Below are positions 1-64,000 of a stretch of 64,000 bases of DNA, piece by piece (positions within the stretch are counted from its first letter, which is position 1; each line of letters begins with the position of its first letter). The notes beneath the pieces are model-generated. The model had not been told where the DNA came from, did not search any database, and worked only from the letters and a program-made list of their open reading frames with translations. The stretch spans positions 11,222,001 to 11,286,000 of the forward strand of contig JBHGNT010000020.1 in assembly GCA_043228905.1 (NCBI GenBank), written 5' to 3'. The DNA comes from Azolla caroliniana (taxonomy: Eukaryota; Plantae; Polypodiophyta). The translations under genes and the position numbers were made by a program.

Positions 1-530
1 TAGTAACTTTATGAAGTGCTCATCCAAAAGAAAATATATGCCATAATTTATATGGTTTATGCACAATTATATGATCTGCAATGTAGGTTCCTAGCTAGTA
101 GCGATTAACAAGGATGAATCTTATGGTTTCAAATAAATGGGACATCCAAAATATATGCAATATGCACCAATTATTTTATGCTTTCACAAATTCAAAGTCC
201 CCCTCAATATTGAGCTACATTAATATTTTATTTAATAGTTTGAATTTGATTCACTTTTTTATATATAATGTAAATAATTAAAATAACTTCATCTTGCAAG
301 CATCATTGCTCAATGTTTATCAATGTTGGTATAAATTGTGATTAGTAAGAAGAGAAGGACCTCTTGGGTCATTCTTGATCACTTTGTTTAAAAAATGTTT
401 CTAGGTGATTCTATGAAATTTTATTTGTTGACTATCTAGAGTGAAGTCAGTCGAATGGCTCAACTAAATCCTACATCCTTCAAAATATTTAATTTTACAC
501 TAGCGTGCAAAGCTTATGACTTGACCAATG

Positions 531-930
531 TTCCTATGATCCATTTACGTTAAATCTATATAAGAAATTGGATTATGGCATTATATGATCATTTTAAGAA
601 TGATTTTGATAGATTCAGAGCGAGAAAGTTCTTTTGTCCATAATAATACAATAAAGACTTGAAAAAATACAAGACGGTAGTTACAAGCGTTACGCAATCG
701 ATTTTGGGAAGGATTCATGCACAACGTATCACAGGGACAAATGCACCTACTTCAATGATCCATTTATGTTTAAGCTATATAAGAAATTTGATTATGCATT
801 TTGCAATCATCTTAAGTATGACTTTCAAAGATTTAGAGTTGCAAAGTTATTTTGTCCATAGTACTATGATAAAGACTTGGACAAATACAAGAGAGTAATC
901 ACTAGTGTTACGCAATCATTTTGGGAACGA
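531..930. repeat. Diverged tandem duplication, about 220-bp unit, 2 copies
   Basis: ttcctatgatccatttacgttaaatctatataagaaattgg...gttacgcaatcgattttggga (from 531) aligns by eye with ttcaatgatccatttatgtttaagctatataagaaatttg...gttacgcaatcattttggga (from 751). Confidence 0.75.
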
Positions 931-2500
931 TAAGTGTGCAATATTGGGTAGTCAAGGAGAATGTAATATCTCACGACATACATGTTGAAATATCATCTTC
1001 ATATAATAATGTGTGTCGGTTTACATTTGTTTTTTCCCGTATTGGATTACATCCTCTTTCTATAACAAGTTACGAAAAAAATACAAGGCATTTTTTGTAA
1101 TATGATGTGGATTTATGAAAAATATCTTATATTCTGAGCAATTAAAAGAAATTTTAGAATGTTAATGGACTATCAAGTTAGAAATTTTCCACTCCGCGAA
1201 TTATACAAACAACTGGTATCATCCATGGATAAGCTTTGGCTTCTCAAGTCCATCATTAACTAGTTCTTAGACACTTTTTCATATGTTTGAACAAATCCTA
1301 CATGATTGAACCATATAAAATTATTTCCCCTAACATTATGGTGTTATGCATCTAGTTATTGTAACTCAAGAGTTAGAAATCCTCCCTTGGACAACACCAA
1401 TGGAAGACAGAGTTCAGTACATAATAAGCAAAAGCAAACCAAAAATGGACTAGAGAGGAATTGGAGTTATAAAACGATGTGACTTTGAGAAAAGGAAATG
1501 ATGTGCAGGTAAACATGAAAACCAACCTATTTTGTATTAGCTATTTTCCTTTACAATTTCAAAAACTTAACATTTCGCACCCTAAGGAATATTCTTTTGT
1601 CACGTAGGATTTTTTGAATACCTTTTCATTATTAAGGTTTTTTTTAAGCTTCAAATATCATTAGTTTTGTTAGTCAGCAATTTACGTTACAAAGTAGCTC
1701 CTAAAGTTCCGAATATTTCACCGATTATTGTGTGGCCCCACCATGAATCTTAGTGATAATCTAGAATCATTGGTTCTTCATATTATTGTAAACCAATAAA
1801 AAAAACTTTATCAACAATTGGCAGCCATGCATGCAATTTGCATTCGCACTACAAATACTTTTTTTACCTATTTTCTTGTTATGTAAATGCTTCAAAATAA
1901 GCATCTACAAGGAGGGATATAATACTAGATGTAAAGTTTAAATTCATTGAGCTTGGAGTCTGGACATTGATGATGCTTGAGTGAGTTTTTGTGCTTTCAG
2001 TTGACAATTAAAGTCTTAAAGATCCTTGGGTACATGTCTTTATTATATATTACCATTAATCTTGAAGCCAACTACCTAAGTTCACCCTACACATTGACTC
2101 CAATAGCTTATTGGGTATTAAGCTATCTCGTGTAAAGTAAGTGATGGGTATCATATTTGAGTTTCTTTCTAGCACTATATGTACGATGTAATCTATTTGA
2201 GCTATTCATTCTCTCTTATGAATAACAATTATTTGAAATATTGAGATTGTGGAAGTTCCTTTGAATATTTGGAATGATAGTGATTAGTTATACATTTCTC
2301 TACTTTAGAGAAAAGAAAGGTGGCCATGTTCACATTCAACGTAGTAGTGCTTTTGTTCATAAGAAACTTAAATGCCACAATTTATCATAGCCAATGAGAA
2401 AAAAATATTATTCCAATTTTGAAGTTTAAATGAGACATTATAAACAAAGCGAAATGTGTCACATCGCTAACTCATGAGTATGCTAAAGTGATTCAATCAC

Positions 2501-2564
2501 TAGCTACCACTAATTGTAGTGATGCCTTAGCTACCAGTAATTATGGTGATGCCCTAGTTACCAC
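2501..2564. repeat. 27-bp tandem repeat, about 2.3 copies
   Basis: tagctaccactaattgtagtgatgcct / tagctaccagtaattatggtgatgccc / tagttaccac at 2501, 2528 and 2555. Confidence 0.7.
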
Positions 2565-4342
2565 AAGTTTCCTATGGCACAAGAGTATACATGTCAATGT
2601 TTTTAGACAGTGGAAAACCACTTGTTCCAAACTTAATGTTAGTATGCCTTCTTATTACAATGCACATTTCTCACTTGTACAGAAATGTTTGTTTACCACC
2701 AATATTGGGGCCACTAGCAATAATAGTTGTTAAAGCATGCATATGCCAAAAAACATTATTAGAGAAAGACAAGAATAACAAACAACTTAATATTATCAAC
2801 AAGTTATAGATATTGATAAGAACTACACATATGATTGACTACAATAGGAACCCTTATCTTTTTTGAGCTTTTAGCTAAACTTTCGAATATATACTTTGCC
2901 ATTTATAGAACCAATGCTCCTAAATAACAATAGTGAGTTAACTACACAATATTGTTATCTAACAAACAAATAATCTACAAACAAAACATGTTTATCATGT
3001 TGTGTAAATATGCTTGTCCTATCATATAGCATAGAAATGAGCGTAGAATAAGTTAAAAGATTTTGAATGGACTTCAGAATGTTGTCAAGACAATATGATA
3101 TACAATTTTTAAAGAGTAAATAAGAAGTAGTGTGTATTCCATCTTTCTCTTAATAATGTTAACGTGATATCTTGATGATATATTAGCATTCACCAAAACA
3201 AACGACTTACAATAGCTCATTACAAGTCAAAGTTGTCATCGTCAAGGATAAAAGAGAAAAAATATGCTTGAAATAAAGAGGCAACTTAACGACACACGCC
3301 TTTATTACTTGTTCTTCGAGTTTGGTTAAATTCTCGAATGAAATTAAGACTTGGTGCCACTGAAATGTGAGAATCTCAACTATCCTCATCAACCCACTTT
3401 AACAATATTAAGAAATTCTATTTCAAGTGAAATTTATTCACTTCAATCAATACTTGATCAATCTACTTCAATGTTAGCCAATATGGAAGTCTTTATCTTT
3501 ATTCACAATCCTCGTTCAATTATATCAAAGCTAGGAGAACAAACTCTCATCACTCAACATTCTCCTTCAACATGGTTTCTAGTCACTTCAGGCGAGTGTG
3601 CATGTGTGTAATTATCTCATGATGTGTCTAACCTATATTGGCACTAAAGTTCATATGTGCATCATACATGGGCATGCACTTACAATTTCAAAATTATTGT
3701 AGACGTCCCACATGCACTGTGTGGATGTACTTTCCTATAAAAATGGATATTGATATTCTCTCATTCAAAAAGTTCATCATCAATCAATTTCGTCTCATCT
3801 AGTGGATCTTTGGTTGATTATCTTTGTGGTTCTTTCTTCTCTTAATTGTGAGTGTGTGTTTTCATCGATCCTTAGTCTAAAGGATCAACATGTTTAACAA
3901 GGTGTTTGCACATGTGTTGTCTTTCAAGTAAAATTAGTAGTAGCCTTTATTTTTTAATAGTGCATATTTACTTCTTTTTCCTTGTTACCGTATTAGGTTA
4001 ATATTGTATCATTGATTTCATGTTGGTGTCAAGATGGAGTTGAAACTATGCTCATTAATGTGAGAGAAAGAGTCTCTTGACTACTAGAAAGAAATAGAGA
4101 GCGCCGAAAAGGACTCATCGCCCCATCATAAAGGAATATTAAATAGCATAATGAATTGTTTGAGTTGAATTTCAGAAAGTGAAGAGAATGAGCAATCAAT
4201 CAAGGATGCTATCATCGAGAGATTCTTAACTTCTAAGAAATGTTGTAGAAAATTTAGAGCCAAAATTTAAAGAAAAGGGGTTCTACTCTAGCAAACAAGG
4301 AAGTAGGGAAAACTATATTAAACGGCTACAAGGAGCACATGT

Positions 4343-4345
<3 letters not shown>

Positions 4346-4387
<42 letters not shown>
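4346..4387. repeat. (GA)21 microsatellite
   Basis: Direct reading. Confidence 0.95.
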
Positions 4388-4390
<3 letters not shown>

Positions 4391-4552
4391 ACAAAAATAG
4401 GTGCCTCGTTCACATGAGGAGCCATTGGGGTCTAGAGTATTGCATTCCCATAGTAATTCATATGCAATCTTAGGGGATTTATTTCAGGATATGGCAGAAA
4501 CATTAGCAGTGAAGGAGAAGGAGATTTCTCGAATAAAAGGAAAAAATAAAGT

Positions 4553-7500
4553 ATGAAGATCACCACATGGAATGTGAGAGGATTGTGTTCTAAATTTAGA
4601 ATGCATGAGGTTTGGAGTGCAGTAGAGCATAAAGATCATCATAATGCTGGTTTAATTAGTTATTCTAAGGGTTATACATTATGTTATGTTGGCAAGGTTC
4701 ATGGGGATTATTCTGGGATTGTCATGTTTATAAGAGATAAATTTCACCAAAAAGTAATTGTTTCAGATGAATTTGGAAGATTTATTGTGGTAGAGATATG
4801 TTATGAAGTGTAAGCTCTTTGGTTAGTTGGTGTGTAATATGTATGCATAAAATGTTTCACAAGAACGAAAGTTGTTATGGAGATCTCTAAACTCAATGAT
4901 TGAAAATGGTAGACCCGGTTTATTGATGGGAGATTTTAATGTTTGTTGTGAGACAGATCAATCAACATCTATCCACTCTATTATGGATGGACCAGAGGCT
5001 CAAGAATGGGGAGATTTTGAGACTGAAGTCATGTTAAGGGATGTATGGAAATGGATCAAGGGAGATAAACTTGGTTATACCTTTCAATCGGCTCAATATA
5101 AGGATACTTGGAGTAGGTTGGATCGAATGTATGTAATGCATATTGAAAGTTTTTTACCAGAGATTTTGGATATTTCAGTGTCATATGGGTCAATTATATC
5201 ATATCATTTCTCATTAAGTTTTGAGTTCAATCACCACTCAATTAGAGGTTTTCATGAGTTTTTAGGAAAACCACCGTTGATTTTTAATTCATCATTTTTG
5301 GATCATGAGGTCTTCCATGCCTATATGTGTCAATTGATTGATGCATTTGCCAATCATGTTCAATTTGATGGGTATGAAGCGTGGGAAGTATTTGTTGCAA
5401 ATGTTCAGAGGTTAACTAAATATTATGGAATTCACCATGCTTTTAAAAGGAAAAAGAAATTAAGTCTCCTAGTTAATTTTCTTGATAAATGCAACTCATT
5501 GTTAACTTATTGACCAACGGATGTAGACTTGATGGGATATCAAGAGGTATTAATTTCTGCAATGCATGACCTAACGACAAAAAATTATCAACATGCTAGA
5601 TTACATCGTCTAAGACAAGAAGTGGATGATGCTAATTGTCAATCACATAAGTTTTTTCATGACCTTCATGAATCACATGCACGACATAATGTGGTAAGGT
5701 TAGAGGAAAATGGTATCATGTGTTCCGATCCTCAAGAAATTGTGAAGAAATTCATAGAATATTATACACAATTGTTGGATGTACAAGCGTGTATCGATGA
5801 TAATGTTAAAAAGGATAGAGATGTAATTTTTAAAGGAGTGAAAAATCATGTATTGCATGATGTGGCACAATCATTAGATGCTAATATTTCAGAGGATGAG
5901 GTGGAACATGTCATGTCACATCTTGCTAATGATAAGAGTCTTGGGTGGGATGGATTAACACATGAACTCTTTAAGAAATATGCGATTAAGTTAAAGGGGC
6001 CTTTTACGCTTTTATTTCAGAAGGTGTGGACATCAAAGGAAATGCCTCATTCTTGGAAGATTGGTTTGATCAAGCTTTTGTCGAAGGTGCCTTCTCCATC
6101 TTCCTTTGCTCAATGGAGGCCTATTTCATTGATGGGGGTAATGTACAAGATTTTTGCAAAAGTGATGGCCAATAGGTTGCATAAAGTTTTACCTTCTATT
6201 ATTCATAATGCTCAATATGGGTTTTTAGCAAAAAGAGGCATTTTACACTATTTTAAATGTTCAAATGGCAATTGACTATGCAAAGGAGGCTAAACAAGAA
6301 TTAGTGTTGCTACAATTGGATATCGAGAAAGTCTATGATAATGTGGATTGGTCATTTATAAATCAATTGATGTCTCATATGGGTTTTGGTGATCGTATGT
6401 CTAAGTTGATATACACATTAGGGGAGGGTTTGGTTTCACATGTGATGTTTAATGGAGGAGTAACACATCCGATTTCTATTCGGAGGTCAGTTAGACAAGG
6501 ATGCCCGGTAAATCCTTTACTATTCACTATTGTGACACATCCTATTCTTGTTAAGTTATACAATATGGCTATGGAGGAAGAATTGCTTGGACTAAGGTTG
6601 CCATCAGGGAAACCATGGATTGTTCAAGCTCTCGCAGATGACCATATTATGTTTTTGGCAGTCGACATCAGGGAAAATATTAGTAAGACAAGATATGTGT
6701 GGGAATTGTTTTCAAATGCTTCAGGATTGAGAATTAATATACATAAATCTATCCTCATTTCATGTACAAAACAAGATGGGTTAGGGTTGGGGTGGTTAGG
6801 AAGGATAGTACATCGTGGTATGATGTGTCGTCACCTTAGATATCCAATTGGGGTGTAAGTTTCTCACGTGAAACTTATTGAGTGGGTATCCAAAAGGTTG
6901 GAGGATAAGTTTATGTATTGGAGGTCTCAAATTTGGCCTTTTCATTTATGACTTAAGGTGGTCCAATTGATTATGGTCTCTATGGTATCTTATTATCTTC
7001 CTTTGCTCCCATGGTCAAAGAAATCTCTTGAAATTTTGACACGCTCGATGCAAATGTTGTTATGGAAAAGAAAAGGGAAAAGTGTCTTGTCATGGTTGGC
7101 ATGGGATCATGTTTGTACTCCGAAGCGTCTTGGTGGGGCATCAATATTGAATCTATATGAGCATATGGTGGCTCGTCAATTTGCTTTCATTCGATTCATG
7201 TTTGAAGGTGTACAACCTTGGACAGAAATGGTGGCATACTTTATAGTGAAGAACGGAATAAAGCTTGGAAACATGAATGTTGAAGCGAATTGGTGGAATG
7301 TAATTAATTCTAACATGGATGTCAAATGTACAAGGTCTATGATAGTTAATCATTTGTTGACATCTTGGCAAAGTATGTTGGATTTTGTGGAATGGCATTC
7401 CCCACAAGAAAGGGAATGTGCCAATTCATTACAAATGGAGGTTTTGGCAACATCAAGGTTGTTGAGGTGGGAAGGTAAACAAATTCTTAACCTTCAATTT

Positions 7501-8706
7501 AATCGATGGCTAGATTGGGTTTGGTAACAATTAAGGATGCTATATTGGTTTCACAAAGAAGATTAATTGTCATGAAGACAACATTTTGGTTATCAAGAAT
7601 CGAACCCACGACTTCTTGGTCTATGTGTTGAACCCTTAACCATTGTAATAACATATATGTTGTGTGATTACAATAATATGTTTCTAGTTATTACAAGATA
7701 TTAGAATATTCTAGAACATTCTAGATTATTCAACATTTTGGTTATCAAGAATCGAAGCCACGACTTCTTATAACCAAAATGTTGTCTTCATGACATTAAT
7801 GGCTTTTCGAACAATAAGATCAACATTTCGTATTCCAAATGGTTACAACTTTATTTGGGATAAGTTGCAACAAATACTATCTTCGCATGAGCCAATTCCT
7901 GATTTAGATGGGCGATCTCAAGAGCTTGATTGGAGGTTTGTTGGAAATAAGAGATTGACTATGATCTCAACGAATGTTGCTTATCACAATTTGATTGACA
8001 AACATAAGTGGTTGGAAGAAAGGGTTATAAAGATATGGGGTTTTCATAAGCCCATTACTTGGTGGTTTCATGTGATCAAGGTAGGTTGGTGTTCTCGATT
8101 GATGCTACGAGCCAAGGTAGTTTGTTTGGAGAGTTATGGTTGGAGCTTTACCATTAGGGGATGCATTAAAAAAAAGAAACATTACTAAAGTATTGTGTTT
8201 CTTTTGTTCGATGGAATTGGAACATAGTAGGCATCGATTTATTTTATGCCCGATGACAAGGATGGTTTGGAGGTGTATCAGTTTAGTGTGGATGTCTCTA
8301 ACAGGAGTAAGTCTATCTTCCTTCAGTTGGGTTTTGGCATATATGGAGAACAATGAACCGATGCCTCATTTTCAAATTATTTTTGAGTTCTCGAGGTATT
8401 GGGGGCTATGGTTCAATTGGAATATGCGGAATGCCTTCATTTTTTATTCGCAAGTTGGGGTGAGAAAATATGTTCTAAAGTTAAAAGGACTTCTTTTGTG
8501 GCAATTGACAGTGCTAGAGAAGTCAGGAAGAGAGAGAACTCTACAAGGTCACATATCATCATACTCACCATTTGAATTGGTGTTAGTATTCTTTAGATCC
8601 CTAGATAGAAGGGTTCTATACTTTGTAGTAAGTTAGTCATGGTGGTGTTTTTTTCTTTCGTAATGAAAGCCATTATTTACGAAAGAGAGAGAGAGAGAGA
8701 GAGAGA
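4553..8706 (+). mobile_element. Decayed non-LTR retrotransposon (L1/Tx1-like LINE ORF2: APE endonuclease, RT, C-terminal zinc finger)
   Basis: Consecutive frameshifted ORFs carry APE motifs (MKITTWNVRGL, LMGDFN, YTF..SRLDRMY), RT motifs (WRPISLMGVMYKIFAKVMANRL, QYGF, LDIEKVYDNVDW, SVRQGCPVNPLL, ADD), the W..VCTPKRLGG motif and a zf-RVT-like CFFC..E...H.FILC. The element ends in a (GA)11 tract at 8685-8706. Confidence 0.92.
7568..7795. mobile_element. 228-bp non-autonomous insertion in the LINE, with TG..CA ends, 26-bp TIRs and 5-bp TSD
   Basis: tgtcatgaagacaacattttggttat (7568-7593) is the exact reverse complement of ataaccaaaatgttgtcttcatgaca (7770-7795). TTAAT flanks both sides (7563-7567, 7796-7800). 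Confidence 0.88.
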
Positions 8707-10351
8707 TTCAATTATCATTTTCTGAGTTCAAATATGACCTATGAGATGAGGCCTGGACCATGTGCGGATCAAACTTCGGTTCTCACAATTTTATGACTTT
8801 GATGCTACAGTGCAAACAACCAAGCCAATAGAGAGAGAGAAGGTTAAAATATTTGGAAGAGGTGACACAATGACGACTATATCTCTTGATGTGGACAATG
8901 TATACCTTTAATGCTATGATAACACTAAAGAAAAAGAAGAGTATCGCTTCATGAAATTTTACATCTTACAAACTGGACCTTTCCACACTCAATCTTATTG
9001 CATTGGCAACACTCAAAAGTCCAACTTTTCATATAGTTTTCCTTCTCATGCATAAAATGTTTGCATATTCTTGTCTCATCAACACACCTTCAAAAAGTGC
9101 ATGTAGTAAATATCTACAAACCTTTTCTCTTGTTATAATCACTATCTCATGGCACCATATGATGTTACACCTAACTTGGTGTGGTTATTATATACCTTTC
9201 TTTCTAGGGCCATCATAAAAGAAGGGGTGGGGGATATTTCAGAGAAACTCTTACATTTTCAACCATTGCTTATGTTTGTTTGGATTACTGCATGCTCATA
9301 TAATATTAATAAACCATGTTATGTTGGACAAGTATATTTTTTTATCCTGTCCCTTTTTCATATACGAATACATTGTTGTTTGGTCTGTCTTCGATCCAAT
9401 CACATCTAACCTGAGGAGTAAAATTCATATAGGCACGCAACTATAGAAACAAAGTATGAAAGATTGGTGGATAGTAGATACGTCTCATTTGAAACATCAA
9501 ATTCAAAGACTAAACTAGAGTTGTCTAATAAAAAGACATTCTTCTCTTGATTGAAAATGAGATCATCTCCTTCAATAGTTCAATTGTACATATACTTTTT
9601 TGATTCCTTCATTTATCAATTGTACTTATGCTCTCTTTGTTTAAGCCCTCATTAGTCATTGACTCTCAATTCCTAACAATCAACATTTTCAACAATCATG
9701 CTTGACTTACCTTCTACATTCAAATGCTATTTTAAGTATTTGTCAATGAATCCACACTTGCTTCAAGGTAATACTCGGTTCACGAAACAAACATAAATGA
9801 GTGCCTGGTGAATCAGTTAGACAATAAGATCTCACATTTAATTGCAATATTCCAACTTTGATGTAGTAGTCTAACATCAGTTGTTTAATACATGTCATAC
9901 AATATTTCTTCATGTATTTCTCCATCAAAGAATCAAATATGTTCTTCTTGAATATTGTGAACGCATTTAGTTCAAGTATCCCATGATGTTGAAACACAAA
10001 GGTAATACATACTTCAAAGTTCACATCAATGAAAAATTATGTATATAACACGAGTTCCATAATTAATGAGTATGGTATGAATGCATTTGGCAAACATGTG
10101 TAAGAACTTCCCTAAAGATTTACAAATTCAAACATGAAAGTGACCATAGTGCAATGCACACACACACGGAAATTGTGTAGAGAAGTTAGAGTAATTACTC
10201 ACAAAATACAACCAGTTTTTAGGTGAGAAAAATTGATAGGTTAGAAGTATTCACAAATATGAAAGAGGTGACCAACATGTGCATAGGACTCACATGTGCA
10301 CAACCCAATGGTAGATAGTTTATTTAGTGAACATCCTTCTTTGGGATTAGG

Positions 10352-10898
10352 TAGCAATGGGCTTGGTTTCGGCTCAAACCAAACCAAACCAAACCGTTAA
10401 GCCATGGTTTAAAGGTTTATAAGTTCCAAAATAATTAAATGGTTTGGTTTGGTTTTAATTATTAATAAACGGTTCGGTTTGGTTCTGAAATTGGGGTTTA
10501 TCGGTTTATTGGTTTAAAGGTTTATAGGTTTTTGGGCTAACTTCTTTTATCCCTTAAATGTTTATTTAATTTTAATGACTTAATTAATGTTTATTTATTT
10601 AATTAATTAATTACACATAAATGCTTATTTAATTTAGTGTATTTTTATTTATTTAATTATTTAATTAATTTGGCTTAAATGTGGTTAGGTTTAAACTTTT
10701 TATTAAATGGCTCGGTTTGGTTTCAACTTTTCCCTAAACGGTTTTGGTTTAAATAGTTTGGTTTTCCTTTTCTTAAATGGTTTGGTTTAATGGCTTAAAA
10801 GTTCATAAACAGTTTGGTTTGGTTTTTGTTTTATATAAATGGTTTGGTTCAGTTCGATTTGGTTTCAAGGCAAAGAAACCGAACCGGGCCCATTGCTA
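10352..10898. mobile_element. hAT-superfamily MITE
   Basis: TIRs TAGCAATGGGC...GCCCATTGCTA, perfect 8-bp TSD GGATTAGG (10344-10351, 10899-10906), many subterminal AAACC/GGTTT motifs and an AT-rich core. Confidence 0.9.
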
Positions 10899-13804
10899 GG
10901 ATTAGGGGTGGGAGATTGTTCAATCTCTACTAGTTTTTTGTGAAGCATTTTGGCCTTATTTAAAATTAAATCCCAAAAAAGAAGCATTTTTTCAAATGGT
11001 TAAGAGCCAATGTTTACTTCTATTTTACAATAAACAAGCTCATAAAAATAAACAAACTGTGGAGATTTCATCAAAACATTCAACCCATGATCCATCCAAA
11101 TTTGTAGCCCATCCAATGTTTATGCCAACATGTATGTTCTCTAGGTTCTCTAATGAATCAAAGTATACATATCATTTACCGTCGTCTTATGTTGACATGG
11201 GTAGATTCAGAAGTGTTTCATTCTCACATAATCTCTTGAGGTGGATGCATGCATCTATGATATTATTATCATGACGAAACGATGAATCATTATGTTACAC
11301 AAATATTAACCATTTTCTCTACTCATGGTCACCTTTGAATTTTATGTTTCATGAAAGAGATTGCTTCTCAATTAGAATAGGAGAATGCTCACCACGAAAG
11401 CGACCGCTATATGCACACTAATTAATAGACAAATTAGCATATTAACCGTCGTTCATAAGAAAATAGTGACTACAACAATGTAAATGAGATCAAAGGTATC
11501 ACATCCGAAAGAATAATGTGAAAGCATTTCCTTTATGAAACATGGAAGAGAGTTTTGACCTCCCGCGTAGAGGTTTGCAAGGTTGCATAGTTGAAATAAT
11601 GAGATGCAAATATGTTATGTATTTTGTCTGAGTGACACGATACGCTCCAAAAACAAATATGGCCTCACCAAATTTGAATTGAGATAGTTTTCATCATGGA
11701 AAGAATGAAAAATCAGATAACAATGCTAGATAAAGGCAATACCAGCGAACATGGGCACAGGTGGGTGTTAAATCTCACCCTTTTTGTGAATCGATTAGGA
11801 ATAGGTGGTATCACTTGAACAACAACTTAATTATGTTGATTGGTCATTAATTAACTCTATGAGAAAAATTGAATGGTTATGTTGACTTACAATGATGTGA
11901 GTCAACATCCCCCAAAAGAAAATATGGTTTGTATAAGTAGCGAATTGAACTATGACAAACTAGTTTGGTTTACATTAGATCTATGACAAACGATTACATA
12001 TTTTGTGTGAGAATGCCAAAGGGTTGCCCACATGCTCAATTTTAGATACGAAAACTTTTCAACTTAGGCATCAACTTCGAAGCCTCCAATGTATCATCCA
12101 AGTTTAGTGGCTATTATTGGTATTAAGAAAATGTCGCTAATATTATATAATGAGCTTTGATATCATATTTCCTTAACTATTATACTCCTTAGTAAGGATA
12201 TCCACGTATATTATTTGTAAAAAGATTCGTTATCAAGCATGCATTGAAGCAACTTGCAAGACTAATAAGGACATCTTAGGTGGCAAATGATATGAGAGAA
12301 GATCCCACACACGCATAAAGTTGAGCCCACTTGACTAAGTGACATCTTATTTGATAGACTGATGAAAACTAGATCATTACAATGATGTGGACATTTCAAC
12401 GTAAACTAGCAAGATACTTAATGATGGAGTTCGACGTGCTCTTGGAAAAAGGACGCCAAGGGGTATATATTCTAGTTTAATTAGGGCTTTGTTCAAAAGG
12501 AAAAGGAGGCGGATTTGAGGAGTTTTGTACCACGTTGTTTCACAGTCAAAAGGTAATTTTATATCAAACGTTTACCGGTTGTCACTTGATGTGTCAATGT
12601 GTCTTCTCTCCACGTGTTATAGGTTGTAGCTTGAAACAAGTTCAACGTTTTTTTTAGACTTTTCATTGGATTAAATCGAATGCCTTAATGCCATTAGCTC
12701 AATAATTAAACAAATACTCCTTCTATGGATATTAATGAGAATAATCCAATTGGAGTTAATAAGGTATATTTTCTGCTTCTTTGGTAAGCTCCCTATCCCC
12801 TTCTCATGGTATGTTCCTCTAGAATTAGGTTGGACTTTGGATGAGGTTGCTTTACTATAGGTCTACTGTCTATGTGTGTTTTGGTGGCACTATTCATATT
12901 TGACTCTTCAAGGATGATAATAGATTAGTGCGATGTCCCATGTAGTTGAACATGCAACTATATTGAGCCATACTGACATCCACCAACCATCCAATTAGTG
13001 GGCCATGAGTCATAGTAGCTAACCCATAACCATGCTTGCAACACCATTGGCATCTAGTTACACATATTTGGTGCAAAGAAAGTGAAGGTATGGCAAACAT
13101 TCAAGGTAAAGACGTTCATACTAGCCCATATGACCATGCATTATCACACCCCACTAAATATATACTAGAACCCTAAGGGTTAATATCGTTCCACAAAGTG
13201 ATCAAGTAGAACAAGGAAGATGATATGTGAGAACTACAAACTTATAGTTGCACAGGTTCAAAACCATGAGGAAAGAAAGATTAGACAAACATCAAAACAA
13301 CCGAGGTTTGCATGCAACATATATTTTCGTTACGAATATTTAGGCATGTACATGGAATATCATTCGGAATCCACTACATGGTTCCTTTACATCTTCCAAA
13401 ATGGTACACCACATGGGCACCCAAACGTGCCACACTTGTGTCCACATGTCATCTAATAATTGTGCTTCCATTTTGCACATGTCGCCCAATCAGTAGGCCA
13501 AAAAAAGTTGTTGACAACACGCGAGGAGGCCGAGTCAAAATGTGTATATCTTCATAACGACGAATGGGCATCCAAAGTGAGATGTGCTTGTGTCATCCCG
13601 TAGTTCGATATCTTTGGCGAGAACTCTTCGTTTGTGTGGAGGCGAAAGAGTCAACATTAGTGCTTTTGTCAAGCTCACAGACACAATCTCTCTCTCCCCC
13701 TCTCATGTGCAAACCGTTTTGTTTTATTATACAGGTTCTTCCTCTCCCTCACACTCCCACACACACTAATTCATGTAGGAACCCTTTTGTTTTATTATAT
13801 AAGT

Positions 13805-14104
13805 CTCTCTCTCTCTCTCTCTCTCTCATGCACATAGGCACACACATAATGGTACACTCTCAATTGCGATGTTCTATTAGTAAAATCGCCAAACATCAAG
13901 AGTTAGTCGAATGAAACTTTGCACAAGGACGTTTCGGTTCAGGTTGCAAAGACCTTACGTTTGTCGCCATTTTGGCGGCCTTACCAAGTGACCCACAACA
14001 ATAATCTAGGCTTTTCACCTCTCTCCCTCTCTCTCTCTCTCTATATATATATACATATATGTATACACATGTACGTATGTATACTTCAATACACACACAC
14101 ACAC

Positions 14105-14143
<39 letters not shown>

Positions 14144-14441
14144 ACCCACCCACACACCCACACACACACCACACACACACACACACACACTCTCTCTCTC
14201 TCTTTGCACCCACACACACACACACTCTCTCTCTCTCTACACACACACACACACACACACACCAACAGCAGCACCTCTTCTACTTTTTGGGTTTTTTGTT
14301 TTTATGTGTGTGTCATAGAGATACATACATACATACATACATACATACATAGATCATAGTACATATGTATATTATGTACATAATAACATAATAACATATA
14401 TATATGTATATCATATATGTATTGTTAAGAGAACAGTAGTT

Positions 14442-14485
<44 letters not shown>

Positions 14486-14570
14486 TTCCCCATTCCATTT
14501 TCTTCCTGTTCTTCAAACCTTCTCCTTCTCCTTCTCTTCAGACAGACAGACAGACAGACAGACAGAAAGA
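13805..14570. repeat. Compound microsatellite field, (CT)n/(CA)n/(TA)n/(TACA)n/(CAGA)n, in the NAC promoter/5' leader
   Basis: Direct reading. The overlapping HTHT/LSLS/CVCV ORFs are artefacts of these repeats. Confidence 0.9.
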
Positions 14571-14601
14571 CAGAAATCAGAACCCAGTTGGGCTATTGGC
14601 C

Positions 14602-17174
14602 ATGGAAGCCACCCCCTCTCCTCCTCCTCAACAACAACAAGAAGATCATCTGAATCTTCATCATCATCATCATCATCAGAAGCTGCAGCTGCATGATCAA
14701 CAGCAGCATGACTGTCATCCTCATCCTCATCCTCATCCTCATCCTCATCCTCATCCGTCCTTCCTCCCCCCTGGCTTCCGCTTCCACCCCACCGACGAAG
14801 AGCTCGTGACACACTACCTCACCAAGAAGGCCGCCTCTGACCCCCTCCCCCTCCACATCATCACTGATGTCGATCTCTACAAATTCGATCCTTGGGAATT
14901 GCCAGGTACTACCCAAACCAATTCATGTTATGTCATATCAATCAATCAATCATTGCATCAAGCAATCAAAGAATGAAAATCTGTGAATCTCGCCATCCAA
15001 GAATGAAAACCTGTGAATCTAGCAATCAAAGAATGAAAACCTGTGAATCTAGCAATCAAAGAATGAAAATCTGTGAATCTAGCAATCAAAGAATGAAAAT
15101 CTGTGAATCTAGCAATCAAAGAATGAAAACCTGTGAATCTAGCAATCCAAGAATGAAAACCTGTGAATCTAGTAATCAAAGAAGGAATCTGTGAATCGAG
15201 CCATCAAAACATTCAGCAAATGAATGAACAAATTGACGAGTGAATGAATCGTTATGAACAATATCAACAACCATTCTTATACATGGATATTTTCACAACA
15301 ACCTCTAAACAATCAGTGTTTGAGCTATGTTTAGAGGGTCATTAAACCTGAAGATGTTAATTCTCCACCATTAAATCTCTGCCTCTCCCTATCTAGTTTC
15401 AAAGTTAGATAGGGTTCTTTTTGTTGTTTATCTCCATTATTAAGAGGAATTCCCATCTAATTCCTTTGTTTTTTTTTTTCTTTCTGTTATGCCTTTTTTT
15501 TTGTTTACTAAATTCAGGAATGGCAAGTTTTGGTGAGAACGAGTGGTACTTCTTCAGCCCTCGTGACCGCAAGTATCCCAATGGTGCTCGACCCAACCGA
15601 GCCTCTACTTCCGGTTATTGGAAAGCCACCGGAACTGATAAACCTATCACTGCCCCAGGAGGCTCTCGGAAGGTCGGTGTGAAGAAGGCGCTGGTCTTCT
15701 ACAAAGGCAGACCACCCAAGGGCATCAAAACACACTGGATCATGCATGAATACCGTCTCATCGGCGAACCAAACTCATCTAGAACAAGTGTTCCATGTTT
15801 CTCGACCACTAGGAAATCTCTTAGGGTAAGTTTGGTTTTTTTTCAGAGAAATCTTTCTATATTGTTTCATATCTTGTATGCTTGCATGACACTGGTGGTG
15901 GTATATGGGGTGAAGTAAACTATACCTTCGTCCCGAATACTCCTGGTAAGTTTAATCACCTGTAACTCCCTGCCTGAGCAAAAGAAACCCTGATCGATAA
16001 ACATGTTCATCGTATCTTCTGTCAAGAAATGTTGTTGTAAGGAGCAATGGGATGGGGTCTGAGGAATTTATTGTAAGGAGACAGTCGAATTCATAAACAT
16101 AATTGATTGGGGAGTTTCTAATTGGGCATGGTGCAAATCACGGCCTTAACTTAGGTGATTGGGGGAGACAAAAACTCTTAACTTTTGAGCTTGGGGAGCT
16201 TCTAAACAGGTGTGACCACAAAGGTTGTAAAGCAAGAAGGCTAAACTACCTTGACGAGCAAGGCAGGTCCTTCCTAACCTCAGGTCGGAAAACAAAAGCA
16301 AAATTACCTAAAAATATCTCCGAGTGAGTTGATTCTCAATGGTTTCAAATTGGTATATATGCGATTGGGTTTCATATCATCAATCAGGGAAATCTCAGAA
16401 GTTGTATGCATGGTTTGTTAGGTCACATACTGTCTTATACAAATCTAGATCTCACTTCTCCATACACACACTCTCTTACAAAGCAGGGTTCAGCTCCAAC
16501 CCACTTAGTTCTTAATTTACGGTACATATACATGTGCGTATGCACTACACCACTGTGCATAGAAATTCCAAATATGTAAGTGCATGTTGGATTTTGTGTT
16601 ATAACCAAGCCAAATTCATGTTTGTTTGCAGCTTGATGATTGGGTACTATGCAGAATCTACAAGAAGAATAAACCGGCAGCAAAATATGGTGAGAGCAAG
16701 GATGATGAAAATTCATCATCAAAACTTGGCGAAAGCAAAGAAGAAGATAACTTGTCATGTGTCGAGCAAGTTCTTGTCTCTCTACCTAACATTCAAGACC
16801 AAAGGTCGAGTGTTTTTCCAAAGATAAGCTCATTTGATGCATTTCTTGACGTTGATCCTTTTTTAGAGAACATCCTCTTAGATCCTGAAACATCCAGTTA
16901 TGCAATGATGCATCATCATCACCACCAGATTATTAATATCAATGGAGGAAAAATCCTACCACAACAAGATGTAATGAGTCCACTCGGGACCATCCCAAAA
17001 GTCGAGTTCATCGATTCTAGAGAGATTATTAAAGGTTCTATGGATTACTCTCACGATGATGTCCAGAAATTCAGAAGAAACCATTCTGGTTTTACGAGTC
17101 TTAACCAAAAATTCTTACAACCACCACAATTGTGGCAAGTGGAAACAAAAACAATGTCTAGGAGTAATAGTTAG
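14602..17174 (+). CDS. NAC: NAC-domain transcription factor (NAP/ATAF-like), 3 exons: 14602-14905, 15518-15825, 16632-17174, about 384 aa
   Basis: NAC subdomains A-E: [101 protein letters not shown] introns at the usual NAC positions keep the frame (phase 1, then phase 0). Confidence 0.96.
14961..15200. repeat. 30-bp minisatellite, about 8 copies, in NAC intron 1
   Basis: Unit agcaatcaaagaatgaaaa(t/c)ctgtgaatct at 14961, 14991, 15021 ... 15171. Confidence 0.95.
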
Positions 17175-18517
17175 GATGTTGATGTATATATACGACATTG
17201 GGAGATTAAACATTAAACGTACAGCAAAATCCTCCCAAGTGTAGCTGTAAAAAACTGTATAGCTAGTGGCTGTCAAAATATTGTAAATTGGACTTGCATC
17301 AGTCACATTGTAGAATACATCAGTCATAGCTTATGAGGCTTTTAGGTAGGTTGTCATGTATGTATCAAACATAAGAAGCTTTTAGGTAGGTTATCACATG
17401 TATAAAAGAAAGTTGTACACAGGTATTCTTATTGAATATTATTTACATCAAAATTATAAGATGTAATATATCTCGAAATGCAACATATATATTACCCAAG
17501 GTGTTGTCAAGGTCTATGATATCTTTAAATCGTGTATATACATACCATCATGAACACAAGATGAAAGCATTACACAATGCTTTTACTTGGCTACATAAAC
17601 ATTATCTATGATGACTTCTCAAATCTTGTTGAATAGATTAAATCATATATTGAAAGCAAGCACTAATTCAATGGAGTGTTTTTACACATGGTCTATCTTC
17701 AAAGATACAAGTATAACAAATTCTTTTGGTGCTCACACTTCTAATGGTATCCATCATTTGGTGTAACAAAGGGACAGATATTTTGTCCGACCCCTGATGT
17801 TAGATTGCTAAAAAATCAAGATAAATCAAAGAGACTCAAAGCTGTGCTGTACTTCATCATGGTTTTTTATTTCAATATATTATCTAAAAGAGACATAGAA
17901 ATGGGTTTAGGGCTTAGAGTTGGAGCAATACCGATAATAATGAACACTAATATTAAGTCTACTCTCATTTGGCATGAACGTTCTGAATCTTATCAGAGAT
18001 AACACAATTCACAAAGAATTGGGAATGCTTGCCTTCCTGTATATTGTTTACATAACTGGGCATCTTCCATGATGCGCTGCTGACTCATGCAATCCAATGG
18101 GGTCAAGATCCAATATAAATTGCCTCCACACCCAAATTTTCTTTGGTCTCAAGGGCATGCCATCTTTCATTTAATCTATTGGATTCTCTTTCCAAACATG
18201 ATCCTTTTAATACATTTGGACATGCATATTTCTTTGACAAATGCCATTGATTGCTATCTTCATTTGGGCCTGAATGTTTCTTTCAAGAAGGTCAGTGATT
18301 GGTATCTTTGTGGTTTTGACACAGATTCTATATCTAAAATGCTTTATCCAGCAAGTACACTTGCACAGAAATATATCAATCCATTTAGTCACAGATTGTA
18401 ATTATGACATTGATATTGAAAAAAACATTTCGACACATCTAGCAATAGTAAAAAAACATTTTCTTACAAGTAAACGTTGGATAACAATAACTTTTAGTAA
18501 AGAATATAATTGCACAT

Positions 18518-19990
18518 CTAATCAATTTTCTGTTCATTTTGTTTGGTCAGCTGAGATCGATGTTTCAATTCTGCTCTTTTCCACTTGATGATTAGTGATG
18601 ACAAGGACAAGAGCCCATTCACCTATATTGTAAAGAAAACATGTACATTTCTAATCAAGCCTGTTTGGGCGTTTTTTCATTTATCCAAAAAACTTGTTCA
18701 TAAAGTTTCATGCTTACCAATATGATACATGATATGAGCAATAATGGACCTGACCAAACAGTCGACATAAAGATTCCATTGTGATCAAAATAGGGCTGAC
18801 GAGCAAACAATGTCCATCTCCGTGAAAGCCATATATTCAATCTCTCTGCCATATACACACATGATACTGCGAAACAAGATTCTGAGATAGGATGAATAAA
18901 AAGCACAATTAACGGTTTCTGAAGGTAACATGCAGTTCATTTTGACAGGAATAAAGCACCATGAATACTTACATGCTGCAAAGAAAATCGCTGTTTGGAC
19001 ATTATTATTTTTCCTTGTTCTGATTACCACAATAAGCACAATTACGTGAAAGGCAAGTAAAGATATCAACCATGGTTCCTGTGTTTTGAAATACCAAACA
19101 CAATTTTTATATTTAACCACTATTAAAGCTTTACTTTGATTGAAAAAATTGACATGTAAAAACAGTGTGAGCACTCTATGCTTATGGCAAAGAGAAAGAT
19201 CCTACGATTATAACTTGATGGTGGTTCCATCAATGATTATGGTCATCATTTATTGTCTTTTCATGTTATTCACTCGAGCGATTTCCAACCAGCAAATGTC
19301 ACAAGAATGCCTCAAACACCATGATAAACCATACAAAGAAGAAACAATACAATTAATTCTCTCACAAACTCCGGTTCTAAACTTAAATTGTTAATACTCC
19401 AGCCCAAAACAGCCCTCACAAAAACTCGGAGAAGAATATCACTATATATGTGATCGTTCTTGTCTTATCTTGTATATAAATACAAAAACCCTATGGAAAA
19501 GAAAAAAAATCTCAAATCTAACTCAAACTCTGAAATAAATAAATCTAGGAACGATTCCATTGGTTTGTTCTCACATTTAATTGTTTTTGCTTTGCATTTC
19601 CGCCTCTTTTTCTGCACAAAGTCATGAATTCAAATTTAGACATGTTTTCTCCTAAATTACATGCAACCATCCACCATCTGTGGATGAATGAACTGACCTA
19701 ATAATTATCTTCATGGTCTCCAAAAAGTTCAGATATCCATCTCTTCCTCTCTCTCTCTCAAAAAAAAAAAAAAAAACACAAAAAAAAACAAAGGGGGCAA
19801 ACACAAGAAAGAATACCGTCCAATCCACTGCATGGACGAAAGAAAGCACAGATTCTTTGATACTATCTGGCGATGAAGAAGAAGAAGAAGAAGAAGAAGA
19901 AGAAGAAGAAGAGAACGAGGAGGTTGTAAGCATCCATTGCTGCTGAATCTCTGCAAAAACTTCTTCGATCAGTGCAGCTAACTTATCCAT
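18518..19990 (-). CDS. TMEM18: Transmembrane protein 18 homolog, 4 exons: 19990-19817, 19078-18973, 18866-18718, 18622-18518, about 177 aa
   Basis: The spliced product ...FVHAVDWT|EPWLISLLAFH...|YMAERLN...QPYFDHNGIFMSTVWSGPLL...IIL|VNGLLSLSSLIIKWKRAELKHR matches plant TMEM18 motifs (HAIDWKEPW, YFD..GVF.SVLWSGPLL, KWKRAEL). All introns are GT-AG and frame-preserving. Confidence 0.92.
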
Positions 19991-20157
19991 GTCCTGTCTC
20001 TCTCAGATGGTCTGTGTGATGTGATGGAACTGGCGATGGGTTGCCTGTCTCATTTGGCCATTCATTCATACATATATACATACATATATACAAATAATGT
20101 ACCCACTCTGCCTTCTTTCTTGTCTTTTCATGAGATTACTTACTTCAGAGTGAAGGA

Positions 20158-20162
<5 letters not shown>

Positions 20163-20199
<37 letters not shown>

Positions 20200-20225
20200 C
20201 AGAGTCTCTCTCTCTCTCTCTCTCT
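20163..20225. repeat. Adjacent (AG)n and (CT)n tracts upstream of the TMEM18 ATG
   Basis: Direct reading. The two tracts are mutually complementary. Confidence 0.85.
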
Positions 20226-20289
20226 AAAACTCTTCACAACAAAAAGTAAAAACAAGGCAAAGTATCTAAGCAAAGCTCCCAAAACTGTG

Positions 20290-20514
20290 TCCATGGAACC
20301 TCGTCAAGGTTTACCTACCGACGCCGCCATAACGTGCGTGCCTGTGCTACTTGAGCGGGACCATGGGGGCCTTGGACCAGGGAGCACGCTAAGGTACGGT
20401 TAGGAAGACTCAAAAAGGTGGGGTCAAAAACATCTAGGTGTCGAAAGGGCGTTGAAGGGAGGTGTAGTCGAAGAAAGAAGTCGAAGAAACGAGTTAGCCG
20501 AAGGGAGGTGTGGT
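20290..20514. repeat. Left part of an older repeat that hosts the nested island (continues at 62735)
   Basis: gtcgaagaaacgagttag-type short repeats occur here and resume immediately after 62734. Confidence 0.55.
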
Positions 20515-20879
20515 TGTTATACCCTTTAGCATAACATGAGGTCAGATACTCGCTCCTTTGGTCTCCGAATCAAGGTATTGTGGTCGGGGGATGCGAAACT
20601 CTGACGGGTTATACACTGTAGTGCACGATACACCCAGCCGTAACAAGGTAAGTTCACACAAAACTATACCTGATCGGATTGTAATATGTTCTTAACACAA
20701 GACCTAAGCCGACTACAACCGACTGGTTAATTACAACACATAGTTAAACAGAGTCGCTTAGCACACCGACACAATGTATAAGCAAACATATATTCTATTT
20801 AATGACTGACTCAATACAACCGATGAAACTTTGTACAAGGCTCCATGTCCATTTTTATAGGGAGCATGGATGGTTACGT

Positions 20880-21389
20880 TGTCGTGAAGATTTTCGTCCA
20901 TAGGTGGAAACCGGGGTGGGAAGGCCAAGTCGGTGGTGTGCTACATGTGCACATGTAAACTAGGATATGGTGTATAGGAAGAGAGGGGAAATTTTATCCC
21001 ACATTGTAAGGTCCCTCCCTCCTTGGGCTATAAAAGGAAGGGAGGGGTCACTTATGAGGGGTTGCCTATTTTGAGTGTGCGAGGTATACCACATAGGTCG
21101 AGCGTTAGGGTTCGGTTAGGGTTTTCTTCTTGGGTTTTCCTTTAGGGTTTTCTTATAGTCGTTTGGTGCGGCCATGGCGGCCACCATTGTAAAGTGTTTA
21201 TGTTTTCTTAATAGAACTTCTTGTTGAGTATCTTGACTCCATCTTCTTCATCTTCTTCTATCACAATGATATTCGTTCTCTTCTCCTCTTGAGCTATGAC
21301 CTAATCTTCCATTCGTTGTCTTAACCTTTCTCCTCTTCTCCCTAGTCCAAGACCCCCGTGGTCCCGCCCCTTCCACACGCACGTCAAGA
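20880..21389 (+). mobile_element. Solo LTR (D) of the Trp-primed Gypsy lineage, inserted in the X LTR
   Basis: Starts TGTCGTGAAGA, contains ttatcccacattgt...ccctccttgggctataaaagg and ends with gtggtcccgcc...ccacacgc. It is absent from the right X LTR and flanked by ACGT. The last few bases appear deleted. Confidence 0.8.
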
Positions 21390-24300
21390 ACGTCAAGAAC
21401 GTAAACCGCTACTACTTCCTCTAATTATTATGCATGCGTTACATTTGCTCCTCTCGTCTCAACTTCCTGTCCAACCCCACCCGTCTTGGTTTCGACCCGC
21501 ACTTGTCCCTTCGGCCCTTTCACACCTTGGACGTCCTGATCGACCAACACATGGCATGCTTGTGGGATAGTGCCTTGCACAGTCGAACCCACAAAAAATT
21601 TCCGGCTACATGTCATAAAAAATGTGCCGAATGTTCGGCTCCTATTGAGCCGTTTTGTCGTTGTCGATGGTGGTGGTGTGATTGGTACCAGGGTGTTTGA
21701 TTGTCTTCGGCTGGTTGTTCTTATGTGGTCGATGTTGAAGGTATTTCTACAGTTGGCCCTTCTTTCCCCCCTTCTTGGTGTTGTCTTACTCGGCTATCCC
21801 TGATGTGGTTCCTCTTCCAAGATAGGTTGGGGGTTTGGCTCTAGTTGGGCCGATTCCTCGAGATGTTCTTCCTCCTTCGGCTGCTAAGCGGTTATGACTT
21901 GCTTTGTTTGCCTAGCTGGTCCCAATTGATATTGGGCACATTCTTCCTTGGCCTTTTCTTGTTCGGCTTGCTTCGTTTCTTGAGGTTGTTCGGTTGTAGG
22001 GGGTTCTATGGGTACTTGGTCAACCAAATCCTGTGATTGCTCGCTTGATTTTTCATTGAGCAACTTGATATGCACTTCCTTCCTTCCCTCCTGGTCTCCT
22101 TCGCCCGAATTCGTTCTTTTTCGTACGCTTCCAATTCCAAAGAGAATTGGAGCTAGTCATCCTTAAATTCCTCTAGCAATTTGTGTATTTTCGTGGAGTG
22201 GAGTTGGGCCAAGGAGTAGTAATGGTGGTGACGCTCTCTTCATTGAGCTTGTAAAACCCCTCACCTTCTTTTCGCCGGTGTCGTGAAGATTCCCGGCCTT
22301 AGCGAGAAAACCGGGAATAATGGGAACATCGGCGGGGTGCAACGTGGGCACCCATCCTTGTGTATACATGCAAATAATAGGGGGCTCCATAACATGAGTT
22401 AATTCGGGACAGGGGATCCCATGTATAATGGGATTTATCCCACATTGTTACGCATCCCTCTCCTTGTTCTATAAAAGGAAGGGAGCATCCCTTGTAAAAG
22501 GGTTCCTCATTTTTGAGGTTCCATAGGTCCCCTTTAGCGGGTTCCATTTTTGGGTTTCTTCATAATAGAGTTTGTTTCCATTTTTGTTCATCAAAGGTTT
22601 TTTCTTGCACACTAAGCTTCGTGTTGTGGGGACAGAGTTGAGTTCCCTCTCTCATGTTTTGTTCGGTCTTTGTTCTCTGTCAGGGTTGTTGTTGTCTCTA
22701 CGTTGTTGTTGTTCGTGACGAGCCCGAGCGTTCGAAGGCATTGGTCCTCAGCTCTCTCTCTCCCTCGTGCAAGATCCCCACTCCCGTAGGCGAGCCTGAG
22801 TGCTCCCCGACTGGTGGCTTGGCGATAGAAGACTGTTGTTCCGGAAGAGGCATGCCCTGCACGAGACTTTAGTCACGTTGGCGAGCCTATGAGCTCCTGA
22901 CTGGTTTTGGGATGTAGGCACCCTCTTTGTCTCTATGGTGAAACCGGCTTAGTCGGCGTTGCAACGTGCTATGTACATACACATATCTATGTCTATATAT
23001 ATAAAAGGGTGTGTTTCGGGAGTTAGCTTAGGGGTCTCCGGTGCCTAAGTGCGGATGTCTGTGCTGGTTTGGCGTGCTGGTTGTAATTAGTGTGTGTATA
23101 TGTGTGTGTGCGTGTGCGGGGGCGCGGTTAACCGGGCCGTGGCATGTGCTTCTTTTGAGGCCCTTGTACATACGGGCAGGAGGGCCGCATGAGTACGCAC
23201 GCGTGCTCTCTTCCTTCGAGAGTCCGGGTCGCTTCTGGAACATATCCGGAACCGTCCGGGTTGGTCTTCCCCAAACACCATCTGGAATCGATCCGGCCAG
23301 CAACGCGGTAGGTTCCAGAGGATTTGGCCTTCCGGAAACTCCTCCCCTCCTAGTCCATGACCTCGGTGGTCCCGCCCGAATCCGACATGCAAGCGCGGGA
23401 TTCCGCCGCATCTTTGGTGAACCCGATGTGAAGGGCGGCAAGGGAGGATGGAGTTGGAAGACGAAGACTTTAAGAAGAAGAGGCAAGAAGCGGCGCATCG
23501 AGATGGGCGAGGTTGAAGAGGTCGACCGTTTCAACGGGGGCGAAGTCCCACGAGTTCGACCGAAGACTCGATCGTCCGGCATAAAGAGTAGGAGCTTCGG
23601 ACAACTCACAAAGCGTGGCCACCCAGTCATGAAATGGAGGTGGCGCGCGACGACATGACATCACAGCAGGAAGGGGGTGCGCGGACAAGGCGGATGTGGT
23701 CGAGGCGGAGGCCAATTGAGGTACTACGGTACCAGGCACGAAAGAGGGTGCGGGACGAGCCACCTTCTTTTACATGGGGAGAACGATCGACCAAGGCGAA
23801 GGTCGGAATTCGGGAAGAAGATGATTGAGGTACGAAATGAGTCCGGCGGGATCGGCATTGGAGCCGAAATTCTGGACATTGGAGAATCAAGCCCAGGTGG
23901 GGCTTGATCGATCATAGGGCGGATGCTTTCCACCGACACCACTAAAAGGGGCAGTGGCCTTGGACGAGTCATCGGGAGTCGTTTAGGAATCGGTATCCCC
24001 ACATCTCATCCGGCGACTCTGAGAGTTGGCCCAAGAGCCGGCATGAGACCTAGAGAGATGGAAGATGGAGGCGGGAGCACAACAAGGAGGTTGACAACGA
24101 GTTCGAGAGAAGAACACGAAAGCGGAGGAACGAAGACCGGTCCTATGGGTCACCTCATACTGGGCTAGAGACTTCGGCGGTCGGCATCGGATCCGACGTA
24201 AGACCAAGATACTGACGGTGGTGGCAGGAGAATGGGATCCGATAATGCGGAGAGAGATTGGATGAACCCGGACAAGAACCAAGTGGAGCGGACTTCTGGA

Positions 24301-26138
24301 TAACCGATCCGGAAGGGAGGAGGAAGCAGGCCTACGGAGAGGCTGGGAACAGGATACTCGGTACCACAGCAGAGGGTGTGGAGCGAGCCACGCTCTCGAC
24401 TTGTGGAGAAGGACAACCCGGGGAATGGTCGGGAAAGATTGAGACCCGCAAAGGATCCTTCACACCGGGCTAGAGACTTCGGCAGTAGGCAATAGACCCG
24501 ATGGAAGCGCAAGAGACTGATGGTGGCGGCAAGGAGACAAGGGCGAAGGCTACGAAAGGGGCAGTCCCATGGAGACCCTCACACCGATCTGAAGATTCTG
24601 GCGGTCGACAACGAGAGCCGGTGTGAGACCTAGAGGGATGGACGGTGGTGGCAAGAGACGTGATCAGACGACGAGAAGCGGGAACGAGCGGACAAGAGGT
24701 ATGAGGCCGGCTACGCGGCCACAAACTGGATACAGACCCAATCAGTAGGGTTAGGAAGGACGAAAACTGGACACGCTTGGTGCATGAGTCGGTGGCCTAA
24801 CGGATCGGAGGCTCGAGAAGGATCCTCCACACCGGATCTAGAGACTCCAGCAGTCGACAGCGGCAGCCGGTGTGAGACCAAGAGACTGACGGTGGCGGTG
24901 AGGGAGGCAGTAGTAGCAGAGGCACCAAGCAACCAAGGCGTCGCGAGGGCTACGGAGGCCAGGCAGGCCGATACGGGCGAGGGTGATCCTTCGTGGGTGG
25001 CAACACGGGAAGCTACCAAGGACACCCAAGCGGAGTATGGTGTGCTGAGCCAGAAAACGCACACCCGGAAGCAGATCGGAAGACGTGTGTGTGGCCATCG
25101 AGGGTTGAAGCAAAGCACGGTACGGGATGGTGTTCGGCACAAGCGTTGCCGAGCAAGGAAGGTGGAAGACGGCACAAGGTGGTGCCGGGTTGGAAACCGG
25201 GCGCGGGATAGGTTGCACGGGTCGGTAACCGGAAACGGTATCAGTCACCGAAGGAGGGTCCTTCACACCCGCTTCGGAGATCTTGGCGGCTCAATCAGAG
25301 TGGCAATGACTCGCGTGGCAAGCCAAGCCCGAGATAGCAAGCTGGTGGAGGCGAGGGGACGATAGCGAGCAGAAGGCACAAAACCGGTTGTAGCGGCGCT
25401 GAACGAAAAGGGGCCGAGCGGGCCAACACGGGTGTTCCTCGAACATGGAGGGCACTGATATGCGGGTGAAGCGACAACGCACTATCTGATCGGGTAGGGG
25501 CCAACGAAGCGTGCACGAAGAAAGACTGGAGTTCGGCGCGGGTGGTGTCGAGCGAAGGAGGACGATGGACTGAGCCTCTTGCGGGGCGTAGTCAAGAGTT
25601 ACACGGCACACAGAGGTGCATGGACGAGAATACGGGCGCGAAGATGGATTGCTCGGGTTGGTAGCCTCAAAGAACATTGACGACCCAAGAAGGATACTTC
25701 ACACTAGTTCCGGAGACCCCGACAATTCGACCAACGTGGCAATGTGAGACTGAGGGAGATGGACTATGGTGGCAAGGGGACAAGGGCAATAGCGAACAAC
25801 GGCACCGACTGAGTAAACAAAGCATCGTGAAGATCGGCGGAGGCCAAGCGGGCCACTACGGGGTGTTCCTCGGACGCGGAGGTCACCGCTATTCGGGGAA
25901 GCGAGGAGCGTGTGTATGGTCGCTCAAGGGCCACGGGAAGACCACGTGTATGAGCGAAGATCGCGGCAAACGACGTGTCGATAGGTCGATCGAGCCTACG
26001 GAGAGGCGAGCGCGAGGATGGAACCGGAGCCGACGGTTCGGACCGGCGGAGGCCAACACGGTAGCCGGGATGCGGGTTACAGAAAGCCGGTTGCTCACTA
26101 CTGCCAGAATCTCTCACCATTCTTCGGATTTGGCACGT

Positions 26139-29100
26139 TGTCGTGGAGAAAACTATCCCTAGGCAGAAACCGAGTATAACGTGCGTAAACCGGCCCTTAC
26201 ATGTGGGCACAAGTTTTGTTGTATAGTACGTAGGTAGGTACAAGTCACCTGAAGCGAAATCCTAGGTAGTACGCATTCGGTAGGGAGGAAATTGAGGCGT
26301 ATCCCTGTCCTTTCGGACAGGGAATAAACATGATGTAACAAGTGGTAACGGCCTCCCTCCTTGGGTTATAAAAGAGAGGGAGAAGTGAGGATAAAATATA
26401 TCGCGTTTGTGGAGGATGAAGTGCTACCGGACTAGAACTAATCGCTTCCCCTCTCCTCTGTCGTCTCCATAATCGTTTTGTGCAGGTTTCAGGAGGCTGA
26501 CTCTGCTCCGCGGGACACCCGAGTGCTCCCGGCAGAGCCTCCATCTCGCGTTCTATCTGTGTGTGTGTGTGTGCGCGCAGGCGTCGGAGCCCATCACTCG
26601 CCGGCTTGCTAGTTGTAACACCTTGATATATATATATACATAAACATTCGTTCTGTCTCCATCTCGTGTTCAGTAGCTAGTTGCCATTCCTGTGATTTTG
26701 TGGGTCTGTGCGCGTGTGAATTACATCGTTAGTTTCCTTCCCTTCCTCTCATTCAGTTATTTCTCGGTCCGAGGCCCCGGTGGTCCCGCCTCGTTCTCCA
26801 CACACACGGGTAACAACGCGACATATTTGGTGAATCCGACGTGAACAGGTGGCAGAGGAATAGAAAGATGAGAGGGTCGGATCTTGCAGATGCCATGGCT
26901 TCGGCTGTGGATCGGATAGTGAGTGCACACGAAGGCACAAGCGCCCTCGATAGGGCTATTGAAGCGGTTGTTGGCACAATAGGCCGGTTTGGTGGGAAGG
27001 ACGCCACGAGCTATTTGGAGGCCTACTGAGCCGAAATGGTGATGAGGGACATCCCAGAGGACATGCGACTGGCTGGATTCCCTCGGGTGGCGATGCCGAG
27101 CATCCACGCGGAGGTACTTGAGGTACGGGCTGAGAGTCGGACCTGGGAAGAGTTTGAAGGTCAACTCCTTGAAAAGTACGGGCTTGATGACGCACTTCAG
27201 CTCTCGAAGCAAGAGTTCATGGAATGGGTGTAGACCCCCGAAAAGGGGAGAAACGCGTGGGTGCTCCTTCGGGAGTTTGAAGAATGCTTCGCACGACTTT
27301 CGGCGTTGGACCGGACCGTGCTGGATATGAGTCGTGTCCTATTGTTTGTTAAATCGGTGGACGCAAGGGATGGGGAACAAGTGGGTTTCTTGCTAGAGAC
27401 CGATGACGGCCTAACAACCGACTGGGCCGTGGTAAAGAGAGTCTGCGACCGTTTTGATAAATGGCGTGAGTGGGTCGATAAAGGCTTGACGGGGGCGGGT
27501 TCTGTTGTGACAAGGAAGGTCGAGGTACCCCCACCAGCGCGAAGGGAAGAGACCCGAGACTGGCTCGAGACCGGCTCGACTTCAACCGGCATGGTCAAAG
27601 GCTTGTCTGGAGGAGCGGCTCTGGAGGAGCTGACTCAGATGGTGAGGGACCTCCAGATCGCGCAAGCACGGAGGGACGACGGTGAACAAGTCCGTGACCA
27701 AAGGCCCCCGGCTGGGTGCCGGTGCTTGTGGTGCGACACGGTTGGCCACGCCCGAAAGGACTACGGGGACTTTGCCGAAGCGATAAGAGCTAATGTGGTG
27801 TACCTATGGAACGGTCGGGTGCACGCTAGCGAGACCCGAAGGGCCCTGGATCTGAATGTCGGATGAGGTGGTATGAAACGGCTGATGGAAGAAGTAGCAG
27901 CTCGTCATGCGGAGACCGTCCACTACTCGGCGTCGGCTGGAATCCGAGTTGGAATCGATGAAGACCGGAAGACGAAGGAAGCCGGATTTTGGTCGGTGAT
28001 GCTGGAAGGCCTCGCCGGCGTAAGCCTGAAGAAAGAAGAAGCAAAACGCGCGGAAAGATGGGTCCGGGAGGTAACCGGGTGGAGTGACCCGGTCGAGGAG
28101 AAGACGGGCTTCGTGGAAGCCGCGTGCCAGAGCTATGAGGTTCTGGTGGAAGAAAAGAGAGCGGGAAAGACTGGGGAGGGGGGGGGGGCGACCCCCCACA
28201 GTGGTATGAGACCCGGTTTGGGCCGAAGCAGAGTGATGTCGGTGCATCCGGCCCACCAGACAAGGCCAAGAAGGTCGGTTATCGGTTGAGCACAGAGATC
28301 GAAAGGACCACGGACCTACAAAAGGTTCTGGAGGAACGGATCCTCGACAACAAACTGGAGTTGTCGCTGAGGGAAGTGCTTGGTATCGCCAAGAAGGAAT
28401 TCCACGACTCCATCGTAGACTTGGTGAAGCGGAAAAGGCTTTCAACGGAGCCGGAGCCAGAGAAGCCGATGGAGGTGCGAACGACGCACCTAGAAGACAT
28501 GGTCTTGGAGGACGAATTGGCGGAAAGCCACTACTCGAGGCTACATTGGGCTAGGGCCACTACGGAAACCCCTATTCGGATCGGGGACGTCTAGGAGCCG
28601 GTGGTGGCGTTGGTAGACCACGATTCGGAGATCAACTTGATGTCCACGGACTTCTACAAGAAGGGAAAGTGGCCGATCAACACCAAGCACGGGTGGAAGA
28701 TACGGGCAGCAACGCACACCATGGAGGAGCTACACGGAGCCTGCCCAAATGTACGAGTGAAAATCGGCGATGTCGAGATCGACCAAAACTTCTTCGTGCA
28801 GGAGACATCCTCTCATCCGGTGATACTCGGAGAACCGTACAACATGACAGCGCACATGGAGACAAAGGTGCTGGACAATGGTTCGGCATATGCACGAGTC
28901 AAGAGCCAGGATGGGCGTCACTCGGTCCAGTTCCTGATGGTGCGACCAAACCATGAGTGTAACCGCGAGACCCTTGGCGCCGAAAACCGAGGGGATGTTT
29001 AGAGAGGGCTATCAAGGCGTGGGGCCGCGATAGTCCGGACATCCCGGAAAACCCCCACACATGTACTATAGGCGAAAGGACTTGTACCATAGGTAGAAAC

Positions 29101-32100
29101 TTTTGGTTCTCCGATAGCGGTAGTTGTACGATAGCCAGCGTAGCTGGCCACAAAAAGAAGCGGGCGAAGGAGCGACTTCGGGCATGCGGAGTCCTCGGCC
29201 CTGAAGAGGAAATCAACGGAGCCGTGGAGGCGGTCTCTTTCGATGACACCTTGGGGAAGTTACGGGAGGTGTTCGGAGAAGGCCTTAATGAGGATCGGAC
29301 GATTCCGGTATGTTCGGAAAAGATGTACGAAGTCATCGCCGACTTCAGTAGTGGACTCGAGTCGGATCGGACGGCCCGAGTGGATACGAAGTACAAGACT
29401 GTGGACCAGAAGGTGAGGCTAGTCGTGGCAACCTTGCCAGAAGGCAGCGAGTTACGGATAAAGGGGGTCGCGTCGGACCCAAGTTTACGAGATCTGGCTA
29501 GCATAGGACACATGTTCACCGACATAACGCTACGGGAGCTCAAGATAGGTGGGGGTGGTTTTCTACTGCCAGCGGAAGAGGACCGGTTTCGGGGAATGCT
29601 CGGGAGGCACGGGAAGGCTTTCACATTCTCATCAGAGGAGATCGGGTGCGTAGACCCGAAGGTTGTGGAACGAATGGTGATCTTCACAATACCGCATGTG
29701 CCGTGGAGTCTCAAACCGATTCCGGTACCCCGAGCTCACATCCCGAAGCTGATGGAGCTGCTGAAACAGAAGGTGGAGATGGGCATCCTCGAACCGTCGA
29801 GTGCGCCATATTCGAATCGGTGGTTTACCATGCCGAAGAAGAACGGCACATTGCGCTTCATACAGGACCTACAGTCGGTCAACAAGGTGACCATTCGAAA
29901 TGCAGGTATTGGACCGACCATCAATGAGTTCGCGGAGGCTTTCGCAGGAGGGTCAATCTACTCGGTCGAGGACTTGTACTCAGGCTACGATCAGTTCCAG
30001 CTAGCCGTAGAGGGCAGGGATGTCACGACCATGTGGACTCCTCTCCGCCTAGTTCGGATGTGTACCCTACCGCAAGGAGGAACGAACTCGGTGGCACACA
30101 TGGTGAATGCGATGAACAAGGTGTTGAGGGACTGCATCCCAGACATCACCATGCCGTTTCTGGACGACATCCCGATCAAAGGATGTCCGGTGGAGGACAA
30201 GGACGAGTCTGTCGAGCCCGACGGTTGCCGGAGGTTCGTGACGGATCACATCCGCGACTGCGAGAAGGTGCTACAAAGACTCGAGAGCACGTGACTCACC
30301 TTCTCTGGAGAAAAATCAGCATTTGGACGGCCGGAGATCCTGGTAGTCGAACACCTGTGCGGGCCCTATGGCCGGAAACCGTCCCCGGCAAAGGTAGAAG
30401 CCATCTCCGTGATGAAGGACGATTGCAGGTCGGTTATGGATGTTCGCAGATTCTTGGGTGCATGCGCGTTCTACCACATATGGATTCCGCACTACGCACA
30501 TGTCGTGGAACCGCTCTATGGGCTATTGAAGAAAGGGCGTAGGTTCGAGTGGAGGACGGAGCACACGGAATCGATCCGGAGGCTAAAGGAGGCGCTTTCT
30601 GCAGCACCGGCTCTCCGAAAAGCGGTTTACGGCAAGGAAGTCCCCATCTACGTGACGGTGGACACGAGCCCGACCGGGATCGGGTGGGTGATCAGTCAGG
30701 AGGACAAGGACGGCGTACGGTTCCCGATCCGGTTCGGGGCGAAGGTATTGAGGGAGCGGCAGCGAGGATACGCCCAAATTAAGCGCAAGCTGTGGGGTAT
30801 CGTCTCGGCAGTCAAGGTCAAGAAGGACTATCTGATCGGGATGGAAGTGATCATCAAGATGGACTGCCTACCGATTCTAGGTATGGTCTCCGGATGTGTG
30901 ACTCCGGACCTGGCGATGCTCAGGTGGATCACGTACATCAAGTCCCTGAACCCGGAGATATGACACATCTCCGGAAAAGATAATGCCATGGCCAATATGC
31001 TTTTGAGGGCGCGGTTCAATGACGAGGACGGGCATGGTTTCGGATAACGAGGAAGTCGGTGATGATTTCTTCGGGTCAGCCAACGTAACAACAAGAAAGG
31101 GGAGCACTCCGGCGCTTAACGAATTTGACGAGAGCAAGTACGACGGGGAGTGGCTCCAGATCGGCGGGTTCCTAAAGACAATGACACTGGACGCGGCATG
31201 GACGAAGGAAGAGGCCAGCCGGATTCAGAAGAAAGCATACCGATTCTTTCTACGGGACGGGAGCATATGGAAGCACCCGAAGAGAAGAGACGACATCCCG
31301 CTCCGAGTGGCGGCGAGGAAAGAGGAACAGGAAGAATTGTTGACGGCGTACCACGAGAGTCCCTGGGCCGGACACCACGGGACATGGGCCACATTCGAGA
31401 AGCTAAAGGGGAAGTACTGGTGGCCGGGACGTGCATCGGTTCGTGACAACGTGCGAGAGCTGTCAGGTGCACTCCATAGTCCGACACCGGGACGAGCTCC
31501 ACCCGACCTACCCTCCGACCGTCCACTTCAAGTGGATGGTGGATTTGGTGACGATGTCGATGGGGGTAGGACAGATGCGGTATCTGGTGTTGGCTCGGGA
31601 GGACGTGACAAACCAGGTGGAAGGCCGAGCGTTGTAGAGCAAAACGACCGTGGCCGTGTGCCGATTTCTGATCGAAGAAGTGGTATGCCGGTACGGGTGC
31701 GTAGGTAAGATCGTGGCCGACCGCGGGGAATTGGACGTGCAAGAGGCGGAAGAGTTGTTTGACTGGCTAGGAATTAAACTCTCGCTCACGACGGCGTACA
31801 ATCCGGAGGCTAACAGGAAGGTGGAGCGCGGACACGGGCCGATCGTCAAAGTGTTGGTACGGGCGTGTGGAGGCCATGTCGGGAATTGGCCACGGATCTT
31901 ACCCTATGCGTTGTGGGCGGACCGAACTACGCACAATTCGGTAATCGGGTTCATGCCGGCAGAGCTAATGGACGGGCAGAAGCCGATCATGCCAACGGAG
32001 CAGACAATCTCCTCATGGGCCACGGTGGACTGGAATAACGAGATGAGCCGGGAGGAGCTGTTAGCAGCACGAATTCGGCAGCTGGAACGAAGACCGGAGG

Positions 32101-34523
32101 ATGTGGACCGAGCCGTGGAGAAGATACGGATGGCGAGGCTAAAGAACAAAGGACGGTTCGACTGGACTCACCGACTGAGATCGAAGAAGATTGAGGAAGG
32201 CGACTAGGTTCTAGTGTATGAAAGCAGCCTCAACAACCAACACCGGTCAACGCAGAAGTTTGCAAGAAGGTGGTTCGGGCCTTATGCGGTGACGACTGCC
32301 GTCAATGGGACCTACCATCTCGCAGAGCTCAACGGGACAAGGATGGCGGTACCGGTGGTGGGGAAAAGGGTCAAAGCGTTCAAAAAGCGGCACGAGGCTG
32401 AACCGGACCCGGGCGACCAGCTCGGAATGGATGCCGATCCGGAAGATGAAGGATAACTGTGGGCCGGTCTTCTCCGATAGGAGTCTAATTTTGGCACATA
32501 CCGGTGGATGCGCGGTTAGGTGGGGGCGGATGTCGTGGAGAAAACCGTCCCTAGGCGGAAACTGAGTATAACGTGCCTAAACCGGCCCTTACACGTGGGC
32601 ACAAGTTTTGTTGTATAGTACGTAGGTAGGTACAAGTCGCTTCAAGCGAAATCCTAGGTAGTCCGCGTTTAGTAGGGAGGAAATTGAGGCGTATCCCTGT
32701 CTGAAAGGATAGGAAATAAACATGATGTAACGAGTGGTAACGGCCTCCCTCCTTGGGTTATAAAAGAGAGGGAGAAGTGAGGATAAAATATATCGCGTTT
32801 GTGGAGGACGAAGTGTTGCCGGACTAGAACCGATCGCTTCCCCTCTCCTCTGTCGTCTCCATAATCGTTCTGTGCAGGTTTCGGGAGGCTGACTCTGCTC
32901 CGCGGGACGCCCGAGTGCTCCCGACAAAGCCTCCATCTCGCGTTCTACCTGTGTGTGTGTGTGTGTGTGCGCGTGCACGCGCAGGCGTCGGAGCCCATCA
33001 CTCGCCGACTTGCCGGTTGTAACACCTTGATATATATATATATACATAAACATTCGTTCTGTCTTCATCTCGCGTTCAGTAGCTAGTTGCCATTCCTGTG
33101 ATTTTGTGGGTCTGTGCGCATGTGAATTACATCGTTAGTTTCCTTCCCTTCCTCTCATTCGGTTATTTCTCGGTCCGAGGCCCCGGTGGTCCCGCCTCGT
33201 TCTCCACACACGCGCGTAACAACGCGACATATTTGGTGAACCCGACGTGAACAGGCGGCAGAGGAATAGAAAGATGAGACGGTCGGATCTTGCAGAAGCC
33301 ATGGCTTCGGCTGTGGATCGGATAGTGAGTGCGTGCGAAGGCATAGGCGCCCTCGATAGGGCTATTGAAGCAGTTGTTGGCACGATAGGCCGGTTTGGTG
33401 GGAAGGACGCCACGAGCTATTTGGAGGCCTACTGAGCTGAAATGGTTATGAGGGACATCCCGGAGGACATGCAACTGGATGGATTCCCTCGGGTGGCGAT
33501 GCCGGGCATCCACGCGGAGGTGCTTGAGGTACAGGCTAAGAGTCGGACCTGGGAAGAGTTTGAAGGTCGGCTCCTTGAAAAGTACGGGCTTGATGACGCG
33601 CTTCAGCTCTTGAAGCGAGACTTCATGGAATGGGTGCAGACCCCCAAAAAGGGGAGAAATGCGTGGGTGCTCCTTCGGGAGTTTGAAGAATGCTTCACAT
33701 GACTTTCGGCGCTGGACCGGACCGTGTTGGACACGAGTCGTGTCTTATTGTTCATTAAATCGGTGGACACAAGGGACCGGGAGCAAGTGGGCTTCCTGAT
33801 GGAGACCGATGAAGGCCTAACAACTGACTGGGCCGTGGTAAAGAGAGTCTGCGGCCGTTTTGACAAATGGCGTGAGTGGGTCGATAAAGGCTTGACAGGG
33901 GCGGGTTCTGTTGTGACAAGGAAGGTCGAGGTACCCCCACCAACGCGAAGGGAAGAGACCCGAGACTAGCTCGAGACCGGCTCGAGGCGTATCCCTGTCT
34001 AAAAGGATAGGGAATAAACATGATGTAACGAGTGGTAACGACCTCCCTCCTTGGGTTATAAAAGAGAGGGAGAAGTGAGGATAAAATATATCGTGTTTGT
34101 AGAGAACGAAGTGGTGCCAGATTGGAACCGAGCGCTTCCCCTCTCCTCTGTCGTCTCCATAATCATTCTGTGCAGGTTTCAGGAGGCTGACTCTGCTCCG
34201 CGGGACGCCCGAGTGGTCCCGGCAGAGCCTCCATCTTGCGTTCTATCTGTGTGTGTGTGTGCGCGCACGCGCAGGCGTCGAAGCCCATCACTCGCCGGCT
34301 TGCCGGTTGTAACACCTTGATATATATATATATATATACATAAATATTCGTTCTGTCTCAATCTCGCGTTCTGTAGCGAGTTGCCATTCCTGTGATTCTG
34401 CGGGTCTGTGCGCGTGTGAATTACATCATTAGTTTCCTTCCCTTCCTCTCATTCGGTTATTTCTCGGTCCGAGGCCCCGGTGGTCCCGCCTCGTTCTCCA
34501 CGCACGCGCTTAACAACGCGACA
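26139..34523 (+). mobile_element. Ty3/Gypsy element A1, tandem three-LTR structure: LTRs 26139-26823, 32531-33229 and about 33985-34523 (partial)
   Basis: gag with CLWCDTVGH zinc knuckle, protease VALVDHDSEINLM, RT (DLYSGYDQ, LPQGGTNS, PFLDDIPIKG), RNase H (VDTSPTGIG), integrase (HHCC zinc finger, DRGE, YNPEANRKVER, GPY). Domain order PR-RT-RH-INT. TSD ACGT/ACGT. Many stop codons. Confidence 0.95.
26828..26845 (+). promoter_or_regulatory. Primer-binding site complementary to the tRNA-Trp 3' end (also at 23415, 33234, and minus strand 44705-44722)
   Basis: TGGTGAA(C/T)CCGACGTGAA is the reverse complement of ...TTCACGTCGGGTTCACCA, the 3' end of plant cytosolic tRNA-Trp(CCA) as recalled. It lies 4 nt downstream of the LTR. 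Confidence 0.8.
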
Positions 34524-35503
34524 ACGTACCAGTGGACGTGCGGTTTGGTCGGGGCGGATGTCGTGAAGATTCCTGGCCTTAGCGAGAAAACCGGGAATAA
34601 TGGGAACATCGGCAGGGTGCATCGTGGGCACCCATCCTTATGTATACATGCAAATAATAGGGGGCGCCATAACATAAGTTAATTCGGGATAGGGGATCCC
34701 ATGTATAGTAGGATTTATCCCACAATGTTACGCATCCCGCTCCTTGTTCTATAAAAGGAAGGGAGCATCCCTTGTAAAAGGGTTCCTCATTTTTGAGGTT
34801 CCATAGGTCCCCTTTAGCGGGTTCCATTTTTGGGTTTCTTCATAATAGAGTTTGTTTCCATTTTTGTTCATCAAAGGTTTTTTCTTGCACACTAAGCTTC
34901 GTGTTGTGGGGACAGAGTTGAGTTCCCTCTCTCATGTTTTGTTCGGTCTTTGTTCCCTGTTAGTGTTGTTGTTGTCTCTACGTTGTTGCTATTCGTGACG
35001 AGCCCGAGCGTTCGAAGGCATCGGTCCTTAGCTCTCTCTCTCCCTCATGCAAGATCCCCACTCTTGTAGGTGAGCCTGAGTGCTCCCTGACTGGCGACTT
35101 GGCGACAGAAGACTGCTGTTCCAGAAGAGGCGTGCCCTGCATGAGACTCTAGTCATGTTGACAAAAGACTGCTGTTCCAGAATGTAGGAACCCTCTTTTT
35201 CTCTGTGGTGAAACCAACTTAGCCGGCGTTGCAACGTGCTATGTACATACACATATCTATGTCTATATATATAAAAGGGTGTGTTTCGGGAGTTAGCTTA
35301 GGGGTCTCCAATGCTTAATTGCAGATGTCTGTGATGGTTTGATGAGCTAGTTGTAATTGGTGTGTGTATATGTGTGTGTGCGTGTGCGCGGGCACGGTTA
35401 ACTGGGCCGTGGCCCGTGCTTCTTTTTAGGCCCTTGTACATACGGGTAGGAGGGTCGCGTGGGTACGCGCACGTGCTCTCTTCCTTAGAGAGTTCGGGTC
35501 GCA

Positions 35504-37100
35504 TCCGTTGCACAAGAAACACAAGATAGATAGAAAAATACTCAAGAAGATTGTAGATTACAAAGAAGATTAACCGACATAATACAATGTAGGAGGAGAG
35601 TGCTTGCAGATGGATATACAAAGTGAAGTATAATGCCAACAGTTCCGTCAACCGCTACAAAGCTTGACTAGTAGCAAAGGGCTATGCACAAACACAGGGA
35701 GTTGACTATGAAGAGACCTTTGCCCTGGTGGCAAAGATGACAACCGTGCGGGCTGTGATAGCGCTTGCTGCAATGAAAGGGTGGCACCTCCACCAGATGG
35801 ATGTCAAGAATGCCTTTCTTCAAGGAGAATCAGAAGAGGTGTACATGGTACAACCACCCGACTTCGAATACAATATTCATCTGAAAGCCGTCTGCTGACT
35901 CAAGGAGCCTCTCTACATCCTTGAGCAAGCACCATGTGCTTGACACTCGAAGATAACACAATATCTTCATCGAATCGGCTTCTGAATGTCAAAATCCGAC
36001 AATTCTCTCTATGTAAGAAGCAATTCCGAAAATCCAATTGTCATCATCCTATATGTGGATGATCTGGTCATTGGAGGTGAGCTTCTAGTCGACATCAACA
36101 AGGTCAAGTCCCTCCTCTCCAGCAAATTCAAGATGATAGACATGAAAGAGCTCCATTACTTCCTTAGCATTGAGGTAATCTGGATTCCAATCGGAATAAT
36201 GATCTCTCAACTACACTACATCCTCAACTTGTTATACAAGTTCAGGATGACCGAGTACCAATTTGTGGCAACCTCTCTCGATCGAAACCTCAAACTGGAT
36301 GCCGACTCTGGCACCATAGAGTGTGAGCCAACTAAGTATTGACAAGTGAGTGCTACGATACGTGGGTGGAACGATGGACTATGGCATTCTCTATAAGTCG
36401 GTCACACCAATTCAACTCGAAGGGTACACAGATGCCAACTGGGCCAGCTACAAAGCCGATCAACGATCAACCTCTAGTTTCTTCTTCTCCCTCAGAATTG
36501 GAGCCATCTCCTACAGTAGCAAGAACCAACCCACCGTTGCTCTTTCGAGCACAAAGACCGAATACAGGGGCGCGGCGGTGCCTGCATGTGAAGCCGTATG
36601 GCTCAAGATGATATTGAAGGATTTGGGCATTCCCATCAAAGATCCAATTCCCCTTTATTGCGACAACATGAGTAATATTCATCTCGCTCGGAACCCGATG
36701 TTCCACGCACGCAAGAAGCATATCGAAGTGCACTATCACTTCATTCGAGAGTGCGTTCAGGCTGGAGATGTCAACCTTCAACACATTAACACGAATCTTT
36801 AGACAACCGACATCTTCACCAAAGCCCTAGGAGTCGACAAGCTTCGGCAATTCATGTTAGACCTTAGATTTATGATCCCTGACTTGCCAAGCTTGAGGGG
36901 GAGTACGTCCGAACCGGGTATCAACCAAAGCGGACACCAAACAAAGAGAACAGAATACCGTTCGAATCGGGTACCTAGCCTAGCTCAAACTAGCCTAGTG
37001 TGTGAACACACCCTTGAGAGTGTATGAACACTCAAAGGTCAAAAGTCACACCACTACTCTTTACACATTAACTTCATTCCCCATGACTCATGAGCTTCGA
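35504..37100 (+). mobile_element. Ty1/Copia fragment 1 (RT-RNase H, 5'-truncated)
   Basis: CRWIYKVKY, LVAKGYAQTQGVDYEETFA, HQMDVKNAFL, ILYVDDL, GYTDANWA, ARNPMFHARKKHIEVHYHFIRE. PPT gcttgagggggag at 36891-36903. Confidence 0.9.
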
Positions 37101-37119
37101 TAGTTAATGAAGAGAGAGT

Positions 37120-38062
37120 GATTGCCAAGTGTCTTCTTTTTCCTTTTCATTTCCGGTCGATTTTGTTTAGTGCCGCTTCCTCTTTGGCCTCAATCTCGTC
37201 GGCCAAGGCCCTTTGTATCATTTGCTGGTCTTTGTCCTCCTCTGCCATTTTGGCTACGACCACTACCTAGGAGGTTCTCGGCTACCTGGATGTCTGAGAA
37301 CCTCCATTTTGGCTGTTAGAGGGATATACAGGTACTCAAGAACTTGGGAGGACTTCCCATCTTGTAATTTTCTGATCAACGTTGTGTCCTTGTCGGATAT
37401 TAGAGTTATTGTTGTCTCCGGAACCACGACAATTGACCTCTCCAAGACCACATCTCTCTGTCAGTTATCCTCTGTTTTCTGCCTGTACCAGTGTCCATGG
37501 TCAATCCTTGGTTGTTCTTCCTGTCCAGTCGCATCTTCTTCGGTTGGACATTTTGCTCCGCCACTTCTTGTCTTCTCTTCTCGCTTCGCCTTCTGATGGT
37601 AAAGTCGCTTTAAACCCTTCCTACATTTCTTCGGGACTCATTGGGCGAGTGATGGCGTCCTCTGGTTTCGACTTCCGTACCGAAGTTGCTGGTTTGACAT
37701 TGGCTGATTCCTTATGTTGGGCCGTAGACTCGTGTTGTTCCTTCACTAAGGCATCATCTTCTTGCTATCCACATGAGGCAGAGCCAAAAGTCGTTGCTTC
37801 TTTCCAAGCTGTGATTGTGGTGCCGGGGATCGGATGGGTTTTGACGACTTCTTTTTTGGTAGAGCTAGGCATGGTGGGTATAGTACTGACAGGTACCGGG
37901 CAATGATCGACAACACCTTCCTGCCGGTTTGTAAGACAAGAATTCCTACACTGAGGGTTTCGCCTATCAAGAGATCCCAGTCGACCTTGTCGCTTTCATA
38001 TGTTGCAATGATGAAGCCGACTTTATTCTTCGGCATACCATAGGACTTGAGATGCACACATG
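37120..38062 (-). pseudogene. Decayed accessory ORF, probably from the 3' region of element X (may continue at 22278-21550)
   Basis: Minus-strand coding-like fragments (KVDWDLLIGETL...VLSIIARYLSVLYPP, then charged low-complexity segments) co-oriented with the X gag and lying between nested insertions. The assignment to X is inferred. Confidence 0.4.
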
Positions 38063-38445
38063 TGCAAAAGAATACGTGCAAAACCTTAACAGAGACAAGC
38101 GGGTAACAACAAATAAAAGACACGAGACAAGGAAGATAAGGAAGGTTTAATGCAAAGCTTAATCAACACATCGTACGCAAGAGAGACAGAGAGAGCAGAA
38201 CACAGAAAACTCTATATCAAAACAATACTCTAAAACTCTGTACATAGGATGTGCTCAGAGAGTGCTTTTTTACAAGTCCATACGGATTGACAAAAGTACT
38301 GACACATAATTCAATGCTCATCAATGAGCCCCTACACTAACTCCCAAAAATATATTCCTCCACGGAATATCTATCCAACGGCCTCCCGGTTTACGCATCG
38401 TTATGACCTCTCGTTGCGCACCCAGTTTATGCACCCAGTCTACGT

Positions 38446-38642
38446 TGTCGCATTGTTACGCGCGTGCATGGAGAACGAGGCGGGACCACCGGGGTCTTGG
38501 ACCGAGAAATAGCCGAGAAGGAGGAGAACGGAAAGGCAACATGTGCACTTGCACACGAACAGACACGGGAGCACACAGGAATCACAGTCCAACAACACAG
38601 CAAAACGAGACGACTAGAAGTCCGAGTATATGAACACGTATG

Positions 38643-38674
<32 letters not shown>

Positions 38675-41600
38675 TCAAGACGGTTACAACTAACAAGCCG
38701 GCAAGGCGAACACCGCCGCCTGTTCACTCACACACACACGGGCGTTCCACGGAGCAGAGTCAGCCTCCCGAAAACCTGCGCAAAAATGGCTATGGAGAGT
38801 GGCAGAGGAGAAGGGCTCGGTCCCAGTCCGGCAGCACTTCGTCCTCTCTAACGCGCGATACCTTTTCCATTCCTCTCCCTCTCTTTTATAGCCCAAGGAG
38901 GGAGGTTGTTATCATCCGTTACATCACATTAATTCTCTGTCCTTTCGAACAGAGATACACCTCGATTCTCTTCCTATTGAATGCGTGCTACCTAGGATTT
39001 CACCTCAGCCGACTTGTACCTACTTACTTACCATACAACGAAAAGTGTGCTCGCGTGTAAGGGCCGGCTTACACACGCTAAACTCGGTTTCCGCCTAGGG
39101 ACGGTTTTCTTCACGACATCTGCCCCCACCTAACCGCGCATCCACTGGTATGCGCCAAAATTGAGCTCTTGCTGGAGAAAACTGGTCCATGCTTTACTCC
39201 TCGTTTTCCGGATCGTCATCTGCCTCAGGCCGCCCGTCGTCACCGTCCATGCTTTCCAGATCCAGCTTGCACTCGAGTCATTTCTTAAACGCTTTGACCC
39301 TCTTCCCCGCTACCGGTATTACCATCCTCGTACCGTCAGGCTCCGCAAGATGGTAGGTCCCGTTGTCGTTGGCGCCTGTCACCACGTAAGGCCCGAACCA
39401 CCTCCTTGCAAACTTCCGCATCTCCCTGTGATGATTGTCGAGGCTGCTGTCATACACTAGGACCCAGTCGCCTTCCTCGATTTTCTTTGGTCGCAGTCGG
39501 TGAGTCCGTTCAAACCGCCCTTTGTTCTTCATCCTTGCCAACCGAAGCTTCTCCACGGCTCGTTCCACGTCCTCCGGCCTTCGCTTGAGCTGTCGAATCC
39601 GTGCTGCTAGCAACTCCTCCCGACTCATCTCATCTCTCCAGTCCACCGTGGCCCATGAGGAGATGGTTCGCTTTGTTGGCATGATCAGCCTCTGTCCATA
39701 CATAAGCTCTGCCGGCATGAACCCGGTTACCGAACTGTGCGTAGTTTGGTCCGCCCACAAGACATAAGGTAGTAGTCGCGGCCAGTTCCCGACTTGGCCT
39801 TTACACGCCCATACTAGCGCTTTGACGATCGGCCTGTGTCCACGCTCCACCTTCCCGTTAGCCTCCGGATTGTACGTTGTGGTGAGCGAGAGTTTGACCC
39901 CTAGTCGGTCAAACATCTCTTCAGCCTCTTGCGCGTCCAACTCCCCGCAGTCAGCCACGATCTTTCCTACACTCCCCTACCGACATATCACGTCCTCGAT
40001 CAGAAACCAGCACATAGCCGCGGTCGTTTTGTTCTGCAGCGCTCAGCCTTCAACCTGGTTTGTCAAATCCCCCCGAGCCAGCACCAGATACCACATCTGT
40101 CCTACCCCCATCGGCATCGTCACCAAATCCACCATCCATTTGAAGTGGACGGTCGGAGGGTAGGTCAGGTGAAGCTCGTCCCGGTGTCGAACTATGGAGT
40201 GCATCTGACATCTTTTGCAAGTCGTCACGAACCGATGCACGTCCCGGTACAGTCCCGGCCACCAGTACTTCCCCTTAAGCTTCTCGAACGTGGCCCACAG
40301 TCCGTAGTGTCCGGCCCAGGGACTCTCGTGGTAGGCCTCCAGCAACTCCTCCTATTCCTCCTTCGCCACCAGTCGGAGTGGAATGTCGTCCCTCTTCTTC
40401 GGGTGCTTCCATATGTACCCGTCCCGAAGGAAGAATCGGTAAGCTTTCTTCCGGATCCGGTTGGCCTCTTCCTTTGTCCACGCCGCGTCCGATGTCATTG
40501 TTTTCAGGAGCCCGCCGATCTGGAGCCACTCCCCGTCATACTTGCTCTCGTCGAATTCGTTAAGCACCAGAGTGCTCCCCTTTTTGGTTGTCACGCATGC
40601 CGCCTCGAAGAAATCTACGCCGACTTCCTCGTCCTCCGAAACCATGCCATCCTCATTTTCGAACCTCGCCCTTGAGAGCATGTCGGCCATGGCATTGTCT
40701 TTTCCGGAAATGTGTCGTATCTTCGGATTCAGGGACTTGATGTACGTTATCCACCTGAGCATTGCCAGGTCCGGCGTCGTACATCCGGAAACCATGCCGA
40801 GAATCAGGAGGCAGTCCGTCTCAATTATTACCTCTGTCCCAATCAGATAGTCTTTATCAGCCTTCACCGCTGAAACGATACCCCAGAGTTCGCGTTTAAC
40901 CTGGGCGTATCCTCGTTGTCGCTCACCTAGGACCTTCGCGCCGAACCGGATGGGGAACCTCGTGCCAACGTCATCCTCTTGGTTGATCACCCATCCGATC
41001 CCGGTCGGACTCGTGTCTACGGTTACGTAAATCAGAGTGTCTTTGCCGTAGACAGCCTTTCGGAGCGCCGGTGCCGTGGCAAGTGCTTCCTTCATCTTTC
41101 GGACTGACTCCGTATGCTCGTCTCCCCACTCAAATTTACGCCCTTTCTTCAGCAACCCATATAGTGGCTCCGCGACGTGGGCGTAATGTGGGATCCAGAT
41201 ATGGTAGAACGCGCATGCTCCCAAGAATCTCCGAACCTCCGTAACCGAATTGCAGTCATGCTTCATTGCGGAGATGGCTTCAACCTTGGACGGAGACGGT
41301 TTCCGACCGTATGGTCCGCATAGGTGCCTGACGACCATGATCTCTGATTGCCCGAAGGCCGATTTTTCCCCGGAGAAGGTGAGCCTCGCGCCTTCTAGTC
41401 TCTGCAGCACCTTCTCGCAGTCATCGATGTGAGTCGCCACGAAATTCCGACATCCGTTCGGTCCGATTGTCTCATCCTTTTCCTCCACCAGGCATCCCCT
41501 GATCGGGATATCGTCTAAGAATGGCATGGTGATGTCCCGGATACAATCCCTGAGCACTTTGTTCATCGCGTTCACCATGTAAGCCACCGAGTTCGTTCCT

Positions 41601-44600
41601 CCTTGTGGTAGGGTACACATCCACACTAGGCCGAGAGGAGTCCACATCATCGTAATGTCTCTGCTCTCCACGGCTAGTTGGAACTGATCGTACCCAGAGT
41701 ACAGATCACCGACAGAGTAAATTGACCTTCCGGTGAAGGCCTCCGCGAGCTCATCTATGGTCGGTATGATTCCTACGTTACGGATGGTCACCTTGTTGAC
41801 CGGTTGCAGGTCCTAAATGAAGCGCAGCGTGCCGTTCTTCTTCAGTACCGTAAACCACCGATTCGAATACGGGGCACTCGACGGTTCGAGGATGCCCATC
41901 TCCACCTTTTGCTTCAGAAGATCCATCAACTTTGGGATGTGAGCTCTCGGCACCGGAATCGGTTTGAGATTCCACGGTACATGCCGTACCGTGAAGAACA
42001 CCATCGGTTTGACGATCGTCAGGTCCACGCACCCGATCTCCCCCGGCGAGAACGCGAAGGCTTTCCCATGCCTTTCGAGCATTCTCCGAAACCTGTTCTC
42101 CTCCGCCGGTAGTAGAAAGCCACCCCCACCAACCTTGAGCTCCCGTAGCGTTATGTCGGTGAACCAATGCCCTATGTCAGCCAAATTCCGTAAACTTGGG
42201 TCCGACGCGACCCCTTTTATCCACTGCTCGCTGCCCTCCGGCAAGGGTGCTGCGACCGGCCTCACCTTCCGGTCCACAGTCTTGTACTTTGTACCCACGC
42301 GGGCCATCTGATCCGACCCGATCGTTTCCCCGAAGTCCGCGATGACTTCGTACATTCCCATCGATCCTACCGGAACGGTCCGGTCTTCTCTAAGGTCTTC
42401 ACCGATCACCTTTCGCAACTCGCCCAAGGTGTCGTCAAAAGAGACCGCCTCCACGGCGCCGCTAATCTCTTCGTCGGGGGAGAGGACTCCGCATCCCCTG
42501 AGCCGCTCCTCTCGCTTCCTTTCCCGGCCGCTGATGCCGACTATAGTACAACTTCCGTTTTCGGAGAACCAAAACTTCCTACCTACTATACATGTGTGGG
42601 GTTCTTCCAGTACGTCCGGACTATCGCGGCCCCACGCCTTGATAGCCCTCTCTAAAAGTCCCCTCCGCTGTCGCCACCGAGGGTCTTACGATTCCTCTCA
42701 TAGTTCGAACGCACAGTCATGAATTGGACGCAATGCCGACTGTCCTGGCTCTTGACGCGTGCGTATGCCGAACCGTTGTCGAGCACATTCCTCTCCATGC
42801 GTGTTGCCGTAATGTATGGTTCGCCGAGAATCACCGGGTGCGAGGATGTTTCCTGCATGAAGAAATGTTGATCTATCTCGACGTCACCGACCTTTACGCG
42901 TATATTCGGGCACGCACCATGCAGCTCCTCCGTAGCATGCGTCACCGCGCGTATCTTCCACCCATGCTTGGTGTTGATCGGCCATTTACCCCTCTTGTAG
43001 AAATCCATGGACATCAGGTTGATTTCGGATCCATGGTCTACCAAGGCCACCACCGGTTCCTGGACATCTCCGATCTTAACAGGGGTCTCCGTGGTCGCTC
43101 TGGCCCAATGCGGCCTCGAATAGTGGCTCTCCGCCAACTCGTCTTCTAGCGCCATGTCCTCTATGTGCGTCGTTCGCACTTCCACCGGCTTCTCCGGCTC
43201 TGGCTCTGTCGACAGCCTCTTCCTCTTTACCAAGTCTACGATGGAGTCGTGGAACTCCTTCTTGGAGATCCCGAGCACTTCCCTCAGCGACAGCTCCACT
43301 TTGCTATCGAGGATACGTTCCTCCAGGACCTTTCGTAGGTCCGTGTTCCTTTCGATTTCCGTGCTCAACCGGTACCCGGCCTTCTTGGCTTTATCCGGTG
43401 TGCCGGTCACACCTGCCTCATTCTGCCTTTGACTGAATCGGGTCTTGTACCGTTGCGAGGGCTTGGCCCCTCCGGTTTTACCTACTCGCTTGTCTTCCAC
43501 CAGAGCCTTGTAGTTCTGGCATGCGGCTTCAACGAAGCCCGTCTTCTCTTCGACCGGGTCACTCCACCCGGTTACCTCCCGGACCCGTTTTTCCGCGTAG
43601 TCCGCTTCTTCTTTCCTTAGCCTTGCGTCGGCGAGGCCTTCGAGCATCAACGGCCAAAATCCGGATTCGTTCGTCTTCCGGGCCTCACCACCTCCGACCC
43701 GGATCCCAACCGACGCTGAGTAGTGGACAGTCTTCGCGTGGCGAGCCACCGCTTCTTCCATCATTCGTTTCATACTCCCTCGTCCGACATTTAGGTCCAG
43801 GGCCCTTCGGGTCTCGCTAGCGTGTACCCGACCGTTCCATAGGTACACCACGTTGACTCTCATTGTTCGTCGTCGTCCCTCCGTGCCTGTGCAATCTGGA
43901 GGGCCTTTACCATCCTAGTCAGCTCCTCTAGAGCTGCTCCTCCGGACGAGCCTTTGACCATGCCGGTCGAAGTCGATCTGGTCTCGAGCTAGTCTAGGGT
44001 CTCTTCCCTTCACGCTGGCGGGGTTGGCTCGAGTTTCCTTGCTACTACAAAGCCGCCCCTGTTGATCCTTTATCGACCCACTCTCGCCGTTTGTCGAAAC
44101 GGCCACAGACTCTCTTCACCACGGCCCAGACGGCCGTCAGCCCATCATCAGTCTCCAACAGGAGACCCACTTGCTCCCGGTCCCTCACATCCACTGACTT
44201 AACGAACAACCGGACGCGACTTGTGTCTAGTACGGTCCGGTCGAGCGCCGAAAGAGCGCAAAGTGTTCTTCAAACTCCTGGAGGAGCACTGACGCGTTTC
44301 TCCCCTTTTCGGGGGTCTCTACCCATTCCATGAAGTCCCGTTTCGAGAGTCGAAGCGCGTCATCAAGCCTGTATTTTTCGAGGAGCCAACCTTCAAACTC
44401 CTCCCAGGTTCGGCTCTCAGTCCGTACCTCGAGCACCTCTGCATGGATGCCCAGCATCGCCACCCGAGGGAATCCGGTCAGTCGCGTTTCTTCCGGAATG
44501 TCTCTCATTACCATCTCGGCCCGGTAGGCCTCCAACTAGCTCGTGGCATCCTTCCCACTGAACCGGCCTATCGTGTTGTCGACCACCTCAATAGCCCTAT

Positions 44601-45440
44601 CGAGGGCGCCTGCGCCTTCGCGCGCACTCACTATCCGATCCACAGCCGAAGCCATGGCTTCCGCGAGATCCGACCCGCTCATCTTTCTATTCCTTTGCCG
44701 CTTGTTCATGTCGGGTTCACCAAATATGTCACGTTGTTACGCGCGTGCGTGGAGAACGAGGCGGGACCACCGGGGTCTTGGACCGAGAAATAGCCGAGAA
44801 GGAGGAGATCGGAAAGGCAATGTGTGCACTTGCACATGAACAGACACAGGAGCACACAGGAATCACAGTCCAACAACACAGCAAAACGAGACGACTAGAA
44901 GTCCGAGTATACGAACACGTATGTATATAAATATAAATATAAATATATATATTTATATATATATCAAGACGGTTACAACTAACAGGCCGGCAAGGCGAAC
45001 ACAACCGCCTGTTCACTCACACACACAGAAGAGCGGGATGGAGACTCTGCCGGAAGCACACGGGCGTTCCACGGAACAGAGTCAGCCTCCCGAAAACCTG
45101 CACAAAAATGGCTATGGAGAGTGGCAGAGGAGAAGGGCTCGGTCCCAGTCCGACAGCATTTCGTCCTCTCTAACGCGCGATACCTTTTCCATTCCTCTCC
45201 CTCTCGTTTATAGCCCAAGGAGGGAGGTCGTTATCATCCGTTACATCACATTAATTCTCTGTCCTTTCGGACAGAGATACACCTCGATTCTCTCCCTATT
45301 GAATGCGTGCTACCTAGGATTTCACCTCAGCCGACTTGTACCTACTTACTTACCATGCAACGAAAAGTGTGCTCGCGTGTAAGGGTCGGTTTACACGCGC
45401 TAAACTCGGTTTCCGCCTAGGGACGGTTTTCTTCACGACA
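38446..45440 (-). mobile_element. Ty3/Gypsy element A2, near full-length relative of A1: 5' LTR 44727-45440, 3' LTR 38446-39118
   Basis: Same domains as A1 (DHGSEINLM, PFLDDIPIRG, NPEANGKVER, GPY), tRNA-Trp PBS, PPT ggttaggtgggggcaga, TSD ACGT/ACGC. Inserted into the Copia 2 LTR. Confidence 0.95.
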
Positions 45441-48432
45441 ACGCACTGGTTTATGCACCCAATGTTGACCTTGTATCTCAACACTCCCCCTCAAGCTCAA
45501 CTTGAGGTTTCGCCTTCTCTTCCGGATCTTCGTTTCGGCTCTTCCTAGCTTCACGCCTCGCTCGCGCTCCTCGACCCGTTCGATTCCGGGTGCCTCGACC
45601 CTTTTGATCGGTTTGTCTGCTCGTGTAGCCTTTCTCAGCTCCCTTGTTATCGTGGTGTTGGCGCCTGTTCCGTTGCCCTTTCTTCCGCTTGGCCTTTAGT
45701 TGATTCGACGTCACTGAATAAAACATTCGAACCGAATCGGCTGTCTCTGATTCGTTTCCGCCCCTTGCCTGAATTGGCTGTCTCCAATTCGTCTTCTGTC
45801 TTGAGGCCCTTAACCACATCAGACCATGTCGTGGTCTTGGCCTTCGCACTCTTCTTGGCTTCATCTCCCCCTTGTTTGGCTGACTCTTGCTCTTCCCTTC
45901 GGTTGCTGCCCTTGTTTTTGCCTTCAGCTTCTTCAACCGATCTAAAATCGAATTCGTCATCCGACTCAGCTTCGCAGTCACTTCTGCTCATTTCCTGCTC
46001 CCTTTCCTAGTGTTTTCTCCCCCTCAAGTTCAGCATGTTGAGGTGCCGCAAACCAAGCGCACCCGAGAATTGTCGCAACTTGTCGAGACCATAGGGCTTG
46101 GTGAAGATGTCGGCAATCTGCCGATCCGTTAGAACATACGCTAGTTCGACTTCACCGGAGAGGACACGCTCGCGGACAAAATGATAGTGCACCTCAATGT
46201 GCTTGGTCTGGGCGTGGAAGATGGGGTTCTTCGCAAGTTGGATGCTGCTGAGGTTGTCGCAGTAGATCATTGTCAGAGTGGACACCTCCACTTGCAGATC
46301 CTTGAGTAGCTTCTTGAGTCAAATGGCTTCGCATGTCACGATAGTCTCTCCTCGATACTCAGCCTTCGTGCTCAACAGTGCAATTGTCGGTTGCTTCTTG
46401 CTACTCCACATGATCGTGGGACTCCCAAGTGAGAAAGCGAACCCTGATGTGGATCTACGATCGCTGACATTTCTAGCCTAATCGGAATCTGAGTAGCCGA
46501 CGAGCTATTCGGAAATACCGGTCCGATATAGCAGCGTCCTATCCATAGTGTCATAGACATAGCGCAATATCTGTTGCGCGCACTAAAAGTGTTCAGCCGT
46601 GGGCTGTGACATAAATTGATTAACCAGACCGACCAGGTAATTGAGATCTGGCCGAGTGATCATCAAATAAATTAGGTTTCCAACAATCTATCGGAACCGT
46701 GTCGGGTCACACACCTTTCCCAAATCTCGGCGAAGCTTTACATTTCTGTCTAGAGGAGTTGAGATGGACTTATAGTCTGCCATCCCGAACTTGAAGAGCA
46801 TACTTAGCACGTAATATCATTGGCTGATCAATATGCCTTCAGGGGTGTAGATCACTTCTGTCCCTAGGAATTAATGAAGGTCTCCTAGGTCCTTCATGTC
46901 GAATGATGTCGAGAGTTGGGACTTTACGTGACCGATTTCATCTCAGTCAGCGCCGGGGATGACTAAATCATCAACATAAATTAAAATACTAACCGTTCCA
47001 TGTCGACGTTGCCTGACGAACAATGAAGAGTCTGACTGAGCCTTGTAGTGTTTGATAGAGTCGTCAGTGTTGTACTTGACCTTGTACACCCACCTACATC
47101 CAATCGGCTTTACACCCTTCGGGACACCAACCAGGTCCCAGGTTTCATTTTCCGCTAATGCATGCATCTTTTCCTCCAGTTCGGTACACCAATTTGCGTC
47201 CTTCGCCGCTTCTGCGTAGCTCTCCGGGTCACGCACTTCTGTCACTCACGTCATGTATGCATAATGATACGCCATGTACTCGTTGTATCCGAACCGCACC
47301 CCGAGGTTCTTCTGACGGGTAGATCGGTGTATTTGCTCATTAGTCGGATTTGAGGCCCTCTTGGTAGACACAGACTTCATTTCCAAAGGTCCGTCTTCGT
47401 TCTTCTCGGAATTGGATTTGCTTTGATCCGACTTTTCTTTATCACTGCCGTATTCCAACATCGTCTTCTCTTTACGAGTAAACTGTCTCCTCGGCTTCCT
47501 ATGCGAGAATGCACGGTCGAGTCTCCACAACTCACCAACTCTATGTCTTACTGGTCATGCTGACTCAGTCGGTCATTCGGCCCACTTAGCTTGAATGAGA
47601 TCAGACTCTCTTCAAGGGCTCTGATGTCTCCTTCGTCCCTAGGCATTTCAGCCTTGCTAACCTCTTCGGCAGAGATCAGAATGGATTCATCAAGGGTTGG
47701 AGGCAAAGGCAAGTACCACAACGCGGACTCGTCGAACACAACATCATGACTTACGGGAGCTTGTTTTGTTCAGGGATTATAACACTTATAACCCTTCTAT
47801 TCATCTGAGTAGCCAACCAAGATGCACTTCTCTGCTTTGGCGTCCATGTTCCTCTATTTCTCCTTCGGCACACGCACATACGCGATGCTACCGAAAACCC
47901 TCAAGTGTGCCAAGTTCGGGTTCTTCTTGAAGTACAACTCATGTGGCGACACTCCATTGGCATATGCCCGATTCTGGAGGTATTGATCGCTTTGGCCCAA
48001 TAGAACTTTGACAGATGCTTCTCCTCAAGCATTTCCCTTGCCGCCTCGCCTCCTCTATCATCTGATTCTTCCTCTCAGCCACGCCATTCTACTATGGCCT
48101 ATATCTACACGAGAATTCGTGTCAAATTCCCTCCTTTTGTAGATAACTCGAGAACTGGTTGGAGAAGTTCTCCTTCTCGCCATCGGACCTTAGGCACTTG
48201 ATCTTTCGCCTAGTTTCCCTTTCCGCAAGGTTCTTCACCTTTAGGAAACATGCGAAGACTTTGCTCTTTTTCGCCATGAAGCACGCTCAAGTGTGCCAAG
48301 TGAAGTCATCGATGAAGATTACAAAGTAACGACTTACTCTGATGCTCACGTTCTATTCCGGTTCCCATACATCCGAAGGGATCACATCGAGCGGATTTCG
48401 ACTTTGATTACGCTCGTTGGAGAATGGAAGTC

Positions 48433-48818
48433 GGTGTTGCTTCCCAAGTTGGCAGGCTTCGCGGATCCGGCCACTAAATTTTGGCAATCCGAAAACAATG
48501 TTTCGTTTGCATTTCACGAAGCTGCGGGAAGTTAACATGCCCAAACCGCTTGTGCCATAAGTCAATGTCTGACTTGACCTTTTGTCCTTTCGTGAACAAC
48601 GCGGTTCCGACTTCATTGGTGTTGCTTCCCAAGCTGGCAGGCTTCGCGGACTTGGCCGTTCCGGCCACTAAATTTTGGCAATCCGAAAACAATGTTTCGT
48701 TTGCATTTCACAAAGCTGCGGGAAGTTAACATGCCCAAACCGCTTGTGCCATAAGTCAATGTCTGACTTGACCTTTTGTCCTTTCGTGAACAACGCGGTT
48801 CCGACTTCATTGGTGTTG
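48433..48818. repeat. Tandem duplication (about 190 bp) inside Copia 2
   Basis: The ggtgttgcttcccaag...ccgacttcatt unit occurs at 48433 and 48618. Confidence 0.9.
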
Positions 48819-49833
48819 AGGATGAGCATCCTCCCTTCTCGATGCCCTTGCACAAGAACTTTCCCCTCTTCTTCGATGTAGCAACCGAGATGCATGAATC
48901 GAACTTGCATCCCCTGGTCGACGATCTGTCTAACCGACACCATGTTCTTCATTATTGTCAGGACGTGTAGCATGTTCATGAGTTTCTCTTTCTGCCCGAT
49001 GTGGCTGAGGGGAACTTCACCAACATGTTTGATGGTATGCGGAGTGTTGTCTCTAGTTACCACTCCTTGTTTTTCCGGTTTCTCCAAGTACGAGAACCAT
49101 TCCTCGTGACTTGTCATATGATTTGACACTCTGGAGTCAACATACCATCGAATTGGCCTTGTGCATTACGAAGGCTAAGCCCAATCCATTTTTGGCTTGT
49201 TCAGAGCCCTCGGCGTAGTTCGATCGTTGTCGATTTCCTTGTTTGTTCTGCCTGGAGTTGGTGCGATTTTCTCCGAATCAGCGTGTTTCTTCCAACACTC
49301 GCTCTCCTTGTGGCCTTTCTTGCCACAATACCAGCATTCCGTTGTAGGCTTTCCTTGCCGGTTTCCAACACCACCTCGACTGCCCTTGCTTCCAAAGGGT
49401 TCGGAACTACTGTTGGCATTACGACCATGCCTTCCATCTTGCTCCTGTCGGCCGCCTCCATTGCACGTCGATTGGCCTCATCCGTCACGACTACGGGGCC
49501 TATCTTCCTCCGTGTACAACATCTTGTTGTCGGCATGTGTACTCATTGGTGCACCCGTGTTGTTCTCCTCTACTAGGAGCATCGACTATACATCGAAAAA
49601 CGACGGCGTATCCTCCCTCGTACAGACTGCAGTTCGGAAAGCTCCGAACTTCTACACTAACCCTCCGAGGCAAACCTGCACCATTTCGTCCTCCTCGACA
49701 TTTACACCAATGGAGGCGAGAGAGTCACAAATGTCCTTGATCTTGGAGGTGTAATCAGCCACCGACATATCTCGTTGTCGAACATTACTCAACTCTTGCC
49801 TGAGTTGGAGCTTTCTGGTTATGGTGCTCGCGG

Positions 49834-50512
49834 TGTCCTGAAGATTTCCGGCCATAGTGAGAAAACCGGATGGAATGGGCAAAGTCGGCAATGTGCACCA
49901 TGTGAACATGTACATTTGAAAAATGTGTATAAAATAACAAGGGGATATTTATACCACATTGTAACGTCTTTCCCTCCTTGGGCTATAAAAGGAGAGGAAG
50001 GGGCTCTTATGATGGGTTGCCCATTTTGAGTTAGGAGGGTAAATACCGTAGGTCTAAGGTATGGTAGGTTTTCTCTTCTTCTTTCTTCTTTCTTTCTTTA
50101 GGGTTTCATTTAGTTCTTCTTCTTCATCGTCATGTGGGTTGGGTTTCTCTTCTCAGTGTTTGTTGCTTCATCTCTTCTAGGGTTTGCTTAGTTCGTGTGC
50201 CTTGAGGCTCCGGTTCTCAGTTTTGTCTTCTATGCAAAACCCCACTCGCGTAGGCAAGCCCGTGTGCTCCCCCGACTGGTGGCTTGGCGGCTGACAGCTA
50301 TTGTGTTTTCAGCAGGAAGACCGTGTCCATCCGGTTGCATACGGATCTGTCCGTTTTGGTTGCTTCCGGCTCGCATCCGGAACTGTCCCAGTTGGTGCCA
50401 TAGCCAGTGTAACCGACCCTAGAGAAATCGGCCTTTCGGCAACCATCTCTCCCCAGTCCGTGACCCCGATGGTCTCGCACGATCCGACACATGCGCGCGG
50501 ATTTCCACGACA
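49834..50512 (+). mobile_element. Solo LTR (C) of the Trp-primed Gypsy lineage, inserted in the Copia 2 gag
   Basis: TGTCCTGAAGA...CCACGACA, shared TATA module ccctccttgggctataaaagg, 4-bp TSD GCGG/GCGG. Removing it rejoins the gag sequence (..IFSASTITRKLQL..). Confidence 0.9.
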
Positions 50513-51172
50513 GCGGAGAAAATCTTTTTCAAATTTCCCCAAGCATCCTTTAGCATCCTCGCATCCCAAATGTAGCTCAAAACTTGATCGCTCATAGAGG
50601 ATGCGAAGCAGTAGAGAACTCTGCTTGCTGCCTGTTCCCAGGCTGGGAAATCTCTATGTGTCGATTCGGGTGTTCGTCATTAGCTCCATCGACATAACTC
50701 CAGTAGCCATGCCCAAGCAGGTACTGGTGCATCTTGTATGACCAAGGTGTGTAGTTGCTTCTGTCGAGCTTCTCCATCAGAAGCGAGCTAGCCATTCCTC
50801 TGACCATTCTTTCATTATTCTATTCTTCACCGTGATTGGGGTTTGTCTGTTTGTCAGCAACAGAGGATCTCAACCCTCACGCTCTGATACCATGCAAAAG
50901 AATACGTGCGAAAGCTTACCAGACACAACCAGGTAACAACAGATAAAAGACACAAGACAAGGAAGATAAGGAAGGTTTAATGGAAAGCTTAATTAACACA
51001 ACGTACGCGAGAGAGACAAAGAGAGCAGAATACAGAAAACTCTATATCAAAACAATACTCTAAAATTCCACGTGACCGCTAACATTGAATGGTTTTTGGA
51101 CTATTTGGTCGGCGCCAGCAACGCAGTTCAACTAGGCAATGGGCAGGAATGCAAAATCTTCGGAGTAAGCGA

Positions 51173-54100
51173 TGTTGAGATATCGGTCCCTCTGGATGGG
51201 TATTAGTTAAGCCGGATCGGATGATCCAGAGGAAGAAGCGAGATCAGATGGATCCAGAAGGATTTTAGAAGCCGAACCGGATGGAACCGGAATGAGTCCG
51301 GCCGGATCTGGTATGAACCGGATCTATAAATATGTTTCTTAGGGACCGTTGAGGCCACATTTGTAAATAGCCCGTAAATTATATGAGTATAAATATAACT
51401 AGGGCATATGTGTGTGTTAGATGAGAGTTGTTGTTATTGCTATATAGAGAGGGAGAGAGAGGTGAGAGAGATACATAAAGTGTTTCTGTTGTAACCGCCA
51501 TTTGGCAAACATACAGAGCTTGAGGTTGTTGCCTCTAAGACTCTTATTGTAATACCTCTTACCTATAGTGATCCTGTTCGGAGTCAGAGAACTCCCGTGG
51601 TATTTCCTCTCGATGTTTTCCACGTAAAACATCCAGTGTCGTCTTAGTTGTCTGTGTAAGTGCATTCTAATTTTCTGTTTAATCTTCCATTTGCATTGTG
51701 GAACTCGATTGTGGCCGAGCACTATTTCTATCAAATTGGTATCAAAGCATGGAAGATCCATTCGGCCGCATGTTCAAGCTCACCAACCCCAAATACCCAG
51801 TATGGAAGACGATGATGAGGGACATGTTAGTGGTTAACGATCTCTGGCTGCCGGTATAGTTTGGAGAAAAAAGACCGAACAAGATTGATGCCGCAACTTG
51901 GTAGGTGATGCATATGAAGATGACGGCATACATAAGAGGCTTCATCAACATGAGCCTATACAACAACTTCAACGAAGAAAGTAAGGCTCATGTGCTCTAG
52001 GAGAAAATCGGTACCATGCTGGATAGTAAGAATGTTGTGAATCGGGTCTCAGTTTTCCAGAAGTTAGTGAGACTCTGATATCAAGACTGATCCAGTATGG
52101 TGGAGCACATGAATGCCTTCCAAGGTCTTATCAATTAAACAACCTTGTTGGAAGTACCTCTAGCAGGCGAGGTACTCGCTCTACTGCTACTCGGTTCCCT
52201 CCCGAATAGTTGGGAGACTATAGTCATCACTTTGGGCAACGCCAGGCCGGAAGAGAAACACTTATCCCTAACAAGAGTAAAGTCGAGCTTGCTAGATGAA
52301 GAAGCTCGTCGAAAGGACCAGGAATCCAGAAACGATCCAAAGGCCTTAGTTATGGAAGATAACAATAACCAAGGAAGAGGTCGGAATCGGAGGACTCCCC
52401 AGAATCAGGACAAATCGGGGATGAGGTCGAAGTCAAGGGTAAGGCCCACGTGCTTCTATTGTGGGAAGCTAGTTGAGGAGTTCGGATCGGAAAGGAACGA
52501 CAACAATCACAACAAGTGAGGAAGAACTATTGTTCATCACTCGGGAGAATGACTTGCACCTAGTGAGCGATGAGACGACATGGGTTGTCGATTTCAGAGT
52601 GTCGTTCCATCTTATTCCTGACTGGAAATGCTTCTCATCTTATAGAGCCGGTGACCACATTTCCATGCAGATGGGGAATGAAGAATCATGCCGAATTGTT
52701 GGCATAGGAGATGTGTGGTTGACAACACATTCTAGAGGTTCAACACATCCAGATGTGTGCATGTTATTGTTTTGAAAGATGTTCAACACATTCCAGAGGT
52801 TCAACTGAACCTGATATCAGTCGATTGGCTAGATGATGAAGGCTACACGGGTAGCATCTGGAATGGAGTCATGAAGTTCAGCAAAGGGAGTCTGATCATG
52901 GCCCGAGCCCAAAAGATCCACACATTGTACCTTATGCATGCCCAGATATGCCAGGAAGAAGTGAACGTGGTATCCGACACCGCCGGTGAGCTGTGGCACA
53001 AAAGGTTGTGCCACATGAGCCAGAAGGGAATGTGGAGACTTGCCGAAGATAACCTCATTCTGGAAGTGAAAGACGTGCAGCTTGAGAAGTGCACCGACTA
53101 TTTGGCCAGCAAGAAAAACCAAACCTCTTTCCAGTTGAGACCATCGACAAGACGGAAAGAACCACTAGAGCTTGTGCATACCGATGTATGCCATGTGGAC
53201 ACGAAGTCACATGCTCGGTCACAGTACTTCGTGACGTTCATAGATGATCACAGTCGGAAGTTGTGGGTCTCAACGCTAAAGACGAAGGATCGGGTATTAT
53301 CCGTCTTCAAGGAGTTCCACGCAATAGTGGAAAGAGAAACCGGTCAGAACCTAGAAGTAGTTCAAGCTGACAACGATGGAGAGTAACAGGGGTAGTTCGA
53401 GCAGTACTGCTTGTCAAAAGGAATTTGGCTCAAATTTACCATACTGAAGACACCAAAGCTAAACAGATTGGCCAAAAGGATGAACTGGATGGTGATGGAG
53501 AGAGTTCGGATCATGATGGCACATGCTAAGTTGCCCAAGAAGTTTTGGGCTAAGGCGCTGATGATGGCGACCTATGTGATAAACAGATCACCCTCAGCAC
53601 CCTTGGACTGGGACACATCTAAAGGTGTTTGGTTGTCTCGCCTACGTGAATGTTGCAAAGGACAAGAGGGCGAAATTGGATACAAAGTCCTGGCCATGCA
53701 TATTCCTTGGGTATGACGATGATGAGTTTGGCTATTGAGTGTGGGACTTGGTTGACAAGGTGTTCTGGAGTGGAGACATAGTCTTCATGGAAGACAAGAC
53801 AATTGCCTATTGGGAGTCGGAGAAGAAGATAGCTTTCTCCATATCAACCGATAGAAATCGATTGGAAGATCCTAGGACACATCCGGTCGGAAGCCGGATG
53901 TCAATCGAAGACCATGATGAACCAGCTAGTTTCAGACAAGGAACCAAACCAACCGAAGAAGAAGAAGAACCAGACACTGGAACCGTACAAGACCCCGAAT
54001 TGGATTCAGATGAAGACGGAGGAACCGGTGGATCGGTGGTCGAAAACTAGGGACAGAAATATCCTCTAAGAGAGAGAAAGGTCCACCAAAGATTTCCAAA

Positions 54101-56282
54101 TGAAGAGTGAGTACTACTAACCGACGAGGGGTTGCCGAAAAGCTTTGAAGAAGCAAAGAAATACATACACAACGGCAAGTGGTTAAGTGTCATGTAGGAT
54201 GAGATGGATTCCCTGCATGAGAACCACACATATGAATTGACGGGGTTGCCGAAAGGAAAGAGAACGCTCCGGAACAAGTGGGTGTACAAGATAAAATCGG
54301 GAGATGCCGGAAATCCACCAAGATACAATGTGTGGATTGTGGTGAAGGGCTTCCAATAGAAGAAACGAGTGGATTTCAATGAGATCTTTGCCTTGGTAGT
54401 GAAGATGACATCCATCCGGATGGTGTTAAGCATAGAGGCAAGCATGGACCTCGAGGTAGAGCAACTAGATGTCAAGACAACGTTCCTACATGGCGACCTC
54501 GAAGAAGAGATCTACATGCAACAATTGGAAGGATTTGTCAAGAAAGGGGAGCACCTGGTGTGCCGGTTGAAGAAGAGCCCATATGGACTGGAGCAAGCTC
54601 CCAGGTAATGGTAACGAAAGTTCAACTCCTTCATGACCGACCAAGGATACCACAAAACGTAGGCATACCATTGCGTGTTCGTGAAGAAATTTGACGGAGA
54701 CAACTTCCTGATACTCCTACTGTATGTGGATGACATGTTGATCGTCGAACCAGACCAAATCAAAATCGGGAATCTGAAGAAGGCCTTGAACCGGACATTT
54801 TCAATGAAAGATTTGGGTCCGGCGAGACAGATATTGGGGATTCACATAGTCTGGGACCGGAAAAAGAATCTATTGTGGCTATCAAAGGAGAAGTACGTCA
54901 GGAAGGTGCTTCAAACGTTCACCATGTTGGATGCGAAGCCGGTCGGGTTGACACTTACAGTAAACTTTAAGTTGTCCGGGAAACAAAGCCCAAAGCCAAA
55001 GACGAAGAAGTCGGAGATGATGAAGCTACCATATGCCTCTGTCGTCAGAAGCTTGATGTATGCAATGGTGTGTACCAGGCCAGATATCGGATATGCAGTC
55101 GGAGTGGTTAGCTAGTTCATGAGCAATCTAGGAAAAGAGCATCGGGCCGCCGTCAAATGGATACTTTGGTACCTGAAAGGCACCTCGAGCATGTGCCTCC
55201 AATTCGGCTCCGATAAACCCTTATTGAAAGGCTTCACCGATTCGGACATGTCAATTGATGCAGATACCAGCTGGTGTACATTTGGATACGTCATGACATA
55301 TGCAAGGGGAGTTGTATCATGGCAATCGAGGTTGCAGAAGTCCATTGCACTGTCGACAACGAAAGTGGAGTACATGGTGGTTGTAGAAGACGGCAAGGAG
55401 ATGAAGGACTTCATCAGAGAGCTAGGGATCCGACAGAAGGAATACCAACTCTATTATGACAGTCAAAGTGGCATCCACCTTACGAAGAATGCAGCCTACC
55501 ACTCCTGGACTAAGCACATCCAAAGGAGATATCACTATCTTGGGGAGAAGGTAGAAGATAAAGAGTTTTCGCTGACGAAAATCCATACAAAGGAGAACGG
55601 GTCGGATATGTTGACCAAGGTGTTGTCAGCCGACAAGCTGGACTCGTGCCGGAGATGGATCGGGTTGACAAAGACCCCATGCCGGAGTGGAGGGGAAGAT
55701 TGTTGAGATATCGGTCCCTCTGGATGGGGACCAATTGATCCGGATCGGAGGATTTGGAGGAAGAAGCGAGATCAGATGGATCCGGAAGGATCCGGAAGGA
55801 TATCTGGAAGCCGAACCGAATGGAACTGGAATGAGTCCGGCCGAATCCGGCATGAACCAGAAGAGAGACAGATATGTAAATATGTTTCTTAGGGGCCGTT
55901 GACGCCACATTCGTAAATAGCCCATAAGTTATATGAGTATAAATATAACTAGGGCATATGTGTGTGTTAGATGAGAGTTGTTGTTACTGTTTTATAGAGA
56001 GGAGGATAGAGGTGAGAGAGATACAGAAAGTGTTTCTATTGTAACCGTCGTTTGGCGAAGATACAGAGCTCGAGGTCATTGCCTCTGAGACTCTTATTGT
56101 AATACCTCTTACCTATAGTGATCTTGTTCGGAGTCAAAGAACTCCCGTGGTTTTGCCTCTCGAGGTTTTCCACGTAAACATTCGGTGTCGTCTTAGTTGT
56201 CTGTGTAAGTGCATTCTAATTTTATGTTTAATCTTCCATTTGCATTGTGGAACTCCGTTGTGGTCGAGCACTATTTCTATCA
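51173..56282 (+). mobile_element. Ty1/Copia element 3, full-length but decayed: LTRs 51173-51733 and 55701-56282
   Basis: TG..CA LTR pair, PBS TGGTATCAAAGC (iMet) at 51737, PPT ggagtggaggggaaga, TSD AGCGA/AGCAA. Motifs LLGSLPNSW, CFYCGK, LWHKRLCH, LELVHTDVC, LLYVDDML and TKHIQRRYH, in INT-RT-RH order. Confidence 0.95.
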
Positions 56283-57117
56283 AGCAAAGTACCAATCCAA
56301 TTGTAGAATGGCAACACAATTATCCTATGCCAAGTCCGGCATGTACCCGCACTGAAAAGGAGTCTGGTCTCTATCGGTATGTTAGCCGAAGATGAGTGTA
56401 GAACGACTCTCAATGAATCGATGTGGATGATCAGTCGTGGAAACCTAAAAATAGGTAGTGGGCACAAGTACAACAACTTTTATCCAATGATGGTGATCAA
56501 TCCAAGAGGGGCCATGAACGTAGCCGAAAAGATCGACCCGAACCTATGGCATGGCCGACTCAGCCATATGTCTCAAGCTGGCCTAGATCGGCTGATGGCG
56601 GCTGGTTACATTCCAAAACTCCAAGCAAAGATGGACTTCTACGCACATTGTCAATATGGGAAACTGACCCGAAGTTTGCACTCTCTCCATTATGACAACC
56701 CCTAGAGCTCATGCACACATATATATGTGGGCCTATGCCTGAGAGATCACTAGGAGGCTCTCGATACTTCTTCACATTTGTAGATGATTGTACACAGAAA
56801 GTCTGGGCCTATTCGATTAGGTTTAAAGACAAAGTGTGCGAGGTCTTCACTCGGTGGATAACTGAAGTGGAGGACTAGTCAGGATACAGAGTGAAGACTC
56901 TCCGATCCGACAACGGAGGACAATACACCTCTCGAGCCTTCAAATAGTACCCGTCTGAGGGATCCGGCATCAAAAGATTGTTCCATACACACTCAAGCAG
57001 AATGGAATCGTTGAATGGATCAACAAAACGATCCAAGAGAGGGTGACGGCAATGCTCCAACAAGCCGGATTGAAGATGGTGTTCTAGGTTGAAGCATTGC
57101 ATACGGCAATATATCTA

Positions 57118-57825
57118 ATAAATCTATCACTGTCGAAAGCAATAATGCTCGAAGTGCCATAGACACTATGGTTAGGCAAACAGCCAACCTATGGTAGGCT
57201 CCGTATATTTGGATACAAAGCCTACGCATTCATATAAATCTATCACCGTCGAAAGCAATAATGCTCGAAGTGCCATAGACACTATGGTTAGGCAAACAGC
57301 CAACCTATGGTAGGCTCCGTATATTTGGATACAAAGCCTACGCATTCATCCCCAGGAAGAAAAGGACCAAGTTGGCACCCCATGCGACAAAGTGCATATT
57401 TCTTAGTTATGGAACTGATGGGGAATTCGACTATAGGCTATGGGACCCAAAGAACCAGAAATTCATCCGGAGCAGTGATGTAGTCTTCAATGAAGACTCT
57501 ATTCTCTCTTAGCGGAACCAGCAGAAAATAGTGGGCAAAAAGGTCTCTTTCGAAATCGATTGAGAAGTCGTAGAAAGATCAACCCACCGGGCCAAATCAG
57601 AGATTCGACAAATAATCGAACTCGACCAAGCTGACACTACAACTACCAATTCTGAATCGGTAGGAGGTCCACCAGTAGAAAATAGTGGGCAAACATATCT
57701 ATTTTGAAATCGACAGAGAAGTCATAGAAAGATCAACCCACCAGGCCGAATCAAAGATTCGACAAATAGTTGAACTCGACCAAGCTGACACTACAACTGC
57801 CGACTTTGAATCGGTAGGACGTCCA
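57118..57825. repeat. Two tandem duplications inside Copia 4: 116 bp at 57118/57234 and about 154 bp at 57517/57671
   Basis: Direct reading of the repeated units. Confidence 0.85.
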
Positions 57826-60344
57826 CTAATCGAACTCGAAGACAAAGCCATCAAAGACAAAGCCGAATCAACAAGAGTCAAAAAAAGGGAAAGTCAACAA
57901 CTTGCGAGCCAAGAACAACAGAGTCAACCCGACCAGCACACACAAGGCCAAAGGGAAAAACAAAACTGAGTTGGCTAACTCTTCTACCTCTAATTCAACT
58001 AAACCCGAAGAAGGGGAGGATGCCATGACATCACCGAAATCCTACTACAAGGGTGAGTCATCTAACAGGACTCCTGAAGACCGTTCAAGTAATATTGATC
58101 AGCCGGTCAAGTGGACTGGAGAGTTCGAACCAACAACATCGGCACGTAGGAGATCCGGACGAGCTAGAAGACCTACAAAGTTTTATCAACCGGGCCTCGA
58201 CTGCATCAACTACACGGATGCAGGCGAACCAAGTACTTACGAAGAAGCTATAGCCGCATCGAACGCCGACACATGGCTACAAGCCGTGCAATCCGAGATG
58301 GACTCGATTTATCAAAATCAGACACGGGAGCTGGTCAAACTACCAGTCGGGATAAAGCCGCTACCCTGCAAATGCATTTTCAGATACAAATATGTATCCA
58401 ACTCCGAAAAGCCCAAATACAAAGCTCAGCTCGTCGCGAAAGGGTTCAAACAAGAACATGGGGTCAACTATGATGAGATATTCTCTCCAGTATTCAAGAT
58501 GAACACCCTTCGACTCCTACTCGGGATCATGGTGATAGAGGACCTAGAGCTTGAGCAACTGGACATCAAGACGGCTTTCCTCCACTGAGACTTGGAAGAG
58601 GACATTTACATGTCACAACCGGTAGGCTTCTCAGCGACGGGGGAGGAAAGTCACCTCGTATCAAGAAAGTCACCTTGTATGTCGATTGAAGAAAAGTCTA
58701 TATGGCTTAAAACAAGCATCGAGGATGTCGTATCAGAAGTTCGACTCCTACATCCAACAACTCGACTACAACCGATCTGACTCCGACCCATGTTTATATA
58801 CTCGGCAACTGGCCGATGATTCTCGGATCTATCTGATCCTATACGTTGACAACATGCTAATAGTAGGGAGCAATCAAGTTGAAATCGGAAAGCTAAAGCA
58901 GAGCCTTCACGACAAGTTTGCAATGAAGGAACTCGGACAGGCCCGACACATACTAAGCATGAGGATTGAGCGATATCGAATGACAAAAACTCTCTGACTC
59001 TCCCAGTCTAACTACATCCAAAAGGTGCTCAAGCGCTTCAACATGGAGAATGCAAAGCTAGCACCAACACCGCTTCCGACGTCGATCTGACTATCAGACA
59101 GAGACTCTCCTTTGACGGACGAGGAGAAAGATTTGAATGGAAAGATACCCTAGCCATCAGCCGTAGGAAGTTCCATGTACGCGATGGTGGCGACCCGACC
59201 CGACCTTGCATATGTCGTAGGGGTTGTCAGCCACTACATGTTGAACTTAGGATGGAACCACTGGGAGGTCATCCAGCACATCATCAAGTACCTAAGAGGG
59301 ACCGAGGATGCACAATTGACTTTCGGATCGACAAACCCGACCGAAGTTAAAGGCTACACCAACTCCGACTATGTCAGGAACTCGGACAATCAGAAGTGGA
59401 CATCAAGCTTCATCTGCACCTATGGTGGCAGTGCCATATCATGGAGGTCGAAGCTTCAAGAGTGCATGGCGTTGTCTTTCACACAAGCAGAGTATATAGT
59501 AGTATCGGAGGCAGCGAAGGAAGCAATATGGTTGCACCGACTAACTGCCGAACCAACCGACCAAGGCCAACCATATAGTGTGACTCACGGAGCGCAATAC
59601 ACATCATCAATAATCGTGTCTATCATGCGAAGACAAAGAATATTGAGGTGCGGTATATATATCCGGGAGCTAGTAACTAAAAAGAAACTCGAAGTCTAGA
59701 AGATCGACACCGAGGTGAACATCGTTGATTGCCTAACGAAATCACTCCCAGATCAACGCTTCAGAGCACTGAGGACAAAGATGGGACTATGACAAGAGAT
59801 CAAGACAAACAGAGCCGAGCAAGGAGCAGAAGGTAAGATGATCCAACTGTTTCAGAAAAACCGATCTGAACGACTACTCGAATCAGGCTAGATATTTATT
59901 CTACCTCTACCAACTCGGTTATACGTTGACTAACTTGTAATATAAATTTAGATCAACTACATAATCTAAGTTTACGGGGGAGATAACACCAATCACTTGT
60001 ACATGTAGAAAAGAGTAGTCCTTTTACGGGGGAGTTTGTTGGCATAAAAGGCCCACTCCTTCCACTTTGTATCCTTATTAGTGTGAACACGTTCAATAGT
60101 TAGGGCTTGAGTATATAAGCCCTAAGCTAACGTTGTAATACGAGTTGCTTGATTATTCTTGTATCTTGAATCTTTGAGTGTAGAGTTGCAAACAGAGAAC
60201 GAAATAATAGAGCTTCCATTAATGCTTAAGAGCGTGTCCATCTTCTGTTCATCTTCTTGCCTTCATTCTTTCCGTTGTTGTTTGCTGAGCATAGTTAGAC
60301 AGGTCCTCACACACACACTTCTGTGCACACCTAAGCAACATTGG

Positions 60345-62160
60345 TTGTCAACAAATATAATAGTGGAGGCATGCTGACTTGCTAGACTCCCCTCGTTCGA
60401 TGCCAACTACGGTTGCTCGTGTTGTCTCTCTGGTTCATTCCTTGTTCGAGGGTTGTATTGGTATTGCCTCCTGTGTCAAGGCTTGTGGTGATTGTCCCTT
60501 CGGTTGTTGTTTGGTGGAGGTCGGCGATTGTCAGTCTGATTGTCCTCCAATCGTCGTTGATTTTGGGGCCTTCGATTATCTCCATAGTTCCGTGGCTCGA
60601 CGAATCCACCCCTATTGTTTGTAGTTTATCGTCTATCATATCGGGGTGCATAGTAATTTTCATATCTATCCCTATCATCTCTTCTATAGTCGTCCTCCCA
60701 ATATCTTGTTATGAATATGTCGCCGGCCACAACCGATCAACATGTGAATATGAGAGAGACGCAGAGATTCAAACAACGATAGACTAGAACGAAGTACGGA
60801 GACACAGATATTTTAACATGGAAATACCTGAATGGGAAAAGCCATGGGAGTCCACCAACTCCAAAAATAATAATCACTATAGTAGGAGGAATATACAATA
60901 AGAAGCTCCAACACAACAGCTCTTCTTCGTCCACAAACGGTTACAAAGTTACAACTCTTGCTCTCGTTCTCTCCCACACACTAGTTACAATGAGTATAAC
61001 ACTAACTGTTGCATCTTCATAATGAATTGCCCTAGGTGTATTAGTATCTGTGAGCTATTTACAAAAATGGCCTGTCTTAGGCATACCCAAAACATATTTA
61101 CAAATTTGTCCACTTCCAAATACTTCTCCAGATCTGACTGTCTTAGGCATACCCAAAACATATTTACAAATTTGTCCACTTCCAAATACTTCTCCAGATC
61201 TGACTAGATGCCTTCCGGCCGATCCGGCTTGCACTCTTTCCCATCTAAAGTTTGTTCTCCCCATCCGGAGGGACATGTTTCCCAACATATCTATACTTTG
61301 CCAGCCAGGGTTTCTCGACATATCATGGCTGGTCATTGTCCCTGTATTAGGCCAGTTGTCGAAAACAGTCATCTGTCCATATCCGATCGTTCTGTGGATC
61401 GATTTGTTGTACTAGGGCAGCTGCTCTATTCAATAGGTTGTACAGCACGGCTCGAGTGTGTGTGCTCACGAATGGCAAATTGGACAGTGACTCCTTAATA
61501 TGCATTCAACTGCCAAATGGTTTGGGTTGAGGCAAGTTGTGCATAAATCGGATCCCATCATGCTTTGGTAGGGCCCACTGTAATGATGCCATTGACATGT
61601 TGTTACTGGTATGGGCATTGTCGATAACCAACACCCGGTCGATGACTTCCTCAAGCAATTTCTCTGAGAAATCTACAACCACCAGAGTCGTTCGAAGCGG
61701 CTCTCTTAGCATTGTCAAGAATGTCTCCTTCAGTTCCTCTGTTGGGGGCGGGCGGACCAATTGCCGCCTAAGATTTGTCCTTCCAGTGACAAGCCGAACT
61801 CAACGATTTTTGACGCATTCGCATCGGCGTCAACTAGGTAGGCGTTGTGATACGTGGTTAGCCTGCCACGTTGTTAAAAAAGAGTGTACATGCACCTCGA
61901 CATCGGCTTCATCGTTGTACCTAGGGTATGGGTACAACATTGTGTCGATGTCTTGATCTATACCCCTCTTGGTGGTTTGCTTTCTTGGTTGGTGGATTGG
62001 TCGGCTTTTTTCGGGATGCTTGACCTAAGAACTACTACCGCTAGTTGTTACCAGATCGGGAAGCGTTGTCGTCGACTGGGCTTCCGACTCCTATTGGTGT
62101 TGCTTAGTGAGTGTTGAGTTAGTCACCCTTTCTTCATTCCCTCATCAGCTAGATGACATC
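60345..62160 (-). pseudogene. gag relic of element X, split by a solo LTR
   Basis: Retrotransposon-gag-like PPTEELKETFLTMLREPLR, tandem zinc knuckles CTTCLNPNH...C and CPICHS..H...C, and an R/N/D-rich tail. Lies directly inside the right LTR. Confidence 0.65.
60707..61320 (-). mobile_element. Probable solo LTR with an internal 66-bp tandem duplication (61072-61205)
   Basis: TG..CA ends, imperfect TSD TATCT/TATCA, and a Copia-LTR-like acatggaaatacc...gggaaaagccatggg motif related to the Copia 3 LTR. Confidence 0.6.
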
Positions 62161-62734
62161 CATCCTCCTGTTGTTCTTTGTGTCTTCACAAATCGAACCA
62201 AACGTGCCAAACCAGACCCTTCAGCATAACACGAGATCAGATACTCTCTCCTTTGGTATCCGAATCAAGGTATTGTGGTCGGGGGATGGGAGACTCTGAC
62301 AGGTTATACATGGTAGGTAGTGCACGATACACCCAAACATAACAAGGTAAGTTCACACAGAACTATAGCTGATCAGATTGTAATATGTTCTTAACATAAT
62401 ACCTAAGCTGGCTACAACCGACTGGCTAATTACAACACACAGTTAAACAGAGTCGCTTAGCACACCGACACAGCATATAAGCAAACGAATATTCTATTAA
62501 ACGACTGACTCAATACAACTGATGAAACTTTGTACAAGGCTGCATGTCCCTTTTTATAGGGAGCATGGACTGTTATATCAAGAATGTAAACCACTACTAC
62601 TTCCTCTAATTATTGTACATGCGTTACATTTGTTCCTCTCGTCTCAGCTTCCTGTCTGGCCCCACCCATCTTGGTTTCCATCCACACTTGTCCCTTTGGC
62701 CCTTTCACACCTTGGCCGTCCTTACCGGCCAACA

Positions 62735-63360
62735 GTAGTCGAAGAAACGAGTAAGTCGAAGAAAGCAATCGAAGAAACAAGTTAGTCAAAGAAATGAGTT
62801 AATTGAAGAAGGAAGTCAAAGAAACGAGTTAGTCGAAGAAAGAAGAGCAATCAAAGAAATGTGGAAGTTTAGGGTTTGAAGTCGAAGGAACCCCTTTTAG
62901 TCGAAGGTAGGGGTGGGGGTAAGTCGAAGGTTAGAGATGCACAAAGAGAAGTAAACGCTCGTGGAGCACGAAATTACGGAGGTTTGCCAATGCAAACTAG
63001 ATTGTCTTGGACGCTTATACAAGAGAGATTAATCACGTGACTAAGGCGATGAGTACAAGTTTATGACAAAATGACCTTGTATTAAGAAGTAGATGTTAGA
63101 TTACGTCAAGAGGGCCCTTTATAAAATAGGGTTTACAAGATACAAACGGGAGGGGATACAACGACGGTAACCTCAAGTTAACCATGAGCTCAAGCAAGAG
63201 AGAGAAAGTGAAAGGAGTGAAGTTTTCGTTGTAGGCGAGTTGATTGGGCTACCGAGATTGCAACTACCTCCGATGGCTACGATGCCTCGAATCGAGCTAG
63301 AGTTTTCGTGCCACTTTGTTCTCCTTATGAACGACTAGTATACTAACTTGTCGTCTCCTC
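62735..63360. repeat. Right part of the older host repeat (gtcgaagaaa array, LTR-like ccctttataaaatagg)
   Basis: Continues the repeat unit seen at 20454-20514. The right boundary is uncertain. Confidence 0.45.
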
Positions 63361-64000
63361 ATTACCTTCACTCAAGCATCGAAAACCTAGGCTAAGAAGA
63401 GTCCAAGAAGAAAAGAACACCCAAGAAGACCCCACGCAAACTCAAAGACGACGAAGATGATCATTCCCAATCTCACAAAAACACCGAAGAAGACCGTCCA
63501 AAACTGAGAATGAAAGCAGAATGCTCCAAAATAAGCCCTCCCTACTATAAAAGAAGAGAGGCGCCTCATTTGTATTAAATGCAAATGTCCCTTTCCCCAT
63601 ATAAAAGTAACAAAAAAAAGTATGTTTTAATGCAACCATTATAGTAGAGAATCAAACTCTTCACCTCCTACACACATTAAATGGCCCTTTTCTAACACCT
63701 ATATGCTATGGCGAATGGAACTACTACACACCCTGACAAAGCTCGTTCCCTCTCGATTTCTGGACTAGGCGCACGTGCACAAAGATTATTGCAATGTTGC
63801 TAGCGTCCTAGCTTGGCATTATGAGTAATACCATGATGCTCACAATTGTGCTTACGCTCCATTGAAGTTCGTATTAGACTCGCGACGAGTCGCACTTGTC
63901 ATGGTGTTCTACTAACAAACACATAATTATACCTTGACAAAGTTCATTTGTATATATCCCAACCTTCCAATTCAAACATAGGCTAAGAGTTGAACTCAAT

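What the first reader, a model, noticed from the sequence alone, without database searches (positions are those of the whole stretch)
20876..50516. Gypsy lineage with 4-bp target sites that all have a central CpG
Seen: all five insertions of the TGTC-terminated LTR lineage sit at an N-CG-N tetramer. These are ACGT (solo D, 20876), CCGG (B, 22275, left flank only), ACGT/ACGT (A1, 26135/34524), ACGT/ACGC (A2, 38442/45441) and GCGG/GCGG (solo C, 49830/50513). The duplications are 4 bp, whereas Copia 3 and element X show 5 bp. All five landed inside other TEs, and the integrase ends after the GPY motif with no chromodomain. Known: most plant LTR retrotransposons make 5-bp TSDs with weak sequence preference. 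Inference: the integrase prefers CpG, possibly methyl-CpG, which would steer insertions into existing TEs without a chromodomain.
Basis: partly seen in the sequence, partly recalled or inferred. Interest (0 to 1): 0.82.

Follow-up and report, generated by a model that had tools for sequence, protein, structure and literature searches.

The report
Phygy retrotransposon inserting at CpG sites
These jumping genes land on four-base sites with CG in the middle and likely belong to the Phygy lineage of moss-type retrotransposons, for which this habit is already published; whether the enzyme senses DNA methylation remains untested.

Summary
All five window insertions sit on N-CG-N; three have both copies of a 4-bp duplication. 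Outside the window, 45 of 49 distinct LTR-end flanks from metagenome contigs have CG at positions 2-3 (background 3.4%). The other four are TG/CA, at the local CpG decay rate. REXdb's Phygy lineage is published with a 4-bp NCGN duplication, a tRNA-Trp primer site and no extra domain. The element matches these features, and its protease groups with Physcomitrium patens proteins. Small additions: the site is V-CG-B (44 of 45; ACGT commonest). Such sites were 2-13 times denser in three LTR elements than in the window's older DNA, so sequence preference alone would favour nesting. Nothing here shows methyl-CpG reading. The scan noted an NCGN habit before in another, probably fungal, genome.

The parts
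20876..20879 (.). left target copy ACGT of solo LTR D
20880..21389 (+). solo LTR D, 3' end damaged (last ~14 nt missing; exact end uncertain between 21380 and 21389); ACGT follows at 21390-21393
62575..62578 (.). empty paralogous site for D in the other LTR of host element X; reads ATAT (both CpG letters decayed)
22275..22278 (.). left flank CCGG of element B (right copy lost)
22279..23410 (+). 5' LTR of B, followed by a tRNA-Trp-type primer site
23411..26134 (+). internal region of B; no Pfam domain in six frames, likely non-autonomous; continues at 34528-34558
34559..35505 (+). 3' LTR of B, truncated; 92.4% identical to the 5' LTR
26135..26138 (.). left TSD ACGT of A1, in B's 3' untranslated region 31 bp before B's 3' LTR
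26139..26823 (+). A1 5' LTR (685 bp; 94.0% identical to the second LTR)
26828..26845 (+). A1 primer binding site, tRNA-Trp type, after a 4-nt spacer
26870..29002 (+). A1 gag-protease reading frame with DUF4100 (decayed; start approximate)
28963..32460 (+). A1 pol: RT, RNase H, H2C2 finger, integrase core, GPY, short acidic tail; frameshifted and with stops; no aRH, no chromodomain
32531..33229 (+). A1 second LTR
33230..34523 (+). A1 tandem unit: second primer site, 750 bp of gag, 5'-truncated third LTR (33984-34523)
34524..34527 (.). right TSD ACGT of A1
38442..38445 (.). TSD copy ACGT at the 3' end of A2
38446..45440 (-). A2, full-length element (6995 bp): LTRs 44727-45440 and 38446-39118 (96.3%), gag-protease frame ending at 42652, pol about 42685 to 39190
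45441..45444 (.). TSD copy ACGC at the 5' end of A2
49830..49833 (.). left TSD GCGG of solo LTR C, in a Copia gag
49834..50512 (+). solo LTR C (679 bp)
50513..50516 (.). right TSD GCGG of C

Best explanation
These are copies of a non-chromovirus Ty3/gypsy LTR retrotransposon, likely of the Phygy lineage, that sit on 4-bp V-CG-B target duplications, and their integrase likely reads that tetramer directly from the DNA sequence without needing methylation. Shown: 4-bp spacing, central CG at essentially all sites, avoidance of T before and A after the CG, tRNA-Trp primer site, no chromodomain or aRH. Inferred: the integrase cuts with a 4-base stagger around a symmetric CpG and reads the bases, not only flexibility, because the other pyrimidine-purine steps (TA, TG, CA) are not used. 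Inferred: nesting in TEs follows from target density, since methylation-driven decay strips CpG from old DNA while younger elements, above all this family itself, are rich in it. Speculative: the acidic residue three positions after the second catalytic Asp, and the Gln-His loop before GPY, are candidate readers.
For: 45 of 49 distinct right flanks have CG at +2/+3 (3.4% background, binomial 2e-61); 9 of 12 left flanks have CG at -3/-2, which fixes 4 bp; 44 of 45 CG sites are V-CG-B against 212 of 470 background CG tetramers (Fisher 1.5e-13). The four exceptions are TG/CA: 4 of 98 strand-sites, against 8 of 189 decays at three CpG positions in the same LTR ends; TG+CA is 13.8% of flank dinucleotides. 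Read contigs agree: the majority line behind the LTR end begins ACGT in 4 of 4 runs (17-23 contigs each) and ends ACGT before the LTR start in one run of another organism (33 contigs). Phygy's published profile matches. Protease tree: SH-aLRT 99 clade with 14 P. patens, 12 Riccia and 8 Adiantum rows. V-CG-B per kb: 39.5-41.0 in A1/A2, 14.3 in Copia 3, 3.2-6.0 in five blocks of the first 20 kb. Targets lie in flanks with CpG o/e from 0.14 to 1.3, median 0.78. Central-CG preferences also occur in Ginger1 and in Drosophila errantiviruses (CGCG); that flies have little CpG methylation is recalled. E or D follows D-R-G in 96 of 96 aligned near homologs.
Against: No methylome or biochemistry: independence from methylation is inferred, not shown. 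The family is itself likely methylated (22 of 41 and 12 of 25 LTR differences are CpG transitions), so most available CpGs may be methylated anyway. None of 4 contigs with host DNA on both sides of one LTR shows an exact duplication (short-read chimeras are my guess, untested). One left flank is CCTT. The tree is a quick, protease-only tree with no labelled Phygy, Tcn1, TatI, Selgy or Athila rows; none of the 30 P. patens proteins matched the RT-RNase H or integrase queries, so that the P. patens rows are Phygy is inferred. A1 core (7091 bp) and A2 (6995 bp) are shorter than the P. patens Phygy range of 7656-9968. The search pattern favours young copies with intact LTR ends, and nearly all accepted loci come from one series of assemblies.
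Confidence: 0.65

Rival explanations
1. Same lineage, but the integrase prefers methylated CpG, using DNA methylation as a chromodomain-free route into silenced repeats.
For: All five window sites are in TEs. D's empty paralog has both CpG letters decayed, so that site was likely methylated in at least one copy. Several targets sit in strongly CpG-depleted flanks (o/e 0.14-0.3). At least 26 of 49 outside flanks are TE- or repeat-like. Phygy domains are reported enriched in liverwort centromeres. An in vitro study of CpG methylation and retroviral integration exists (title only).
Against: TpG, which carries a methyl group where 5mC does, is used no more than decay predicts; this is weak evidence. 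Target density alone gives a 2-13-fold lean to the LTR elements measured. One insertion lies about 160 bp from an Alba-domain coding stretch, and 23 of 49 flanks showed no TE homology in my limited tests. Pfam found no methyl-binding domain, and the tail after GPY is short and acidic.
Confidence: 0.2
2. The CG preference is shape readout (a bendable central step), with regional targeting supplied by a host tethering factor or nucleosomes.
For: The closest solved integrase by sequence is that of prototype foamy virus (E 3e-8), whose 4-bp target favours a flexible central step (recalled). Nucleosome and palindrome effects are reported for plant LTR elements.
Against: 0 of 49 sites have a central TA, and TG/CA is at the decay level, so flexibility alone does not explain it. 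No host factor is indicated by any search.
Confidence: 0.1
3. The element belongs to another 4-bp lineage (TatI, Selgy or an unnamed sister clade) that shares the habit.
For: TatI also has 4-bp duplications and a tRNA-Trp primer, and Selgy has 4 bp. No labelled reference rows were available. The element's nearest neighbours in the tree are unnamed environmental proteins.
Against: TatI has an aRH domain in 100% of elements and none was found here or listed for 118 longer homologs. Selgy uses tRNA-Ala. NCGN is published only for Phygy. 30 of 120 listed gag-protease hits are P. patens proteins.
Confidence: 0.04
4. Chance: five CpG-centred sites picked after the fact in CpG-rich repeats.
For: Only three of five window sites have both duplications, and host regions carry 3.4-8.4% CG.
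Against: Post hoc chance 6e-5 in the window; 45 of 49 outside it, or 46 of 56 with the seven dropped loci added back.
Confidence: 0.01

Closest known systems
Ty3/gypsy non-chromovirus Phygy (Neumann et al. 2019, PMC6317226)
   Same: 4-bp NCGN duplication, tRNA-Trp primer site, no chromodomain or aRH, polyprotein filling the internal region; protease 52-65% identical to P. patens proteins.
   Different: About 7.0-7.1 kb against 7.7-10.0 kb. The host is likely another non-seed plant (inferred from divergence; not identified). The site is narrower here (V-CG-B); whether that also holds in P. patens could not be read because Additional file 1 was too large.
Ginger1 DNA transposons (Bao et al. 2010, PMC2836005)
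   Same: Gypsy-type integrase with H2C2 finger and GPY motif, TGT termini, 4-bp duplications CCGG (75%) or CCGT/ACGG (24%), all of which fit V-CG-B.
   Different: DNA transposons of animals with inverted repeats, no RT, extra C-terminal domains; CCGG dominates there, ACGT here. No Ginger1 sequence was compared.
TatI and Selgy (REXdb)
   Same: 4-bp duplications in non-seed plants; TatI also uses tRNA-Trp.
   Different: TatI carries aRH; Selgy uses tRNA-Ala and averages 5 kb; no NCGN preference is listed for either.
Drosophila errantiviruses, gypsy/ZAM/Idefix subgroups (PMC5408687)
   Same: Sequence-specific palindromic targets TATA, CGCG or ATAT.
   Different: Animal lineage with env, different motifs; not compared by sequence.
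Tcn1 / RLG1 chromoviruses of P. patens
   Same: Gypsy elements of non-seed plants that accumulate in TE islands.
   Different: Chromodomain, 5-bp duplication, mostly self-priming; none of these applies here.

Membership tests
Phygy | Ty3/gypsy order GAG-PROT-RT-RH-INT between LTRs | tested here: met
Phygy | Clusters with P. patens Phygy elements in an RT-RH-INT tree (the primary definition) | tested here: inconclusive
   The REXdb FASTA could not be read. Protease-only quick tree: SH-aLRT 99 clade with two groups of P. patens proteins, Riccia and Adiantum, no labelled lineages. None of 30 P. patens proteins matched the RT-RNase H or integrase queries.
Phygy | 4-bp target site duplication | tested here: met
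   3 two-sided sites in the window; CG at +2/+3 on the right and -3/-2 on the left; 0 of 4 two-sided metagenome contigs exact
Phygy | NCGN target motif | tested here: met
   5 of 5 in the window; 45 of 49 right and 9 of 12 left flanks outside
Phygy | Primer site for tRNA-Trp | tested here: met
   After TGG, 13 of 14 letters match the start of a published human tRNA-Trp antisense probe; no plant tRNA gene was at hand
Phygy | No chromodomain and no aRH | tested here: met
   Six sense frames of A1 and A2 at E up to 0.1; none listed for 118 longer homologs; tail after GPY 51-97 aa in 87 of 90 homologs
Phygy | Short element, polyprotein spanning nearly the whole internal part, no extra ORF | tested here: met
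   A2 coding runs from about 44700 to 39190 within an internal part 39119-44726. Length 6995 bp is below the P. patens range, a feature the authors call relatively insignificant for classification.
TatI | aRH domain in the polyprotein | tested here: not met
Selgy | tRNA-Ala primer site | tested here: not met
   primer site is tRNA-Trp type
Chromovirus (Tcn1, Galadriel) | Chromodomain at the integrase C-terminus | tested here: not met
Methyl-CpG-directed integrase (hypothetical) | Preference for methylated over unmethylated CpG targets | not testable with these tools
   no methylome, no host genome

The most novel reading that the evidence does not exclude
An old Gypsy clade spread over mosses, liverworts and ferns, with more distant kin in Chara and fungi, has an integrase that reads methylated V-CG-B, so that host DNA methylation itself steers insertion into silenced repeats without a chromodomain.
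Probability: 0.15. Interest if true: 0.75.

Novelty: new member of a known kind. Interest (0 to 1): 0.27.

Why it matters
As shown, it extends a published but little-studied trait (one sentence and one table cell in the REXdb paper) to another host, narrows the motif to V-CG-B, and offers a simple route to nesting: methylation-driven CpG decay leaves younger elements as the richest targets. A near-absolute 4-bp specificity with candidate residues is a tractable model for target reading by retroviral-type integrases. If methyl-CpG reading were true, it would be a new way for a retrotransposon to find heterochromatin.

Tried and rejected
No host genome is held, so the genome-wide test used metagenome contigs and read contigs. 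Viral contigs held no relative. Seven of 73 pattern matches (L013, L030, L031, L042, L053, L057, L070) were dropped by eye as chance matches with no LTR similarity upstream; one of them has CG at 2-3. Fourteen were 5' LTRs followed by the primer site, and three were duplicate flanks. Beyond the four target letters no strong base preference was seen at +5 to +10. The left-junction row was shown for 1 of 4 runs only (251 rows hidden). ARAGORN found no tRNA in the window or loci, and two pattern scans for a tRNA-Trp gene found nothing. The careful tree did not finish; the quick tree is reported, with six proteins left out for short or no alignment and 14 of 30 P. patens proteins used. The protein atlas gave only generic integrase clusters. 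GingerRoot (6-bp sites), the truffle genome paper, the Cryptococcus paper and the DANTE paper held nothing on CpG targeting in the passages seen. No structure was predicted, as it could not decide methylation dependence. A search of earlier findings by the integrase sequence found nothing.
Full report
Observation. Self-comparison and reading show five insertions of one LTR lineage: solo D (20880 to about 21389), B (22279 to about 35505, 3' LTR truncated, no Pfam domain inside), A1 (26139-34523, a three-LTR tandem under one ACGT/ACGT duplication, inserted 31 bp before B's 3' LTR), A2 (38446-45440, minus strand, ACGT/ACGC) and solo C (49834-50512, GCGG/GCGG). B has only a left flank. D has lost its last bases, but the other LTR of its host gives an empty site with a single, doubly decayed copy of the target (62575-62578). 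B, C and D share only short blocks with A1/A2 at the LTR ends and the TATA region, so they are different subfamilies. Element X and Copia 3 have 5-bp duplications with one mismatch each, and Copia 3's left copy also contains a CG. Chance in the window is 2.8e-7 from host CG frequencies, or 6e-5 post hoc. All five sites lie within one nest inside element X (20515-62734), so their being in TEs says little.

Test outside the window. No host genome is held. A scan of metagenome contigs for the LTR 3' end gave 73 loci. I dropped 7 by eye as chance matches, 14 were 5' LTRs followed by the primer site, and 3 were duplicates, leaving 49 distinct host flanks. CG stands at +2/+3 in 45 of 49, against 474 of 13,797 dinucleotides further out (binomial 2e-61, assuming independence); with the 7 dropped loci added back it is 46 of 56. 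The other four are ATGT twice, CCAG and CCAT. That is 4 of 98 strand-sites, and three CpG positions left free in the same LTR ends show 8 of 189 decays, while TG+CA makes up 13.8% of flank dinucleotides. So CG was probably present at nearly all sites when they were hit. Of 22 LTR starts in these loci, 9 follow the polypurine tract, 1 is at a contig edge and 12 have host flanks: 9 with CG at -3/-2, 2 of decay type and 1 CCTT (one tetramer is shared with the right-flank set). CG at +2/+3 on the right and -3/-2 on the left means a 4-bp duplication. Against this, none of the 4 contigs with host DNA on both sides of one LTR has an exact duplication; collapsed short-read assembly is my untested explanation. 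The site is narrower than NCGN: 44 of 45 lack T at position 1 and A at position 4, against 212 of 470 background CG tetramers (Fisher 1.5e-13), and ACGT is 20 of 45 against 6.8%. Contigs of public runs agree: loose ends behind the LTR end (17, 19, 23 and 21 contigs in 4 of 4 runs, at most 3 samples, two organisms) give a majority line starting ACGT with only 0.41-0.43 agreement overall, and 33 contigs of a further organism give one ending ACGT before the LTR start (that row was shown for 1 of 4 runs). Limits: the pattern favours young A-type copies, and nearly all accepted loci come from one series of assemblies.

What the element is. A1 and A2 encode gag (DUF4100) and protease in one frame, and RT, RNase H, H2C2 finger, integrase core and GPY in a second. 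Pfam finds no chromodomain and no archaeal-type RNase H in their six sense frames, none is listed for 118 longer homologs, and the tail after GPY is 51-97 residues in 87 of 90 homologs and acidic in the 12 printed. The primer site matches tRNA-Trp (13 of 14 letters against a published human probe). Named relatives are from Physcomitrium patens (30 of 120 listed gag-protease hits), Riccia and Adiantum, and more distantly Chara braunii and the fungus Smittium (20 of 150 hits looked up, 6 with an organism name). A quick protease tree of 56 rows puts A2 in a 51-row clade (SH-aLRT 99) with 14 P. patens, 12 Riccia, 8 Adiantum and 16 environmental rows. It has no labelled lineage references. The host is likely a non-seed plant (inference).

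What is known. Neumann et al. 2019 (PMC6317226; passages, two parts of the main section and supplement 5 read) write that, apart from Phygy elements, which prefer NCGN, duplications were highly variable. Their table gives Phygy 186 elements, 4 bp in 100% (NCGN), tRNA-Trp in 81%, no extra domain, 7656-9968 bp. TatI shares 4 bp and Trp but has aRH; Selgy uses tRNA-Ala. Jedlicka et al. 2019 (PMC6911290, passages) report GC-rich centres in 4-bp duplications and Phygy nested in Tcn1. Phygy is also named in a liverwort, enriched at centromeres (PMC12885004, passages). Ginger1 transposons make CCGG or CCGT/ACGG duplications (PMC2836005, passages), and Drosophila errantiviruses use TATA, CGCG or ATAT (PMC5408687, passages). 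RLG1 of P. patens has a chromodomain (PMC7466625, passages). Eight searches turned up no paper that tests methylation dependence for Phygy or states V-CG-B; most hits were seen only as listings, and subscription journals are largely missing. Additional files 1 and 3 of the REXdb paper (element list with duplications; domain sequences) were too large to read. They bear both on whether V-CG-B is new and on membership.

Mechanism. Shown: 4-bp spacing, central CG, V-CG-B, no chromodomain. Inferred: the integrase reads bases, because no site has a central TA and TG/CA is at the decay level; a bendable step alone would admit them (the foamy-virus precedent is recalled; its integrase is the closest solved sequence). 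Inferred: nesting follows from density. V-CG-B occurs 39.5-41.0 times per kb in A1 and A2, 14.3 in Copia 3 and 3.2-6.0 in five blocks of the first 20 kb, where CpG o/e is 0.41-0.51. Self-insertion is seen in the window (A1 in B) and outside it (L015, L017, L022, L032). Of 49 outside flanks, 22 match window TEs or repeats within 1.5 kb (four of these match repeats I did not classify), and 4 more carry retroelement domains (22 of the remaining 27 had frames long enough to test). One lies next to an Alba-domain stretch. This is a lower bound, with no genome-wide baseline. Methylation cannot be judged from these data: targets lie in flanks with CpG o/e from 0.14 to 1.3, and the elements are themselves likely methylated (CpG transitions are 22 of 41 and 12 of 25 LTR differences). 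Speculative: E or D follows D-R-G at the second catalytic Asp in 96 of 96 aligned near homologs and E in 20 of 31 distant ones, and a Gln-His pair is conserved before GPY (94 and 91 of 97). From recall, these positions correspond to target-contacting residues of retroviral integrases.

Verdict. A correct observation of a published lineage trait in what is likely a new host, with a modest refinement of the motif and a simpler account of nesting. The methyl-CpG idea is open and testable, but unsupported so far. It gave me the Ginger1 lead; I did not test its data, and its remark that the habit was not found in print for retrotransposons is answered by the REXdb paper.

Noticed in passing
window 28990-29010 (+) and 42640-42665 (-); L006:356-535: The gag-protease frame ends at a conserved stop (six homologs end in DF) and pol overlaps in the -1 frame. 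L006 has GGATTTT just before the stop, a candidate -1 frameshift site (motif recalled); A1 and A2 each differ from it by one base.
   Followed up: partly
window 33230-34523: A1 is a tandem LTR structure: after the second LTR come a second primer site, 750 bp of gag and a 5'-truncated third LTR, joined at a short GAG(G/A)C-type microhomology near 33985. Tandems are described as common (PMC11899658, passages).
   Followed up: partly
L015:250-290; L048:2280-2330: L015 has two elements head to tail separated by one ACGT, as if the second inserted into the first one's duplication. L048 has an insertion at GCGT within the last bases of another copy's LTR.
   Followed up: no
window 22279-35505: Element B has the family's primer site and 3' tract, a long LTR (1132 bp) and 2.7 kb of internal DNA with no Pfam match: likely a non-autonomous derivative.
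   Followed up: partly
window 32515-32530: The tract before the 3' LTR is G-rich but interrupted by T and C. It is the most deeply covered part of the stretch in all four runs, so it is likely shared by many subfamilies.
   Followed up: no
window 15409-15915: Part of a NAC (NAM domain) gene, preceded by microsatellites at about 14000-14500 and a 30-bp tandem repeat at 14918-15217.
   Followed up: no
window 4851-8633: Decayed LINE element (endonuclease, RT, zf-RVT).
   Followed up: no
window 48433-48818, 57118-57349, 57517-57834, 61090-61205: Head-to-tail duplications of 60-190 bp inside decayed Copia and Gypsy sequence.
   Followed up: no
window 51168-51172 and 56283-56287: Copia 3's 5-bp duplication AGCGA/AGCAA contains a CG that decayed on one side; a single case, compatible with chance.
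   Followed up: no
L002:718-1422: An insertion about 160 bp from an Alba-domain coding stretch; the same flank occurs in L064.
   Followed up: no
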